Below, one piece after another: positions 1 through 35,621 of a stretch of DNA of 35,621 bases. Below the pieces are notes generated by a model. It ran no database searches. It saw only the letters and a program-made list of their open reading frames with translations, and was not told where the DNA came from. Made by a program: the position numbers and the translations under genes. The stretch covers positions 1 through 35,621 of the forward strand of contig VMTI01000114.1 of assembly GCA_013791675.1 (NCBI GenBank). The letters run 5' to 3'. The first letter of the stretch is position 1; the number at the start of each line of letters is the position of its first letter. The stretch comes from a bacterium (lineage in GTDB: Bacteria; CG03).

Positions 1-114
1 AAAGCCGGACACAGGGTTGAAAGATTGAAGGCTCTCGGAAATGCAATCGTGCCGCAGGTGGCAATAGAAATTATGCGAGGAATTAAAGCGGCAGACCAAG
101 GGAGGTTATTTTGA
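1..114 (+). CDS. C-terminus of a C5-cytosine DNA methyltransferase (partial, runs off left edge)
   Basis: Frame 1 reads KAGHRVERLKALGNAIVPQVAIEIMRGIKAADQGRLF*. RLKALGNAIVPQVA is the typical motif X of phage Dcm-like MTases. Confidence 0.85.
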   Translation, partial: KAGHRVERLKALGNAIVPQVAIEIMRGIKAADQGRLF

Positions 115-280
115 CAGAATCAGATAAACTAATTCACGGCGGAGGGTTTAGGATACGCTCCTGTCGCCAGCTATGCCGGGCGAGCCTTCAATGCCTTACC
201 CCGAAACGCCGGTGTAGCGTCCGCGGGAAGTGTATGTCGGTGAGGCTGAAGATATTTAAGCTGAGGAAGAAGGAGAACAA

Positions 281-589
281 ATGAGATTTAACAGACACAA
301 ATTCAACGCCATAAGAACGGAGCGCGACGGCATAAAATTTGGAAGTAAAAAAGAAGCCAAGTATTATTCAGATTTGAAATTAAGAAAGTCGTCGGGAGAA
401 GTTATATTTTTTCTGCGACAAGTCCCGATAGACCTTCCGGGGAATGTCAAATATCGAGTTGACTTCGTTGAGTTTCACGCAGACGGCACGGTGCATTTTA
501 TAGAAGTCAAGGGATTGGATGTGCCTATGGGAAAACTTAAGCGCAAACAGACGGAAGCATTATACCCGATAACGATTGAGGTTGTATGA
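281..589 (+). CDS. DUF1064-family phage PD-(D/E)XK nuclease-like protein
   Basis: KFNAIRTERDGIKFGSKKEA...YRVDF...IEVKG motifs; AAGGAG RBS; common position upstream of terminase. Confidence 0.8.
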   Translation: MRFNRHKFNAIRTERDGIKFGSKKEAKYYSDLKLRKSSGEVIFFLRQVPIDLPGNVKYRVDFVEFHADGTVHFIEVKGLDVPMGKLKRKQTEALYPITIEVV

Positions 590-595
590 AAGTAC

Positions 596-624
596 TTGAC
601 AGGATTATGCTGAACTGTTATAAG
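596..624 (+). promoter_or_regulatory. sigma70-type promoter for the terminase genes
   Basis: TTGACA (596-601), 17 bp spacer, TGn-TATAAG (619-624); predicted start falls at or near the terS ATG (630). Confidence 0.6.
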
Positions 625-629
625 GGATT

Positions 630-1001
630 ATGGCTATTGATAAAAGAAAGAAACCCGTCAAATCGGCGCGCGAACTTGAAAATAGGTTCATCGCCTACTT
701 CGAGGAATGCACCACCAATAAAAAACACGCCCTGATATCAGGACTGGCCCTCGCGGCCGGCGTCAGCTCTACCACCATACGATCATGGCGCGACAAAAAT
801 ACAAATAAGTATCACGAAATTATAACATGGGCTTACGCCTTCGTGGAAAATGGATATGAGAAGCATATGTCTGAAGACCCCGGGCGGGCCGGCGGAGACA
901 TCTTTGCTCTCAAAAACATGGGCTGGAAAGACAAGAAAGAATTCGAAGGCAACTTCACATTCGCGGACATGGTCAAGGCCGCAACAAAGAAAAAAGAGTG
1001 A
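630..1001 (+). CDS. terS: terminase small subunit (P22 gp3-like DNA packaging protein)
   Basis: ISGLALAAG HTH-like segment and IFALKNMGWKDK motif; directly upstream of terL. Confidence 0.8.
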   Translation: MAIDKRKKPVKSARELENRFIAYFEECTTNKKHALISGLALAAGVSSTTIRSWRDKNTNKYHEIITWAYAFVENGYEKHMSEDPGRAGGDIFALKNMGWKDKKEFEGNFTFADMVKAATKKKE

Positions 1002-2450
1002 ATGGAAATAAATGATTCATCCTGGATTATAAACAAGTATAAAAAAGACCCCATAAGATTTTTAATCGACGTCCTTGACGTTGAGGAAGAATACGTCTGG
1101 GACAAAATGCGAGAAACCGCCAGATCCGTCTTAAACAACAAATACACGGCAGTAAAGGCCGGCCATTCCGTCAGTAAAACTTATCTCGCCTCACGCCTCG
1201 CCTTATGGTTCTTATATTGTTTCGGCCCCAAGGCCACCGTTATAACCACTGCGCCCAGTCAACCGCAGGTAGAGGAAGTGCTATGGCGCGAAATCCGCGA
1301 CGCCCACACAAACGCCAAAATACCGCTCGGCGGCCACATGACGAAAACAAAGCTCGAGCTCGCGGAAAAATGGTTCGCCTATGGCTTTGCGACAAAGAGC
1401 GATACGGTGACGCAGCAGGCCACGCGCTTCCAGGGCTTCCATAACGAAAATATACTCATCATCTTTGACGAAGCCGCCGGAATACTATCCCCCATATGGG
1501 GAGCCTCAAACGGCCTTATGACAGCCGGAAACTGCCATTTCCTCGCGGTAGGCAACCCAACATCATGCGACGGAGAATTCGTGGAGTGCTTCAAAGACGC
1601 CAAATTTAACAAAATAACGATATCCGTCATGGACACCCCGAACTTTAAGGCCGGAAAAGAAATAATCCCCGGACTGTCGGGTCAGGAATTTGAGATGGAA
1701 ATAGCAAATAAATTCGGCAGAGATTCAAACGTATATAAAGCCCGCGTCCTTGGAGAAATACCCACCGAAGATGTGGATTCCATTATTTCAATATCGGACT
1801 TTGAGAACGCATACAAGCATTCAATAACACAGACAGAAGGCGTCCGGCGCTTTGTAGTGGGCGACCCTGCCGATGGCGGAGATGAATCCGTATTCTATTA
1901 TATGGAAGACACCGACATAAAAGACGCCCTTATATTCCAAAAGAAAAATCCGATGGTTACCGCGGGAATGATAAATATATTCATGGAAAAGCACGAAGTC
2001 AACACCTACGCCGGCGACTGTATCGGAATTGGCACAGGAGTAAACGCGGCCCTTGCCGATATGGGGCGGGTTGTCATAGATATTGACAGCCGGCACGGTA
2101 AGCCCCACGGCGTCCCCGATATTTATTATAACCTCCGCGCCCAAATATGGATTGAGGCCGGAGAGGCCTTCTCAATGGGTGACATATTCCTGACATGGAA
2201 GGACGACATCCTGCGAGAGCAATTAACCACCGTTAAACAGACAATGCGCTCCGGCCGCATACTTATAGAGCCGAAGGACGCTTTGCGCACCAAATTAGGC
2301 CGTTCCCCCGATCGTGGGGACACTTATGTCATGGGACTATTCGCCCGCCAGTATGTAAAACCGGACAACCATGTAAAGAGCGACAAAAAATATAAAGAAT
2401 GGAAGAAAAAGTGGGGGCCGGATAACCACGGCTCTGCGATGGCCTGTTAG
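1002..2450 (+). CDS. terL: terminase large subunit
   Basis: Walker A-like VKAGHSVSKT, Walker B IIFDEAAG, GNP coupling motif, RNase H-like nuclease acidic motifs GDPADGGD and SPDRGD. Confidence 0.95.
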   Translation: MEINDSSWIINKYKKDPIRFLIDVLDVEEEYVWDKMRETARSVLNNKYTAVKAGHSVSKTYLASRLALWFLYCFGPKATVITTAPSQPQVEEVLWREIRDAHTNAKIPLGGHMTKTKLELAEKWFAYGFATKSDTVTQQATRFQGFHNENILIIFDEAAGILSPIWGASNGLMTAGNCHFLAVGNPTSCDGEFVECFKDAKFNKITISVMDTPNFKAGKEIIPGLSGQEFEMEIANKFGRDSNVYKARVLGEIPTEDVDSIISISDFENAYKHSITQTEGVRRFVVGDPADGGDESVFYYMEDTDIKDALIFQKKNPMVTAGMINIFMEKHEVNTYAGDCIGIGTGVNAALADMGRVVIDIDSRHGKPHGVPDIYYNLRAQIWIEAGEAFSMGDIFLTWKDDILREQLTTVKQTMRSGRILIEPKDALRTKLGRSPDRGDTYVMGLFARQYVKPDNHVKSDKKYKEWKKKWGPDNHGSAMAC

Positions 2451-2504
2451 ATTATAATAAGTAAATAAATAAGTCGTGCCCGTAATAACCACCGACCTAT
2501 AAAC

Positions 2505-2539
2505 AGTGTAGCATTTTCCGAAAGCTTGTCAAGTACTTT
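2505..2539 (-). promoter_or_regulatory. putative antisense sigma70-type promoter pointing into terL
   Basis: Minus strand AAAGTACTTGACA, 16 bp spacer, TGc-TACACT; the 13-mer is identical to the one in the terS promoter. Confidence 0.45.
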
Positions 2540-2583
2540 ACTCTAAATTTTCCCCGAAATTCACTGCGCTATATTTTTCCCTA

Positions 2584-2612
2584 TTGACAAGTTTTATCGC
2601 ATATGTTAAAGA
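2584..2612 (+). promoter_or_regulatory. possible promoter for the portal/capsid operon
   Basis: TTGACA (2584-2589) in an AT-rich intergenic region; the -10 (TGt-TAAAGA) is weak. Confidence 0.3.
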
Positions 2613-2691
2613 AAAACAAGAATAGTATTTAATACTATTCTATAAAGTAAGGGGGTTATATGCGGTATGAACCAGTGAAGTGTGATAAAAT

Positions 2692-4512
2692 ATGAGCACC
2701 TACGACACCAGACAGCGACAGTTAAAGTCATTTTGGAAAGAGGGCAAAGAAGGAAATGACGGATGGCGCACAAAGGCCAAAGAAAACAAATCCTTTTATA
2801 AGGGAATTCAATGGGAAAAAACAGATGTGGATATCCTCGACGCCGAACACCGACCTCACCTAACATTCAACCATATATTCCCCACAGTTAATCTTATTTC
2901 AGGCATACAACGCCAGAACAAACAGGACATAAAAGTATTCCCCAAGAAAGGTGGAATGAAAGAGCTCGCCGATGTGCTCACCGCGGCCGCAAAGAACGTC
3001 ACCGACGAATCAAACGGCGAATACCTCACCTCAATGGCCTTCTTTGACGGCCTCGTAACCGCCAAGGGTTGGCTCGGCCTTGACATAACCTACGACGACG
3101 AGCCGGTAAACGGTGAAATAGTAATGGAGAGATACTCCCCGTTCAGTATAATTGAAGACCCTAACTGTGAGAACTATGACCTCAATACCAGCAAATACAT
3201 AATCCGTACCTTCTGGTGGGACAAAGAGGCTATCCGGCTCGCATACCCGAAAGTCAAAGAACTTAACATCGGGCTTGACGCCATAGCGCAGAGCGAACCT
3301 GACGACGTGCAGACGATATCCTTCGAAACCGACACCTATCAGGACGCTACGGACGACGAAACAAAAAACCCCAATAAAATACGATACAAAATCCGAAAAT
3401 ACTTCTGGCGCACCTATGAGCGCCGAAGTTTCCTAATCAACAAAGCGTCGCTTGAAGTCCAGCTCATAAATAAAAGCAGAATGGACGAGGTGGCGGCGAT
3501 TATGAAATCGAAACTCGGCTCCGGCTGGACTATTCAGGAAAGGATTATACCGATACTTCATAGAACCACAATGGTCGGCGAACTCGAGCTCGAACACGAA
3601 GATAACCCCTACGGCGAAGAAATAAGCGCCTATCCTATAAAGAGATTTTGCCCGTATTGGATAGATGGCGACCCCCTGGGGGCTGTTGACAACCTAAAGG
3701 ATCCGCAGCGCGAGCTCAATAAGCGGTATTCACAGCTTCTGCACCACCTCAACCATTCCGCGAACTCCGGCTTTATCGGCCCCGAAGGCTGGGAAGTAGA
3801 AACCAAAGAGGAAGTAGCAGCCTTCGCGTCAAAGCCCGGAGCCAACATCCATTACAAGCTCAACAAAAAGCCGGAGCGTATCGTGCCTACGACACTATCG
3901 TCCGGACATCTTGCGGCCTCACAATACGGCGCCGCCAACATCAAAATTATATCCGGCGTCAATGCCGACTTGCGCGCGGAAGATACATCACGATCGGATT
4001 CCGGCATAGCCATGCAGGAACGCAAAGCGCAGGGTGCTCTGGTTTCGGAAATCATATTCGACAATTTCCGCTATACCCAGCAGATGTTTAATGAAACGCT
4101 CGTAGACTTTATAAGGAAAAGCGGGTCATTAACGGATATCGAAATAAAAGATATCGCAATCAATGCCGGAGTGCCGGAATTTGATATAGAATTGCTCAAG
4201 CACAGAGCCGCGGGGAAATATGGCATTAAGGTATCGCAGAGCCAGCACTCGCCGACCACAAGATTGTCGAACTTCTCAATGCTCTTGGAAGCGGCCAAGG
4301 CCGGCATGCCAATACCAATGGACGTGTTGCTTGAAATGAGCGATATACCGAATAAGAAAGAAATCATAGCAAGAATACAACAGCAACAGCAGGAAGAAAA
4401 ACAGCGCGAGGATATCAAAATCCAATCGCAGGCAAACGCTATGAACGCCAAAGCCGCCCAAGCGCAGAATCAGGGTGGCCCGCAACCGGGCGGACAATCT
4501 CCGGGGGCTTGA
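2692..4512 (+). CDS. portal protein (P22-like podovirus type)
   Basis: 606 aa after terL; FYKGIQW...RPHLTFNHIFPTVNLISG, LKDPQRELNKRYS, SGIAMQER motifs; Q-rich C-terminal helix. Confidence 0.9.
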   Translation: MSTYDTRQRQLKSFWKEGKEGNDGWRTKAKENKSFYKGIQWEKTDVDILDAEHRPHLTFNHIFPTVNLISGIQRQNKQDIKVFPKKGGMKELADVLTAAAKNVTDESNGEYLTSMAFFDGLVTAKGWLGLDITYDDEPVNGEIVMERYSPFSIIEDPNCENYDLNTSKYIIRTFWWDKEAIRLAYPKVKELNIGLDAIAQSEPDDVQTISFETDTYQDATDDETKNPNKIRYKIRKYFWRTYERRSFLINKASLEVQLINKSRMDEVAAIMKSKLGSGWTIQERIIPILHRTTMVGELELEHEDNPYGEEISAYPIKRFCPYWIDGDPLGAVDNLKDPQRELNKRYSQLLHHLNHSANSGFIGPEGWEVETKEEVAAFASKPGANIHYKLNKKPERIVPTTLSSGHLAASQYGAANIKIISGVNADLRAEDTSRSDSGIAMQERKAQGALVSEIIFDNFRYTQQMFNETLVDFIRKSGSLTDIEIKDIAINAGVPEFDIELLKHRAAGKYGIKVSQSQHSPTTRLSNFSMLLEAAKAGMPIPMDVLLEMSDIPNKKEIIARIQQQQQEEKQREDIKIQSQANAMNAKAAQAQNQGGPQPGGQSPGA

Positions 4513-4569
4513 TGAACATGCTAAAGCATGGTAGGGTAACTTGCACCCAAAGCAAGGAAGGAGGCCGAA

Positions 4570-5337
4570 ATGGCTGATGGAACAGATGGATTAAAAGATG
4601 ATGGGAAGGGAAGAACACCCGAAGATGTGAGAAAAGAGCTTTTTGAAAAGCTGGCGGAAACTGGTTATAGAGTAGAGGACGATGAAAGGTTCAAAGGCCT
4701 CATCGCTGATAATCAGAAAGAGCGTAATGCTCGCCATTCAGCAGACGAAGAACTCGCGCGTTTAAGGGAGGAGAATGGAATGTTATCAGAAGAACTTGCG
4801 GGCAAAAAAAACCCGAACTCCGGGGGAACACTGGAGGGAAAATCTGACGATGAGTTATTGACCGTCGGAGCCGTAAAAAATCTTCTGAAACAGGCAAGTG
4901 AGCAGACAGAGGAATATGACAAGAAACAGCGTCAGGCGGAATTTACCCGTAAAATGCGGGATTCCGAGGAAGCTGCGAAAGAAAAGTTTACTGTCGCAAA
5001 GGTCGGAGAAGGACTTGATTTTATGTCAGTACTCGAAGGGTGGAAAAGAATTGTTGCTAAAAATCCCGGCTATGCGGCCGTGATAAACAACTCTAAAAAC
5101 CCCGCCGAGGAAGCATATAAGATAGGACTGACCGACCCCGAAATAGCTCAACGTGTCGCCAACTCCACAAATTCACAACTTCTCGCGAAGATGAAAACAG
5201 GTGGCAGCGGTTTTATACCGAAAGGCGGAGTTAAAAGCGGCGGAGCTTTAGAGGATTTAAGCCAAACAGAATTAATGGCTATGGACACCTCTGAACTTGA
5301 AAAATCCATACGCGAAGACGAAGCCAACGCCAAATGA
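4570..5337 (+). CDS. capsid scaffolding protein
   Basis: Charged helical 255-aa protein between portal and MCP; NSKNPAEEAYKIG motif; AAGGAGG RBS. Confidence 0.7.
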   Translation: MADGTDGLKDDGKGRTPEDVRKELFEKLAETGYRVEDDERFKGLIADNQKERNARHSADEELARLREENGMLSEELAGKKNPNSGGTLEGKSDDELLTVGAVKNLLKQASEQTEEYDKKQRQAEFTRKMRDSEEAAKEKFTVAKVGEGLDFMSVLEGWKRIVAKNPGYAAVINNSKNPAEEAYKIGLTDPEIAQRVANSTNSQLLAKMKTGGSGFIPKGGVKSGGALEDLSQTELMAMDTSELEKSIREDEANAK

Positions 5338-5363
5338 TTTCATAAAGGAAAAAGGTAAATAAA

Positions 5364-6425
5364 ATGGCAGATACACAATTTTTGACAGGGAATGCCGCGA
5401 CTATCACAAAATGGTCAGCGATTCTTATGAAGCAGGCGCTCAAGCAGATGTATTTGAGCAAATTTTCAAGCACGAAAGATTCATCCATTTTTCAGGTAAA
5501 ATCTGAACTCACCAAAGCGAAGGGCGACAAAATCACCTTCGGTCTGCGGATGAAACTCTCCGGTGCCGGCGTTACAGGAGATTCCGACATCGAGACAGCC
5601 GAGGAGGCGATGGTATTCTATGACGATCAGGTCGTTGTTGACCTACGTATGAATGCCGTTAAGGCCGCCGGTAAGATGACGTTGCAGAGGACTGCATACA
5701 ACATCAAAGCGGAAGCCAAAGACGCACTCGCTGACTGGGCTGCTGAAATTCTTGATGAAGACATGGTTTACGCCCTTTCCGGCATTGCCAATGCCGCCGG
5801 AACGATTGCCGTCAACGCCCCGAGCACAAACCGTGTGTGGTACGGCGGGCAGACTTCCGCGGGCGTGGTAACAGCAAACCTTGCCTCTGACGCTGCTATA
5901 ACCAGCTCAACCGACCATTTGTTCGGAACGAAGGTTATATCGCTCATCAAGAGAAAAGCGAAAGCCGCAAGTCCGAAAATCAGACCTGTCATGGTCGACG
6001 GAAAAGAAATGTACGTGATACTCATCAGCCCGCTTCAGAACAAATCTCTGCGGGCAGACGCCGACTGGCTGAACGCGCAGCGTAATGCCAACTGGAGAGG
6101 GAGCAAGAATCCTATCTTCGATGGCGCTGACGGAGTATGGGACAACGTCGTTGTTCATGAGTACGACCGAATTCTCACAAGAGCTTTGGGCGAATCTTTT
6201 GAAGCCGGCGACGTATGTGGTATTGCCACAGCCCGCGCACTTTTCTGCGGAGCACAGGCCGGAGTTATCGGCTGGGCGCAGTATCTGGCGTGGTATGAGA
6301 AAATGTTCCAGTACGGCAGAGTGCCTGGCGTAGCCACGGACATGATCTATGGCGTAAAGAAAACAGAGTACAACAGCGAAGACTTCGGAGTCATAGCCGT
6401 TGACACTGCAATCGTAGAGGACTAA
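5364..6425 (+). CDS. major capsid protein, N4-gp56/DUF4043 type
   Basis: ELTKAKGDKITFGL..L.G.GVTGD, KIRPVMVDGKEMYV, NPIFDGADGVWDNVVVHE, RALFCGAQA, EDFGVIAVDT motifs. Confidence 0.92.
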   Translation: MADTQFLTGNAATITKWSAILMKQALKQMYLSKFSSTKDSSIFQVKSELTKAKGDKITFGLRMKLSGAGVTGDSDIETAEEAMVFYDDQVVVDLRMNAVKAAGKMTLQRTAYNIKAEAKDALADWAAEILDEDMVYALSGIANAAGTIAVNAPSTNRVWYGGQTSAGVVTANLASDAAITSSTDHLFGTKVISLIKRKAKAASPKIRPVMVDGKEMYVILISPLQNKSLRADADWLNAQRNANWRGSKNPIFDGADGVWDNVVVHEYDRILTRALGESFEAGDVCGIATARALFCGAQAGVIGWAQYLAWYEKMFQYGRVPGVATDMIYGVKKTEYNSEDFGVIAVDTAIVED

Positions 6426-6445
6426 GGTCTGGGAGGTATAAAACT

Positions 6446-7870
6446 ATGAGCTATTTTAAAGCCTTAGTGATTACTCTCTTATTGTCTGTCGCTGCCTTTG
6501 CTGCAGTCGGAGCACCATATGTGAATTACAACTTCACTGTGGTGGACGAGAACGGCGACCCCATAACGGGGGGCTTGAATGCGTATATTTACAACACCTC
6601 TGATTCTTCAGTTACGATCAAAGCCGATGGGCAGGGGATTGGCACAAAAACCAATCCTATCTACTTCACGACAAATGGACTTGTTTCCTTCTTCACAAAG
6701 GAGACTTCCATAAATGTCATTGTCGTAGATACGCCGACAATAACGAGAACAATGAAATGGTCAAGTATGCCAGTGACAAAGCACAGGATTGTCTTTCCGA
6801 AAGCATGGACGACAATTGTGGTTGATGAAGCCATTACTGTATCGGGGACTATTGCAGCCTCCGATGTCACGGCAACCTACGGGGTGGGCGCCGCCACAGG
6901 TGTTTTTTCAAGCACACTTGCGGCCGCAACACTAAACACAGGCCAGGGAGCAAACGAGCTCTACGCCATGAGCCAGGACGTGGAATCTACTGACGCAGTA
7001 ACATTCAGAAATGTTGCGGCGACGTGGGGCGTAACAGGAGCGACCTTCACCTTCACAGGCGCGGGTAACGCGGCCACGATCAACACAGGGCAAGGTGCGA
7101 ATGAAGTTTACGCTATGAACCAGGACGTCGAGACCACCGATGATGTTACCCACAGAAATGTGACAGCGACATTCGGTGTAACCGCGGCCACCTTAACAGT
7201 GGTGACAAGCCTTGACTTCCCTGCCGGCTCTGTAGCGGGAGCTGACTTGGTGAGCGACAGCGTAACTGACACGCAACTGGCCTACAATACCGGACAGGAT
7301 TTAACGACAGCGAGCGACCCTACGTTCAGGGACGCAACGGTGACTTATGGTATTGATGTTGGAACGGTAGAGGCGTCTGGGGTTATAGACACAGCGTCCA
7401 CTATTGAGGCCGGCAGCGGTAACATAACAATCGTGAATGCGACCGGAAATCTTGACGGCGAAGTGATTGCCGACAACACCATTGACACTGACAGTGTCGA
7501 CTGGGGTGCCGGAACCGGGCAGATTGGTTTCCATTCACTGGCGACAATCGCGGTAGTGTTTGATTCCTCAACCATAACCACAACGGATATGGGGAAAATC
7601 TACATTTCCACGAAGACATTGCCTGCGTCATTTACATTACCGTATTCGTCAAACACGATTGACAACGGCTGTGTGATGATTAAGAACACCGGCGGGTCAA
7701 ATATCTATTCAGTCATTCCTTCGGGAACTGATCAGATAGATTTGGCCGGCGCGAGTGTGGCCTACGACGGCATTGACGCGGATAACGACTTCGTTGTCCT
7801 ATACAATGACGCGGGGGCCGCAGGTGTTGCTGGAAACTGGTATATCCTCGGGAAGAACGGTAGCCAGTAA
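6446..7870 (+). CDS. T/A/V-rich repeat fibre or decoration protein with N-terminal signal-peptide-like segment
   Basis: MSYFKALVITLLLSVAAFA; two ~49-aa repeats (NTGQGANE.YAM.QDVE.TD.VT.RNV.AT.GVT) plus a partial third; directly after MCP. Confidence 0.6.
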   Translation: MSYFKALVITLLLSVAAFAAVGAPYVNYNFTVVDENGDPITGGLNAYIYNTSDSSVTIKADGQGIGTKTNPIYFTTNGLVSFFTKETSINVIVVDTPTITRTMKWSSMPVTKHRIVFPKAWTTIVVDEAITVSGTIAASDVTATYGVGAATGVFSSTLAAATLNTGQGANELYAMSQDVESTDAVTFRNVAATWGVTGATFTFTGAGNAATINTGQGANEVYAMNQDVETTDDVTHRNVTATFGVTAATLTVVTSLDFPAGSVAGADLVSDSVTDTQLAYNTGQDLTTASDPTFRDATVTYGIDVGTVEASGVIDTASTIEAGSGNITIVNATGNLDGEVIADNTIDTDSVDWGAGTGQIGFHSLATIAVVFDSSTITTTDMGKIYISTKTLPASFTLPYSSNTIDNGCVMIKNTGGSNIYSVIPSGTDQIDLAGASVAYDGIDADNDFVVLYNDAGAAGVAGNWYILGKNGSQ

Positions 7871-7880
7871 AGTATTGTGC

Positions 7881-7922
7881 GGGGAGGTTGCCCTTTGTGT
7901 AAAAGCAATGGGTGGCCTCCCC
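7881..7922 (+). other. GC-rich RNA hairpin (processing, stability or attenuation element)
   Basis: GGGGAGGTTGCCC pairs with GGGTGGCCTCCCC (13 bp, 3 G-U); no U tract; just before the GGAGG RBS of the next gene. Confidence 0.55.
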
Positions 7923-7939
7923 CACGGAGGTAACAATCA

Positions 7940-8518
7940 ATGGCAATAGAAAAATCTGAAATTCTGGCAATAATAAATTCGCGTCTTAACAGGGCTGAAA
8001 CCGACATAGACGAAGAAATAAGGTCAGTGCTCTATGATATAAGTACCCGCGCCAATTTCATAAATAAGGAAGCGACCGCAGATACCACGGCAAGCACAAA
8101 CTATTACGCCGTGCCTGCCGACTTCAAGGATATGACCGTCATAAAAGCTGACGACGCCACACCACTTGACAAAATAACATTTGAGAATTTTCAAAAGAAA
8201 ATAGCGGAAGTTACGGGAACAAGCGAACCGAATGAATACTCAATAAAGAATGATTTTATATGGCTCTACCCGAACCCCGACAAAGTTTATACGCTGACGA
8301 TGTTTTATTCCATATTCCACCCGAATGACGTGGACACCATAGAATTCGGCGAACTGTTCAGGGAGTGCATTTATCAGGGAGTACTCGCAAAAATATGCGA
8401 GAAATACGAGGACTGGACAGCCGTGTCTTCACATATGACATTATACGAAGCTGAAATACAGAAGCGGAAAGACGCCCTTGACGAACCTATGTTCTTTTTG
8501 AAGGGCAACAATATATAG
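7940..8518 (+). CDS. head-tail adaptor / head completion protein
   Basis: YYAVPADF, GTSEPNEYSI...IWLYPNPDKVYTLTMFY pattern typical of podovirus adaptors; synteny. Confidence 0.7.
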   Translation: MAIEKSEILAIINSRLNRAETDIDEEIRSVLYDISTRANFINKEATADTTASTNYYAVPADFKDMTVIKADDATPLDKITFENFQKKIAEVTGTSEPNEYSIKNDFIWLYPNPDKVYTLTMFYSIFHPNDVDTIEFGELFRECIYQGVLAKICEKYEDWTAVSSHMTLYEAEIQKRKDALDEPMFFLKGNNI

Positions 8519-8527
8519 GAGGCAATT

Positions 8528-9400
8528 ATGGCATTCACAACTTTTGATACATCAAAACCTGCGGGCACTGACGACCCGTCAGCCGGAGATGATCGCATTC
8601 GCGAACTTAAAGCGGCAATACAGGAACGATTAGCGGTAGACCATTACATGCCGGCGAGCGGCACGACTTTTGACAACGCCGATACAGGCGAACACAAGAA
8701 AGTAACCCTGCGACAACAGACATCTGCGCCAGTACCCGGAACTGACAAAGGCGCTCTCTACACACTGGAAGCGTCAAGTATCGCCGAACTTCATTTCAAA
8801 GATGAGGGAAATTATATAAAGCAACTGACCGTCCGTGACACCGTAAACGCAAAGCAATGCCTGAACATTGAGGCAAAGGATATTGAGAAAGCGGGAACGG
8901 CTATTGTTGACGATGTCACAATAGAACAGACGGCAGGGAAACTGAATGTTAAAAATGCTGGAATTTCTGCTACAAAGTTAGCGACCAATGCAGTTACGGC
9001 AGATAAGCTCGCCTCCGACGCAGTGGTCAACGCAAGCGTGGCGGCTGGTGCGGCAATCGCATTGTCCAAACTTGCTGCCGGTTCGGCGAGGATTGCGGTT
9101 GGCAAATATACAGGCGATGGCGGCTCCGCACATTCTATCACAACTACGGATGGAGCGACCGCGATAGGGTTTCAACCGATATTTTTAGTGATATGGTATC
9201 AGAGTTCGGGAGCCGGAGCCGCGATTGTCTTTAAAACCAATCAGGATGGGGCGTATACAAAAATTTCAGGTGGCGATGCACACTACTTAACCGGTATTGT
9301 GACATCTCTCGATGCCGACGGTTTTACATTAAATACTTCTGGTTACGCAAACGGTAATGGAATAACCTATACGTTTATAGCGTTTGGAGTTAATGCATAA
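8528..9400 (+). CDS. tail fibre/spike-like structural protein
   Basis: N-terminal P.GTDDPSAGDDRIRELK anchor motif, AVTADKLA repeats, C-terminal YTGDG...GFQP...DGFTL domain. Confidence 0.7.
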   Translation: MAFTTFDTSKPAGTDDPSAGDDRIRELKAAIQERLAVDHYMPASGTTFDNADTGEHKKVTLRQQTSAPVPGTDKGALYTLEASSIAELHFKDEGNYIKQLTVRDTVNAKQCLNIEAKDIEKAGTAIVDDVTIEQTAGKLNVKNAGISATKLATNAVTADKLASDAVVNASVAAGAAIALSKLAAGSARIAVGKYTGDGGSAHSITTTDGATAIGFQPIFLVIWYQSSGAGAAIVFKTNQDGAYTKISGGDAHYLTGIVTSLDADGFTLNTSGYANGNGITYTFIAFGVNA

Positions 9401-10962
9401 TGCAGTCACACAACTTTAGTATAATGTCGCCGACCGCAGGAAATAGAACGGACATTCCGTCTATCCTCCTGTCAAAGGCATACACCACGGACAGCGAGAA
9501 TACGATAATCCGCTGGGGGGAAATCCACCGCCTGAAAATGAGACTGCCGGAATTGCTTGACACAAGCGGAGATATAACACAAACACCGGACGCCAACCCC
9601 ATAATCCATTACCACCGCTTTATAACGGAGGACACCGGAGTGGAATACCTGCTCGTATTTACAAAAAAACACGTATACCGCTGGGTGCCGGCAACCAAAA
9701 TATACGACGCCGCCGACGTCTTCACCTGCGCCAGCGACTGCGAATATTGGAGCTCCGTCAGCTTCAACAATCAGGTCATACTCACAAACAACGTGGACAA
9801 GGTGCAGGTTTGGAGCATAAGCACGAGCTTCGACCCGCTCGACAGCGCCTCCGGCATAGAATATGCGACCGCGACATATCTGACAAAAGCAAAATATGTT
9901 TTCACATACGAAAATTACTTATTCCTCGGCTTTACCACAGAGAACGGAACAGTATTTCCGCAGAGGGTGCGTTGGTGCGACCTTGGAGATGAAACCGACT
10001 GGAACACAGGGGACGCCGGATCCGCCGAAGTAGGAAAGGGCGACTTCATCACAGGCTTCGGCGCATATCAGGGAAACCTCATAATCTTCAAAGAGCGGAG
10101 CTATTATCGAATGTGGCTCGTGGCAAGCACCGATATCTTCAATATGAGCCCGCTTTCACTCAAGGTTGGCTGTCAGTCACCGGACAGCATAATAAACGAC
10201 GCTTCGGGCGAACTATACTTCTTTGCCTCAAATTACACGTTTAGAGGGCTTTCTGCGGGCGAAATCTCACTTCCCATAGATACAGAGGCAAAAACCATCA
10301 ATCCCAGCTATATCGGCACAATACGGGGTCAATACATAGCGGAATACGACCAGCTATGGTGGGCAATACCCTATGGCACGGCAACAACCACAAATAACAA
10401 GGTTCTGACATATGCCACAGGAAAGTGGGGAACGGTGGACATGGCAATATCGGCTTTCGGGAATTACGCGCGGCAGGCCGTATATTCATGGGACACCCTG
10501 CCTTTCGCCACATGGGACACTTGGGCCTGGGATAAGTGGGACACCCGCGAAGCAATGGTCGGATTTGGTATAGACCTCGGCGCCGACTATTCCGGCTACA
10601 CTTACGCCCTGCATGAGGCGGTGCTTGACAACGGCGCGGCTTACAGCGGATATTTTGTGCTGACGACAGACCTCGCCGATAAGCAAATGCTGGTGATGAA
10701 TAAGCGCCTACTGCATATTCAGCTATATTTCAAAAAGGGCGCGGCAGGGCAGACCGCCACCGTATACGTAAAAAGCGACAGCCAGCCCGCCTGGCAGAAC
10801 GCCGGCGATGTTTCACTTGAAGCGACCGCAGATGAAGCAATAATTATAAAAGACCTGCCGATAGATTACCGCGGGAAGACATTCCTGATAAAAGTATCGG
10901 GCGCTAACGACTTCCGGTTTCTGGGCTGTATTCTGAAATTCAATTTGAGCGGGGAGAGATAG
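9400..10962 (+). CDS. tail hub/nozzle (P22 gp10-like stabilization protein)
   Basis: 520 aa beta-rich; RVRWCDLGD..DW, LIIFKERS, VGC.SP.SI motifs; synteny. Confidence 0.75.
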   Translation: MQSHNFSIMSPTAGNRTDIPSILLSKAYTTDSENTIIRWGEIHRLKMRLPELLDTSGDITQTPDANPIIHYHRFITEDTGVEYLLVFTKKHVYRWVPATKIYDAADVFTCASDCEYWSSVSFNNQVILTNNVDKVQVWSISTSFDPLDSASGIEYATATYLTKAKYVFTYENYLFLGFTTENGTVFPQRVRWCDLGDETDWNTGDAGSAEVGKGDFITGFGAYQGNLIIFKERSYYRMWLVASTDIFNMSPLSLKVGCQSPDSIINDASGELYFFASNYTFRGLSAGEISLPIDTEAKTINPSYIGTIRGQYIAEYDQLWWAIPYGTATTTNNKVLTYATGKWGTVDMAISAFGNYARQAVYSWDTLPFATWDTWAWDKWDTREAMVGFGIDLGADYSGYTYALHEAVLDNGAAYSGYFVLTTDLADKQMLVMNKRLLHIQLYFKKGAAGQTATVYVKSDSQPAWQNAGDVSLEATADEAIIIKDLPIDYRGKTFLIKVSGANDFRFLGCILKFNLSGER

Positions 10963-10963
10963 A

Positions 10964-11545
10964 ATGCGTCTTCCGAAAGATATCATCTTGCCTGACTTCT
11001 CAAAAGTCGAAACGCTTGAAGACACAATCAAAGCGCTTAAGCTGACATCTGAATCATTGGACAGTTATATCAAACTGCTCTACGGCGATATGATAAGGGT
11101 ATCTTCATCAGCTGACGGTGGAGGCACAGTTCAGTCAAATACAATGCGGTCGGCAGAAGGGTCGGGCAGTTCAAGTGTTACATCATGGCAACTGCGTTTG
11201 CCCGTTTCCGGCAGAGCGCCGAACTATTTCGGGAATGACGGCACAAAAGTAGCGTCAGCAGCATACCATTGCGTCATTGGATTAAAAGGCGACGGCACGA
11301 ATACAGTATCGGGGAAAATAAGGTTTAGCGGACAGAATGGAAACCCATACGACGGAACAGTCAGAACCAACGCCACCACAGACTGGGCGTATTGGTATGA
11401 TTCAGTAACCGTGCCTATAACAGAACTCTACCTTGACGGAGCGGACGGCGGCGCATATCAGTCAGGCGTGATGATTTCTGCCGACGGCGGAACAAATTAC
11501 TATTATAACGGATTCGCCGAACTAAGGATAAAATTAAATGCTTAA
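10964..11545 (+). CDS. hypothetical tail-associated protein
   Basis: Tightly packed after the tail hub; helical N-terminus and beta-rich C-terminus. Confidence 0.6.
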   Translation: MRLPKDIILPDFSKVETLEDTIKALKLTSESLDSYIKLLYGDMIRVSSSADGGGTVQSNTMRSAEGSGSSSVTSWQLRLPVSGRAPNYFGNDGTKVASAAYHCVIGLKGDGTNTVSGKIRFSGQNGNPYDGTVRTNATTDWAYWYDSVTVPITELYLDGADGGAYQSGVMISADGGTNYYYNGFAELRIKLNA

Positions 11546-11714
11546 AATCAATCTAACAATATCAACCGAGAAAGACGCCGGACAGGCGAAAGCTCATCTC
11601 TCCGACAACGGTATCTCGTGCGAAATTACGATAGAAGAAAATATAGTCTATGTGGAAAACTATACCGATAACGACAGAAATCGGATTATAGAATTATTGA
11701 AGGAGTATTTATGA
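11538..11714 (+). CDS. 58-aa protein with DUF2007-like pattern
   Basis: MLKINLTISTEKDAGQAKAHLSDNGISCEI...YVENYTDNDRNRIIELLKEYL*; overlaps both neighbours; missing from the ORF track. Confidence 0.55.
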   Translation: MLKINLTISTEKDAGQAKAHLSDNGISCEITIEENIVYVENYTDNDRNRIIELLKEYL

Positions 11715-12112
11715 GTGAACAAAAAGAAACAATTTTCCTGACGACAAAGACAGCGCACCTCATTGAGGTATGCAGAAAGCTGAAACTTTCAGAAGACAAA
11801 GAAATGAATGCCGGCATATTTCTAAAGTATATGCTTATCGGAATTTCCAGCAGGCAGACATTCGTCCTCGTAGCCCCGAAAGATGACAGCCCCGACAAAA
11901 TAAACGGATACGCCGTTATAACAATTATGAATAACCTCGAAAATAATCACATATGGATAGATTCAATGTGGACAGACGGAATGGATATCGAATTTATGAC
12001 AGTTATTGAAGATTTCGCGCGGACACTGGATATAACAAAAATTCACGCTAAAACGAAGAAGAACCTGAAGGGGTTTAAAGAATTATATAGAGTGGTTGAA
12101 AAACTGCTATAG
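11711..12112 (+). CDS. GNAT-like acetyltransferase fold protein
   Basis: FVLVA...INGYAVI...IWIDSMW...IEDFARTLDITKI pattern; GNAT genes commonly precede podovirus ejection genes. Confidence 0.55.
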   Translation: MSEQKETIFLTTKTAHLIEVCRKLKLSEDKEMNAGIFLKYMLIGISSRQTFVLVAPKDDSPDKINGYAVITIMNNLENNHIWIDSMWTDGMDIEFMTVIEDFARTLDITKIHAKTKKNLKGFKELYRVVEKLL

Positions 12113-12121
12113 GAGGATATT

Positions 12122-12946
12122 ATGGCATTTCCATGGTTAGCGGTAGCAATAGCAGCTTCGGCTTATGCAGGATACAAGGGACAGAAAAGTCTGGCGGACA
12201 AAATGAATCAGCCACAGGCGCTCCAAACCCCGGAACAGGAAGCCGCGGCAAAATACCTCTTGGCTTTGCTACAGGGTAATGCTCCCACAATTCCCACGGC
12301 AGGCGTCGCGGGAATGACCGGAGTAGAGGGAAGCGCGCAATCAATGCTCGAACAGTATATGGCCGCTCCCACTGGCACAGGATATCAAACAGGACTGTCA
12401 GAGCTTGAAAAGACGGTCGCTGGAGAAGCATACGACCCCTACACATCACCTTACTGGCAGGCATTAAGGGAAGGGTCAATGGCTGATGAAGAACAGGCAG
12501 TAGGCGGACTTCGCAGAGGCTCACAAATGGGCGGTATGTTTTATTCCGAGCCGTCCGGCCGGACAGAAGCAACACTCCGCTCGCAATATGGCACAGGCAG
12601 AATGCAAACGCTCGGCGGATTAGCCGAAACCGAAAGAGGACGGCAACTCGCGGCGATACCACAGCTTATGCAATACTCACAGCAGTCACCGGAACTTTAT
12701 AAAGCACAAATGGGGATGATGTATGGCGGACTACCCAGAGAGATTGAGCAGAACAAATTAAATGCTCTGTATCAGCAACAGTATGGGCAGACGATGTTAC
12801 CCATTGAAATAGCGGGAACATTAAAAGGCACTCCGTATTATTCAAGTAATCAGCAGCAGGGGCAAACGCCCTTCGCCTCGGGTATGGGCGCGGCAGGGCA
12901 GACCGCCACCATGATAGCGACGCTTAAGCAATTGGGACTGTTCTAA
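12122..12946 (+). CDS. DNA ejection/internal virion protein 1
   Basis: A/G/Q-rich, hydrophobic N-terminus MAFPWLAVAIAASAYAG, YDPYTSPY motif; AGGAGG RBS; position. Confidence 0.65.
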   Translation: MAFPWLAVAIAASAYAGYKGQKSLADKMNQPQALQTPEQEAAAKYLLALLQGNAPTIPTAGVAGMTGVEGSAQSMLEQYMAAPTGTGYQTGLSELEKTVAGEAYDPYTSPYWQALREGSMADEEQAVGGLRRGSQMGGMFYSEPSGRTEATLRSQYGTGRMQTLGGLAETERGRQLAAIPQLMQYSQQSPELYKAQMGMMYGGLPREIEQNKLNALYQQQYGQTMLPIEIAGTLKGTPYYSSNQQQGQTPFASGMGAAGQTATMIATLKQLGLF

Positions 12947-12955
12947 GGAGGAATA

Positions 12956-13801
12956 ATGCCAAATAGAAACATACAGCAAAGCCCGTGGAACCAGAATGTG
13001 CAGGCGGTGTCACAATTCCTTGAAACGCTGAACAACCTCAAAAAACAGCAATATGAAGGCGAACTGATGAAGCAATACGCTTCACAGGTCAGTCAGGAAA
13101 CCGACAAAAAGAAACTGCCCGAAATTATGAAACTCGTTGAGGGCGGAAATCTGACAGGCGCTCTTGAAATGGCTCTCCCTTCAATGGAGGCGCCCGCTAT
13201 TATGCAACAGAGGCAGGCGCCACAGACAGGCGGCTTTCTTTCACGGCTCGGCAATACCCTCAATCCCGTAGGCCAATATCGCGGCACCGGGCTGACACCA
13301 ACAGAGGCAACGATAACTGACGCTCGCGCCGGACAGACATCAAAGGCGCTGACACTGATAAGGAACATGCAGGCGCTGTTGGAAAGCCAAACTCCAAAAG
13401 CCGAAACAGAAGCGGCGCGCAAAAGACGAATGGCCGTTCAGGATATTGCCACATCACTGCAGAGGGGCTGGTGGAAGAATAAAAAGGGAGAAACGCTTGA
13501 TGTAACCAGCTCTGACCCGAATATGGTGATATCTGACATGGCAAGGGATTACGGCATTTCGGAAAGTGACCCCAGCGTTGTCGCTATCAAGAAGCAGATT
13601 AAAAATATAAAACCCGCACAGGCGAGAAAAGGAAAATGGAACCCGTTTGTCGAAAAGGCAGCGACACCATACGGAATAGAACTGAATAAATCGCAGAAGA
13701 CAACCTATAAATCGGCAAATGAAATAAAGAAGGCGTTTGCCGAAAATAAAATAACCGCTGTCGAGGCAAAGCAACAGTTGCTGAAATTCGGGTTCAAATA
13801 A
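12956..13801 (+). CDS. DNA ejection/internal virion protein 2
   Basis: Helical Q/A/K-rich 281 aa between ejection protein 1 and the giant gene; AAGGAGG RBS. Confidence 0.55.
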   Translation: MPNRNIQQSPWNQNVQAVSQFLETLNNLKKQQYEGELMKQYASQVSQETDKKKLPEIMKLVEGGNLTGALEMALPSMEAPAIMQQRQAPQTGGFLSRLGNTLNPVGQYRGTGLTPTEATITDARAGQTSKALTLIRNMQALLESQTPKAETEAARKRRMAVQDIATSLQRGWWKNKKGETLDVTSSDPNMVISDMARDYGISESDPSVVAIKKQIKNIKPAQARKGKWNPFVEKAATPYGIELNKSQKTTYKSANEIKKAFAENKITAVEAKQQLLKFGFK

Positions 13802-16800
13802 TGGCTCTATCAGCGGATGAATTCTTGGGAATAAAGCCGAAGCGAAAAGCGCAGTCGGCTGACGCATTCCTCGGTATCAAACCGTCCGCAGATGAATTCC
13901 TTGGAATACAGGAAGAACAGACCCCCAAACCATACGCCGGACTGACCCCGGAGCAAATCCAAGTGGAAAAGGAACGGCAACGGCAGGCCGGGACAATGCC
14001 GCAAACTCCGCAGGAACAATTTATACCCATGCCCGAAGGCGGCCCGCGCCGGGATGTATTCCAGCAACCGCCGCAAATACAACCGCCCATAGCGCAGGCG
14101 CCGGGAGCAATACAAATACCGCAGGCAATGCAAATGCCGACACCACAACAGCAGGGAATGCAAATGCCGTCAATGCCCGTGCCTCAACAAATGCAGCCAC
14201 AGCCCGGACCGCAAATGTTACCAGAGCAAGTGGAGCAATTAAGGCAGTCGGTACAGCCGGGGGAAATGGCAAAGATGATGTGGCAGGGCGCCGTAGAAGG
14301 CGGAGCGACCGCGGCTTCCGGTTTTACGGGTATCTACAAAGTGGGCGAACAAATAATCAAGGGCGAAGATTTGCTGACATCGATGCAGACCGCCACAGAC
14401 GCAATTCAAAAAGGACAAACTCTCGGAGATTTATTAAGAGAGGGATATGAGCCACAAACAAAAAGTGTATTCCAAAACTTTGTCGCTTACGCCGGACGAG
14501 ATTTGACAGCATGGGCTCTTGATACCATAACCAATCCCAAGGAACTCGCCGAACTTTATTTATGGTCGAAAGGTATAGGGATGATAAGGCGGGCAGGAGT
14601 AACCGGAGTAAATGCTATTGCGGAAAAATTCGTGGACAGCCCCGGAGTGCTCGGAAAACTATCCCGCGCGGGATTAGCGGAAAGAAAGCTCGCCGATGTA
14701 TTGCCGAAATATACCGAAGCCGACGCGGTGGCGATCAGGAAGTTTTTTTACAACGTGGACAATAAATTTGGTAGGGGCGCCGCAGATAGAGTATGGAGAA
14801 GTTTATACGAAAAAGGCAAGACATGGGAAAAATCCCGCGTGACGTCGTTAATACAAAAAATAAAGGGCGCTGGCGCAGAAAAGAGAACCGAACTATTGGC
14901 AAAGGAAATCTTGGGGCAGGTAAAAAAAGCACCTGTGCAAAGGGTATCAGAGGGAATAACAGGCGGAGAGGTAAAGGCGCGGCTCGGTCAATGGGGTGGC
15001 GGTGGAATCGGGAAAATCAAAACACCGAAGGGCGCCTCAACAGCCCTTGAGCAGATTGACGACCTGATAAAAACAAGGGCAAGTTTGCCGACAAAACCAA
15101 CGGCTGAAATGCCGAACCCTGACGCCGTGCTGAATGACATCACAGGCGCGATAAACAGCGCCGTAAAAGCCGCCGGAGAATACTTCAAAAGCGTGGGAGA
15201 AGAAGCATTCAGATATGCGTCCGGCGAAACCTTAAAAAACAAAATTATCGACCTCGTAAAGAAAAACCCCGAACTTAGGGAACATCTTGATATTCAGGTG
15301 CTTATGCCCGCCGCAGTATCTCCCGCAGCAAAGCCCGCAGAGGTTAAGCCCGCCATTGTATCAGAAGAAGCGCCCGAAGAAGAATACGTTGCCCCCACCG
15401 CCGAACAAGAGGAAACGGCGCGAATACTCGGCACGGCAGAGCTCACAAAAGAGGAAATCGCGCAGGGAAAGCAGGCAAGCGTAGGACGGCTGATATCCAG
15501 TATAGCCAAAACCGAACAGCGCGGCAATCCTTCAATATCATTTGCAGACCTCGTACAAGCCGGAAATATAGGAACCATGAAGGCCTATAAAAATTATATC
15601 CCCGGGGAAACGAAATTTTCAACATATGCCTACAAATCTATACGCTCCGCCATAAGAGAGGAAATAGCTCGGCAGAAAAACCTTATAACCTATCCACAGT
15701 CCGTGCGCCGAAAGCTCAATAGGGTATACAAAGCAATTTTTGAAATTCAACAGGACACCGGAATAGTTGATAGAATACCGCCAACATCGCGCATCGCCGC
15801 CAGAACCGGAATGCTAAATAAAGAAATAGATGAATTGCTCTCCACACAATTAACCCGCATGGAAAAACTTGAACAACAGGAAGAAGGGCAGAAAACGACC
15901 TATATTGAAACATTACCCGGCACAGAGGCGCGGCAGGTAGAAATAACCGAAATTAAAGACAGGGTTTCTCACCTGACGAAAGGACTATCCGAAAGAGAGC
16001 TCCAAATAATTGATTTAAAATATGGACTGACATCCGGCAGTACAATGAATGTGCGCGATATTGCCGATGAATTTAAAATATCAAAAACAAGAGTCGGTCA
16101 AATAATAGATATCGCCATAAGCAAGATGAAAGCCCGGGCCGGAATTACAACCGAAGCCACCGACGAACAAATAACAATGCTTTTCGAACATAAAAGGGCG
16201 CTAACGGAAACAGTGCAAACTGAACTCACCTTCGGAACTACGAAAAAAAGAGACGCCGGCGCGCTGGAAATGATTAAGAATATGGATCTGAACAAAGAGC
16301 GAGAGCAGGTAGTATTAAAGGAAATAAAAATCAAACATATAAAGACCGAGGGCTGGAAAATAACTGACGACAAAAGCGCCGTGAAATTCGTCAATCTTAT
16401 TCGCCACCCAGGGATAGAACATTTCACAATAATATACACGGACAAGACCGGGAAAATAATTACATACAAAGTATTCTCCAGCGGCGCCGTGGATTATGTG
16501 GATGTAAAAGAGCTATACCCGATACTCTCAAGGGATATGAAGGCCGACCCCAATATAGTAAACTTTTGGATAGGACATAACCATCCGTCCGGCAACCCTG
16601 AGGCCAGCACCAATGACAGAATTTTAATGAAAGCTCTGACAAAAATACCAAAATTCGCGGGACATATAATCACCGACCATAAGACATACACTTCTATCGG
16701 AAAAGACGGCTCCGAGCGTCTGAAACAGCAGACGCAAAAACTCGAAGACTGGAGTGGAGTAGAGAGCAGCATAAAATCAATAAACGATATTGCCAATTCA

Positions 16801-19800
16801 TTTATGGCGCTAACCAATAAAGACGCTAAAATGGCGGTGGCTATACTCACCACAAAACAGCAGAATACAATAGCCGCAGAGCTGATAAACGAAAAAGATT
16901 TATCAAAAGAAATGCTTGATAAATTGGAGAAAAAATACGGAGCCTCCAACATAACAATAGTATCGAATTTCAACATAAAAAATCCCGAAAGTGCCGGAAT
17001 TAAAAAAAGCAAGTGGGTGACTGAATACAACATTTACAACAGAGAGAAAAAGAAAATAACAGCAGAACTGGCCGAGCCCGCGTTCCGCGTAGCGGAAGAC
17101 GAAAAGGATAATCTCGGTGACTTCTCATATCTTCATACACCGGAAGAAACGGATATCCTGACTCCCACAAACGAGGAAATACAAAGGGAATGGGCTGGAA
17201 TAACCAGAGAGGCGCTGAATATTTGGAACAAAGAAAGAGAAACAAATTTTTTCTATATGATAGAACATGGCGAAAATCCATTCGGAGTAACAGGTTCGGA
17301 AGACCCGTCGTTACCGCCACCACAGAGAGCATGGATAGCCGATGGATTGGGCGGAGAATGGGACGCGTTGCCGGATTTCGTCAAAAAAAAGCTCAACCAG
17401 GCAGATATCCGATCCAAAGCATATAAGGCCACACACGCCGATACAGGCGGAACCGACAGATATACCGAGAGCATGGGGATAGATGATTTCAATACCGTGA
17501 TAGACGCCCTGCATAAAGTGAAACCCATAGGCAAACGCCCGACCGTTGCCGGCCCGGTAGATCATGACTTCATAAACCATTATTTTACATCGCCTGAAGG
17601 CCAGAAAGCATTGAGGGATAACAGGGAAGGCGGCATAACAAGCAAAGACGTCAAAGAAGAAATAGCGCGCATGGCAAGAATTATGATACAATGGGATGAG
17701 CAGGCCCCTATCATTCAACCCACTGGAAACAGCAAAGTGCCTGTCGCGGTGTACAGACGAACTGTCGAAAACACACAATTCAAGAAAGATAACTCGCCAA
17801 TGCAGTGGGCTGGCGCAAAAGACCAAATGCTTGGATATATCCTGAACATTCTCGGCCTGCCAAGCGAACTGAATAAAGTGACGGCCGCGGGACTTGAAAA
17901 ACTATCCCGCTTTGAATATGTCTATGACGTATTCGGGGGCTCGGGTTATATGACACTGCTTGCGCAAGAACTATTCAAGGACGCCGAAACAAACCTCAAC
18001 GAACTGGACGCCGACATGCAAAAGATATGGGCAACCATAAAAACCAACCCGGAAGGCGTAAAGGCGCGAATAGCCGAATTAAGCACGTGGATCCATATGC
18101 CCATGAAAAGTGTTCCTGTAGATTGGTGGAATCATCTCAAAGAGAAATTCGGCAAATATTATTGGGCGACCGATGAACTATGGACAGCCGCAACGATATT
18201 AAAAAACAACACAGGGCGTGACACTACAACAAAAATATCTCCAACCAAAGTCCACGAAATATGGAACTCCATAACCCCATACAGCCGGAAACTTAATAAA
18301 GCAAATATAGAACAAAGGGACGCCATAGAAATAATAGACGAAGCCCTAAAATTTCCACAGAACAAAGCGGAAAAAACTCTACTTATACTTGACCCTCCAT
18401 ATCTTTGGACATCAGGATACAAGCACGGCGCCAACTTCGAAAGACCCGCCGGATTTATGGAACTGCTCGATAAGCTGGAACAATTAAATAAAAAGGGAAT
18501 ATCCTTTATGTTTTTTAATTCAGAACCGGCGTCAGTATTCCCACGCGTCATATACGACTGGTCGCAATACCTGAAATTCGACGAAATGCAGCGGAGACTA
18601 AATGAACTCGCCGAAATGCCCGGTATGACAGTCCTTCGCATGGTGGCCCCGGCTGGCGTAGCCTCGTCTAAATTTGTTCCGAGAAAAGAAATAATCATCA
18701 CCAACCTTGAAACCGGAGGATATAAAGCAGGAAAGATAAAGAAACTCCCGTGGAGTAAAGTATCGGACTACATTAAGGTCACGAAAATCGGAATTGAACT
18801 GATAGGACAAGAAATAAAAGGCGCCCCCATAGAAAACCCCCTTACCACCAAACAAAAGAGAATGATCGCGGTATTGGCGAAAAACACTCCGTTCCAGTGG
18901 GAAGGCGATTACACTCACGAATTCCGGCAATTCGCCGAAAGGACAATTGGGAAAAAGCGCCTAACACTGATGACCGAAACCGAAGGCAAAGAACTCATCA
19001 GCGCCATTATGAAATACAAGAAAATAAACCGCGAGATAACCAACAGGACGCGAACAATGAATATGTCGCCGGCACTCTTGAAACAACAGATACACTCAAT
19101 ATTTCCCGACAAGCGCCGGATATCCGAACTTAACGACGAACAGCTCAAAATACTGAATGAATCGCTTACCCTATATGAACACACCGAAAGTGTCCCCATG
19201 CTTCATCTGATACGATACACTTCGGACTGGCTCGGCACATGGGCGGGCAGACAGAAAAGCCCAGCAGCAATGAACCTATACCACTCATTCAAAAGCCTTG
19301 AAGCCAACACAAAAGACGGCAGGGAATGGCGACTGAAACTGATACAGCAATTCAGAGAAGTATTCGAGGGAATGAACGCAAAACAGCGGGAAAAGATATT
19401 CAATTTTATGCACCGACCCAAAGGCACGACAATGGCTGAATTTATGGCAGAACGCGAAACCTATGGCCTGACAGACGCGGAAAAGAAAGCGGCCCTGCAG
19501 GCCCGCGAGCTATGGAACCGGCTATTCAAAGCCGCCGGCATGAAGGGGGAGAGATATTGGAAAGAATACCAGCCCCTCATCTTCCGCATGCTCAAAGACC
19601 CCGATACCGTAATAAAAGAATTCCGTCACCTTCCAAAAAAAGAGGTCGAGATGTTCTTCGAGAAACAGAGAATAGCCGAAGGCGACTTCATACTCGCCGG
19701 CGCCGAACAATTGACAGACCCCATAGAACTGTTTGAAATATATTCTGCGGGAGTGGTAAAAAAGAAATACATATGGCCGGCCGCGGCAAACGTGGAGAAA

Positions 19801-21252
19801 TACTTCCCGCTCGTTCCCAAAACCGTGAGAAACGCGATGTCATATATTTTGAATGATTTACTCGGTAAACAACACCCATTAGTAGAACAAATTGACGCCG
19901 GACTGCAGCGCGCCGTTCAGGCGGCTATTGACAACAAATTGGGGAGAGCAGTTAAAACCGAAGAAGCCCTCAACTGGCTCGGCTTTACAACCCGCGGGAG
20001 AATGATTGACGGAAATATATCGACACTCCGGGACTTGGTATATGCCGACCTGATAGGAACACTCGGATCAGCCATAAAGAATACCACGCAGGAAACACAT
20101 ATAATCGCGGAATATGGCGGAGTAAAATGGAGTCGCGCGGCCTGGCGGAGTAAAACCGCAAAAGGCAGACAGGAAACAGACGAGGCCGATATCTATACCC
20201 TCGGCGTTGGCGTTAAATTCAGCAAAGGCAAAGGCGCTATAGGCGAAGCTTCTCAAGTAATGACAACCCTGTTCAGAGCAAAAGACAAAGGCAGTCGCCA
20301 GAAGGCATACCTCTGCGGAATAATAACGGCAGAAGACTGGGTGCCTAAATATGAAGCCGGGAAGATAACGGCAGACGAATTGGCGAGCAAACTAAAATTC
20401 ACATTGAGAACAGACGCTCAATACCAAATAGGAATGATGGTTATACTGGACGACCCAAAAGCGTATACCGAACCGGTTATCAATAACCTGACAAAAAGGG
20501 TAAGAGATAAAATACTGAAACTGAAAGAAACCGACCCCATTGCCGCAAAGATATTCTATCTCGGTCACCTTTCCGGCTATTGGGCGCAAGCAATGACACA
20601 ATACCCATATTACGCCGAAGAAACGGAAGCGCTTTATCGCGGGCCGGCAGGTAAACTGCTGGGGACATTCGGAACATGGCCTCCCCGTTTTGCCGCTATG
20701 GTAAACCGGTGGGCTCACGGCGGGGCTGACGGACGCAAGGCATTCATCAGATATATCCTGCAATGGATTTTAATAATAACAGCAGGTTCGACGATGGGTA
20801 TCAATTTCAAGAAATGGATAGGCCCTGCATCGTGGAGAATAGGGAACGGTTTTGCCACTGTACTTGGTGCCCCCGGTTATCTGGCGTTGGCTATCTCAAG
20901 TTATGTAGGCAGTATTATGACCGACAGTAAATGGGATTTAACAAAAGCAAATGATTGGATGTATAAAATGAGAGGAAGTATACGCGCCCCCGGACAAAGG
21001 CAAATCAAATCAACTGTCGAAGCCCTAACCACCCCGGGATTAACAGACTGGGAAAGATTAAAGATATTCACGCAAATGCCCCAGACTGAAGAATTTTCAG
21101 AGAAGCGCCGGAAGATAAAGCGAGATGTAAAAAAGGCAATAAAAAGTAAATCAACATACCAGGGCGGAACAGTACGAACCGGATCGTCCGGCGAAACCGT
21201 GAGAAGCGGAGGAACAGTAAGCACCAGAAGCGGCGGAACCGTGAGGAGATAA
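13801..21252 (+). CDS. giant polyvalent ejection-type protein (2483 aa) with sigma70-like, RadC/JAB and Dam-like N6A MTase domains
   Basis: Third gene of the ejection cluster. Sigma ~15480-16140; RadC ~16357-16700 (HNHPSG at 16576); MTase ~17794-18708 (DVFGGSG at 17926, DPPY at 18391); helical C-terminus with hydrophobic segments ~20740-20920. Confidence 0.9.
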   Translation: MALSADEFLGIKPKRKAQSADAFLGIKPSADEFLGIQEEQTPKPYAGLTPEQIQVEKERQRQAGTMPQTPQEQFIPMPEGGPRRDVFQQPPQIQPPIAQAPGAIQIPQAMQMPTPQQQGMQMPSMPVPQQMQPQPGPQMLPEQVEQLRQSVQPGEMAKMMWQGAVEGGATAASGFTGIYKVGEQIIKGEDLLTSMQTATDAIQKGQTLGDLLREGYEPQTKSVFQNFVAYAGRDLTAWALDTITNPKELAELYLWSKGIGMIRRAGVTGVNAIAEKFVDSPGVLGKLSRAGLAERKLADVLPKYTEADAVAIRKFFYNVDNKFGRGAADRVWRSLYEKGKTWEKSRVTSLIQKIKGAGAEKRTELLAKEILGQVKKAPVQRVSEGITGGEVKARLGQWGGGGIGKIKTPKGASTALEQIDDLIKTRASLPTKPTAEMPNPDAVLNDITGAINSAVKAAGEYFKSVGEEAFRYASGETLKNKIIDLVKKNPELREHLDIQVLMPAAVSPAAKPAEVKPAIVSEEAPEEEYVAPTAEQEETARILGTAELTKEEIAQGKQASVGRLISSIAKTEQRGNPSISFADLVQAGNIGTMKAYKNYIPGETKFSTYAYKSIRSAIREEIARQKNLITYPQSVRRKLNRVYKAIFEIQQDTGIVDRIPPTSRIAARTGMLNKEIDELLSTQLTRMEKLEQQEEGQKTTYIETLPGTEARQVEITEIKDRVSHLTKGLSERELQIIDLKYGLTSGSTMNVRDIADEFKISKTRVGQIIDIAISKMKARAGITTEATDEQITMLFEHKRALTETVQTELTFGTTKKRDAGALEMIKNMDLNKEREQVVLKEIKIKHIKTEGWKITDDKSAVKFVNLIRHPGIEHFTIIYTDKTGKIITYKVFSSGAVDYVDVKELYPILSRDMKADPNIVNFWIGHNHPSGNPEASTNDRILMKALTKIPKFAGHIITDHKTYTSIGKDGSERLKQQTQKLEDWSGVESSIKSINDIANSFMALTNKDAKMAVAILTTKQQNTIAAELINEKDLSKEMLDKLEKKYGASNITIVSNFNIKNPESAGIKKSKWVTEYNIYNREKKKITAELAEPAFRVAEDEKDNLGDFSYLHTPEETDILTPTNEEIQREWAGITREALNIWNKERETNFFYMIEHGENPFGVTGSEDPSLPPPQRAWIADGLGGEWDALPDFVKKKLNQADIRSKAYKATHADTGGTDRYTESMGIDDFNTVIDALHKVKPIGKRPTVAGPVDHDFINHYFTSPEGQKALRDNREGGITSKDVKEEIARMARIMIQWDEQAPIIQPTGNSKVPVAVYRRTVENTQFKKDNSPMQWAGAKDQMLGYILNILGLPSELNKVTAAGLEKLSRFEYVYDVFGGSGYMTLLAQELFKDAETNLNELDADMQKIWATIKTNPEGVKARIAELSTWIHMPMKSVPVDWWNHLKEKFGKYYWATDELWTAATILKNNTGRDTTTKISPTKVHEIWNSITPYSRKLNKANIEQRDAIEIIDEALKFPQNKAEKTLLILDPPYLWTSGYKHGANFERPAGFMELLDKLEQLNKKGISFMFFNSEPASVFPRVIYDWSQYLKFDEMQRRLNELAEMPGMTVLRMVAPAGVASSKFVPRKEIIITNLETGGYKAGKIKKLPWSKVSDYIKVTKIGIELIGQEIKGAPIENPLTTKQKRMIAVLAKNTPFQWEGDYTHEFRQFAERTIGKKRLTLMTETEGKELISAIMKYKKINREITNRTRTMNMSPALLKQQIHSIFPDKRRISELNDEQLKILNESLTLYEHTESVPMLHLIRYTSDWLGTWAGRQKSPAAMNLYHSFKSLEANTKDGREWRLKLIQQFREVFEGMNAKQREKIFNFMHRPKGTTMAEFMAERETYGLTDAEKKAALQARELWNRLFKAAGMKGERYWKEYQPLIFRMLKDPDTVIKEFRHLPKKEVEMFFEKQRIAEGDFILAGAEQLTDPIELFEIYSAGVVKKKYIWPAAANVEKYFPLVPKTVRNAMSYILNDLLGKQHPLVEQIDAGLQRAVQAAIDNKLGRAVKTEEALNWLGFTTRGRMIDGNISTLRDLVYADLIGTLGSAIKNTTQETHIIAEYGGVKWSRAAWRSKTAKGRQETDEADIYTLGVGVKFSKGKGAIGEASQVMTTLFRAKDKGSRQKAYLCGIITAEDWVPKYEAGKITADELASKLKFTLRTDAQYQIGMMVILDDPKAYTEPVINNLTKRVRDKILKLKETDPIAAKIFYLGHLSGYWAQAMTQYPYYAEETEALYRGPAGKLLGTFGTWPPRFAAMVNRWAHGGADGRKAFIRYILQWILIITAGSTMGINFKKWIGPASWRIGNGFATVLGAPGYLALAISSYVGSIMTDSKWDLTKANDWMYKMRGSIRAPGQRQIKSTVEALTTPGLTDWERLKIFTQMPQTEEFSEKRRKIKRDVKKAIKSKSTYQGGTVRTGSSGETVRSGGTVSTRSGGTVRR
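15480..16140 (+). other. sigma70-family domain (regions 2, 3, 4) inside the giant protein
   Basis: RLISSIAK..DLVQAGNIGTMKA..KFSTYAYKSIRSAI..PPTSRIAARTG..LSERELQIIDLKYGL..IADEFKISKTRVGQIIDIAISKMK is colinear with RpoD RLVISIAK..DLIQEGNIGLMKA..KFSTYATWWIRQAI..EPT.EE.A..LT.RE..VL..RFG...VTRERIRQIEAKALRKL. Confidence 0.92.
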
Positions 21253-21255
21253 AAT

Positions 21256-21423
21256 ATGGCACTATGGACAATAACAACCCGCGACACGACTGACTGGCCG
21301 TTGAGCAAAAGAGGCGGCTGGTTCACGGGGCAGTGGTTTATATCCGGTTGGTTTTCACCAGACGGTGTAATCGATAAATGGACAAAGACAGTAAAATCTG
21401 TTATAAGCTGGGTAGTAAAATAA
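21256..21423 (+). CDS. 55-aa Trp-rich small protein
   Basis: MALWTITTRDTTDWPLSKRGGWFTGQWFISGWFSPDGVIDKWTKTVKSVISWVVK*; GAGGAG RBS; fills the gap exactly. Confidence 0.6.
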   Translation: MALWTITTRDTTDWPLSKRGGWFTGQWFISGWFSPDGVIDKWTKTVKSVISWVVK

Positions 21424-21435
21424 AGGAGGCGGAAT

Positions 21436-21726
21436 ATGGCAGGCATCGACACGACTAACGGATATTTTAGAAAGCCGGCGTACGGCACATCCGGCGAAGC
21501 AGAGAAAGCCCTGTTTGACGCAGCTCTCGACCGCGCGGATGCGGAAATAGCATCACTAAAAGCCAGACTTGACGGGGGCGAAATAAGACGCCTGACGACC
21601 GCTCAAATACAGGCGATATGTTCCGGCGGAGACGCCACAAAAGTAAGGATATTTTTTAACACCTCCCGGGGAACGGAGGGCACTTTGGAAATGTGGATTG
21701 GGTGGTCGCTTGCGAAGCCGCTATAG
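21436..21726 (+). CDS. hypothetical tail-associated protein
   Basis: AAGGAGG RBS; directly before the tail fibre. Confidence 0.65.
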   Translation: MAGIDTTNGYFRKPAYGTSGEAEKALFDAALDRADAEIASLKARLDGGEIRRLTTAQIQAICSGGDATKVRIFFNTSRGTEGTLEMWIGWSLAKPL

Positions 21727-21735
21727 GAGATATAT

Positions 21736-23964
21736 ATGAAAAAAATACTGCTCGGTTTATTTTTATCTGTAGCGATATTATCGGCATGGTCTGACTCATT
21801 TTATCAGCCCGTTTACAACGACACTACCACACCGACAACTGTCGATTACCATGTGGCCGGCAGATTCTTCATAGGCCCGTCAACATATACATATGGCGTA
21901 GCGATATCATCATGGCAGATACGACTGCAGGACGGCACAATCATAACCTCAACGGCGGCATTCGCAGGAGCGGATAACCTAACATCTGAAATAGCAAGAG
22001 CAACCGCAAGAGAGAATGACATAGCAGTATCCACCGGAAATATACAAACGGACTTAGACATCGCAGAGGCGCGGCTTGTTTCCGTGGGAGTGGATACCGG
22101 CACGATAAAGGCGGCGCTGAACGCGGAAATTACGGATACCGATACAAACTTCGGGAATGTAGCCATAGATACCACGACATTGGGGACTGACCTTACTACC
22201 GAAATATCTGACAGGCAGACAGGTGATAGCGACCTCGGTTATTCTACGGGAGTTATAAGCGGGCAGATAGACAGTTTGCAAACACAAATATCAAATAATG
22301 ATGACGCGATAGAGGCACTCGGCGTAAGCACAGGCACAATATATGCGGCATTGCAGTCAACAGGTGCGGCTCTCTCCGCGGAGATTACAAGGGCGACCGA
22401 TAGGGAAAATGATATAGCCGTAGGCACAGGAACAAATAAAACGGCAATAGATTTGAATACATCGGGCGTTGCTGATTTGCGTGTTTCAACGGGCACGAAT
22501 TATGCGGCGATAAATTCTACGGCGGCGGCATTGACGGCGGAGATAGCAAGGGCGGTTGCGAGAGAAAACAATATAGCGTATTCAACGGGAACAACCTATG
22601 CGGCGTTGCAGGCGACATTCACATATTTGAATGAATATAAACTTGGAGTAACAGCGAAAGCCGCGGACAGCGAATTACTTGCCGGCAGGAATTACGACGC
22701 TTTTGTTTCTACTATGGGCGATACGATGAGCGGAGATTTAATTATAGAAGGATATGCGAATCCGATGAGCAACAGAAAATCGCTGATGTTAAAAGACAAG
22801 TATAGTGGTTTTGGCGGAACAATTACGGTGGACAGTGAGGGATTAAAAGTAATTAGTTCTGGGCAGTTAATACTTTATGGCGAGGATACAGCAGGTTTAT
22901 ATATCACATCTGACGGATGCGTTTTTCTAAAAAATGTGGAATTTGACCCCAATTTAACTCTAAGTATGAACGAAGGAAAAATCACAAACATCTCCACATC
23001 CCCCGTAAACAACGGCGACGCCTCAACAAAGGGCTACACGGATTACGCTATAATGAAGGCGACGGACGCAATCGGCGGCGGTTCAGGTGATATGACAAAA
23101 GCCGTCTATGATACCGACGCAAATAATGTCGTTGACAATGTTCAAAAGCGATATGTTTATTTCTCAAAAGTGGGAGAACTCTCATCTTTTACCGGAGATA
23201 GTTGGGGAAGTGATTTTAGACTTTTGCCGGATACCTACACCCTTACAAAAGCGTATATTATGCAGGGGTCGACAGGAACAACAGATACTATTATACACGT
23301 CGGAAATCAGGATAATCTTGAGATAGCGGCGTTCACAATTCCGGTGGGAGCTGATTGCGTAGAATTATCAACGAGCGTGGTTTTTAATAAATGCGATATA
23401 ATAAATTATCACATAGACGATATAGCAACTCCGACAAACTTAATGGTATGGAACGCCGGATTTGAGGACTCTCAAACAGGCGTAGCGGGTTCATCGTGGA
23501 CAGAATTAGGAACAGCGGAGAGTATAGGCAGGCAATCAGATTTTGCGCACAAAGGAACTTATTCCTGCCGCTTTGATAATTTAACGACTTCCTATTCTGG
23601 CAGGTGGATAGCATATTCCACGGTCACAATAACAGCGACGGAAACCTATACTGTATCGGCTTGGTTCAGGACGAATTACGCCACCACTACTAATATACGA
23701 TTGTATATTGACCTGTTTGACGCAGGCAATAATCTTGTCGGAACAGTGACAAGCGGAGCGACTAATTTAACAAGCGATAGCACGTGGGGGGGAATTTCAA
23801 TATCAACGACAGCGGCGAGCAATGTTACGCAGGGAAGATTAAATATAGACGCAAACGAAAGTATAAATAACGATGCCGAAGTATGGATAGACCAATGCCT
23901 TGTGGGTATAAATATCCCTGCTATCAGTAATCTTGCTATAACGCTGGAGCTTGAAAAGCAATGA
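21736..23964 (+). CDS. tail fibre/receptor-binding protein with coiled-coil repeats and C-terminal carbohydrate-binding-like module
   Basis: Three L..EI.RA..REN.IA..TG repeats, ITNIS.SPVNNGDASTKGYTD neck motif, C-terminal NAGFED..W..AHKGTYS (CBM4/9-like); signal-peptide-like N-terminus. Confidence 0.75.
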   Translation: MKKILLGLFLSVAILSAWSDSFYQPVYNDTTTPTTVDYHVAGRFFIGPSTYTYGVAISSWQIRLQDGTIITSTAAFAGADNLTSEIARATARENDIAVSTGNIQTDLDIAEARLVSVGVDTGTIKAALNAEITDTDTNFGNVAIDTTTLGTDLTTEISDRQTGDSDLGYSTGVISGQIDSLQTQISNNDDAIEALGVSTGTIYAALQSTGAALSAEITRATDRENDIAVGTGTNKTAIDLNTSGVADLRVSTGTNYAAINSTAAALTAEIARAVARENNIAYSTGTTYAALQATFTYLNEYKLGVTAKAADSELLAGRNYDAFVSTMGDTMSGDLIIEGYANPMSNRKSLMLKDKYSGFGGTITVDSEGLKVISSGQLILYGEDTAGLYITSDGCVFLKNVEFDPNLTLSMNEGKITNISTSPVNNGDASTKGYTDYAIMKATDAIGGGSGDMTKAVYDTDANNVVDNVQKRYVYFSKVGELSSFTGDSWGSDFRLLPDTYTLTKAYIMQGSTGTTDTIIHVGNQDNLEIAAFTIPVGADCVELSTSVVFNKCDIINYHIDDIATPTNLMVWNAGFEDSQTGVAGSSWTELGTAESIGRQSDFAHKGTYSCRFDNLTTSYSGRWIAYSTVTITATETYTVSAWFRTNYATTTNIRLYIDLFDAGNNLVGTVTSGATNLTSDSTWGGISISTTAASNVTQGRLNIDANESINNDAEVWIDQCLVGINIPAISNLAITLELEKQ

Positions 23965-24311
23965 AAAAACTATTTACTCTTTTAGCATTATTTTTTCTTG
24001 CCTTATTTTCTATTGCGGCGAGGGCATCTCAATGGAGTAAAGTTAGAAAAGCATACTTAAAAGCTCATCCTGTTTGCGAGGTTTGCGGTAGTAAGAAAAA
24101 ATTACAGGTTCATCATATAATTCCTTACGCAGAGGATAAGTCGCTGGAGCTTGAGCCGAGCAACCTAATAACGCTTTGCAGTCGGTGTCATTTGATTTTT
24201 GGACACTTTGGAAACTACAAAACATATAATCCTTTTGTTCGGGAAGACGCCGAATGGTTTAGAAAAAGAATGAAAAACGCGAAGATTATTGACGGAGATT
24301 TAGAAACGTGA
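23961..24311 (+). CDS. HNH endonuclease with signal-peptide-like N-terminus
   Basis: CEVC..LQVHHIIP..NLITLCSRCH; N-terminus MKKLFTLLALFFLALFSIAARA. Confidence 0.85.
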   Translation: MKKLFTLLALFFLALFSIAARASQWSKVRKAYLKAHPVCEVCGSKKKLQVHHIIPYAEDKSLELEPSNLITLCSRCHLIFGHFGNYKTYNPFVREDAEWFRKRMKNAKIIDGDLET

Positions 24312-24490
24312 TTGCCGACGAAATACGGGAACGGTTGGAAAAAATAGAGAAGGCCCTCGAACGCCTCGATATGGGGAATGTTATTTACAAGGAATTGACG
24401 GGTCATTATAATCGGCTGAAGGATGATATGAAAAAAGATATCGATGAGATAAAAAAAATACTTGATGGAGGTGATGATGGCGACACTTAA
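24308..24490 (+). CDS. small coiled-coil protein
   Basis: GTG start overlapping the HNH stop, GGAG upstream. Confidence 0.55.
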   Translation: MIADEIRERLEKIEKALERLDMGNVIYKELTGHYNRLKDDMKKDIDEIKKILDGGDDGDT

Positions 24491-24716
24491 ATTGAACGGT
24501 TACGCCCCGTGGCTTATGCTGATACTTGTTTTAGCGACAACGGCGGGGGCAATTCTGGTAAAAACCGGGGGCGTAAAAGAACGGATAAACAACAATTCCG
24601 CGCGAATATCCGGCAACACGGCTGACATAAAAGAATTGGACAAAATCTTCAATACTACGATAAAGCAAATATCAGAGGACTTGGGAAAGATTAAGCAGGC
24701 AGTGGGGGTTAAATGA
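24477..24716 (+). CDS. holin-like membrane protein
   Basis: GGAGG RBS; one TM helix (WLMLILVLATTAGAILV) followed by a coiled coil; upstream of the endolysin. Confidence 0.5.
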   Translation: MATLKLNGYAPWLMLILVLATTAGAILVKTGGVKERINNNSARISGNTADIKELDKIFNTTIKQISEDLGKIKQAVGVK

Positions 24717-24796
24717 TTTTCAATATCCCGGAATTTTGGTATAGTGTAGCAGGGGCATTGATTGTTGTATACGCAATAAGGAGTTTACTGAAATGA
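24713..24796 (+). CDS. 27-aa single-TM peptide in the lysis cassette
   Basis: MIFNIPEFWYSVAGALIVVYAIRSLLK*; overlaps the upstream stop and the endolysin ATGA. Confidence 0.45.
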   Translation: MIFNIPEFWYSVAGALIVVYAIRSLLK

Positions 24797-25176
24797 CGAC
24801 AGAACAATGGATGACGATTAAGCATTTCACCTATCGTGAATTTGTATCACCAGATACCGGCGAGGAGAATATGGATTATCGTATGGTTCATTTTCTTGAT
24901 ATTATGAGGCAGATATTAGGCTTTCCGATAGTGATAACCAGCGGGTATAGAACGCCGGAATATAATGCGAAGATTGGCGGAGTGGCGGACAGCGCCCATT
25001 TGCGCGGACTGGCGGTTGATATAAAATGCGTGAGCTCATTTACGCGCTGGAAGATAGTAAATTTTGTTATGAATTGGTATAATGGCGTAGAGGTAAGAAG
25101 GGCTGGGATTGGCGATACTTTTCTGCATATCGATATAGACAGCAGTTTGCCAAATCCCGTGATGTGGACATATTAA
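24793..25176 (+). CDS. endolysin, peptidase M15A family
   Basis: ITSGYR..N..IGG..SAHLRGLAVDI...FLHIDI Zn-peptidase motifs. Confidence 0.9.
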   Translation: MTTEQWMTIKHFTYREFVSPDTGEENMDYRMVHFLDIMRQILGFPIVITSGYRTPEYNAKIGGVADSAHLRGLAVDIKCVSSFTRWKIVNFVMNWYNGVEVRRAGIGDTFLHIDIDSSLPNPVMWTY

Positions 25177-25186
25177 GGAGGATATT

Positions 25187-25639
25187 ATGAAAATTGAAAT
25201 TGACATGAAGATTGTGAAAGATTTGGTGGCTCACATGAAAGAGCAGCTCGGCACGGCAGAAATGAAAAACAAATTCCTGCAAATCCGTACGGACTGGAAG
25301 GCCAATCCCCTGAAAGTCAAAGGATCCATCAAAGACTTCCTCGCGCAAATGCAGATAAAATTCGCTATGGTCGACATCTTCGTCACCACGGTTATGGCCG
25401 CCGCCGACAAAGCCTCGGCATTCTTCAAGGGAATAGGGCAAATAGACCCCAAAACAAAGACCGGGGCCGAATGCCTCGAGGCCGGAGCGCTATTCCTGGA
25501 CAGCGTGGTTAAATTCCCCATGTCCTTCACCGGCCGGCTCCTCGAAATGTTCGACAAGAAAATATTTTACTTCCTGCTCCAACTGTTCTTCTACTTCCAC
25601 AAAAAGAAGAAAAATGACGGCTATGTGATAGAGATATAA
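25187..25639 (+). CDS. hypothetical protein (lysis region)
   Basis: AAGGAGG RBS; hydrophobic C-terminal segment followed by KKKK. Confidence 0.65.
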   Translation: MKIEIDMKIVKDLVAHMKEQLGTAEMKNKFLQIRTDWKANPLKVKGSIKDFLAQMQIKFAMVDIFVTTVMAAADKASAFFKGIGQIDPKTKTGAECLEAGALFLDSVVKFPMSFTGRLLEMFDKKIFYFLLQLFFYFHKKKKNDGYVIEI

Positions 25640-25641
25640 CC

Positions 25642-26133
25642 ATGAAAAAGTTTACATATTATCTGGTAGCGATAGCTCTGTTTTCAACACAATGCCACGC
25701 ATGGTCATGGTTCGGCGCCGAATTCAAGAACGAAATGACCAAGCAGCAGAACAGCACCAACAAGCGCCTATCCGATATTAAGGCCGGAATCAATGATGTT
25801 CAGCTTAAGCTCGGAAATATCTCGCTGTCTCTCCAGGCCCAGGCAAACGCCACCGCAAAGGTTCAAGCCGGAATCGACAAGAGCAATACGCAGAGCGCCG
25901 GCCGCGATATTATCTCAACAGAGAACAACAGCACAGAACTGATGCTTAAAATCTTTGAGGGCGTCTCGGCCTTGTTTCTCGCAATGTTCGCTTTCATGAA
26001 GGCCCGCGTAAATGTGCTCTCGAAACAGAACGAATATCTTACCGAAAGCCGAAAAAAATATCAGGATCGCTTTCTGAAACTGCTTTCCCCGGAATACGAA
26101 AAACTCGTAGACAAGGAAAATCCCGAATCGTAG
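25642..26133 (+). CDS. membrane/periplasmic coiled-coil protein, possibly spanin-like
   Basis: Signal-peptide-like N-terminus, coiled coil, second hydrophobic helix (IFEGVSALFLAMFAFM); last gene of the lysis cassette. Confidence 0.5.
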   Translation: MKKFTYYLVAIALFSTQCHAWSWFGAEFKNEMTKQQNSTNKRLSDIKAGINDVQLKLGNISLSLQAQANATAKVQAGIDKSNTQSAGRDIISTENNSTELMLKIFEGVSALFLAMFAFMKARVNVLSKQNEYLTESRKKYQDRFLKLLSPEYEKLVDKENPES

Positions 26134-26212
26134 AACGAAAAAAAAGAAAACCCCCGCAACAACCGAAAATCTTTCTCACCCCCCTACCCCCCAGACGCTT
26201 TCGCATTCTGTT

Positions 26213-26244
26213 CTATTATGTGTCAGATTACCGGATTTGTCCAG
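26213..26244 (-). promoter_or_regulatory. phage-specific promoter motif, copy P1 (leftward)
   Basis: Minus strand CTGGACA-AATCCGGTAATCTGACA-CATAAT-AG. Confidence 0.75.
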
Positions 26245-26778
26245 CCCAACATCAAAATCCAAACATAAATTCCCCGATTTCACTCACAAATCAACAGAAA
26301 CCCCTCAAATTCGCTGTTTAAGCCACTTTCCCCCATTCAACGAGTAACGAGCCGATACTTTAACCATTATGCGAAATTTAAACCATAAAACCCCCCATAG
26401 CTTTTGAAATTAAACCAATGTCAAGACCCCCTCTTTGGCACTGGATGGCATATTATAGGGGTGTACCACGGTTCATCACTCGACCCAGTGCGCCCTATAT
26501 GGCGAGCCGACACCCCCCTCCCCCCCCTATGCAATGAGCAGAACAACGGCGACCGCGAAAGGACAGCACCAGGATCGCAGCACTACACACAGCACAGCAC
26601 AGGGCAGGGGCAGGCAATACAGGGTAGAGCCGGTTCGTAATACGCACGAGGTCGAGCACAGAGGCACGAACGACAGCGACGGCAGACACAGACACGCGGG
26701 AGAAGGCGAGCACAACAGACAGCAAGCGAAGCAGGGCAGTAGCGATAACGGCGGGGAGAGCGTGAAAATCAAGGCGTC

Positions 26779-26876
26779 GCAAGGACTTTCAAGCCCAAGT
26801 TGTGATAATGTTGATTATGTAAACTTTTAGAGACCGGAGAGCCCACGAAAATGCCGACAGGGCAAGGACTTTCAAG
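26779..26876 (+). repeat. 15-bp direct repeat GCAAGGACTTTCAAG (26779-26793, 26862-26876)
   Basis: Exact repeat on either side of the first dif-like site. Confidence 0.85.
26798..26825 (+). other. dif: dif-like XerC/XerD recombination site 1
   Basis: AGTTGTGATAA-TGTTGA-TTATGTAAACT: 11-6-11 layout, partial dyad, right arm matches the B. subtilis-type XerD arm TTATGTAAACT. Confidence 0.8.
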
Positions 26877-26935
26877 GGCAAATACTACTTAATACCCCTT
26901 AATACCCTTTCACGAAGGGTGCACGAACAGGGAAA

Positions 26936-26963
26936 AGTTTACATAACATATTTTACTTTCCGA
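26936..26963 (-). other. dif-like site 2, inverted, degenerate XerC arm
   Basis: Minus strand TCGGAAAGTAA-AATATG-TTATGTAAACT. Confidence 0.6.
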
Positions 26964-27270
26964 AGGACAGAGCCAAAAAAGAGGGCAAATCGTACCCCAA
27001 CGAACTCCCCGAAGCAGCGGCCGGCGCACCGAAGGGAAAAAGAAAGGCGAGCGAAAGCCGAAAGGCGGGAGCCGGGCGGGAGCCAGCAGTAAACAGCGAG
27101 AACAATAGAGATAGAATAAATAAAGAGACAACAACAACAACAAAGAGAAAGAACAGAACAAAGAGAACAGAACAGAACAGAACTAAGAACAGAACAACGC
27201 ACGCACGCGAAACAAGACGCGCGAAAGACAAGGGGGGCAAGGCTCGGGACAAAGGCTCGAACAAACCCGA

Positions 27271-27302
27271 CTGGACAAGAGGGCAAAAGCAACACATAAT
27301 AC
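27271..27302 (+). promoter_or_regulatory. phage-specific promoter motif, copy P2 (early genes)
   Basis: CTGGACA-AGAGGGCAAAAGCAACA-CATAAT-AC, ~70 bp upstream of the first early ORF. Confidence 0.8.
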
Positions 27303-27374
27303 AACAGCAGCGGACGACAGGACGCCGGAAAGAACGAAGCCGAGCGGACAGAAGCGGACGAAAGAGAGGACAAA

Positions 27375-28445
27375 ATGGAAGACAGAAGCGGAACAAAGAC
27401 AAAAAGCGAAATCAAATGGCTGGAAGAAGCGAAACACAACCGCTACCTAAGCCTGGCGGGAGAAGGGAGACTGCACACGCTGAAGTGGAACGAGGCACGG
27501 AAGGAAGGAGACCGCCGGAAGGCGGAAAGCGAGGAAGAAATGATAAACCACGAAACAGACAAAGCGGCGGCGCGCAACACCATCAAAGTCGGCGACACCG
27601 TAACCGTAGACCCACAGCTGACCACAGACCCCTACAACCGCAGAGGACAGAGCGGAACGGTAACGCAACTGATGGGCGACAAGGCCACGGTCACCTACGA
27701 GAAACCGCACGAGGCCTGCAACGGATACCGCACCAGGGCAGGCTACTACCACACAGACGCCCTGATAAAGCAGGAGCCGGAAGACGAAGGACTGCCGACA
27801 CCGGAGCAGGACGCGCAAATCGCCAAAGAGCGGAAAGCATACGAAGACACGGAGCGCGAGCCGGAGAGAACCAGAAAAGAACATCTCATCCACCAGTACA
27901 ACCACGGCGCAATCACGACAGCGGAGCAGAAGGAGCTGGACGCACTGGAAGCGAGGGAAAGAATGGACAAGAATTTCAAAGAGCCGGAGGACACGTTCAA
28001 CGGCAGGCTGAACAAACACGCAAAACCGAGCGACACACAGACAGAGCGGGTAAAAGCAGCCTACGAAACAGGGCTGGAACACGGCAGGGAAATCGCGGAG
28101 GAGGAAGCGGAAGAACAGCGCGACAACGCCACGATAGCCGGATACGAACAGGGCTACGAGGCAGGGCGCAAAAGAAGCGCGATCCGCGGAAACAAAGCGG
28201 AAGACGGAGCGGAGCAAGAAGCAGACGGCCTGATAGGAAAGGGAATCACCATCACCGGCCTGGACGAGCTGGGCTGGTGCGAAATCTGGTGGGCAATAGA
28301 CGCGGCCGTAATCAGCAGACTGGGCACAATGAAGACAGCAACGCACCAGGACGAAGTGGACTGGGCGACAAACGCCGTGAAGCAACTGCAGAACGCCAAA
28401 AAGCAGATAGGGAAAATAGCACATCCGATAGGGGCAGAGGACTAA
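27375..28445 (+). CDS. early protein, charged, with a KOW/SH3-like segment
   Basis: GAGAGGA RBS; IKVGDTVTV...GQSGTVTQL.GDKATVTY resembles a KOW/SH3 barrel; synonymous T avoided. Confidence 0.7.
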   Translation: MEDRSGTKTKSEIKWLEEAKHNRYLSLAGEGRLHTLKWNEARKEGDRRKAESEEEMINHETDKAAARNTIKVGDTVTVDPQLTTDPYNRRGQSGTVTQLMGDKATVTYEKPHEACNGYRTRAGYYHTDALIKQEPEDEGLPTPEQDAQIAKERKAYEDTEREPERTRKEHLIHQYNHGAITTAEQKELDALEARERMDKNFKEPEDTFNGRLNKHAKPSDTQTERVKAAYETGLEHGREIAEEEAEEQRDNATIAGYEQGYEAGRKRSAIRGNKAEDGAEQEADGLIGKGITITGLDELGWCEIWWAIDAAVISRLGTMKTATHQDEVDWATNAVKQLQNAKKQIGKIAHPIGAED

Positions 28446-28447
28446 AC

Positions 28448-28511
28448 GCCGAAACCCGGGACAGCAACCGGGTCCGCGGGAAACGGTCAATCCGCGCTGA
28501 TGAGGCAGACC
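28448..28511 (+). ncRNA. type II hammerhead ribozyme
   Basis: GCC-GAAA-CCCGG/CCGGG-TC-CGCGG/CCGCG-CTGATGA-GGC: full core; GUC cleavage after 28474; loop I GGTC can pair with 3' tail GACC. Confidence 0.92.
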
Positions 28512-28546
28512 ACAATACCGGCAGCAGGCCGGAAAGAGAGGAAAAG

Positions 28547-28783
28547 ATGAACGCGATCGACGCAAAGACAAAAAAGAAAAGCCGCCCATTCGTGCTGTGG
28601 GCAGACTGGAGAGATGCCAGCTCGCTGATGAGAACCCTGTGCCGGCTGACAAACAAGAGACCCCGGTGCTACAGATACATAAACACCGGAGCAGACGACA
28701 TCGCCGTGATAGTAAGCGACACCCGGCTAACAGAGAAAGAAGCGGACGCCGCATACTCGGCATGGATAAACGGGAAAGGCTAA
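28547..28783 (+). CDS. hypothetical early protein (78 aa)
   Basis: GAGAGG RBS before MNAIDAKTKK; the real part of the long track ORF 27416-28783. Confidence 0.65.
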   Translation: MNAIDAKTKKKSRPFVLWADWRDASSLMRTLCRLTNKRPRCYRYINTGADDIAVIVSDTRLTEKEADAAYSAWINGKG

Positions 28784-28818
28784 ACGAACCGCCGGACACC
28801 GGCAGAGGAGAGGGTAAA

Positions 28819-29139
28819 ATGACACACAAACTAATCATAATCAGCCTGCACGACGCACAAGCGGAATGCACCTGCGGACACTGGCGAATGATAGGAACAG
28901 GGGAGCGGAGCAAGAAAGAGATACGAGCGGAATACAGAAAGCACAAAAAAGGAGAAAGCACAATGGAAACAAACAAGACCGAAGTTTTCAAATCAGCAGT
29001 AGGCGACAGAAAGGGATGGGCATTTTCAGTAGGCAGGAACTTTGTATCGGCGCTCTACAAGACACAAAAGGAGGCCAAGCAAAAACTGAAAGCCTACTTG
29101 GGAACAGGCAAGTTTGACTGGTACGGGACTGCGGAATAA
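28819..29139 (+). CDS. hypothetical early protein with in-frame internal start at 28963
   Basis: GAGGAG RBS before MTHKL (CTCGH motif); second AAGGAG RBS before METNK. Confidence 0.6.
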   Translation: MTHKLIIISLHDAQAECTCGHWRMIGTGERSKKEIRAEYRKHKKGESTMETNKTEVFKSAVGDRKGWAFSVGRNFVSALYKTQKEAKQKLKAYLGTGKFDWYGTAE

Positions 29140-29155
29140 AAAGGAGGAAAGCAAA

Positions 29156-29404
29156 ATGAAGCAATGGAAAATCAACGTGTTCAAGGACTGCATCGTGGAA
29201 ACGGACGGAGAGAAAACGCGGATAGTATGCGAGCGCCCTAATTACAGAGGGTCGGAGGAAAACTTCGAGAAGGACGGAGCGCTCATCGCGGCCGCGCCGG
29301 AACTGCTTGATGCGTGTAAAATGGCAGTAAAAAAACACGGCGAATTTGATTATCTTATGAAGGCAATCGCAAAAACGGAAGGGGGCGAGGATGATTATCA
29401 TTAA
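29156..29404 (+). CDS. hypothetical phage protein (LIAAAPELL motif)
   Basis: AAGGAGG RBS; DGALIAAAPELLDAC motif common in small phage early proteins. Confidence 0.7.
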   Translation: MKQWKINVFKDCIVETDGEKTRIVCERPNYRGSEENFEKDGALIAAAPELLDACKMAVKKHGEFDYLMKAIAKTEGGEDDYH

Positions 29405-29570
29405 AATTGAAACAGAGAACGCAGCATTTGAAGCGCCGGACAAAGACCACGAGGCCGCGCGGATATTGCGGAAGCTCGCGGACAGGTTAGACCGTCACGA
29501 TTGGCCTGTATCGCTTTATGATATAAACGGGAACAATGTTGGAACAGTGGAGGAAAAAGAATATGAATAA
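29391..29570 (+). CDS. 59-aa phage protein
   Basis: MIIIKIETENAAFE...EAARILRKLADRL...DINGNNVG; missing from the ORF track; overlaps both neighbours. Confidence 0.7.
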   Translation: MIIIKIETENAAFEAPDKDHEAARILRKLADRLDRHDWPVSLYDINGNNVGTVEEKEYE

Positions 29571-29904
29571 TGAACTCAAATGCACAGACGAAATAGTCAA
29601 CGGAAGGCAGGCGCTGAAGCGGCATGACGGCCTGGTGGTATTCCCGGACGCTAACGACCCGGAATTGGACGCAATCCGCAAGAGCGCGCCAAAGAAGGCA
29701 GTCATACAAGCCGTGGCGATCCGCAGGGCACAACAGATAGCGCATAACTACGCGGAGAAATACGCGCCGGAACTCCTGCCGTATTTCAAGATAACCCCGC
29801 TGATAAACAACCGGCGCATGCGGAGATATTTGACAAGCGGAGCGCGATTGAAGCGCGAAAAACTGGACAAACGGGAAAATCTAACACATAATAGGGTGCA
29901 ATGA
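29563..29904 (+). CDS. hypothetical protein
   Basis: GGAGG RBS before MNNELK. Confidence 0.6.
   Translation: MNNELKCTDEIVNGRQALKRHDGLVVFPDANDPELDAIRKSAPKKAVIQAVAIRRAQQIAHNYAEKYAPELLPYFKITPLINNRRMRRYLTSGARLKREKLDKRENLTHNRVQ
29863..29894 (+). promoter_or_regulatory. phage-specific promoter motif, copy P3 (recombination/replication genes)
   Basis: CTGGACA-AACGGGAAAATCTAACA-CATAAT-AG. Confidence 0.8.
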
Positions 29905-30040
29905 AACAAATTGATAGCAGCGGACATCGGAAAGCAACAACCGGCAACGAACAAATTTTAACGTCCGGCTCGACCCAACGGAGGACATCATCACGTCCGC
30001 TGCACCCGCGGGCGGCCGGACTAAAAAAGGACAAAATACA

Positions 30041-30313
30041 ATGAAAGAAGAAAAGCCGATACAGGAAAAAATAGTTTACGACATCATGTCCATAATCTGC
30101 CCCGCGCGAACAGAGCTGATAAAGATAGCGGCCATGAGGCGCGGCGTATCATGCGCGGACAGACACATGAGGTTTCTGTCAGACCGGGGAATCGTAATAA
30201 ACGTTAAAAAAGCGAAGAGCGACGACAGCACGGACACATGGGAAGTTGTCGCGCCGTACACGCCCAAGAAGATCGGCCCGAAATATCAGGCGGACTTGGG
30301 ATTGGTATTATAA
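30041..30313 (+). CDS. hypothetical, possibly winged-helix DNA-binding protein
   Basis: AAGGA RBS; ADRHMRFLSDRGIV helix followed by a beta hairpin. Confidence 0.5.
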   Translation: MKEEKPIQEKIVYDIMSIICPARTELIKIAAMRRGVSCADRHMRFLSDRGIVINVKKAKSDDSTDTWEVVAPYTPKKIGPKYQADLGLVL

Positions 30314-30324
30314 GGAGCGCCAAA

Positions 30325-30525
30325 ATGACCAAACCGATAACCCACTGCGGAGAAATAGCAGACGCAATCAAGAAGATATTCCCGGACATCGTAGAATTCC
30401 ACCAGCTTCGGGAGAGCATACTCATGCGGATAAAGCACAGCGACGGCAAGAAATACACGATAACGATACACCCGGAGCAGAGGATAAGCGCAGCAACCAA
30501 AAAGGAAAGAGGGGTAAATGAATAA
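30325..30525 (+). CDS. hypothetical protein
   Basis: AAGGAG RBS before MTKPITHC. Confidence 0.55.
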   Translation: MTKPITHCGEIADAIKKIFPDIVEFHQLRESILMRIKHSDGKKYTITIHPEQRISAATKKERGVNE

Positions 30526-31336
30526 GCTTTCAACGGAACTCGATAAGCGCTCCCTCGGCATGAGTGGCATAAATATGCTCTTTAAGTGCGGCGAGCAATT
30601 CCGTCGCCGTTACATTATGAACGAAATCGTCCCGCCCGGCATAGCCCTCATTATAGGAAGCAGCACCCACAAAAGCATAGAAGTCGACCTCACCGAAAAG
30701 AAAGACACAGGCAAGCTGGCACCCGGCGACCTGCTGGCAGAAATAGCGTCCGAGCAGATAAAAGGCGCATGGGATAAGGGCGTGATATTGAACGATGACG
30801 AAAAGCTGGCCGGCAAGCGGGCAACACGAAACGACGCCATAAACACAGCCATAGCCATGTCAAACCTTCATCACGAAATCGTGGCCCCAACCATAGAGCC
30901 AATAAACTTAGAGGACTATTTCAGCTTCGACATCAGCGGAACGAACTGGAAGCTGGCGGGCACATCCGACATCGAGGAAAAGGTGGCAGGCGGTATCGGA
31001 CTGCGGGACACGAAGACAGCAGGGAAATCCCCGGGGAAGACAGACGCGGACGACAGCCGGCAGCTCACAATGTATTCGCTCAAAGTATTAAAGCAAACGG
31101 GATCCCTGCCGAAGCACATACAGCAGGATTACCTCATCAAAAACAAAACACCGAAATATGTTTCACAGGAAACAGAGCGCACAGCGGGCGACATCAAAAC
31201 CCTGCTGGTATGCGTGGCGCAGGCGATAAAAGTGATAGAATCAGGGATATTCACGCCATGCAGCACATCAGCATGGTGGTGTGCCCCGGCATATTGCGGA
31301 TACTTTGGCACGTGTAAATATAGGAGGAGAGGATAA
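30518..31336 (+). CDS. PD-(D/E)XK exonuclease, Cas4/RecB-like
   Basis: N-terminal Cys, GSSTH, LAGTSD..LRDTKT, QLTMY, C-terminal C..YCGY..TC cluster. Confidence 0.85.
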   Translation: MNKLSTELDKRSLGMSGINMLFKCGEQFRRRYIMNEIVPPGIALIIGSSTHKSIEVDLTEKKDTGKLAPGDLLAEIASEQIKGAWDKGVILNDDEKLAGKRATRNDAINTAIAMSNLHHEIVAPTIEPINLEDYFSFDISGTNWKLAGTSDIEEKVAGGIGLRDTKTAGKSPGKTDADDSRQLTMYSLKVLKQTGSLPKHIQQDYLIKNKTPKYVSQETERTAGDIKTLLVCVAQAIKVIESGIFTPCSTSAWWCAPAYCGYFGTCKYRRRG

Positions 31337-31677
31337 TGGTAACAATAAAAACAACGCCGAAAATAGGAAAAGAAATGCTTGCACTTTCAGATAAGTTTAG
31401 AAAAAATAGGGCACGGTTGATGAATGCCGAATACACAAGAATAACTAAAGAAGTTTGGGAAGATTGGTCTGTTTCATATAACCATATAGGCAGAAGAATA
31501 AGCTCCCTGAAAGGATTACAGCGGGCAGTAGAACAACGCCGAGCCGTGGTCGTTCCGAAGTGGAGCGGATTTAGAAAGCCAAACCCGGCGGCATGGATGA
31601 TAAACCTAAACGGTGCGATATTGGTGAGATTGTTCGACAGCGGAATGTATATTTACAGGACTATAAAATGGGAATAA
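31336..31677 (+). CDS. hypothetical protein
   Basis: AGGAG RBS; coupled to the upstream stop. Confidence 0.55.
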   Translation: MVTIKTTPKIGKEMLALSDKFRKNRARLMNAEYTRITKEVWEDWSVSYNHIGRRISSLKGLQRAVEQRRAVVVPKWSGFRKPNPAAWMINLNGAILVRLFDSGMYIYRTIKWE

Positions 31678-31889
31678 TTAAAAACTACCTCGCCCGCCGG
31701 AAAGCGAAAAAGCTCAAAGCAGAGCAGGTGGCGAAATTTGAGGCAGATTTTATCGCGCACATCATAGCCGAGCGAAAGCTGATACTGTCGAAGCAAAGCG
31801 AATTCAGCGCAATGGACAGACAGCTTGTGCTCGACACTTATGATAGGCTGAAGCTGAAGGGTAAAGTAAAGGAGGAAAAAGGGCAATGA
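31668..31889 (+). CDS. hypothetical protein
   Basis: AGGA before MGIIKNY; overlaps neighbours. Confidence 0.55.
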   Translation: MGIIKNYLARRKAKKLKAEQVAKFEADFIAHIIAERKLILSKQSEFSAMDRQLVLDTYDRLKLKGKVKEEKGQ

Positions 31890-32239
31890 AAAAGACAAAA
31901 GATGATTTGGTGAGAGAGAAGGAGGCGGACAGGGCAGAAATTGTCCAATTGAAAGAGATGATCCTTACCACAGCCGAAAGGGATTTGAGGTTTCGCAAAG
32001 AATTCTCAAAGGTGTTGGACGGCTATATGGAAAGAGTAGAATATGGAATGATGTCCACCCGAATCCCCGAACCGCTCAACTGGGAAGGCATATTTTTCAG
32101 GGTTGGTGAACTTCACTCCGACGCAGGCAAGAACAAGCTCATCAAAACCAACAATGCGTTGCGCGAGAAGCTGGCGGAAGCAGAAAGAGAACTGGATGAG
32201 ATAAACAGGAACAGAACACAGGAGGTAATCAGAAGATGA
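31886..32239 (+). CDS. hypothetical coiled-coil protein
   Basis: AAGGAGG RBS; ATGA overlaps. Confidence 0.65.
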   Translation: MKKTKDDLVREKEADRAEIVQLKEMILTTAERDLRFRKEFSKVLDGYMERVEYGMMSTRIPEPLNWEGIFFRVGELHSDAGKNKLIKTNNALREKLAEAERELDEINRNRTQEVIRR

Positions 32240-32652
32240 GCAGAGAAACGACTGACACAAGGGGTTCGAATTATCTCGAACCAGGAATTCACGTAAAGCT
32301 GACCATTGACCACGTGGAGAAAGGGCACACGACGGGGAATCATCCGTATTACACTTTCTACTTCGACACACCCACGGGTGGCAAATGGAACAAAAGGTTT
32401 ATGGTGTGGCTGTGCCCGCCTATCCTTAAGGCGCTCGGGTGCAAGGAGACAAAGCCCGGAGTATTTGACTGGGACACAGACGAAGTGGAAGGAAGGGCAA
32501 TCGAGGCTGATAGCGTGATTGAAACAGTAAAAGGCAAGGAATACACGACAATCATCAACATCGAGCCCGCGACAGCCGACAGAGAAGCCGGAGATGATGA
32601 CGAATTCGGCGCGGGCCCAGCTGATCCGCCGGAATTTGACACGCCCGTATAG
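32236..32652 (+). CDS. putative phage single-stranded DNA-binding protein (DUF669-like OB fold)
   Basis: YLEPG.H...I..VE...GNHPY, GKEYTTI, acidic tail DDDEF...PEFDTPV; lies among recombination genes. Confidence 0.6.
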   Translation: MSRETTDTRGSNYLEPGIHVKLTIDHVEKGHTTGNHPYYTFYFDTPTGGKWNKRFMVWLCPPILKALGCKETKPGVFDWDTDEVEGRAIEADSVIETVKGKEYTTIINIEPATADREAGDDDEFGAGPADPPEFDTPV

Positions 32653-32670
32653 GGCAAAGGAGAAGAAAAA

Positions 32671-33087
32671 ATGATGTTCGTAACTGAAAGGAAACTGAGG
32701 AAAGTAATCGAGGAGACGCTCGGCGTCGAGGGCAGTGGCGAGAAGAAAGTTCTTGGGCTGAAGAAAGAAATCGATGAGAGGGAAAAGCAGATCACATCAC
32801 TGAAAAAAGACATCGGCGAACTGGAGCTTAAGAAAGGGCTCGAGGAAAAGGAAATCAAGCACCTCGTCAAAATGAGAGAGGAACAGCAGAACATTGAGGC
32901 GACGAAGAAGGAACTTGAAATGCAGAGGAAGTATCAGGAAAAAGAAATGGCCATGCAGACAAGGTTTCATAACGACACCATCTCTCTGCTGAAAGAGGGG
33001 CACGATAAGTTGCAGGAGGTCTACGGCAAAATCATGGAGAGATTGCCCAACGTCAACATGCACATTAAGAGGAACGAAGAGGTATGA
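32671..33087 (+). CDS. coiled-coil protein
   Basis: E/K-rich heptads; AAGGAG RBS. Confidence 0.65.
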   Translation: MMFVTERKLRKVIEETLGVEGSGEKKVLGLKKEIDEREKQITSLKKDIGELELKKGLEEKEIKHLVKMREEQQNIEATKKELEMQRKYQEKEMAMQTRFHNDTISLLKEGHDKLQEVYGKIMERLPNVNMHIKRNEEV

Positions 33088-33431
33088 GAGATATATTCCC
33101 CGGCGTGCTCGGACAGGCTGGACTCAATGTCTGGAAGAATCCGCTCACAAGAATGATGGAATTGGAAATCCCGGGGAGAAGGGTAGCTGTGTCCGAGACC
33201 GACCTGCACCGTTACAGCATGCAGGGAGCATGGGCAGAACAGGCAGTGGCGCTACCACCGTCGTTTGATGGTGCGTACAGTCAAGAGATATTGTCACGAA
33301 TGATGATGGAGATGACCGGTGTGCCGAGCGATTATGTCGGACGGAGTAAAAGCGTAGAGCCTATAAATACGCTCGAAAAACTGCGGAGAGATTTTGAAAA
33401 CTGGTGCGGAAATGTATTGAACGAAGAATGA
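33084..33431 (+). CDS. hypothetical protein
   Basis: ATGA overlap; GAGG RBS. Confidence 0.55.
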   Translation: MRDIFPGVLGQAGLNVWKNPLTRMMELEIPGRRVAVSETDLHRYSMQGAWAEQAVALPPSFDGAYSQEILSRMMMEMTGVPSDYVGRSKSVEPINTLEKLRRDFENWCGNVLNEE

Positions 33432-33463
33432 AATCCCCGAAATGGGGAAAGGAGTAAAGTAAA

Positions 33464-34219
33464 ATGGCCGAAGTAAAACAGGAACTGACAAAGAAAGACC
33501 AGGCAAGCGCTCTGGTTGACTGGATGAAACCCGCAATGGCGACCGCCCTGCCCCGGCACCTGAACGCCGACCGCATGGTGCGAATCGTGCTCACAGAGAT
33601 GAGGCGCAACCCCAAACTGGTGACCTGCACAAAGCAGAGCCTGGCCGGATCCGTGATCATGGCCTCACAGCTTGGCCTCGAACCCGGAGTAAACGGGCAG
33701 TGCTGGCTCGTGCCCTACGGCAACGAAGCAACATTCATCATCGGGTATCAGGGGCTCATCGAGCTGGCCTACCGCAGCAACATGGTGGAATTCGTAATAG
33801 GAGAAGCCGTGTACGAAAATGACGAATTCACTTACTCGCTCGGCACAGAGCAGTTTATCAAGCACGTGCCGGCAGAGGCCGACCGCGGGAAGCTCAAAGC
33901 GGCCTACGCCGTAGCCAAAATGAAAGGCGCGAGCATGCCCGTATTCAAAGTGCTGACGAAAGAAGATATCCTCAAAGTAAAGGCATCTTCGCCCGCGGCC
34001 AACAGCGCACACAGCCCGTGGAATACGTGGCCGGAAACGATGTGGGTAAAGACAGCCGTCAAAAAGCTGATGAAATTCATCCCGAAATCAGCGGAGATTA
34101 ACAAGGCGTTGGAAGCGGACGACAGGGTGGACGCGGGAAAACCGCAGCCCTTTAGCGACGTCATCGACCTGCCGGAGGAGAAGGAAGGAAAGGGAATCGA
34201 GATAGAGGACGTAAAGTAA
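33464..34219 (+). CDS. recT: RecT single-strand annealing recombinase
   Basis: ALPRHLNADRMVRIVLTE.RRNPKL..C...S, SQLGLEPG, LVPY, IIGYQGLIELAYRS, SPW..WPETMWVKT. Confidence 0.95.
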   Translation: MAEVKQELTKKDQASALVDWMKPAMATALPRHLNADRMVRIVLTEMRRNPKLVTCTKQSLAGSVIMASQLGLEPGVNGQCWLVPYGNEATFIIGYQGLIELAYRSNMVEFVIGEAVYENDEFTYSLGTEQFIKHVPAEADRGKLKAAYAVAKMKGASMPVFKVLTKEDILKVKASSPAANSAHSPWNTWPETMWVKTAVKKLMKFIPKSAEINKALEADDRVDAGKPQPFSDVIDLPEEKEGKGIEIEDVK

Positions 34220-34227
34220 ATGAGCAC

Positions 34228-34294
34228 GCGTGGCGGCACTGTGATCGGTCGACAAAGTGCATTAGGCAGGGTGCAAATCCCTGCCCGCCACGCA
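34228..34294 (+). ncRNA. tRNA-like structured element 1
   Basis: 9-bp GCGTGGCGG/CCGCCACGC stem stacked on a GCAGGG-TGCAAAT-CCCTGC T-arm-like hairpin; intergenic. Confidence 0.55.
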
Positions 34295-34307
34295 TTAAAA
34301 GGAAGAA

Positions 34308-35240
34308 ATGAGAAAAACTAAACCCCGCAAACGATATAGCGACTGCGCTCGCTGGCACACCAAAAAGTGGCGCACCATGCCCACGCACCTCAAAGTGCTG
34401 TGGCAATACATATGGGAGAACGCCAACTGCGCCGGAATATGGGAGCCCGAGCTCGCCCTCATGGGAATTGAGGCCGGTGGCGTACCCATAAACGAAACAG
34501 AAATCAAGAAGGCCTTCGGCGAAGATATCCTCATCCTCCCGCACGGCGAATGGTATATAATAGGATTTATCAAATTCCAATATGGCAAAGAGCTCGAACA
34601 GATGAACCCCAAGAGCATGCTCCACGCCGCAGTCCTGGCGGCCGCAAAGGATAAGGGAATAGGCAGGGGCAGGATAATGGGGCTGATGTCAAATCCGATA
34701 GCGCCGGAAATCCCCGCGCCGATAGTGGCCCCCTTGCCTGACCCCGGGCCGGCGCCGGAAGCCATAGAACCGGTAAAAGACCCTACTTATAAGGAAAAGC
34801 AACCGGAACTCCCAACAATACCCCCGCGCCCAGTCCAAGCGGGCACATATTACGGTACCACAACGAACTTCGAGAGCATATGGGCTAAATACCCCCAGAA
34901 GACAGGGAAACGCGGCGCATGGGCGCATTTCAAGGCACAATGCCGAACCGCCGCAGACTGGGAGGCCATAAACATCGCATTGGCGAATTATTTGAAAAGC
35001 CCGCGGGTGAGAGACGGGTATATACAGGACGGCGAAACATGGTTCAATAACTGGAAGGACTGGGTGGCCGATCCTAACGCCGCGATAGAGAAGAAAAAAC
35101 CGGACGATGATTTTGTGCCGATAACATGCACGACATGCAGCCGGAAATTCGCCGTGCCCAAGGATGTGGCAAAGGCGATAGCGGATGAAGAAAAGGACTT
35201 TGTGTGTAGGGACTGCCGAAAAAGAGAGCGGCCGGAATGA
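34308..35240 (+). CDS. replication initiator / replisome organizer with C-terminal Zn finger
   Basis: LKVLWQYIWENANCAGIW N-domain, Pro-rich linker, FESIWAKYPQKTGK..A....K and YIQDGETWFN..W.D, CxxC...CxxC. Confidence 0.75.
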   Translation: MRKTKPRKRYSDCARWHTKKWRTMPTHLKVLWQYIWENANCAGIWEPELALMGIEAGGVPINETEIKKAFGEDILILPHGEWYIIGFIKFQYGKELEQMNPKSMLHAAVLAAAKDKGIGRGRIMGLMSNPIAPEIPAPIVAPLPDPGPAPEAIEPVKDPTYKEKQPELPTIPPRPVQAGTYYGTTTNFESIWAKYPQKTGKRGAWAHFKAQCRTAADWEAINIALANYLKSPRVRDGYIQDGETWFNNWKDWVADPNAAIEKKKPDDDFVPITCTTCSRKFAVPKDVAKAIADEEKDFVCRDCRKRERPE

Positions 35241-35250
35241 GGAGAAAACA

Positions 35251-35418
35251 ATGACAGCTATTGAGAGAATCCTGAAGGAACACCTTGACAAAATCAATAA
35301 TAGCGGAAAAGATAAGACGAACACGCGTGGCGGTAGTTTAAGAGTAGAACGCCTTGAATATCAAGGTAAATGCAACGCTCGTGTTGCCCGCCCGCATCTT
35401 AAAAGGAGAATACAATGA
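35251..35418 (+). CDS. 55-aa ORF overlapping tRNA-like element 2
   Basis: GAGGAG RBS before MTAIERILKEHL; ends in an ATGA overlap. Confidence 0.45.
   Translation: MTAIERILKEHLDKINNSGKDKTNTRGGSLRVERLEYQGKCNARVARPHLKRRIQ
35325..35396 (+). ncRNA. degenerate tRNA-like cloverleaf element 2
   Basis: GCGTGGCGG-TA-GTTT/GAAC D-arm, CCTTG/CAAGG arm, GCAAC/GTTGC T-arm, CCGCCCGCA 3' strand; loops non-canonical. Confidence 0.55.
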
Positions 35419-35537
35419 ATCTAATCTATGACTACATCGCGGAGAACGCATTGGTTGTATTCTATGTCGGATTAGGGCTAATGATATTCGTGGCGATTGC
35501 TGTGGATGCGTGGGAAGAATATGGAGGGAGAAGATGA
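35415..35537 (+). CDS. 40-aa membrane peptide
   Basis: MNLIYDYIAENALVVFYVGLGLMIFVAIAVDAWEEYGGRR*; AAGGAG RBS. Confidence 0.55.
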   Translation: MNLIYDYIAENALVVFYVGLGLMIFVAIAVDAWEEYGGRR

Positions 35538-35621
35538 GCGAATATAAACGGCTTGAAAAGTATTTGAATACCGACAAAAAAGGATATAAACCTTATGACC
35601 GCATAGTATGTAAAGACGGGG
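35534..35621 (+). CDS. hypothetical protein (partial, runs off right edge)
   Basis: GGAGG RBS; MSEYKRLEKYLNTDKK... Confidence 0.5.
   Translation, partial: MSEYKRLEKYLNTDKKGYKPYDRIVCKDG

Follow-up and report, generated by a model that had tools for sequence, protein, structure and literature searches.

The first transcription of a phage genome is known to follow one of two routes, in which promoters are read either by the host holoenzyme or by a complete RNA polymerase that is injected (N4-like, crAss-like and some jumbo phages), the virion RNA polymerases of crAss-like and jumbo phages following the same injected-polymerase logic as that of N4. The sigma factors that phages supply (that is, T4 gp55, SPO1 gp28/gp34, phiEco32 gp36 and those of phage 7-11) are small, free-standing products of early or middle genes and serve middle or late promoters; to our knowledge, all characterized phage sigmas (T4 gp55, SPO1 gp28 and phiEco32 gp36) are made after infection, and our literature search found no virion-borne sigma factor. 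N4 gp50 is a giant protein that is encoded with structural genes and injected with the DNA, early promoters being read before phage gene expression, as described in the main text of PMC5512222. The same text describes T4 Alt, a head-packaged ADP-ribosyltransferase that is injected with the DNA and shifts the preference of host RNAP to early promoters of the phage, and defines the polyvalent proteins (Iyer, Burroughs, Anand, de Souza and Aravind 2017, PMC5512222), for which entry into the cell along with the DNA is predicted, to counter restriction and ‘jump-start transcription’. RadC/JAB and DNA methyltransferase domains are both listed there for the polyvalent class, and N4-like RNAP and host-modifying enzymes as its transcription-related cargo; ‘sigma’ occurs 0 times in that main text. 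Among the DarB-like giants (P1 DarB; Bcep22 gp75, DC1 gp67 and JC1 gp69), JC1 gp69, which is homologous to the DC1 giant, yielded 51 unique peptides when virions purified on CsCl were analysed by mass spectrometry (PMC9144972, Table 6). The ejection-protein review PMC8954989 reports a hydrophobic pair and a basic tail in gp16-like proteins. In T7, the cargo of gp16 is a transglycosylase.

The window (that is, the whole stretch of 35,621 nucleotides that was analysed) covers almost all of a podovirus-type genome of ~36 kb from groundwater. One of its genes encodes P0001, a 2483-aa protein in which an apparently complete, very divergent sigma-70-family module is embedded; this gene and its two upstream neighbours have the following parts.

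12122..12943, + strand: first gene of a three-gene run (ORF), 274 aa, Gly/Gln/Met-rich, hydrophobic N terminus
12956..13801, + strand: second gene of the run (ORF), 281 aa, its stop overlapping the start of the giant gene
13801..21252, + strand: giant polyvalent protein gene, P0001, one ORF of 2483 aa with a collinear homolog, P0004, in a second phage, G001
13804..13908, + strand: N-terminal triple short repeat S-A-D-E/A-F-L-G-I-K/Q, then a P/Q-rich linker (translation)
15406..16140, + strand: sigma-70-family module, aa ~536-780, regions 1.2/2.1 to 4.2 (Pfam, PHROG, NCBIfam, PDB, alignment A5)
16288..16698, + strand: RadC-like JAB domain, aa ~830-966 (Pfam RadC, phrog_10276, HxH-x7-S-xx-D motif)
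17767..18522, + strand: Dam-like (D12-class) N6-adenine DNA methyltransferase domain, aa ~1323-1574 (phrog_56, phrog_1996)
18601..21249, + strand: conserved C-terminal module of ~880 aa (HMMER family search)
20740..20907, + strand: two hydrophobic segments, aa 2314-2332 and 2351-2369, ahead of a basic C-terminal tail (hydrophobicity of 19-mers)

An earlier note on this DNA had claimed a full sigma70-type domain at aa ~560-780 of a 2483-aa product, and both parts of that claim are borne out: the frame 13801..21252 is uninterrupted, and the module aligns without a break to primary sigmas over aa ~536-780, from region 1.2/2.1 to 4.2. Searches with the three Pfam sigma-70 models, which the note had proposed as a check, gave a clear match to Sigma70_r2 (aa 562-626; E 3.5e-9, 36.8 bits against a cut-off of 24), a match to Sigma70_r4 that lies 0.2 bits under its cut-off (aa 728-777; E 3e-5, 23.9 against 24.1) and none to Sigma70_r3 in P0001, the alignment to SigA being continuous across region 3 with its P and A columns conserved. 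The PHROGs sigma family phrog_351 spans aa 563-812 (E 1.5e-28), the NCBIfam RpoD/SigA subfamily model aa 536-777 (E 9.1e-27) and the NCBIfam sigma70 superfamily model TIGR02937 aa 562-778 (68.4 bits against a cut-off of 42.9). All PDB sequences matched by P0001 at E<=0.01 (64/64) are sigma factors, the best of them, SigA 7l7b_F, aligning in one stretch through region 4.2 (query 546-777, chain 150-377). Among the best 120 matches listed, primary sigmas are 26-34% identical to the module, and assignment as a primary (group 1) sigma RpoD/SigA was rejected, given that the best NCBIfam model reaches 94.1 bits against a cut-off of 384.5 and that, compared with the RpoD of the binned MAG, the module has other residues in place of the Trp-Trp pair and at several recognition positions. 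No second sigma, RNAP or other transcription factor was recognized within the window. The module may bind core RNAP and direct promoter-specific initiation.

Two further domains of P0001 had been overlooked in the note. The RadC/JAB domain is matched by Pfam RadC at aa 860-960 (E 7e-10, 39.3 bits against a cut-off of 22.1) and retains an intact HxH-x7-S-xx-D motif, which is also read in P0004 and in a third relative, L019 (collinear with P0001 from the JAB domain onward and cut at its 5' end). In the methyltransferase domain, DVFGGSG and DPPY are invariant in 4/4 aligned relatives, and the relative P0003 matches Pfam MethyltransfD12. P0001 is therefore polyvalent, with several unrelated effector domains (sigma, RadC/JAB and a D12-type methyltransferase) on a phage contig. 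It resembles the described polyvalent proteins in being a giant in which such domains are joined and in being encoded beside head, packaging and structural genes, both in the window and in G001; unlike their described cargo it carries a sigma, and its C-terminal chassis belongs to no Pfam or PHROG family. As the RadC/JAB and methyltransferase domains place P0001 among the polyvalent proteins, whose injection with phage DNA had already been predicted, we see in it an established class with a new payload and not an entirely new system.

The other comparisons are each partial. Like N4 gp50, P0001 is a giant, putatively injected structural-region protein that would serve early promoters; N4-type virion RNA polymerases, however, are complete and host-independent, whereas P0001 would be a specificity subunit only and would borrow host core RNAP (a virion RNA polymerase was rejected for P0001, no polymerase family being found in Pfam, PHROGs or NCBIfam). 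It shares with T4 gp55, SPO1 gp28/gp34, phiEco32 gp36 and the 7-11 sigmas the character of a phage-supplied sigma-70-family protein that putatively redirects host core RNAP, but its sigma lies within a 2483-aa product of the structural module, at aa 536-780, and the candidate targets head the early region. T4 Alt modifies RNAP covalently, whereas P0001 would supply a stoichiometric specificity subunit. As in the DarB-like giants, the gene closes the structural module and carries a DNA methyltransferase, yet those giants have no annotated sigma domain and P0001 has no helicase domain; a DarB-like antirestriction protein was rejected, as phmmer gave no match to DC1 gp67 at E<=10 and no helicase family was found in Pfam or PHROGs. 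The likeness to T7 gp14/gp15/gp16 is that a run of three genes follows the tail genes and that its last and largest member has enzymatic cargo, hydrophobic segments near the C terminus and a basic tail; unlike in T7, the first two genes are similar in size and the cargo is directed to the cytoplasm rather than the periplasm.

The putative targets of the module are three copies of a bipartite promoter-like motif, listed here with the promoter that heads the packaging genes.

596..624, + strand: consensus-like host-type promoter TTGACA-17-(TGn)TATAAG, with TG at -15/-14, ending 5 nt before the terS ATG (630)
26214..26244, - strand: P1, CTGGACAA-N13-ACACATAATA, leftward (hexamers 26243-26215), an ATG lying 8 nt past the -10 hexamer
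27271..27301, + strand: P2, CTGGACAA-N13-ACACATAATA (hexamers 27272-27300), 74 nt ahead of the first gene read rightward (27375)
29863..29893, + strand: P3, CTGGACAA-N13-ACACATAATA (hexamers 29864-29892), an ATG (29901) lying 8 nt past the -10 hexamer

Both promoter types had been noticed before, and recounting upholds them: the terminase promoter has the stated consensus-like form, and TGGACA-17-CATAAT has exactly 3 exact matches, all with the 17-nt spacer. With the spacer relaxed (TGGACA-N{15,19}-CATAAT), 3 sites were observed against 0.02 expected, and 0/100 shuffles reach 3. The conserved blocks extend beyond the hexamers that had been reported (3 exact copies of the longer motif, and no further site in the window at up to 3 mismatches) to an invariant ACA upstream of -10 and one base either side of -35; conservation is limited to the two blocks, as spacer and flanks vary. 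The sites head an early-type region (PD-(D/E)XK nuclease, RecT). Alignment A5 sets the two phage modules against 5 cellular sigmas (7 sequences); its invariant columns, which favour a genuine sigma module, include D of region 2.2, F-S-x-Y-A of 2.3, I..P of 2.4/3.0, L..RE and G of 4.1 and A..K of 4.2. In this alignment the P0001 module differs from the canonical RpoD of the binned MAG at positions of regions 2.3/2.4, 3.0 and 4.2 that we take to be the contacts to -12, the extended -10 and -35, and the motif departs from consensus at these same elements. On this basis we suggest that P1-P3 may be read by the sigma module of P0001.

Taken together, these observations suggest, without proving, that the phage brings its own promoter-recognition factor into the cell with its DNA. 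The reading that we tentatively prefer, with a confidence that stays somewhat below even, is that P0001 is an ejection-type internal-virion protein with a C-terminal chassis and three cargo domains, whose sigma, once injected, starts transcription at P1-P3. A few copies of P0001 would be packed in the head and exit with the DNA; the ~880-aa chassis, with its gp16-like hydrophobic pair and basic tail, would remain at the envelope or entry site, holding on flexible linkers the divergent sigma-70-family module, the RadC/JAB metalloenzyme and the Dam-like DNA methyltransferase. The methyltransferase may shield the incoming DNA while the sigma module catches host core RNAP where the DNA enters, and transcription would begin at three private promoters flanking and heading the early region, ahead of any phage protein, the packaging, structural and lysis genes with their consensus-type promoters being left to host sigma. 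A stronger version, in which a capsid-packed sigma in the ejection machinery, still tethered, loads host core RNAP on the first DNA at private promoters of altered -35, extended -10 and -12 specificity and so drives early transcription, and possibly transcription-coupled entry, without host sigma or phage protein synthesis, is conceivable but doubtful; the earlier idea that transcription pulls the DNA in is pure speculation. If true, the stronger version would add a third route to ‘time-zero’ transcription beside the host holoenzyme and the injected whole RNA polymerase. An injected specificity subunit working on the host catalytic core would be an intermediate and much cheaper solution. Sigma factors would then join the virion-delivered effectors and offer a compact system for study, and a ~250-aa module with three defined candidate promoters and divergence at the positions presumed to read DNA could inform how sigma specificity is encoded.

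Rather unlikely, in our judgement, is that the module has kept core binding and lost promoter specificity, so that it would sequester host core RNAP (shut-off) or tether it to the entry complex, P1-P3 being ordinary strong early promoters of the host primary sigma. P1-P3 agree with the host-type sigma-70 consensus at 10/12 positions, and the host holoenzyme may therefore read them unaided. In A5 the structural and core-facing columns are invariant, whereas DNA-contact positions have drifted, among them the region-2.3 tryptophan pair, which is K-S in P0001 and K-Y in P0004; this replacement could reflect an inability to melt promoters instead of a changed specificity. A private motif was also expected to accompany the fusion, but G001, the sole other sigma-bearing phage, has neither an exact copy of the P1-P3 motif nor a repeated bipartite motif of its own that we could find, so that fusion and private promoter co-occur in 1/2. 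Yet the full sigma-4 helix-turn-helix and region 2.4/3.0 appear to be kept in both phage modules and would be superfluous for a pure core binder, the two modules, at ~23% identity, share the Lys at the first tryptophan position, suggestive of a constrained and not a decaying site, and the invariant ACA and -35 flanks of P1-P3 go beyond what the host consensus needs. Even as an RNAP anchor or decoy, the module would represent a type of cargo new to polyvalent proteins.

The preferred reading places the action of the sigma before phage protein synthesis, a timing to which the operon structure offers an alternative. Since the giant gene lies in a late-type operon, headed by the consensus-type promoter at 596-624, freshly made protein could act without injection: P0001, or a processed sigma fragment (perhaps freed by the adjacent JAB peptidase), would then redirect RNAP late, for example by re-firing P1-P3 or through antisense P1, packaging being irrelevant. 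Such a role would match the characterized phage sigmas, as well as the orientation of P1, which faces the end of the late operon; this leftward direction is unexplained by the injected-sigma model and counts against it. We nonetheless consider a late role unlikely, given that there is no evident reason why a late sigma would remain joined to a C-terminal chassis of 1700 aa, a methyltransferase and a JAB domain in two phages 25-30% identical, and that the motif sites head early-type rather than late genes.

Virion delivery itself, which we infer from the gene position, the gp16-like hydrophobic pair and basic tail, and the DarB-like analogy, would fall away if P0001 were a multi-enzyme protein that serves anti-defence or replication in the cytoplasm, its gene being no more than a neighbour of the structural genes and the three-gene run no ejection cluster; the ‘third ejection-cluster gene’ of the earlier note is likewise a reading of the run and not an observation. 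The phage is uncultured, and the C-terminal module has no detectable homology to known internal virion proteins: its profile gave hhalign probabilities of 1.25, 0.26 and 0.08% against T7 gp14, gp15 and gp16, its best PDB chain was a designed helix bundle (E 0.043), and comparison with the DC1 giant was also negative, so that a T7 gp14-16-type ejection protein by homology was rejected, PHROGs lending no support either. Among 1.84 billion representatives, HMMER finds 27 proteins with this module at E<=1e-3 (P0001 included), in which the match forms the C-terminal end of 625-2595-aa giants with unrelated or varied N-terminal parts, as for a chassis paired with interchangeable cargo. The hydrophobic pair comprises the two most hydrophobic 19-mers of P0001 and recurs ~130-170 aa from the C terminus in the family members P0003, P0004 and P0009; pair and basic tail occur in 4/4 members examined, although they are weak, non-specific features. 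The place within the structural module is conserved in G001, the IMG/VR record of a distant phage, whose P0004 (2595 aa) has the same order of sigma, JAB, methyltransferase and C-terminal module and lies in a collinear structural module, its sigma (aa 663-868) matching Pfam Sigma70_r4 at 33.9 bits (cut-off 24.1) and a PDB SigA at E 2.4e-12. In both phages the giant gene is third in its run (274/281/2483 aa here, 337/268/2595 aa in G001). Upstream lie the genes for portal, capsid, SU10-type adaptor and further structural proteins, and the tail-fibre gene comes next, so that in the window the giant gene closes the tail and internal-protein section of a podovirus-type structural module. The 274-aa gene, which has no Pfam or PHROG family, shares 33% identity with the 337-aa gene at the matching position; the 281-aa gene has no family match and no tblastn match in G001, where a 268-aa gene has the equivalent position. 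As P0001 and P0004 are only 25-30% identical, the fusion has persisted while the phages diverged for long. Against the preferred reading, the sigma module is the least conserved part between the two (about 23-25% identity); these are the only 2 complete sigma-bearing members known, and their very long branches in the tree make the grouping unsure. Portal and capsid are distant homologs of those of the Bcep22-like phage DC1 (24.7% and 32%), whose structural module closes with a 4651-aa DarB-like gene, and analogous Bcep22-like giants have been shown in virions. A purely cytoplasmic role thus appears improbable to us.

That the fusion arose by chimeric assembly, or that its sigma part is a decaying pseudo-domain acquired from the rpoD of a host, is scarcely credible, even though the contig comes from a metagenome bin and its G+C falls to 0.44-0.445 over 15-18 kb, near the 0.451 of the binned MAG: an assembly artefact is rejected because the sigma-JAB junction is crossed, with 0 differences, by independent contigs of two other runs (16008-16469 and 16157-16492), a second bin holds a 99.98% identical contig, the frame stays open for 7452 nt (ORF calling), the fusion recurs in G001, and the module shares only 30% identity with the RpoD of that MAG. 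The repeats and linker at the N terminus of P0001 have counterparts in P0003 and P0009, in which 2-3 short acidic repeats likewise open the protein and lead into Pro-rich linkers.

The gene at 13801-21252 (+) is one uninterrupted frame encoding a 2483-aa protein (P0001), in which matches in four independent libraries locate a sigma-70-family module to aa ~536-780. In Pfam, Sigma70_r2 covers aa 562-626 with 36.8 bits against a cut-off of 24, and Sigma70_r4 covers aa 728-777 with 23.9 bits against 24.1; that is, of the domain search that an earlier note on this DNA had proposed, the region-2 part came out positive and the region-4 part fell just under its cut-off. The PHROGs sigma family spans aa 563-812 (E 1.5e-28), the NCBIfam RpoD/SigA model spans aa 536-777 (E 9.1e-27) with a score far under its 384.5-bit cut-off, and the NCBIfam general sigma-70 superfamily model passes (68.4 bits against 42.9). 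Every one of the 64 PDB sequences matching the module is a sigma factor, and the 7l7b SigA chain aligns without interruption (P0001 546-777 against chain 150-377). The nearest free-standing relatives among the matches listed are primary sigmas of many phyla (26-34% identity), and the module is 30% identical to the RpoD of its own metagenome bin. On the basis of these matches and the subfamily scores, the sigma module is complete, yet lies outside every curated subfamily, and the agreement of Pfam, PHROGs, NCBIfam and PDB bears out the earlier claim of a full sigma70-type domain within the gene. The long profile PHROG 351 (928 positions), considered as a pointer to known sigma fusions, was set aside, as the matched profile positions (514-746) fit an ordinary long RpoD. 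In a sigma-core tree, for which 45 of 120 listed sigmas were drawn at random, both phage modules (those of P0001 and of its relative P0004) fall on one side of a branch with an SH-aLRT of 99 against 47 cellular rows; given phage branches of 5.7 and ~10 changes per column and an incomplete careful tree search, we assign this grouping no weight.

The description of P0001 as a sigma-bearing giant held for the sigma domain and had overlooked four other parts. The sigma module is followed by a RadC-type JAB domain (Pfam, aa 860-960, 39.3 bits against 22.1), and its motif HxH-x7-S-xx-D is intact in P0001, P0004 and L019 (a metagenome relative); a Dam-like methyltransferase comes next (aa 1323-1574), with the motifs DVFGGSG and DPPY invariant in all four aligned relatives; and a C-terminal module of ~880 aa, for which no homolog was found in Pfam, PHROG or PDB, closes the protein. 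The N-terminus has three copies of a short acidic motif (13804-13908) and a P/Q-rich linker. Judged from its domains, this architecture is that of the 'polyvalent protein' class, for which Iyer and co-workers (PMC5512222) propose entry into the cell together with the DNA of a phage or plasmid and list RadC and DNA methyltransferases among the cargo. Two further proteins with the C-terminal module, P0003 and P0009, begin with two to three tandem copies of short acidic/hydrophobic motifs followed by Pro-rich linkers; the motif differs in sequence in each protein of the family, and the repeat may be a packaging or docking signal.

An HMMER scan of 1.84 billion representatives with the C-terminal module returned 27 proteins at E<=1e-3 (query included), and the match is placed at the C-terminus of these proteins, which reach 2595 aa in length. 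P0004 (2595 aa) keeps the order of P0001, that is, sigma (663-868; Pfam r4 33.9 bits, PDB SigA E 2.4e-12), JAB, methyltransferase and C-terminal module. P0003 (1688 aa) has an unrelated N-terminal part before the methyltransferase and C-terminal module, and P0009, P0011 and P0020 have other sequence followed by the C-terminal module only. As the module stands behind such varied N-terminal parts, we regard it as a chassis with exchangeable cargo. P0004 is encoded in the 39-kb IMG/VR genome of a distant phage (G001), whose structural module is collinear with the window (portal 47%, capsid 58%; tblastn matches for 16 of the 34 window proteins) and whose giant gene is likewise third in its run (337, 268 and 2595 aa). 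P0001 and P0004 are 25-34% identical over three aligned stretches, so the sigma-JAB-methyltransferase-chassis fusion has been kept across a long divergence. L019 is 45% identical and collinear from the JAB domain onward, its 5' end being cut such that the region of sigma falls outside the piece; the complete sigma-bearing members known are two (P0001 and P0004).

Beyond these relatives, among 50,697 phage records megablast found no match to the gene, and tblastn with the full-length protein matched 23, all within aa 533-777 only (<=10% of the query) and none covering 80% of P0001. One of them, MT837335.1, was rejected as a giant fusion because its sigma factor is free-standing, in an ordinary 377-aa ORF behind a 620-aa ORF, a pair that may be a bacterial primase-sigma operon. 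A word-indexed search of proteins of 1365-4346 aa found only the query itself, both over the whole length (6008 candidates) and with the sigma region (1661 candidates), and hence no other giant sigma fusion. In IMG/VR, the sigma-JAB piece found no loci, the C-terminal module found only G001, and the methyltransferase with the C-terminal module found 16 distinct loci (G001 and 15 matched solely inside the methyltransferase part); one capsid relative (L001) lacks the giant gene. A GTDB genome scan gave 39 pattern matches, none confirmed, and a metagenome scan gave one relative, the 5'-cut L019. Matches occurred in 2 of 26 same-phylum genomes, namely the bin itself and another bin of the same genus (G007), whose contig C31 begins at the same base as the window, differs from it by 6 mismatches over 35,594 nt (99.98% identity) and is therefore not independent. 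The two bins are a weak hint at the host, or reflect co-binning of related data sets. A comparison of the window with the remainder of the metagenome-assembled genome (MAG) gave nothing spacer-like, the only match being one of 22 nt (E 0.004).

The window is the entire contig C209 of a 2.14-Mb, 301-contig bin (G+C 48.3% against 45.1% for the bin), and nearly all its genes are on the + strand. None of them was recognised as encoding an RNA polymerase, a second sigma factor, a repressor or an integrase. Near-identical DNA is present in groundwater metagenomes (19 sequencing-run rows from 11 studies, with no RNA data set among them); contigs of four further runs (four studies), most of them at least 99% alike to the window, contain no genome ends and no starts, and their differences are too few for a selection test.

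Gene order and promoter elements of the window

596-624: near-consensus host-type promoter (TTGACA-17-TGnTATAAG), preceding the packaging/structural block
630-998, +: small terminase of the P22-gp3 type (terS)
After the small terminase, in this order: large terminase, portal, probable scaffold, major capsid protein
Between the major capsid protein and the adaptor: 474-aa protein
7940-8515: SU10-type adaptor (Pfam 54.5 bits), then further structural proteins
After the structural proteins: three-gene run (274, 281 and 2483 aa), the third being the P0001 gene, 13801-21252, +
After the three-gene run: 742-aa protein with weak carbohydrate-binding matches, probably a fibre
After the 742-aa protein: HNH nuclease, then endolysin
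24384-24412: near-consensus host-type promoter (TTTACA-17-TATAAT), preceding the lysis block
26134-27374: non-coding stretch of 1.2 kb
26243-26215, -: P1, leftward, from the opposite side of the non-coding stretch
27272-27300, +: P2, 74 nt ahead of the first rightward gene
29864-29892, +: P3, at the head of the next gene block
Beyond the non-coding stretch: early-type region (PD-(D/E)XK nuclease, RecT, DUF1064)

The three copies of a variant promoter that had been reported (P1-P3) are exact sites of TGGACA-N17-CATAAT, against 0.02 expected, and the terminase promoter is consensus-like as described. Conservation among the three aligned sites is confined to two blocks, CTGGACAA and ACACATAATA; the 13-nt spacer core and the flanks are not conserved, and no further site occurs in the window at up to three mismatches. 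Such two-block conservation fits promoter elements under selection better than a recent duplication. An ATG lies exactly 8 nt past the -10 hexamer in P1 and P3, and the terS ATG follows the -10 of its promoter by 5 nt, short distances that suggest that leaderless first cistrons may be the rule here. Small basic ORFs of 55 aa (26039-26206, -) and 47 aa (29901-30044, +) begin at the P1 and P3 ATGs and may be leaderless first cistrons; the 55-aa ORF overlaps, in antisense, the 3' end of the gene at 25642-26133. In the rest of the 2.14-Mb MAG the extended motif has no site at <=2 mismatches, which is uninformative given ~0.1 expected by chance.

We tentatively favour, at somewhat less than even confidence, the reading that P0001 is an ejection-type polyvalent protein whose sigma module would open P1-P3 before any phage protein is present. 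The chassis would act at the envelope or DNA entry site, the methyltransferase would protect the incoming DNA and the sigma module would capture host core RNA polymerase (RNAP); the JAB domain might free the cargo or process it, or its target might instead be nucleic acid or a conjugation-type host defence. Aligned with the canonical RpoD of the bin and other primary sigmas, the module keeps their structural and core-facing columns. It differs from them at the presumed promoter-reading positions, which, with their roles, were assigned on the assumption that E. coli sigma-70 genetics, structures and numbering apply. The region-2.3 Trp-Trp pair is K-S in P0001 and K-Y in P0004; the region-2.4 pair presumably tied to the -12 base is S and R in P0001, as is the region-3.0 pair that we take to be tied to the TG extension; and in the 4.2 recognition helix R-E-R-x-R is replaced by K-T-R-x-G. 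The motif departs from consensus by C at -12, ACA for TGn upstream of the -10 and G at the second -35 position. The apparent correspondence of substitutions and departures at matching elements is suggestive only, and the same substitutions could equally mean a loss of DNA recognition. As P1-P3 share 10 of 12 positions with the host-type consensus, host sigma is a possible reader of them. That the module is an RNAP anchor or decoy only, with P1-P3 read by host sigma, we consider rather unlikely.

The proposal that a sigma module in a giant protein co-occurs with a private motif has fared poorly so far, with weak and negative results. The sigma module of G001 differs (~23% identity), and this genome encodes homologs of the genes that come first after P2 and P3. 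It has no exact TGGACA-N15-19-CATAAT; there are four one-mismatch sites, at least two of them within genes, and allowing up to two mismatches gives 23, compared with 11 for a reversed control. Nor was a repeated bipartite motif of its own detected in G001: no 6+6 bipartite word occurs three times outside its terminal repeat and coding repeats, no 9-mer is shared across 13 intergenic regions, and scanning for the consensus yielded 20 sites where 15.2 +/- 4.3 were expected. The sole bipartite candidate was rejected as lying within coding sequence, and a mismatch-tolerant bipartite count was dropped because A-rich low-complexity words swamped it.

We infer a virion location of P0001, with ejection, from the conserved position of the gene in the structural module, the chassis-plus-cargo pattern, and two likenesses to other phages. 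First, the two most hydrophobic segments of each of the four members examined lie as a pair 130-170 aa before the C-terminus, with a basic tail after them, and such a pair and tail are reported for gp16-like ejection proteins in a review (PMC8954989). Second, the portal and capsid are distant homologs (24.7% and 32%) of those of the Bcep22-like phage DC1, whose structural module closes with a 4651-aa DarB-like gene; the homolog of this giant in phage JC1 gave 51 unique peptides in purified virions (PMC9144972, Table 6). Against such a location, the chassis itself had no detectable homology to DC1 gp67, no homolog among solved structures (PDB chains) and an hhalign probability of <=1.3% against T7 gp14-16. 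That the sigma module acts after late synthesis, making injection irrelevant, seems unlikely to us, and that P0001 is absent from the virion quite improbable. An assembly artefact is all but excluded by the 7.45-kb length of the open frame, the same fusion in a second phage, contigs of other runs that bridge the sigma-JAB junction with 0 differences and the 99.98% identical contig in a second bin.

Among known systems, P0001 is by architecture a member of the polyvalent class. As proposed from its sequence, it would resemble N4-type virion RNA polymerases in supplying time-zero transcription, although it has no polymerase domain, and like T4 Alt it would reprogram host RNAP from the capsid, although it is not an enzyme acting on RNAP. 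It shares the sigma-70 family with T4 gp55, SPO1 gp28 and phiEco32 gp36, yet its sigma is neither free-standing nor early-expressed. A full-text literature search of main articles found no paper that places a sigma module in a protein of the virion, ejection or polyvalent kind, in keeping with the earlier note, which knew of no characterised virion-injected sigma; 'sigma' has no occurrence in the main text of PMC5512222, the supplements of which may list further domains.

The non-coding stretch (26134-27374), bracketed by P1 and P2, both directed outward, has strong + strand purine richness, with an AT skew that reaches 0.67 over 27-29 kb, and contains runs of C, short repeats rich in A/G and a ~47-nt direct-repeat pair (26752-26798, 26835-26881). 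It matches no Rfam family and could hold an origin, pac site or genome ends. Beyond it, a type II hammerhead ribozyme (28447-28514, +; Rfam RF02276, 44.4 bits against a gathering score of 37, full model 1-66) with intact CUGAUGA and GAAAC cores begins 2 nt past the stop of the first early gene (27375-28445), within the presumed P2 transcript, where it would cut early mRNA between cistrons 1 and 2; G001 has no counterpart at the gathering threshold. Adjoining the endolysin, a 163-aa protein (25642-26133, +) with a signal-/lipoprotein-like N-terminus (Cys at residue 18) and a single C-terminal hydrophobic segment (aa ~100-126) is similar in layout to a unimolecular spanin; such a spanin would indicate a diderm host.

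The contig begins within the 3' end of a frame (1-280), the translation of which, judged by eye, looked like the C-terminal end of a cytosine-C5 methyltransferase; if so, the phage would have two DNA methyltransferases, this one and the Dam-like domain. It terminates in another open frame (35240-35621), and as a 36,739-bp contig on record encodes the same giant protein, the window seems to lack ~1 kb of the genome. In G001, a ~75-nt end sequence forms a terminal overlap (38923-38997 and 1-75) with a third near-copy ~147 nt upstream (38776-38850), and a 51-nt tandem repeat is present three times (34351-34505) in a 158-aa gene between the terminase and portal genes.

What the first reader, a model, noticed from the sequence alone, without database searches (positions are those of the whole stretch)
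26213..29894. Three copies of a private promoter motif CTGGACAA-N13-ACACATAATA
Copies at 26244-26213 (minus), 27271-27302 (+) and 29863-29894 (+) share 18 fixed bases with identical spacing. All deviate from sigma70 consensus in the same way (-35 TGGACA, -10 CATAAT), and the ACA before the -10 is conserved. P2 precedes the first early gene and P3 the recombination/replication genes. I saw no full copy in the structural genes. Identical non-consensus bases suggest a dedicated factor.
Basis: seen in the sequence. Interest (0 to 1): 0.85.

Follow-up and report, generated by a model that had tools for sequence, protein, structure and literature searches.

The report
Private promoter trio in groundwater phage
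Three identical promoter-like signals sit at the early genes of an uncultured groundwater phage that also carries a complete sigma factor inside a giant virion-type protein, so the phage may bring its own promoter reader into the cell, though no experiment has tested this.

Summary
Observation confirmed. CTGGACAA-N13-ACACATAATA occurs exactly three times (26244-26214 minus, 27271-27301 plus, 29863-29893 plus). No near-copies exist. None of 100 shuffles gives three. All 18 block columns are identical, against 7 of 93 spacer and flank columns.

The geometry is that of a sigma-70-type promoter (TGGACA-17-CATAAT). P2 and P3 face the early operons. P1 faces away and has no clear gene.

The window is a whole phage contig. 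Its 2483-residue late ORF holds a complete sigma module (sigma-2, -3 and -4) next to RadC-like and methyltransferase domains.

The binned host prefers canonical TTGACA/TATAAT and shows no enrichment for G at -34 or C at -12. The phage sigma differs from its homologues at the residues that read -12 and -14. It also differs at those that read -33 and -31, where the motif is canonical.

Best reading, at 0.45: a private promoter class read by the phage's own sigma, probably delivered with the virion. Host sigma-A is the main rival.

I found no relatives, RNA data or matching paper.

This scan has noted sigma-like modules in giant virion proteins on other DNA. Most of those follow-ups argued against a link to the promoters.

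The parts
26214..26244 (-). P1: motif copy on the minus strand. The -35-like TGGACA is at 26243-26238 and the -10-like CATAAT at 26220-26215. The predicted start is near 26207-26208. It points away from the early genes into the 3' end of the late operon.
   Evidence: An ATG lies 8 nt after the -10 block (26206), opening a doubtful 55-codon ORF. The fold of the downstream RNA is not unusual (z -1.5).
27271..27301 (+). P2: motif copy. Predicted start near 27307. It lies 74 nt upstream of the ATG of the first early ORF (27375).
   Evidence: A GAGAGGA-type ribosome-binding site and start codon, seen as a repeat (D2).
29863..29893 (+). P3: motif copy inside the last codons of ORF 29536-29904. Predicted start near 29899-29900. 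It lies upstream of the block that holds the exonuclease, RecT and the replication initiator.
15418..16200 (+). Sigma module (residues 540-800 of the giant ORF) with regions 1.2-like, 2, 3 and 4. It is the candidate reader of the motif.
   Evidence: Pfam Sigma70_r2 36.8 bits (cut-off 24) and r4 23.9 bits (cut-off 24.1). NCBIfam RpoD_Cterm positions 11-227 of 238, E 1.9e-25; TIGR02937 75.4 bits against cut-off 42.9. AlphaFold2 pLDDT 83.4, and the best Foldseek matches are sigma-A chains.
13801..21252 (+). Giant 2483-residue ORF in the virion gene block. It holds the sigma module, a RadC-like JAB domain (860-960), a DNA methyltransferase-like region (1323-1574) and a hydrophobic C-terminal part. 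The architecture is that of a polyvalent protein.
   Evidence: One uninterrupted frame carries all the domain matches.
26134..27374 (.). A 1.2-kb non-coding region between the last late gene and the first early gene. P1 lies near its left end and P2 near its right end, firing away from each other. It holds C-tracts, direct and inverted repeats and an AGAAC microsatellite.
27375..29904 (+). First early operon downstream of P2. It contains a 356-residue ORF (27375-28445), a hammerhead ribozyme, then small ORFs.
30041..35418 (+). Second early block downstream of P3. It contains a PD-(D/E)XK exonuclease (30518-31336), RecT (33464-34219) and a replication-initiator-like ORF (34308-35240).

Best explanation
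The three copies are promoters of one private class that belongs to this phage. Two fire rightward into the two early gene blocks. One fires leftward from the far side of the 1.2-kb non-coding region.

Their layout is that of a sigma-70-family promoter. The conserved bases span -36 to -29 and -15 to -6, which are the stretches that sigma regions 4.2, 3.0, 2.4 and 1.2 touch.

The bases that depart from the host consensus are G at -34, C at -12 and ACA in place of TGn at -15 to -13.

That protein is most likely packed in the particle and enters with the DNA, so host core RNA polymerase is re-aimed at P1-P3 from the first minute.

What is shown: the motif, its statistics, its positions, the existence and completeness of the sigma module, and the host's canonical promoter preference. 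What is inferred: that the sites fire, that this sigma reads them, that it binds host core polymerase, and that it is delivered by the virion.
For: (1) Motif statistics: 3 exact copies and no intermediates. 18 of 18 block columns are identical against 7 of 93 elsewhere.

(2) Promoter geometry: 10 of 12 hexamer matches with a 17-bp spacer.

(3) Privacy. There are no other copies at up to 2 mismatches in the 2.14-Mb bin. There are 0 hits in IMG/VR. JGI metagenomes give 15 single hits, none related to the window. Among 26 genomes of the phylum, the only other hit is the same phage contig.

(4) The binned host uses the canonical consensus. TTGACA-N16-18-TATAAT occurs 16 times against 2.5 at control spacings. 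T to G at -34 gives 2 against 1.5, and T to C at -12 gives 2 against 1.5, so neither is enriched. Host RpoD keeps the canonical reading residues.

(5) The sigma module is complete.

(6) It differs from 34 homologues at residues that read -12 and -14. At Q437 the phage has S (29 of 34 have Q), and at T440 it has R. At H455 it has S (24 of 34 have H). At E458 it has R (28 of 34 have E or D). A review states that Q437H and T440I suppress T to C at -12, and that H455 and E458 read -14 (passages).

(7) No other repeated bipartite motif is on the contig for this sigma to read.

(8) A sigma encoded inside a late virion-block gene can act on early promoters only if it is carried over. This point is an inference.
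Against: There is no transcript evidence of any kind.

The motif is still 10 of 12 identical to the sigma-70 consensus, and in the phages I know of without a virion polymerase the early promoters are host-read (recalled knowledge; among papers seen here, the 7-11 abstract says so for that phage).

The phage sigma also differs at the residues that read the -35 bases, and the motif keeps those bases canonical. R584 is K (31 of 34 homologues have R), E585 is T (30 of 34 have E) and R588 is G (32 of 34 have R). It also lacks the W433/W434 pair. A more divergent -35 block would therefore be expected.

Pfam region 4 is just under its cut-off (23.9 against 24.1 bits).

No relatives were found, so covariation between sigma and motif could not be tested.

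Packaging of the giant protein is inferred only from gene position and domain make-up.

Host assignment rests on binning alone, and no CRISPR spacer link was found.

Earlier notes of this scan on other phages mostly concluded that sigma-like modules in giant virion proteins did not read the early promoters. Those modules were sigma-2 only.
Confidence: 0.45

Rival explanations
1. The three sites are ordinary early promoters read by the host primary sigma (sigma-A). Their shared extra bases reflect common descent plus tuning of strength, or an overlapping regulator. The phage sigma module does something else, such as reading unrecognised late promoters or host genes, or holding host core polymerase.
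For: The hexamers match at 10 of 12 with the optimal 17-bp spacer, and -33G, -32A, -31C, -11A and -7T are kept. Host RpoD has canonical reading residues. In phage 7-11 the early promoters are host sigma-70 dependent and the phage sigma reads late promoters (abstract of PMC8948821). The phage sigma has lost R584, E585 and R588, which read the very -35 bases the motif retains. Earlier scan notes on other phages reached this conclusion.
Against: It does not explain why all three copies hold the same weakening bases at -34 and -12 and the same ACA at -15 to -13, while spacers and flanks have drifted to background. The host shows no enrichment for those variants. No orphan half-sites exist that would suggest a separate binding protein. 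No alternative motif for the phage sigma was found on the contig.
Confidence: 0.33
2. The phage sigma reads the motif but is not delivered by the virion. It would be made during infection, as the whole giant protein or from an internal start, and would reinforce or prolong transcription of the early and replication genes and of the P1 antisense RNA. The first round would be started by host sigma-A at the same near-consensus sites.
For: The motif is close enough to consensus for dual reading. The sigma is encoded in the late block. It is preceded by a Pro/Ala/Glu-rich linker that could mark a separable unit.
Against: A sigma made late that feeds back on early genes has no obvious use. Multi-domain giant proteins of this kind are described as delivered with the DNA (PMC5512222, abstract passages).
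Confidence: 0.12
3. The motif is not a promoter. It would be a binding site for another DNA-binding protein, such as a replication initiator, a packaging protein or a repressor operator, placed around the non-coding ori- or pac-like region.
For: P1 and P2 lie near the two ends of a repeat-rich 1.2-kb non-coding region. P1 has no convincing downstream gene.
Against: The two blocks share no dyad or direct symmetry, and one search reports no inverted repeat within a copy. P3 lies 2.6 kb away inside a coding region. The blocks fall on -35/-10 geometry with an exact 17-bp spacer in all three copies. Orientation matches gene direction for P2 and P3.
Confidence: 0.07

Closest known systems
Phage-encoded sigma factors with their own promoter classes (phiEco32 gp36; Salmonella phage 7-11 gp47, consensus GTAAtg-16-aCTA)
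   Same: A phage sigma-70-family protein combines with host core polymerase and reads a conserved phage-only motif. The 7-11 motif is bipartite (abstract of PMC8948821).
   Different: Those sigmas are free-standing proteins that read middle or late promoters, and the early promoters are host sigma-70 dependent. Here the sigma is a module of a 2483-residue late, virion-block protein and the motif sits at the early genes. Sequence identity to any phage sigma in the phage collection is at most 32.9%.
Virion-delivered transcription enzymes (phage N4 virion RNA polymerase; phiKZ-type virion polymerases)
   Same: A giant virion protein enters with the DNA and starts early transcription from a few conserved phage-specific promoters. 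For phiKZ see the PMC7318152 passage. The N4 details are recalled; I saw only reference titles.
   Different: Those are complete RNA polymerases that need no host core enzyme. Here only the specificity subunit would be delivered, and the promoter keeps sigma-70 geometry.
Polyvalent proteins of phages and conjugative elements (Iyer, Burroughs, Anand, de Souza, Aravind 2017, PMC5512222)
   Same: One giant polypeptide carries unrelated domains (a RadC-like JAB domain and a DNA methyltransferase). It is encoded by a phage and proposed to be delivered with the DNA to 'jump-start transcription or replication' (abstract passage).
   Different: The word 'sigma' occurs 0 times in that paper's main text. 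Its supplementary domain tables could not be read. No other protein combining sigma with such domains was found.
Canonical sigma-70 / sigma-A promoters (TTGACA-17-TATAAT)
   Same: Two hexamers, a 17-bp spacer, and A at -11 and T at -7 kept; 10 of 12 positions match.
   Different: G at -34 and C at -12 are fixed in all three copies. ACA replaces the optional TGn. Six further flanking bases are invariant. The host genome shows no enrichment for these variants.

Membership tests
Sigma-70-family bipartite promoter | Two hexamer-like blocks separated by 17 +/- 1 bp | tested here: met
   TGGACA-17-CATAAT in all 3 copies, 10 of 12 matches.
Sigma-70-family bipartite promoter | A at -11 and T at -7 of the -10 element | tested here: met
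   CATAAT in all three copies.
Sigma-70-family bipartite promoter | Placed upstream of genes and oriented with them | tested here: inconclusive
   Met for P2 (ATG at 27375) and P3 (genes from 30041). P1 has only a doubtful 55-codon ORF downstream.
Sigma-70-family bipartite promoter | Transcription starts 6-8 nt downstream of the -10 block | not testable with these tools
   No RNA run is on hand for this DNA. It needs 5'-end mapping or in vitro transcription.
Host primary-sigma (sigma-A) consensus promoter of the binned host | T at -34 and T at -12, as preferred in the host genome | tested here: not met
   The motif has G and C at these positions. In the host the consensus occurs 16 times against 2.5 at control spacings. 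The G(-34) and C(-12) variants each occur 2 times against 1.5.
Sigma-70 family protein (module in the giant ORF) | Sigma-2 domain (regions 2.1-2.4) | tested here: met
   Pfam PF04542 36.8 bits against cut-off 24; 42.1 bits, over the cut-off.
Sigma-70 family protein (module in the giant ORF) | Sigma-4 domain (regions 4.1-4.2, helix-turn-helix) | tested here: met
   Pfam PF04545 is marginal (23.9 against 24.1 bits). However, NCBIfam alignments run to the end of region 4 (RpoD_Cterm 11-227 of 238). TIGR02937 passes its cut-off (75.4 against 42.9 bits). The model folds this part at pLDDT 91-98 and aligns to whole sigma-A chains.
Primary sigma (RpoD/SigA) family | Score above the curated family cut-offs; W433/W434, Q437, R584/E585/R588 present | tested here: not met
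   Best score 98.5 bits against cut-off 384.5. All of these residues are replaced.
Sigma-70 family protein (module in the giant ORF) | Binds core RNA polymerase and directs initiation | not testable with these tools
   Region 2.2 is well conserved in the alignment with host RpoD. Binding itself needs a pull-down or in vitro transcription.
Polyvalent protein (Iyer et al. 2017) | Several unrelated functional domains in one giant polypeptide of a phage or conjugative element | tested here: met
   Sigma, RadC-like JAB and methyltransferase-like regions lie in one 2483-residue frame.
Polyvalent protein (Iyer et al. 2017) | Delivered into the host together with the DNA | not testable with these tools
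   The only support is its position inside the virion gene block. It needs virion proteomics.
Operator of a dimeric repressor | Dyad symmetry within the site | tested here: not met
   No inverted repeat lies within a copy. The two blocks are unlike each other in either orientation, as the sequence shows.

The most novel reading that the evidence does not exclude
This phage would use a third way to start its early genes. It would neither rely on host sigma nor inject a whole RNA polymerase. It would inject only the specificity subunit: a complete sigma factor built into a giant polyvalent virion protein. That sigma would capture host core polymerase on entry and aim it at three identical private promoters. 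Two of them would drive the early operons. The two that lie near the ends of the probable ori/pac region fire away from each other.
Probability: 0.38. Interest if true: 0.85.

Novelty: new variant of a known kind. Interest (0 to 1): 0.6.

Why it matters
Phages are known to redirect transcription in two ways: with sigma factors made after infection, or with whole polymerases carried in the virion. A sigma carried in the virion and matched to private immediate-early promoters would be an intermediate strategy. It would make early expression independent of host sigma-A and let the phage compete with host promoters from the first minute.

It would also add transcription-initiation specificity to the list of activities of injected polyvalent proteins.

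The system is small: a module of about 260 residues and a 31-bp promoter with 18 fixed bases. It could therefore be tested directly in vitro even though the host is uncultured. If it works, it would be an orthogonal sigma/promoter pair.

If host sigma-A turns out to read the sites, the finding reduces to an unusually rigid early-promoter family in an orphan phage.

Tried and rejected
**Relatives for covariation**
- Exonuclease query in IMG/VR: 2 loci, at 27% and a partial 50% identity. Their records gave no match to the giant protein.
- Sigma-module and portal queries in IMG/VR: no relative found.
- RecT query: 7 loci that share only RecT, and none has the motif at up to 2 mismatches.
- Word-index searches for giant-protein homologues: only the protein itself.
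- Search for longer proteins holding the sigma: all 120 listed of 270 carry sigma Pfam domains only.
- Exhaustive representative search: 25,852 hits at E up to 0.001, but only the protein itself at E 1e-30 or below. Four of the five large hits I scanned hold sigma domains only; the fifth (P0002) is a run of nine region-4 copies with weak matches to other helix-turn-helix families. None carries RadC-like or methyltransferase domains.
- Atlas: only stand-alone sigma clusters, at score 0.85, which is a lead only.
- Phylum genomes: only the same contig in a second bin.

**Expression**
- No RNA holder is listed for this DNA.
- Contigs of 4 DNA runs from 4 studies laid on 26100-30000 showed no other letters. 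They give no variation and no transcript ends.

**Binding**
- Complex prediction of the sigma-2 part with the host beta-prime clamp-helix fragment gave no verdict (score 0.21, mark 0.34, controls not run). This counts neither for nor against binding.

**Host link**
- The only short match between the phage and the rest of the bin is one 22-mer, which is not in a repeat array.

**RNA structure**
- Folds downstream of P1, P2 and P3 have z-scores of -1.5, -2.7 and -1.0. None suggests a structured RNA or a terminator. Rfam finds nothing at the motif copies.

**Literature**
- A recalled likeness of the -10 block to a sporulation-sigma consensus could not be backed by a search (2 papers, both irrelevant). 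It is not used.
- Searches for a virion-borne or injected sigma returned nothing relevant; the 'virion-associated sigma' hits are reovirus sigma proteins.

**Other**
- One search failed on a size limit. I repeated it with a shorter part.


Full report
**1. The observation**

The pattern CTGGACAA-N13-ACACATAATA is present exactly three times: at 26244-26214 on the minus strand and at 27271-27301 and 29863-29893 on the plus strand.

Even with three mismatches allowed, the window gives only these three matches. Dinucleotide shuffles give a mean of 0.02, and none of 100 reaches three.

The two half-blocks never occur alone: CTGGACAA is 3 of 3 inside the motif, and so is ACACATAATA. The bare hexamers are common, at 29 and 31 occurrences.

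With up to five mismatches and gaps of 12-14, the 9 further rows are no more than 30 shuffles give (3-17 rows). The distribution is therefore all-or-none.

Aligned with 40-nt flanks, all 18 block columns are identical. Only 1 of 40 upstream, 3 of 13 spacer and 3 of 40 downstream columns are. The copies are therefore old enough to have randomised wherever sequence is free, and every one of the 18 bases is held.

A de novo search for any 6+6 bipartite word with at least three copies returns this family plus four unrelated three-copy pairs, 8 rows on the two strands; the same count in ten shuffles gives 0-6.

**2. What the window is**

The window is one whole contig (C209) of a 301-contig, 2.14-Mb bin. 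Earlier notes of this scan call the bin a groundwater Elusimicrobiota genome (I did not check this).

All credible genes are on the plus strand.
- Positions 1-26133 hold a DUF1064 protein, a gp3-like small terminase, the large terminase, portal, major head protein, virion proteins, a fibre-like protein with carbohydrate-binding modules, an HNH endonuclease and an endolysin.
- Positions 26134-27374 are non-coding.
- From 27375 onward lie early-type genes: a PD-(D/E)XK exonuclease, RecT and a replication-initiator-like protein.

P2 is 74 nt before the first early ATG. P3 lies in the last codons of ORF 29536-29904, ahead of the recombination and replication block. P1 points the other way, into the 3' end of the late operon, and only a doubtful 55-codon frame follows it.

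The same contig, with 6 differences in 35,594 bases and none near the motif, sits in a second bin of the same genus. Contig pieces identical to it occur in four other groundwater runs from four studies.

**3. The sites look like promoters**

The simple scan lists all three as TGGACA-17-CATAAT, 10 of 12 consensus positions, with the optimal spacer. A at -11 and T at -7 are kept.

The conserved stretches run from -36 to -29 and from -15 to -6. From general knowledge of sigma-70 holoenzyme contacts, and partly from the review passages, these are the zones touched by regions 4.2, 3.0, 2.4/2.3 and 1.2. Nothing outside those zones is conserved.

The blocks have no dyad symmetry, which argues against a classical operator.

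**4. Who reads them: the host side**

In the rest of the bin, perfect TTGACA-N16-18-TATAAT occurs 16 times, against 2.5 at control spacings. Tolerated substitutions are also enriched, for example A, C or G at the third -10 position (18, 11 and 8 times). T to G at -34 and T to C at -12 are not enriched: 2 against 1.5 each.

The host RpoD (493 residues) keeps the Trp pair, Gln437 and Arg584/Glu585/Arg588. A second, 277-residue host sigma does too. The bin holds no copy of the motif at up to two mismatches outside the phage, so it is not a host regulon.

The two departures from consensus therefore fall on positions the host enzyme cares about, and all three copies keep them.

**5. Who reads them: the phage side**

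The 2483-residue ORF at 13801-21252, in the middle of the virion block, carries three recognisable parts:
- Pfam Sigma70_r2 (36.8 bits, cut-off 24) and Sigma70_r4 (23.9 bits, cut-off 24.1);
- a RadC-like JAB domain;
- a methyltransferase-like stretch.

Against NCBIfam, residues 540-800 align to RpoD_Cterm over positions 11-227 of 238 (E 1.9e-25). They pass the sigma-70 superfamily model (75.4 against 42.9 bits) but fall far below every RpoD or FliA family cut-off. PDB sequence matches are sigma-A chains from region 2.1 to 4.2.

An AlphaFold2 model built on 35 sequences has mean pLDDT 83.4. It is low only in the region 3.2 linker. Its best Foldseek matches are sigma chains of initiation complexes, aligned over 227-287 columns.

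So this is a complete sigma-2, sigma-3 and sigma-4 module. It is preceded by a Pro/Ala/Glu-rich linker and embedded in a polyvalent-type giant protein.

**6. Do the sigma's reading residues fit the motif?**

I mapped E. coli numbering from the coordinates and the alignments. The register in region 2 partly rests on recalled numbering. I then tallied 34 homologues.

| E. coli position | Phage residue | Homologues (of 34) |
|---|---|---|
| Y430 | Y (kept) | 32 Y |
| W433 | K | 26 W |
| W434 | S | 33 W |
| Q437 | S | 29 Q |
| T440 | R | 11 T |
| H455 | S | 24 H |
| E458 | R | 28 E or D |
| R584 | K | 31 R |
| E585 | T | 30 E |
| R586 | R (kept) | 33 R |
| R588 | G | 32 R |
| Q589 | Q (kept) | 31 Q |

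The review PMC2613000 (passages) states the following:
- Q437H and T440I suppress a T to C change at -12;
- H455 and E458 read the G:C pair at -14;
- R584 reads -31 and E585 reads -33.

The evidence therefore points both ways. The sigma is altered exactly where the motif departs from consensus, at -12 and -14. The swap of Glu to Arg at 458, opposite a G-to-C swap at -14, is suggestive. But the sigma is also altered where the motif stays canonical, at -33 and -31.

**7. Why the link is still my first choice**

- Host sigma-A alone does not explain identical weakening bases in three copies that have otherwise drifted apart.
- A separate DNA-binding protein would have to read two unlike blocks 13 bp apart that coincide with sigma contact zones.
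- The contig encodes one protein of that kind and no other repeated motif for it to read.
- A sigma encoded in a late virion-block gene makes functional sense for early promoters only if it travels with the particle. The abstract of Iyer et al. 2017 describes polyvalent proteins as delivered with the DNA (passages).

Against this stand the prior from known phages, in which the phage sigma reads late promoters and the host reads early ones (7-11, abstract), and the lack of any direct data.

I put the promoter reading at about 0.85-0.9, reading by the phage sigma at about 0.55, and virion delivery as well at about 0.4.

**8. Novelty and earlier notes**

The motif has no copy in IMG/VR. JGI metagenomes hold only 15 unrelated single hits.

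The sigma module has no relative below E 7e-27 among 1.84 billion representatives. No protein was found that combines sigma with RadC-like or methyltransferase domains.

Five literature searches for an injected or virion-borne sigma found nothing relevant.

This scan has, however, noted sigma-like modules in giant virion proteins of other uncultured phages. In three of those notes the follow-up argued that the module, which was sigma-2 only, does not read the early promoters. Two other notes left the idea open. Those notes are unchecked leads. The present module differs from those three in being a complete sigma.

**9. Limits**

There are no transcripts, no sequence variation and no relatives. 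Host assignment is by binning only. The contig is not closed: it starts inside a cytosine-methyltransferase-like C-terminus, and the protein index lists a 36,739-base contig for the same giant protein. A fourth copy could therefore lie in the missing kilobase.

Noticed in passing
window 28447-28514 (+): A type II hammerhead ribozyme (Rfam RF02276, 44.4 bits against gathering score 37, full model 1-66). It lies in the 101-nt gap between the first early ORF (ends 28445) and the next start (ATG at about 28547). It would cut the P2 transcript between the two genes.
   Followed up: partly
window 26500-29100 (+): Extreme depletion of T on the coding strand. AT skew is 0.52-0.84 in 200-nt windows (0.35 in one, 26700-26899); most of the other windows in the same profile lie between 0.05 and 0.46. 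It spans the right part of the non-coding region and the first early operon. As a result the minus strand shows long spurious ORFs and the plus strand has no U-tract terminators.
   Followed up: no
window 26177-26192 and 26511-26526: Two 16-nt C-tract direct repeats (CACCCCCCT-CCCCCC type, 94% alike), 334 bp apart. They bracket the segment that holds P1.
   Followed up: no
window 26752-26946, 25646-25658, 27146-27196: The non-coding region holds several repeats. There is a 47-nt direct repeat (26752-26798 and 26835-26881, 70% alike). There is a perfect 14-nt inverted repeat (26815-26828 and 26933-26946) with a third copy at the start of ORF 25642-26133. There is also an AGAAC microsatellite of about 10 units. 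This could be an origin or packaging region lying between the outward-firing P1 and P2.
   Followed up: partly
window 26206 (-) and 29901 (+): In P1 and P3 an ATG lies exactly 8 nt after the CATAAT block, which would give near-leaderless mRNAs. The 47-codon frame 29901-30044 ends in an ATGA overlap with the start of the next gene at 30041. P2 has no such ATG.
   Followed up: partly
window 28763-28783 (+): A stretch 86% identical (18 of 21) to the -35 block plus spacer of P3, without a -10 block. It lies at the stop codon of frame 27416-28783 and may be a decayed fourth copy.
   Followed up: no
window 2451-2691 (+): An unusually T-rich 241-nt gap between the large terminase and the portal gene. 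It holds a TTGACA-17-TAAAGA site preceded by TG, and an 11-bp perfect hairpin (about 2620-2644). It could be a host-type promoter or control region for the virion genes.
   Followed up: no
window 1-110 (+) and the contig ends: The contig begins inside the C-terminus of a cytosine-methyltransferase-like frame, and its ends do not overlap. The protein index lists a 36,739-base contig for the same giant protein, so about 1.1 kb of the genome is probably missing.
   Followed up: partly
G008:C31:1-35594 (L035, L036): The same phage contig, with 6 differences in 35,594 bases (five of them at 10134-10167), is binned in a second genome of the same genus. This is weak support for the host genus, or a shared binning artefact.
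   Followed up: yes
window 27341-27382 (run X7 contigs): Two contigs of one groundwater run match the window perfectly up to 27341 and again from 27382, then continue with unlike sequence. A variant population therefore has other DNA between P2 and the first early gene.
   Followed up: no
window 13801-13910 (+): The giant protein starts with three copies of a short peptide repeat (ADEFLGI-type, each ending in K or Q). This recalls the linker or tag peptides that earlier notes of this scan reported in other giant virion proteins.
   Followed up: no

Follow-up and report, generated by a model that had tools for sequence, protein, structure and literature searches.

The window analyzed here is a stretch of 35,621 nucleotides (contig VMTI01000114.1, assembly GCA_013791675.1) from a 2.14-Mb, 90%-complete metagenome-assembled genome (MAG) of the bacterial lineage CG03. 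It represents a phage, and all genes of the contig lie on one strand. Both the non-coding leader and the first early genes, which follow the late module, are strongly depleted of thymine (T), as the first-pass annotation of this DNA had described. The features of this region are listed below, together with comparisons to the viral contig G036, the one true relative of the phage (portal 47% identical, first-gene protein about 30%).

26134 to 26529, + strand: G-poor block with C-runs after the last late gene (G 13%, C 33%), of rut-like composition (YC 217/kb vs 91/kb elsewhere)
26455 and 26524, + strand: ATAGGGG and its inverted copy, at the edge of the T-poor domain
26530 to 26770, + strand: T-poor block 1, non-coding, 6.2% T, 68% purine
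26771 to 26990, no strand assigned: T-normal island, 21.8% T
26752 to 26798 and 26835 to 26881: 47-nt direct repeat carrying CAAGGACTTT
26799 to 26830: dif-like core, of which 26805 to 26830 is 88% identical to G036 over 26 nt
26815 to 26828 and 26933 to 26946: perfect 14-nt inverted repeat
26991 to 27374, + strand: T-poor untranslated leader; up to 27539, 4.2% T and 74% purine
27090 to 27117, + strand: sigma-70-like hexamer pair in the leader, TAAACA-16-TAGAAT
27146 to 27196, + strand: (AGAAC)n in the leader
27272 to 27300, + strand: sigma-70-like hexamer pair in the leader, TGGACA-17-CATAAT
27375 to 28445, + strand: first early ORF (ORF1), 356 aa from ATG 27375, with an alternative start at ATG 27540 (Met56)
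27483 to 27543, + strand: 61-nt element inside the first ORF as annotated from 27375, 93% identical to the stretch that immediately precedes the first-gene ATG of G036; GC hairpin CCGCC-GGAA-GGCGG, then GAAAGCGAGGAAGA, then ATG
28447 to 28514, + strand: type II hammerhead ribozyme (Rfam RF02276), 44.4 bits vs a gathering score of 37
28510 to 28549, + strand: variant hairpin-RBS cassette before ORF2; CCGGC-AGCAG-GCCGG, then GAAAGAGAGGAAAAG, then ATG
28547 to 28783, + strand: second early ORF (ORF2), 78 aa, T3 0.01, no known family
28819 to 28962, + strand: third T-poor coding unit, 48 codons, T3 0/48, no stop before the next unit
28963 to 29139, + strand: first T-normal unit, 58 codons from ATG 28963, T1 13, T3 5/58, AAGGAG ahead

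The T content drops from 19% to 3-8% across 26530-28962, except in the 220-nt T-normal island (contig mean 18.7% T; 8.5% over 26530-29000). The counts first reported, 12 T in 360 nt at 27001-27360 and 14 T in 240 nt at 26521-26760, were exact. The range first given, 26530-29000, needed correction only at its downstream limit, which lies at 28962; the unit at 28963-29139 is the downstream edge of the block. Of the two exceptions that had been named, the dif-like island stands. The island contains no sigma-70-like promoter; the two candidate pairs sit in the leader, where they take up 5 of its 14 T. The 16 T of block 1 follow no codon phase that fits ORF 26534-26830.

The twelve longest T-free runs of the contig all fall within 26536-28230, and the 2,213 T-poor nucleotides hold no TTTT (3.35/kb elsewhere) and only one TTT. 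The opposite strand of the block is T-rich (about 37-43% T). The contig as a whole contains 33% A vs 19% T, and A makes up 35-43% of the block; its purine fraction is 0.66-0.74 vs 0.58 elsewhere, with C at the genome level. In a scan of the source MAG with 20,095 windows of 500 nt per base, by which both strands were covered, any base fell below 8% in only 12 windows, all at 26901-28500 of this contig (C209). Contig pieces that match the block with 0 differences come from four groundwater runs, each belonging to a different study, so the block is no assembly artefact. The purge is real, sense-strand specific and most pronounced where the operon begins, at its 5' end, and it spans both coding and non-coding sequence. 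Among the papers listed by literature searches, none dealt with a local loss of thymine from a phage early region.

Codon usage shows how far the purge extends. In ORF 27375-28445, 75 of the 78 T are obligatory for the amino acid, in line with the earlier remark that T appears there almost only where the amino acid demands it; the three avoidable ones are in CAT, AAT and CAT. T3 is 0.01 vs a T2 of 0.15, serine is encoded by AGY (8) and never by TCN, and leucine by CTN (19) and never by TTR. T-ending codons amount to 4/482 in the three T-poor ORFs vs 1730/10159 (17%) in the other genes, and four-fold sites carry T in 0/200 cases here (P 5e-14) and in 8/300 in G036 (P 2e-17). Even amino-acid use is shifted in the block (Phe 0.18x, Val 0.46x, Glu and Arg 1.7x). 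In both phages, T3 climbs with distance into the early operon (Spearman 0.54, P 0.018 and 0.56, P 0.009). Every T appears to be costly.

A mutational process acting on one strand, such as deamination or a repair bias tied to transcription or replication, is a highly improbable source of this pattern. The T missing from four-fold sites has not turned into C (transition model rejected with P 9e-8 and 5e-7 in the two phages), and G is not depleted in the block; purines gain in the window phage. T is moreover retained where function needs it, i.e. in the island, in start codons, in the ribozyme core and at obligatory codon positions, and the skew has no mirror image on the other side of the island. 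The depletion is the result of selection and not of T-to-C mutation, which agrees with the initial impression that it looked selected.

Szybalski's transcription-direction rule, or purine loading, is ordinarily a mild genome-wide bias. The block resembles it in its one-way genes and in the purine excess on the mRNA-synonymous strand. It differs in that the effect is T-specific: one base is nearly gone from a sharply bounded 2.4 kb and C is unchanged.

G036 carries an equal block at the equal position, with a T-poor stretch, an island with the same dif-like core and a T-poor leader. Its first gene has a T3 of 0.03, and its counterpart of block 1, at about 19700-19850, has no sequence similarity to that of the window. 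The T-purged operon start spans 2.4-2.7 kb in the two phages, and the purge is kept in composition, not in sequence, between them. Searches with a giant-protein profile, a beta-domain profile and a 24-nt cassette found only G036, and no match was obtained with ORF1 or the portal as single queries against viral and genome contigs. Among 10 genomes of the host family, 11 of its class and 26 of its phylum, only the same phage was found, in one genome (G004), with 6 mismatches. A portal profile recovered 80 loci, of which 10 full contigs were examined; they are uninformative for the early region because they have only TerL, portal and MCP in common with the window phage. Their lowest 500-nt T content was 0.47-0.75 of their own mean vs 0.24 here.

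The T-normal island holds a candidate XerC/D dif-type site; such sites have a core of ~28 bp with two arms and a 6-bp spacer and resemble the dif of the host. The 20-nt core pattern has one mismatch to position 2182 of host contig C8, in a gap between convergent ORFs, and also one mismatch to position 91 of C272. We take the core to resemble E. coli dif as well. No phage-host junction was found: neither C8 nor C272 had a blastn match to the contig.

None of the proteins of ORF1-3 passed the cut-offs for a Pfam or PHROG family. The ORF1 protein is an orphan whose only relative is P0055 of G036, with which it shares a small beta-domain (residues 70-132); its structure model reached a pLDDT of 62 and a pTM of 0.24. 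An atlas hint of a KOW/NusG-like small domain in ORF1 was unsupported by Pfam (best E 0.04-0.23) and by PDB sequences (E 0.084). As for the head module, the small terminase belongs to Pfam GP3_package, the portal is P22-type, and TerL has no close characterized relative (27-31% identity). The contig end falls inside a gene, not in a gap. Terminases and portals of these two kinds are typical of phages that package by the headful and have permuted ends; in that case, a fixed end that enters the cell would not be expected. A giant virion protein carries sigma regions 2 and 4 (region 4 in G036). A DPPY methyltransferase-like motif is retained in the giant proteins of both phages; the methyltransferase-like domain of the window protein matched none of the Pfam families, and no relatives of the C-terminus were found. 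G036 also encodes C5 and N6/N4 (N6_N4_Mtase) methyltransferases.

It had been proposed that a T-free strand serves restriction evasion, since it cannot form A/T-containing palindromes. Sites with adenine on both strands are likewise impossible, and on this reading the putative first-entering DNA would be uncuttable until phage counter-measures act. The T5 first-step-transfer DNA is without EcoRI sites, and T7 expresses Ocr first. The window resembles the first-step transfer of T5 and the class I region of T7 with Ocr in that the first genes of a one-way genome encode orphan early proteins behind a long leader with tandem promoter-like sites, and in that restriction pressure on the phage is strong. 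The pressure is clade-wide: CTAG occurs 0 times vs ~128 and 0 vs ~139 expected in the two phages, and GATC (35), GTAC (29) and ACGT (47) are 3-4-fold low genome-wide vs 128 expected each. The methyltransferases of G036 and the DPPY motif are consistent with it, and A/T-containing 4-bp palindromes fall to 8.5/kb in the block vs 34-36/kb elsewhere.

The block nevertheless keeps the selected sites. The four tetramers avoided by phages and host (CTAG, GATC, GTAC, ACGT), with expectations from composition and the genome-wide observed/expected ratio, occur 6 times vs 4.9 expected here and 9 vs 8.4 in G036 (2.5-3.3/kb); in the 2,433 nt of the block these are GATC 3, GTAC 2 and ACGT 1. Rarity of these sites relative to composition is a property of the whole genome; the block shows no avoidance beyond that level and is not free of host-relevant restriction sites. 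GC-only palindromes are at full density (26/kb vs 19-22/kb; CCGG 20x in 2 kb), and the loss falls mainly on AT-only words, which are unavoided elsewhere. A further difference from T5 and T7 is the ORF1 protein, which is only mildly acidic (pI 5.3) and has no match to anti-restriction families. Restriction evasion is accordingly a rather unlikely cause, and restriction sites, like T-to-C mutation bias, do not explain the purge. Escape from a T-specific toxin such as DarT, also suggested in the first-pass annotation, does not fit because the T-rich opposite strand would stay exposed.

Another possible explanation is transcription processivity. On an A-free template, the RNA-DNA hybrid would be without weak rU:dA pairs, and the T-free non-template strand would offer no U-tract terminators or -10-like (TAnnnT) pause or promoter elements. 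Polymerase, perhaps guided by the sigma domain of the giant protein, would then cross the first 2.4 kb unstopped, and transcription might internalize the DNA in the way known from T7. The lack of T-runs described above is consistent with this, as are the sigma regions of the giant protein, the clustering of the leftover T of the leader in two promoter-like hexamer pairs and the location of all genes on one strand; of the 11 terminator-like sites found, none is on the + strand at 25500-29500. However, losing T-runs or specific hexamers would suffice and purging every synonymous T would be unneeded, and the head module hints at headful packaging without a fixed leading end. We regard processivity as an unlikely main cause, though one to keep in mind.

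The template itself may also be considered. If modified adenines in the infecting DNA, e.g. from dense N6-methylation by methyltransferases of the phage, slowed the unmodified host polymerase, the first genes would keep a template strand without A. The strict strand specificity and the per-base cost, strongest for the first genes, are in agreement with this, and so are the methyltransferase-like domain with its DPPY motif in both giant proteins and the N6_N4_Mtase of G036. Against it, neither a PurZ-type or other adenine-replacement gene nor a DNA polymerase was found with Pfam or PHROGs among the 23 G036 and 49 window proteins, and late genes are transcribed from DNA of this kind as well. N6-methyladenine is not known to block bacterial RNA polymerase. 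An effect of this kind is very unlikely.

The best reading, which we put forward tentatively, is that the first transcript is poor in U and so withstands both U-dependent RNases and termination at U-tracts. The 2.4-kb domain would be the 5' part of the early transcription unit, in which selection on each sense-strand T removed U. The first mRNA would be made from a single genome copy, before any phage protein is present; being near-U-free, it would offer almost no targets for U-dependent endoribonucleases (RNase E/G or U-specific defence RNases) and, with no U-tracts, would escape intrinsic termination. RNase E/G selects uracil two positions after the cut, and a gene for it is present in the host MAG on contig C95 (273.8 bits). 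PMC8522691 describes a preference of RNase E for uracil at +2, with A20 cut slower than A20U. U-free A-rich RNA is still cleaved, at a lower rate (PMC8522691), which speaks against this reading for a block with such a high A content. Both the nature of the target, RNA instead of DNA, and the identity of the avoided enzyme are inferred.

RNA-level elements in the block, namely the hammerhead, the 61-nt hairpin-RBS element and the unstructured leader, count in favor of the RNA reading. The hammerhead match covers model positions 1-66 of 66 with an E-value of 4.9e-7 for 4 kb (4.3e-6 for the whole contig). The core motifs CGAAAC, GUC and CUGAUGA are present, both stems are paired in the alignment, and only 5 T occur in 68 nt. 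The predicted cut is after 28474, and hammerhead cleavage leaves a 5'-OH end. The hairpin-RBS element recurs before further start codons, with covariation in 0/5 pairs of the hairpin cassette. Hammerhead and GC hairpin-RBS cassettes before start codons may be part of the same RNA design; the absence of the hammerhead from G036 and the 10 head-module relatives counts against the RNA reading. The leader up to 27539 contains no TTT and is predicted to be 70-87% unpaired, and SD-like words reach 25-31/kb in the purine-rich leader region vs 15.6/kb. The ORF part folds like the rest of the genome (-31.9 vs -33.2 kcal per 150 nt), a further point against the reading; this equal absolute MFE rules out minimized RNA structure as a cause for the ORFs, and it was retained for the leader only. 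Avoidance of Rho (YC) was rejected as a shared feature, the T-poor parts of G036 having 92-132 YC/kb vs 89 elsewhere.

Three further observations count against the U-poor transcript. Block 1 equals the leader in its poverty of T, here and in G036, even though the island and all sigma-70-like promoters found are downstream of it. The T that remain show no avoidance of AT dinucleotides (62 observed vs 54 expected), and only two phages are known to carry the feature.

Protection of phage mRNA is known from the polypurine 5' stabilizer of Bacillus phage SP82, T7 gp0.7 and phiKZ Dip. These likewise make early mRNA resistant to host decay, and the leader of the window is similarly purine-rich and SD-like. 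They are, however, short elements or proteins, whereas the recoding seen in the window extends over the entire 5' 2.4 kb of the operon.

It is conceivable, although doubtful, that a one-base sense-strand purge of first-expressed genes is a general protein-free counter-defence, a ‘boot sector’ reached independently by unrelated phages. A base-specific host enzyme would then find no target in the first transcript or template until phage proteins act. Synonymous sites, codon families, amino-acid use and spacers are all bent, which points to a strong per-base agent in the first minutes of infection. This agent may be outside the standard list of phage-host conflicts, or may be a known one (RNase E-type decay, termination) of unrecognized weight. 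Once found, it would account for a class of compositional islands in phage genomes, and the first-expressed genes of uncultured phages could be located by a simple sequence signature. It would also yield a rule for designing bacterial mRNAs that are stable because they are poor in U.

The 35,621-nt contig, part of a 2.14-Mb MAG, carries a tailed phage genome whose long ORFs are all on the + strand. It was present in 19 sequencing runs, all from groundwater, biofilm or soil metagenomes, and the same phage was found on a contig of a sister MAG (G004), where it differs at 6 of 35,594 positions. The contig is not closed, since it lacks an end overlap, and begins inside a gene whose final residues resemble a C5 methyltransferase C-terminus.

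Gene map of the phage contig
630-1001, +, small terminase (Pfam GP3_package)
1002-2450, +, large terminase (PHROG)
2692-4512, +, portal (P22-type)
5364-6425, +, major capsid protein (PHROG, Pfam)
7940-8518, +, adaptor (SU10-type)
13801-21252, +, giant 2,483-aa protein (Sigma-70 regions 2 and 4, RadC/JAB domain, PHROG 'DNA methyltransferase' matches)
21736-23964, +, tail-fibre-like protein (weak CBM_4_9 match, Pfam, below cut-off; position)
23961-24311, +, HNH endonuclease (Pfam)
24793-25176, +, M15 peptidase (Pfam)
26134-27374, 1.24-kb gene-free gap (no ORF)
from 27375, +, small orphan genes (no family)
30518-31336, +, PD-(D/E)XK nuclease (Pfam)
33464-34219, +, RecT (Pfam)
34308-35240, +, replication-initiator-like protein (PHROG, weak)

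No close characterised relative of the large terminase was found; we take the P22-type portal and GP3_package small terminase as a hint at headful packaging. The HNH endonuclease gene, located between the fibre and lysis genes, has the highest T fraction at third codon positions (T3) of the contig (0.36), a composition that suggests a recent arrival. Directly 3' of the last late gene, 26134-26529 is G-poor (13%) and C-rich with C-runs and 217 YC dinucleotides per kb, and resembles a Rho-loading (rut) region in composition. No intrinsic terminator was found after the late operon.

The T-poor domain extends from 26530 to 28962 and is broken by a T-normal island (26771-26990). The T counts of the first-pass annotation were reproduced exactly, and its observation that T in the first early ORF (ORF1, 27375-28445) is almost confined to positions where the amino acid demands it held on recount (75 of 78 T obligatory). 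T-ending codons make up 4 of 482 in the three coding units of the block vs 1730 of 10159 elsewhere; Ser and Leu are encoded by the T-poorer codon families only, Phe and Val are depleted, and T occupies none of the 200 four-fold degenerate sites. The downstream edge is sharp: none of the 48 codons leading up to the ATG at 28963 ends in T, and the next 58 codons contain 5 third-position and 13 first-position T. Across the whole MAG, no 500-nt window outside the block had any base below 8%. The block was identical in contig pieces recovered from four runs, each belonging to a different study; the tail-fibre region was variable. A contig from another groundwater study (run X4) matched 27382-27570 only, with unrelated, T-richer flanks on both sides, and may represent a mosaic relative carrying the N-terminal segment of ORF1 in another context. 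The leader contains an (AGAAC)n array of about 10 copies (27146-27196), whose copy number may differ between strains, since the contigs of run X3 seem cut at 27118-27196.

Every stop codon includes a T (an A when read on the other strand), so several frames stay open across the block, the longest stop-free stretches spanning 593 and 513 codons (27416-28783, +; 27447-28991, -). These long ORFs are by-products of T loss and give no evidence of overlapping genes. The unit at 28819-28962 lacks its own stop and reads on into the next unit.

A word-indexed search returned no relative of ORF1, and an index-free HMMER search a single one, P0055, with a small beta-domain in common (32-47% identity). 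P0055 is encoded on a closed 38,997-nt viral contig, G036, that is related to the window phage across the whole genome (identities: portal 47%, capsid 58%, adaptor 51%, giant protein 25-30%, fibre C-terminus 52%, three small early genes 50-56%). The layout around the block is common to both: in G036, late genes run to 19422, followed by a T-poor stretch (about 19700-19850), a T-normal island with CAAGGACTTT and a dif-like core as in the window phage, and a T-poor leader. T3 is 0.03 in its first gene and 0.06 in the second, and T use relaxes beyond. The non-coding T-poor parts of the two phages are alike in composition, not in sequence. Ten other phages, which have only the head module in common, lack the block and early genes, and searches for further clade members found none beyond these two.

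The first-pass annotation found that the depletion looked selected, and T depletion is indeed the product of selection rather than mutation. If adenines of the opposite strand had been deaminated, the T lost at four-fold sites should reappear as C. No such gain was seen, and the T-to-C model was rejected for the window phage and G036 (P 9e-8 and 5e-7), which leaves mutation bias hardly credible. The G036 data agree with proportional redistribution of the lost T (P 0.46), and in the window phage the shift towards purines goes further. T is kept where function needs it: at codon positions where it is obligatory, in start codons, in the ribozyme core, in the dif-like island and in the leader's two promoter-like hexamer pairs; island and promoter had already been recognised as exceptions. 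In both phages, T3 increases along the early operon.

The first-pass annotation had also proposed that a T-less strand spares first-entering DNA from restriction. Neither phage genome contains CTAG (about 128 and 139 sites expected), GATC, GTAC and ACGT are 3-4-fold low in both, TCGA is low too, and CCGG and GCGC are over-represented; judged from these counts, the clade is under strong restriction-type pressure. The host MAG (G000) shows the same signature (CTAG 247 vs 8071, observed/expected (O/E) 0.03; GATC, GTAC and ACGT O/E 0.23-0.30; CCGG, GCGC and CGCG ~2-fold high, about 2.2), which lends support to the host assignment. Yet the avoided sites are as frequent inside the T-poor blocks as block composition multiplied by genome-wide O/E predicts (6 vs 4.9 in the window phage, 9 vs 8.4 in G036). 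The words lost with T are mainly AT-only and are not avoided elsewhere, and GC-only palindromes remain at full density. Restriction avoidance is thus not supported as the driver of the T purge, and restriction evasion is an improbable explanation.

The dif-like core is conserved between the window (26799-26830) and G036 (9787-9818 of its stretch L109). Host counterparts are located at C8:2172-2205 and C272:85-118, and the phage core differs at 1 of 20 positions from the host site, which lies between convergent ORFs. Host XerC/D may serve the phage for integration at dif or for resolving dimers. A 568-aa protein of G036 weakly resembles an integrase.

A type II hammerhead ribozyme lies between the first and second early ORFs (28447-28514, +), 2 nt past the ORF1 stop. 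It is the single Rfam match at E <= 0.1 in the contig and was found neither in G036 nor in the 10 head-module relatives. A 61-nt element (27483-27543) is 93% identical to its G036 copy (L109 9944-10004), despite proteins only 30-58% identical; since the latter ends in the first-gene ATG, ORF1 may start at Met56 (27540). Its core, a GC hairpin with a GGAA (GNRA-type) loop and an RBS, is repeated before other ATGs in both blocks (28510-28549; L109 10356-10387). Possible roles of this cassette are mRNA stabilisation, protein binding or a boxB-like function; none of the 5 hairpin pairs showed covariation. Almost no structure is predicted for the leader. In the ORF part, GC reaches 55-58% and folding is therefore as strong as in the rest of the genome, which rules out structure avoidance as a general cause. 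Loss of Rho-binding YC dinucleotides was likewise rejected as a shared feature, being present in the window phage and absent in G036.

In the virion module, both phages encode a giant protein (2,483 aa; 2,595 aa in G036, at 6097-13884 of its stretch L110) that combines a sigma-70-type domain with a DPPY methyltransferase-like domain, with a RadC/JAB domain in the window phage only. The G036 protein has Sigma-70 region 4 and an invariant DPPYLWT motif. No relatives beyond these two phages were found among 5.8 billion proteins. Through this protein, a sigma factor and a methyltransferase might enter the cell.

No paper on such T-depleted phage early blocks appeared in literature searches. Sense-strand purine loading is the same kind of bias, but here it is extreme, local and T-specific; the early regions of T5 and T7 are similar in the placement of the block, and the block lacks the only defining property of protected leading DNA that could be tested. 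Each T seems to come at a cost. The effect is specific to the sense strand and grades off from the 5' end, which fits an agent acting on every single U of the first transcript or every A of its template. A modified-adenine template is very improbable as the explanation, and transcription processivity or entry rather unlikely. We tentatively favour U-dependent RNA cleavage together with U-tract termination, a reading whose main weakness is that both the island and the only promoter-like sites found are downstream of the first T-poor segment (26530-26770). RNase E is described as selecting U at +2 in one report (PMC8522691), and the host MAG contains an RNase E/G gene. Such cleavage and termination would be what the purge allows the phage to escape.

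Follow-up and report, generated by a model that had tools for sequence, protein, structure and literature searches.

The window, that is, the whole stretch of DNA analyzed here, is an entire contig (C209, 35,621 bp) of a MAG that comprises 301 contigs and 2.14 Mb. It represents a tailed double-stranded DNA phage and carries every gene on the plus strand. Besides the terminase, portal, and capsid genes and the gene for a very large protein (Table 1), the contig encodes an HNH endonuclease and an endolysin, and its early genes include those for a PD-(D/E)XK nuclease, RecT, and a replication-initiator-like protein. No family could be assigned to the first early protein, and its atlas structure model was poor. 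The sequencing runs in which the phage occurs come from groundwater metagenomes, and a counterpart of the contig with 100% identity is present in G004, a genome of another species of the MAG's genus. In the searches for a spacer-based host assignment, no exact short match to phage positions 1–20000 was found in 26 genomes of the phylum, and none to positions 24000–35621 in 10 genomes of the family.

The phage genome on this contig is incomplete. A terminal overlap was looked for at the contig ends, and none was seen. In translation, bases 1–110 form the tail of an open frame that is cut by the contig start and looks like the C-terminus of a cytosine methyltransferase. A Pfam search with its 36 residues gave no match, and no PF00145 methylase was found elsewhere in the MAG. 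Two candidates for the missing part were rejected: C243 alone among the contigs of the MAG shows a similar A>T skew but is a gene for a host surface protein, and an integrase on C75 adjoins a host PolX gene. The phage had been described in the original prediction as having no visible integrase. This holds for the 35.6-kb contig, on which neither a tyrosine (PF00589) nor a serine (PF00239) recombinase was matched, but it cannot be extended to an absence from the phage, since the missing part of the genome may encode a recombinase. Genes for partition, plasmid replication, or a repressor were not recognized on the contig either.

The two sites considered below are located in the non-coding spacer that separates the late genes from the early genes. 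Its plus strand is strongly depleted of T: the T fraction amounts to 0.064 and 0.034 in the non-coding parts on either side of positions 26779–26965 and rises to 0.246 within these positions. The sites are thus held by a T-rich island in a T-depleted spacer, which suggests that the sequence of the island is under selection. The 15-mer GCAAGGACTTTCAAG occurs in only two exact copies in the window, 83 nt apart and one on either side of site 1, and we designate the two copies as candidate sites for an accessory protein. A promoter-like site in the right part of the spacer faces the early genes, and its mirror counterpart in the left part has no convincing gene behind it; a 55-aa minus-strand ORF at that position looks like noise and was discarded. 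The inner 110 nt between the sites contain no ORF or gene, and no promoter-like site was found in this inner segment. Neither an Rfam family nor a tRNA was found in positions 26134–27374, and a terminator scan of the same spacer gave nothing relevant.

Table 1. Coordinates of the phage genes and of the elements in the late/early spacer of contig C209 (window positions; minus-strand features are given from high to low).
Feature	Position	Strand	Remark
Small terminase	630-1001	+	
Large terminase	1002-2450	+	
P22-like portal	2692-4512	+	
Capsid	5364-6425	+	
2,483-residue protein	13801-21252	+	
Last late gene	25642-26133	+	
Non-coding region holding both sites	26134-27374	.	1.24 kb, last late gene to first early gene
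Mirror promoter-like site	26243-26215	-	inverted repeat I1; faces left
15-mer GCAAGGACTTTCAAG, copy 1	26779-26793	+	ends 4 nt before site 1; in 47-nt direct repeat D1 (26752-26798)
Site 1, full dif-type XerC/XerD core site	26798-26825	+	AGTTGTGATAA / TGTTGA / TTATGTAAACT
Site 1, XerC arm	26798-26808	+	AGTTGTGATAA
Site 1, central region	26809-26814	+	TGTTGA
Site 1, XerD arm	26815-26825	+	TTATGTAAACT
Perfect 14-nt inverted repeat	26815-26828 and 26933-26946	.	104 nt between arms
15-mer GCAAGGACTTTCAAG, copy 2	26862-26876	+	inner segment; in D1 copy 2 (26835-26881), 70% identical to copy 1
Tandem CTTAATACCC x2	26888-26907	+	inner segment
Small 5-bp hairpin	26905-26919	+	right after tandem CTTAATACCC; present in computed folds
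Site 2, inverted XerD half-site	26963-26936	-	TCGGAAAGTAA / AATATG / TTATGTAAACT
Site 2, XerC-like side	26963-26953	-	TCGGAAAGTAA; not convincing
Site 2, central region	26952-26947	-	AATATG
Site 2, XerD arm	26946-26936	-	exact TTATGTAAACT
Promoter-like site	27272-27300	+	TGGACA, 17 nt, CATAAT; faces early genes
First early gene	27375-28445	+	

Site 1 had been predicted to be a good dif of the 11-6-11 layout. The layout is confirmed, and site 1 agrees with the host family's dif at each of the 16 core positions. The core pattern used for this comparison, GATAA-N6-TTATGTAAACT, was taken from the dif of the host family and not from the phage. With at most one mismatch, it matches the window only at site 1 (0.00 matches expected), and none of 100 shuffled sequences had any match. 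With at most three mismatches, four matches were obtained vs 0.24 expected, site 2 being among them with two mismatches. The XerD arm alone, with at most one mismatch, gave three matches in the window vs 0.47 expected, a number reached by one of the 100 shuffles.

The same XerD-arm 11-mer occurs in six copies in the MAG, three of which have GATAA exactly six bases upstream, namely in the phage and on contigs C8 and C272. The site on C8 reads ACTTACGATAA TATTTA TTATGTAAACT and is flanked by ordinary host genes. The version ACTT[A/C]CGATAA TATTTA TTATGTAAACT is kept in six genomes (G000–G005), with the ACTTCC variant in G005, and we therefore designate the C8 site as the chromosomal dif of the MAG. 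More generally, the core pattern is present in eight of the nine other genomes of the family and in none of 31 genomes outside it, whereas the reversed control of the pattern gave one match across the 41 genomes. The third site is located on C272, a plasmid-like MAG contig that encodes ParA and RepA_C, and reads CTCGTTGATAA AGTTAA TTATGTAAACT, with a central region other than that of dif. Because this contig carries such a site, extrachromosomal replicons of the host appear to use sites of this type. In G004, dif is intact, and the same plasmid-type site is also present.

The host encodes the corresponding enzymes. A XerC-like gene on C266 matches TIGR02224 with 317 bits, and a XerD-like gene on C95 matches TIGR02225 with 314 bits; both scores are slightly below the equivalog cut-offs, and both proteins pass the NF001399 cut-off. 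An FtsK gamma domain is encoded on C193.

In comparison with the dif on C8, site 1 is identical at 23 of the 28 positions (counted on the printed sequences). Its XerC arm agrees at 8 of 11 positions, and the three differing bases are outer ones. The central region, TGTTGA vs TATTTA, differs at positions 2 and 5; four of six positions are identical, and one contiguous base is shared per cleavage side. The XerD arm is identical at all 11 positions to the dif-type sites in eight of the nine other family genomes, and together with the TTTAGAG flank it equals that of the chromosomal dif in G002 and G004. The XerC arm is closer to a dif-like site in a sister genus (contig C3 of G007), with 10 of 11 positions identical. 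That site reads AGTTATGATAA TATCTA TTCTGTAAACT followed by TTTAGAG, a flank common to both. A scan of the GTDB species genomes with the pattern AGTTRTGATAA-N6-TTMTGTAAACT returned eight loci in all. Two of them are in Cloacimonas MAGs, whose sites have both arms identical to those of site 1, and two others are in Finegoldia magna records. A Firmicutes-type dif also fits Elusimicrobia, according to an excerpt of PMC3025954. The outer six nucleotides of the XerC arm of site 1 rank only in the top 17.5% of the 6-mers of the window on a pooled matrix, which is dominated by other host lineages. Based on the core match, the real type of its XerC arm, and the XerC, XerD, and FtsK gamma of the MAG, site 1 is regarded as a canonical dif-type XerC/XerD site of the host lineage, with a 6-bp spacer and a perfect XerD arm, and we consider its use by the host XerCD to be quite probable.

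The original prediction placed a second, inverted dif site 110 nt from site 1. An identical XerD arm does lie there in inverted orientation, but site 2 lacks a recognizable XerC arm. The XerD arm and the TTT next to it are exact, whereas the inner XerC pentamer, AGTAA, departs from GATAA at two positions. The XerC side agrees with the MAG's dif at 5 of 11 positions (again counted on the printed sequences), and its outer six nucleotides are at the 38.6% level of the 6-mers of the window, which corresponds to chance. As judged from these comparisons, site 2 is an inverted XerD half-site and no second dif. The perfect 14-bp inverted repeat and the lack of complementarity between the XerC arms, both pointed out earlier, were reproduced: in the computed folds, pairing is confined to the XerD arms and a few additional bases, leaving the XerC sides open.

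A dif-type pattern including the TTT was searched in IMG/VR and gave 47 loci vs 25 for the reversed control. The match count alone is weak, and the argument rests on the XerC arm, which is conserved at positions that the pattern does not constrain. The six unconstrained outer positions of this arm contain 5.2 bits in the 47 loci vs 1.4 in the control, and a C followed by C or T precedes GATAA in 44 of the 47 loci vs 3 of 25 in the reversed control. Therefore, most of the 47 loci appear to be real Xer sites. An inverted XerD arm within 400 nt was found at only one of these sites (L139), a locus with three Xer-like sites in 400 bp, so that the inverted pair appears to be peculiar to the phage studied here. 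Twelve of the dif-bearing records are at least 39.5 kb long, and PF00589 was absent from nine of the ten that were tested (39.5–65 kb). Among five records rated 99–100% complete by CheckV, none has PF00239 and none has ParB_N. In four of these five complete genomes, the site is located 2–32 nt after a small gene and 0.5–1.1 kb before the large terminase gene. In the PHROGs comparison, the large terminase was confirmed in all four, and only in G042 was the small gene assigned to the small terminases. This genome is distantly related to our phage (35% identity in the capsid and 22% in the portal). The site of our phage is placed differently, between the late and the early genes. A search with the large terminase of G050, in which a prophage form was sought, retrieved only one 4.3-kb MAG contig.

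An alignment-based search with the capsid detected relatives at 37 loci, of which 14 records of at least 23 kb were examined. None of the 14 contains a clean dif site of the same type, and an integrase is absent from 12 of them. The closest capsid relative (G051, 50% identity), which is flagged as a provirus, showed no dif-like motif. The site thus appears to be a lineage-specific acquisition. The phage region had no match in GenBank phages, the two proteins flanking the sites had none in IMG/VR, and the best RecT match in JGI metagenomes showed 57% identity and is located on a 2.6-kb contig.

Integrated, hybrid, and inverted forms were sought in genomes and in metagenome contigs. The 10 family genomes searched yielded neither an integrated copy nor a hybrid site, and a search by way of the capsid in 26 genomes of the phylum retrieved only the identical contig of G004. 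The chromosomal dif of the MAG is unoccupied. Logan contigs from four groundwater runs of three studies cross positions 26563–27117 without interruption (24615–27117 in run X1, 24467–27117 in X2, 26563–26941 in X3, and 26696–27086 in X6). Among those listed, no contig of these runs showed a joint, a loose end, or an inverted inner segment at the sites; Logan contigs drop rare variants, and minority integrated or inverted forms would be hidden in them. The site region is 100% identical in run X6, although the phage of that run differs at 43 positions in 22984–24311. A dif with the central region of the phage site was not found in any genome of the lineage; a 22-mer scan gave two unrelated matches, and the exact 22-mer had no match in IMG/VR. 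Thus, prophage copies split at the site and inversion of the inner segment, which had been suggested as signs to look for, were not seen in the genomes and contigs covered. The proposal that host XerCD integrates the phage at dif received no support either, because dif is unoccupied, no hybrid was found, the contigs are uninterrupted, and two of the six central positions differ.

As the best explanation, we tentatively propose that the host XerCD and FtsK would keep a circular, carried form of the phage monomeric. The phage DNA would persist as a circle in the dividing host, as a plasmid-like prophage, in a carrier state, or in pseudolysogeny. Homologous recombination would generate phage dimers, and the RecT/exonuclease pair of the phage would add to them. 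Host XerC and XerD would then bind both arms of site 1 on each copy, and FtsK at the septum would activate XerD, so that two crossovers would restore monomers in the manner of the chromosomal dif and of the C272 site. We infer the binding of XerC and XerD, the recombination, and the circular carried state; established here are the sequence identity of the site, the enzyme set of the host, and, in the data at hand, the lack of an integrated form. FtsK-dependent conversion to monomers is favored over insertion at dif because no integrated form was found, the central region has diverged, and the XerD arm and 6-bp spacer are perfect. The mismatch between TGTTGA and TATTTA would hinder an exchange with dif and would be irrelevant between two copies of the phage site. 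A canonical spacer and XerD arm are also what the FtsK-dependent reaction requires, which fits the resolution of multimers. Resolution of dimers of an episomal form had been offered in the original prediction as the alternative to integration and would be the better fit of the two. Site 2 and the flanking 15-mers have no part in the resolution model. A plasmid-like life is unsupported by the gene content, since the contig lacks a recognizable partition, plasmid-replication, or repressor gene and the five complete dif-bearing genomes lack ParB_N. With an integrase and a clean site of this type both absent from most capsid relatives, the clade may consist largely of virulent phages, for which dimer resolution would be of no obvious use.

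The arrangement resembles several known systems in part. Like a chromosomal dif, site 1 has the 11-6-11 layout and shares the XerD arm and the inner XerC pentamer GATAA with the dif of the host family, which has XerC, XerD, and FtsK gamma. It differs in its position on a phage instead of the chromosome terminus, in the central region and the three outer bases of the XerC arm, and in the additional inverted XerD half-site 110 nt away. The sites of ColE1 (cer), pSC101 (psi), and the C272 contig are likewise host-enzyme sites on non-chromosomal replicons with a non-dif central region, and they share the proposed conversion of dimers to monomers. At cer and psi, about 180 bp of accessory sequence act with PepA, ArgR, or ArcA, and recombination proceeds without FtsK. 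By contrast, no such accessory region was identified at site 1, its XerD arm is perfect, and the carrier is a tailed phage with a presumed episomal state. The description of the plasmid sites follows in part a preprint (bioRxiv 10.64898/2026.02.23.706985). A circular tailed phage that needs site-specific dimer resolution has a precedent in phage P1 with loxP/Cre and in plasmid prophages (excerpts of PMC5357621 and PMC8026635). Their recombinase is self-encoded, circular plasmid prophages usually encoding their own Xer-like recombinases (PMC8026635, in excerpt), whereas the phage described here would rely wholly on that of the host. The pdif modules of Acinetobacter, to which the pair had been likened, also place inverted Xer-type sites close together on a mobile replicon. 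The analogy fails because in such modules, as far as the available excerpts describe them, two full sites flank cargo genes, whereas here the inner 110 nt contain no gene and site 2 has no XerC arm.

Borrowing of the host XerC and XerD is textbook knowledge for plasmids and for small filamentous, micro-, and tailless phages. To our knowledge, tailed phages have been assumed either to supply themselves with an integrase or resolvase or to be strictly lytic. The present phage is a tailed one, and its site suggests that it probably borrows the host recombinases, a strategy on record for plasmids and for small phages without tails. A full-text literature search, which covers main texts and not supplements, returned excerpts in which we found no description of a tailed phage relying on a host-type dif. 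The Xer exploitation treated in these excerpts concerns filamentous phages, a gokushovirus, double-jelly-roll vibriophages (PMC12715192), and plasmids. If our proposal is correct, a tailed phage on the dimer-resolution machinery of the host would represent a hidden route of lysogeny or carriage that is missed by integrase-based predictors of lifestyle, and a test case for the action of XerCD/FtsK on 40-kb viral circles. A copied dif would also serve as a sequence-based host predictor for uncultured phages, pointing here to one family of a poorly known groundwater phylum. The question is general and directly testable because the same motif is present in complete, recombinase-free viral genomes of 40–44 kb from other lineages. 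More doubtful is a broader reading, namely that there is a widespread, undescribed class of recombinase-free tailed phages that carry a copy of the host dif and depend on the host XerCD/FtsK, with the half-site and 15-mers as a control element in the present case. The half-site and the 15-mers could then set the direction or timing of the reaction, or the bound XerD could unload SMC-type complexes.

Among the alternatives, IMEX-type lysogeny survives best, but we regard it as unlikely. The host XerCD would insert the whole phage at dif or at a plasmid Xer site and excise it likewise, as with the double-stranded attP of the VGJphi type. This alternative draws on the same Xer-site evidence as multimer resolution, and the XerD arm and TTTAGAG flank that equal those of dif in G002 and G004 agree with it, G004 being a genome that also holds the phage contig. 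The contig also shows no recombinase, ParB, or other maintenance gene. The excerpts of two papers document such behavior, one in inoviruses and double-jelly-roll phages (PMC12715192), the other in VGJphi and TLCphi (PMC5357621). Like the IMEX phages (VGJphi, TLCphi, CTXphi, dif-type double-jelly-roll vibriophages, and gokushoviruses), our phage shows no recombinase on its incomplete contig and offers a dif-like site to the host XerCD; recombinase-less phages that use the host XerCD are treated in the available parts of PMC5357621 and PMC12715192, and in PMC7062461 for gokushovirus prophages. However, IMEX phages are small single-stranded or tailless phages integrated at dif, and their attP usually has one degenerate arm or a longer spacer; the excerpt of PMC3025954 likewise gives degenerate XerD arms and longer spacers for phage attP sites. 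The phage described here is tailed and larger than 35 kb, its site is canonical, and no integrated form was found. The latter statement covers 10 family genomes, 26 phylum genomes, and the contigs of four runs, i.e., few genomes and assembled contigs instead of raw reads. The unoccupied dif of the MAG also argues against insertion, as does a central region that shares one contiguous base with dif per cleavage side and is not met in any dif of the lineage. Furthermore, two direct dif sites are expected to be deleted by FtsK-activated XerCD, and a canonical site inserted at dif would produce just such a pair. The Xer activation factor of TLCphi-type IMEX contains DUF3653 (PF12375), which had no match in the whole MAG, the phage contig included. 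This family is known only from beta- and gamma-proteobacteria (PMC6744903).

We consider it improbable that site 1 has no Xer function at all, being either a remnant of host DNA acquired in the vicinity of dif or a repeated operator or origin motif that is bound by a phage protein and resembles a XerD arm. A likely control or origin region does adjoin the site, an unrelated IMG/VR contig contains iteron-like arrays of TTATGTAAAC-type repeats, no close relative of the phage was found, and the outer part of the XerC arm does not reach significance with the pooled matrix. Nevertheless, an exact match of 16 of 16 core positions with the correct spacing is not expected by chance, and elsewhere the two arms are again found together in dif-like sites. 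Outside the site region, nothing matches the family genomes, so that the flanks do not represent host DNA. In addition, complete sites of this type, whose XerC arm is conserved, are present in several unrelated viral genomes that lack an integrase, and the invariance of the site region in run X6 against the 43 differences in 22984–24311 also speaks against this reading.

A functional unit of the two inverted XerD arms that works without full recombination, whether as a roadblock or unloader of SMC complexes, a repressor or insulator of the early promoter, or a 104-nt inversion switch, seems very unlikely. The 14-nt identity includes 3 nt beyond the XerD arm in each copy, a XerC arm is lacking at site 2, and the pair lies in the late/early control region, bracketed by the mirror promoter-like sites. 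XerD-only unloading sites are on record at the terminus of B. subtilis (Karaboja 2021, as cited in the excerpt of PMC10945525). For a XerD-only function, however, the complete canonical XerC arm and spacer of site 1 would be superfluous, and the pair is not general, with an inverted arm within 400 nt at only one of the 47 IMG/VR sites. A 104-nt loop would also be short for synapsis, no inverted form appeared in the contigs of the four runs, and the inner segment has no promoter-like site.

Finally, an attP of the CTXphi type, in which the inverted sites of a single-stranded DNA would pair to form a forked hairpin imitating dif, is suggested by the inverted arrangement and a spacing of about 100 nt, but this earlier analogy was rejected as virtually impossible because the terminase, P22-like portal, and capsid genes are those of a tailed double-stranded DNA phage, and because the XerC sides and the spacers stay open in the computed folds, in which the inverted repeat forms a stem with only a few further pairs (z-scores of −1.8 and −2.8).

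Further Xer sites were found in the host family, including one on a plasmid-like contig of the MAG itself that encodes ParA and RepA_C. Mobile-type sites from three other genera of the family (loci L014, L015, L016, and L017) have the arm CTGAyTGATAA in common and carry a CCCCGTAGGGTAAAA-type flank 3′ of the XerD arm. This similarity points to a family of elements in the lineage of the MAG that would depend on Xer recombination.

Features of the phage contig and of the plasmid-like contig of the same MAG
Feature	Contig	Position	Strand	Description
ORF	window	13801-21252		2,483 residues
Promoter-like element, leftward	window	26208-26243	-	TGGACA, 17 nt, CATAAT, then 16-nt stretch common to both copies
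Promoter-like element, rightward	window	27272-27307	+	TGGACA, 17 nt, CATAAT, then 16-nt stretch common to both copies
Xer site	G000:C272 (L003)	84-111		on ParA/RepA_C plasmid-like contig

The 1-kb spacer around site 1 of the phage is bounded by two promoter-like elements, which are placed as mirror images at its edges. No credible gene was found behind the leftward element. The GC skew switches sign within 26244–26530 (−0.32 over 26001–26500), and repeated AAATTAAACCA-type words (repeat D15) are located inside the same segment. This segment, approximately 270 nt from site 1, is a candidate replication origin.

The plus strand of the window (1–35621) carries all genes and is strongly depleted of T, with a peak at 27001–29000. 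Over the whole contig, the AT skew amounts to 0.276, and it reaches 0.57–0.81 at 27–29 kb, whereas most host contigs have an AT skew of |0.1| or less. Because stop codons are rare around 27001–29000, several open frames appear there on both strands. At approximately 32% identity, the capsid protein (5364–6425) matches those of various phages, including Bcep22-like Burkholderia podophages and Stx2-converting phages. Together with the 2,483-residue ORF, this similarity places the phage among the podophages with giant virion proteins.

The same phage contig is present with 100% identity in the MAG of a second species of the genus (G004:C31, 1–35594), which also has the same plasmid-type Xer site. 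The two contigs start at the identical base, and that of G004 ends 27 nt sooner. Because the shared start lies inside a gene, it suggests a common assembly break, for example at a variable or repeated segment. A variant strain from the groundwater run X6 has 43 differences in 22984–24311 and seven in 24309–25205, which fall in the tail-fibre, HNH, and endolysin region. The X6 contig is identical to the window over 26696–27086.

Among the IMG/VR records, five complete viral genomes of 39.5–44 kb (G042, G045, G046, G048, and G050; loci L174–L186) have one canonical dif-type site each, and neither a tyrosine recombinase, a serine recombinase, nor ParB was found in any of the five. In four of them, the site directly follows a small gene and lies upstream of terL; the preceding gene in G042 is a confirmed terS. 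A 33.8 kb IMG/VR contig has three Xer-like sites, one of them inverted, within 400 bp (L139, 5207–5611), and this layout resembles either an array of IMEX elements or a pdif-like arrangement. On a 50.9 kb IMG/VR contig of an unrelated virus, TTATGTAAA(C/T)-type repeats are clustered on both strands in the manner of iterons (L026, 4020–4260), and a word of this type can also act as a repeated protein-binding site. The large terminase of G045 (L177, 9116–11587) consists of 823 residues, compared with 542 in the related G050 protein, and its extra middle segment is a possible intein.
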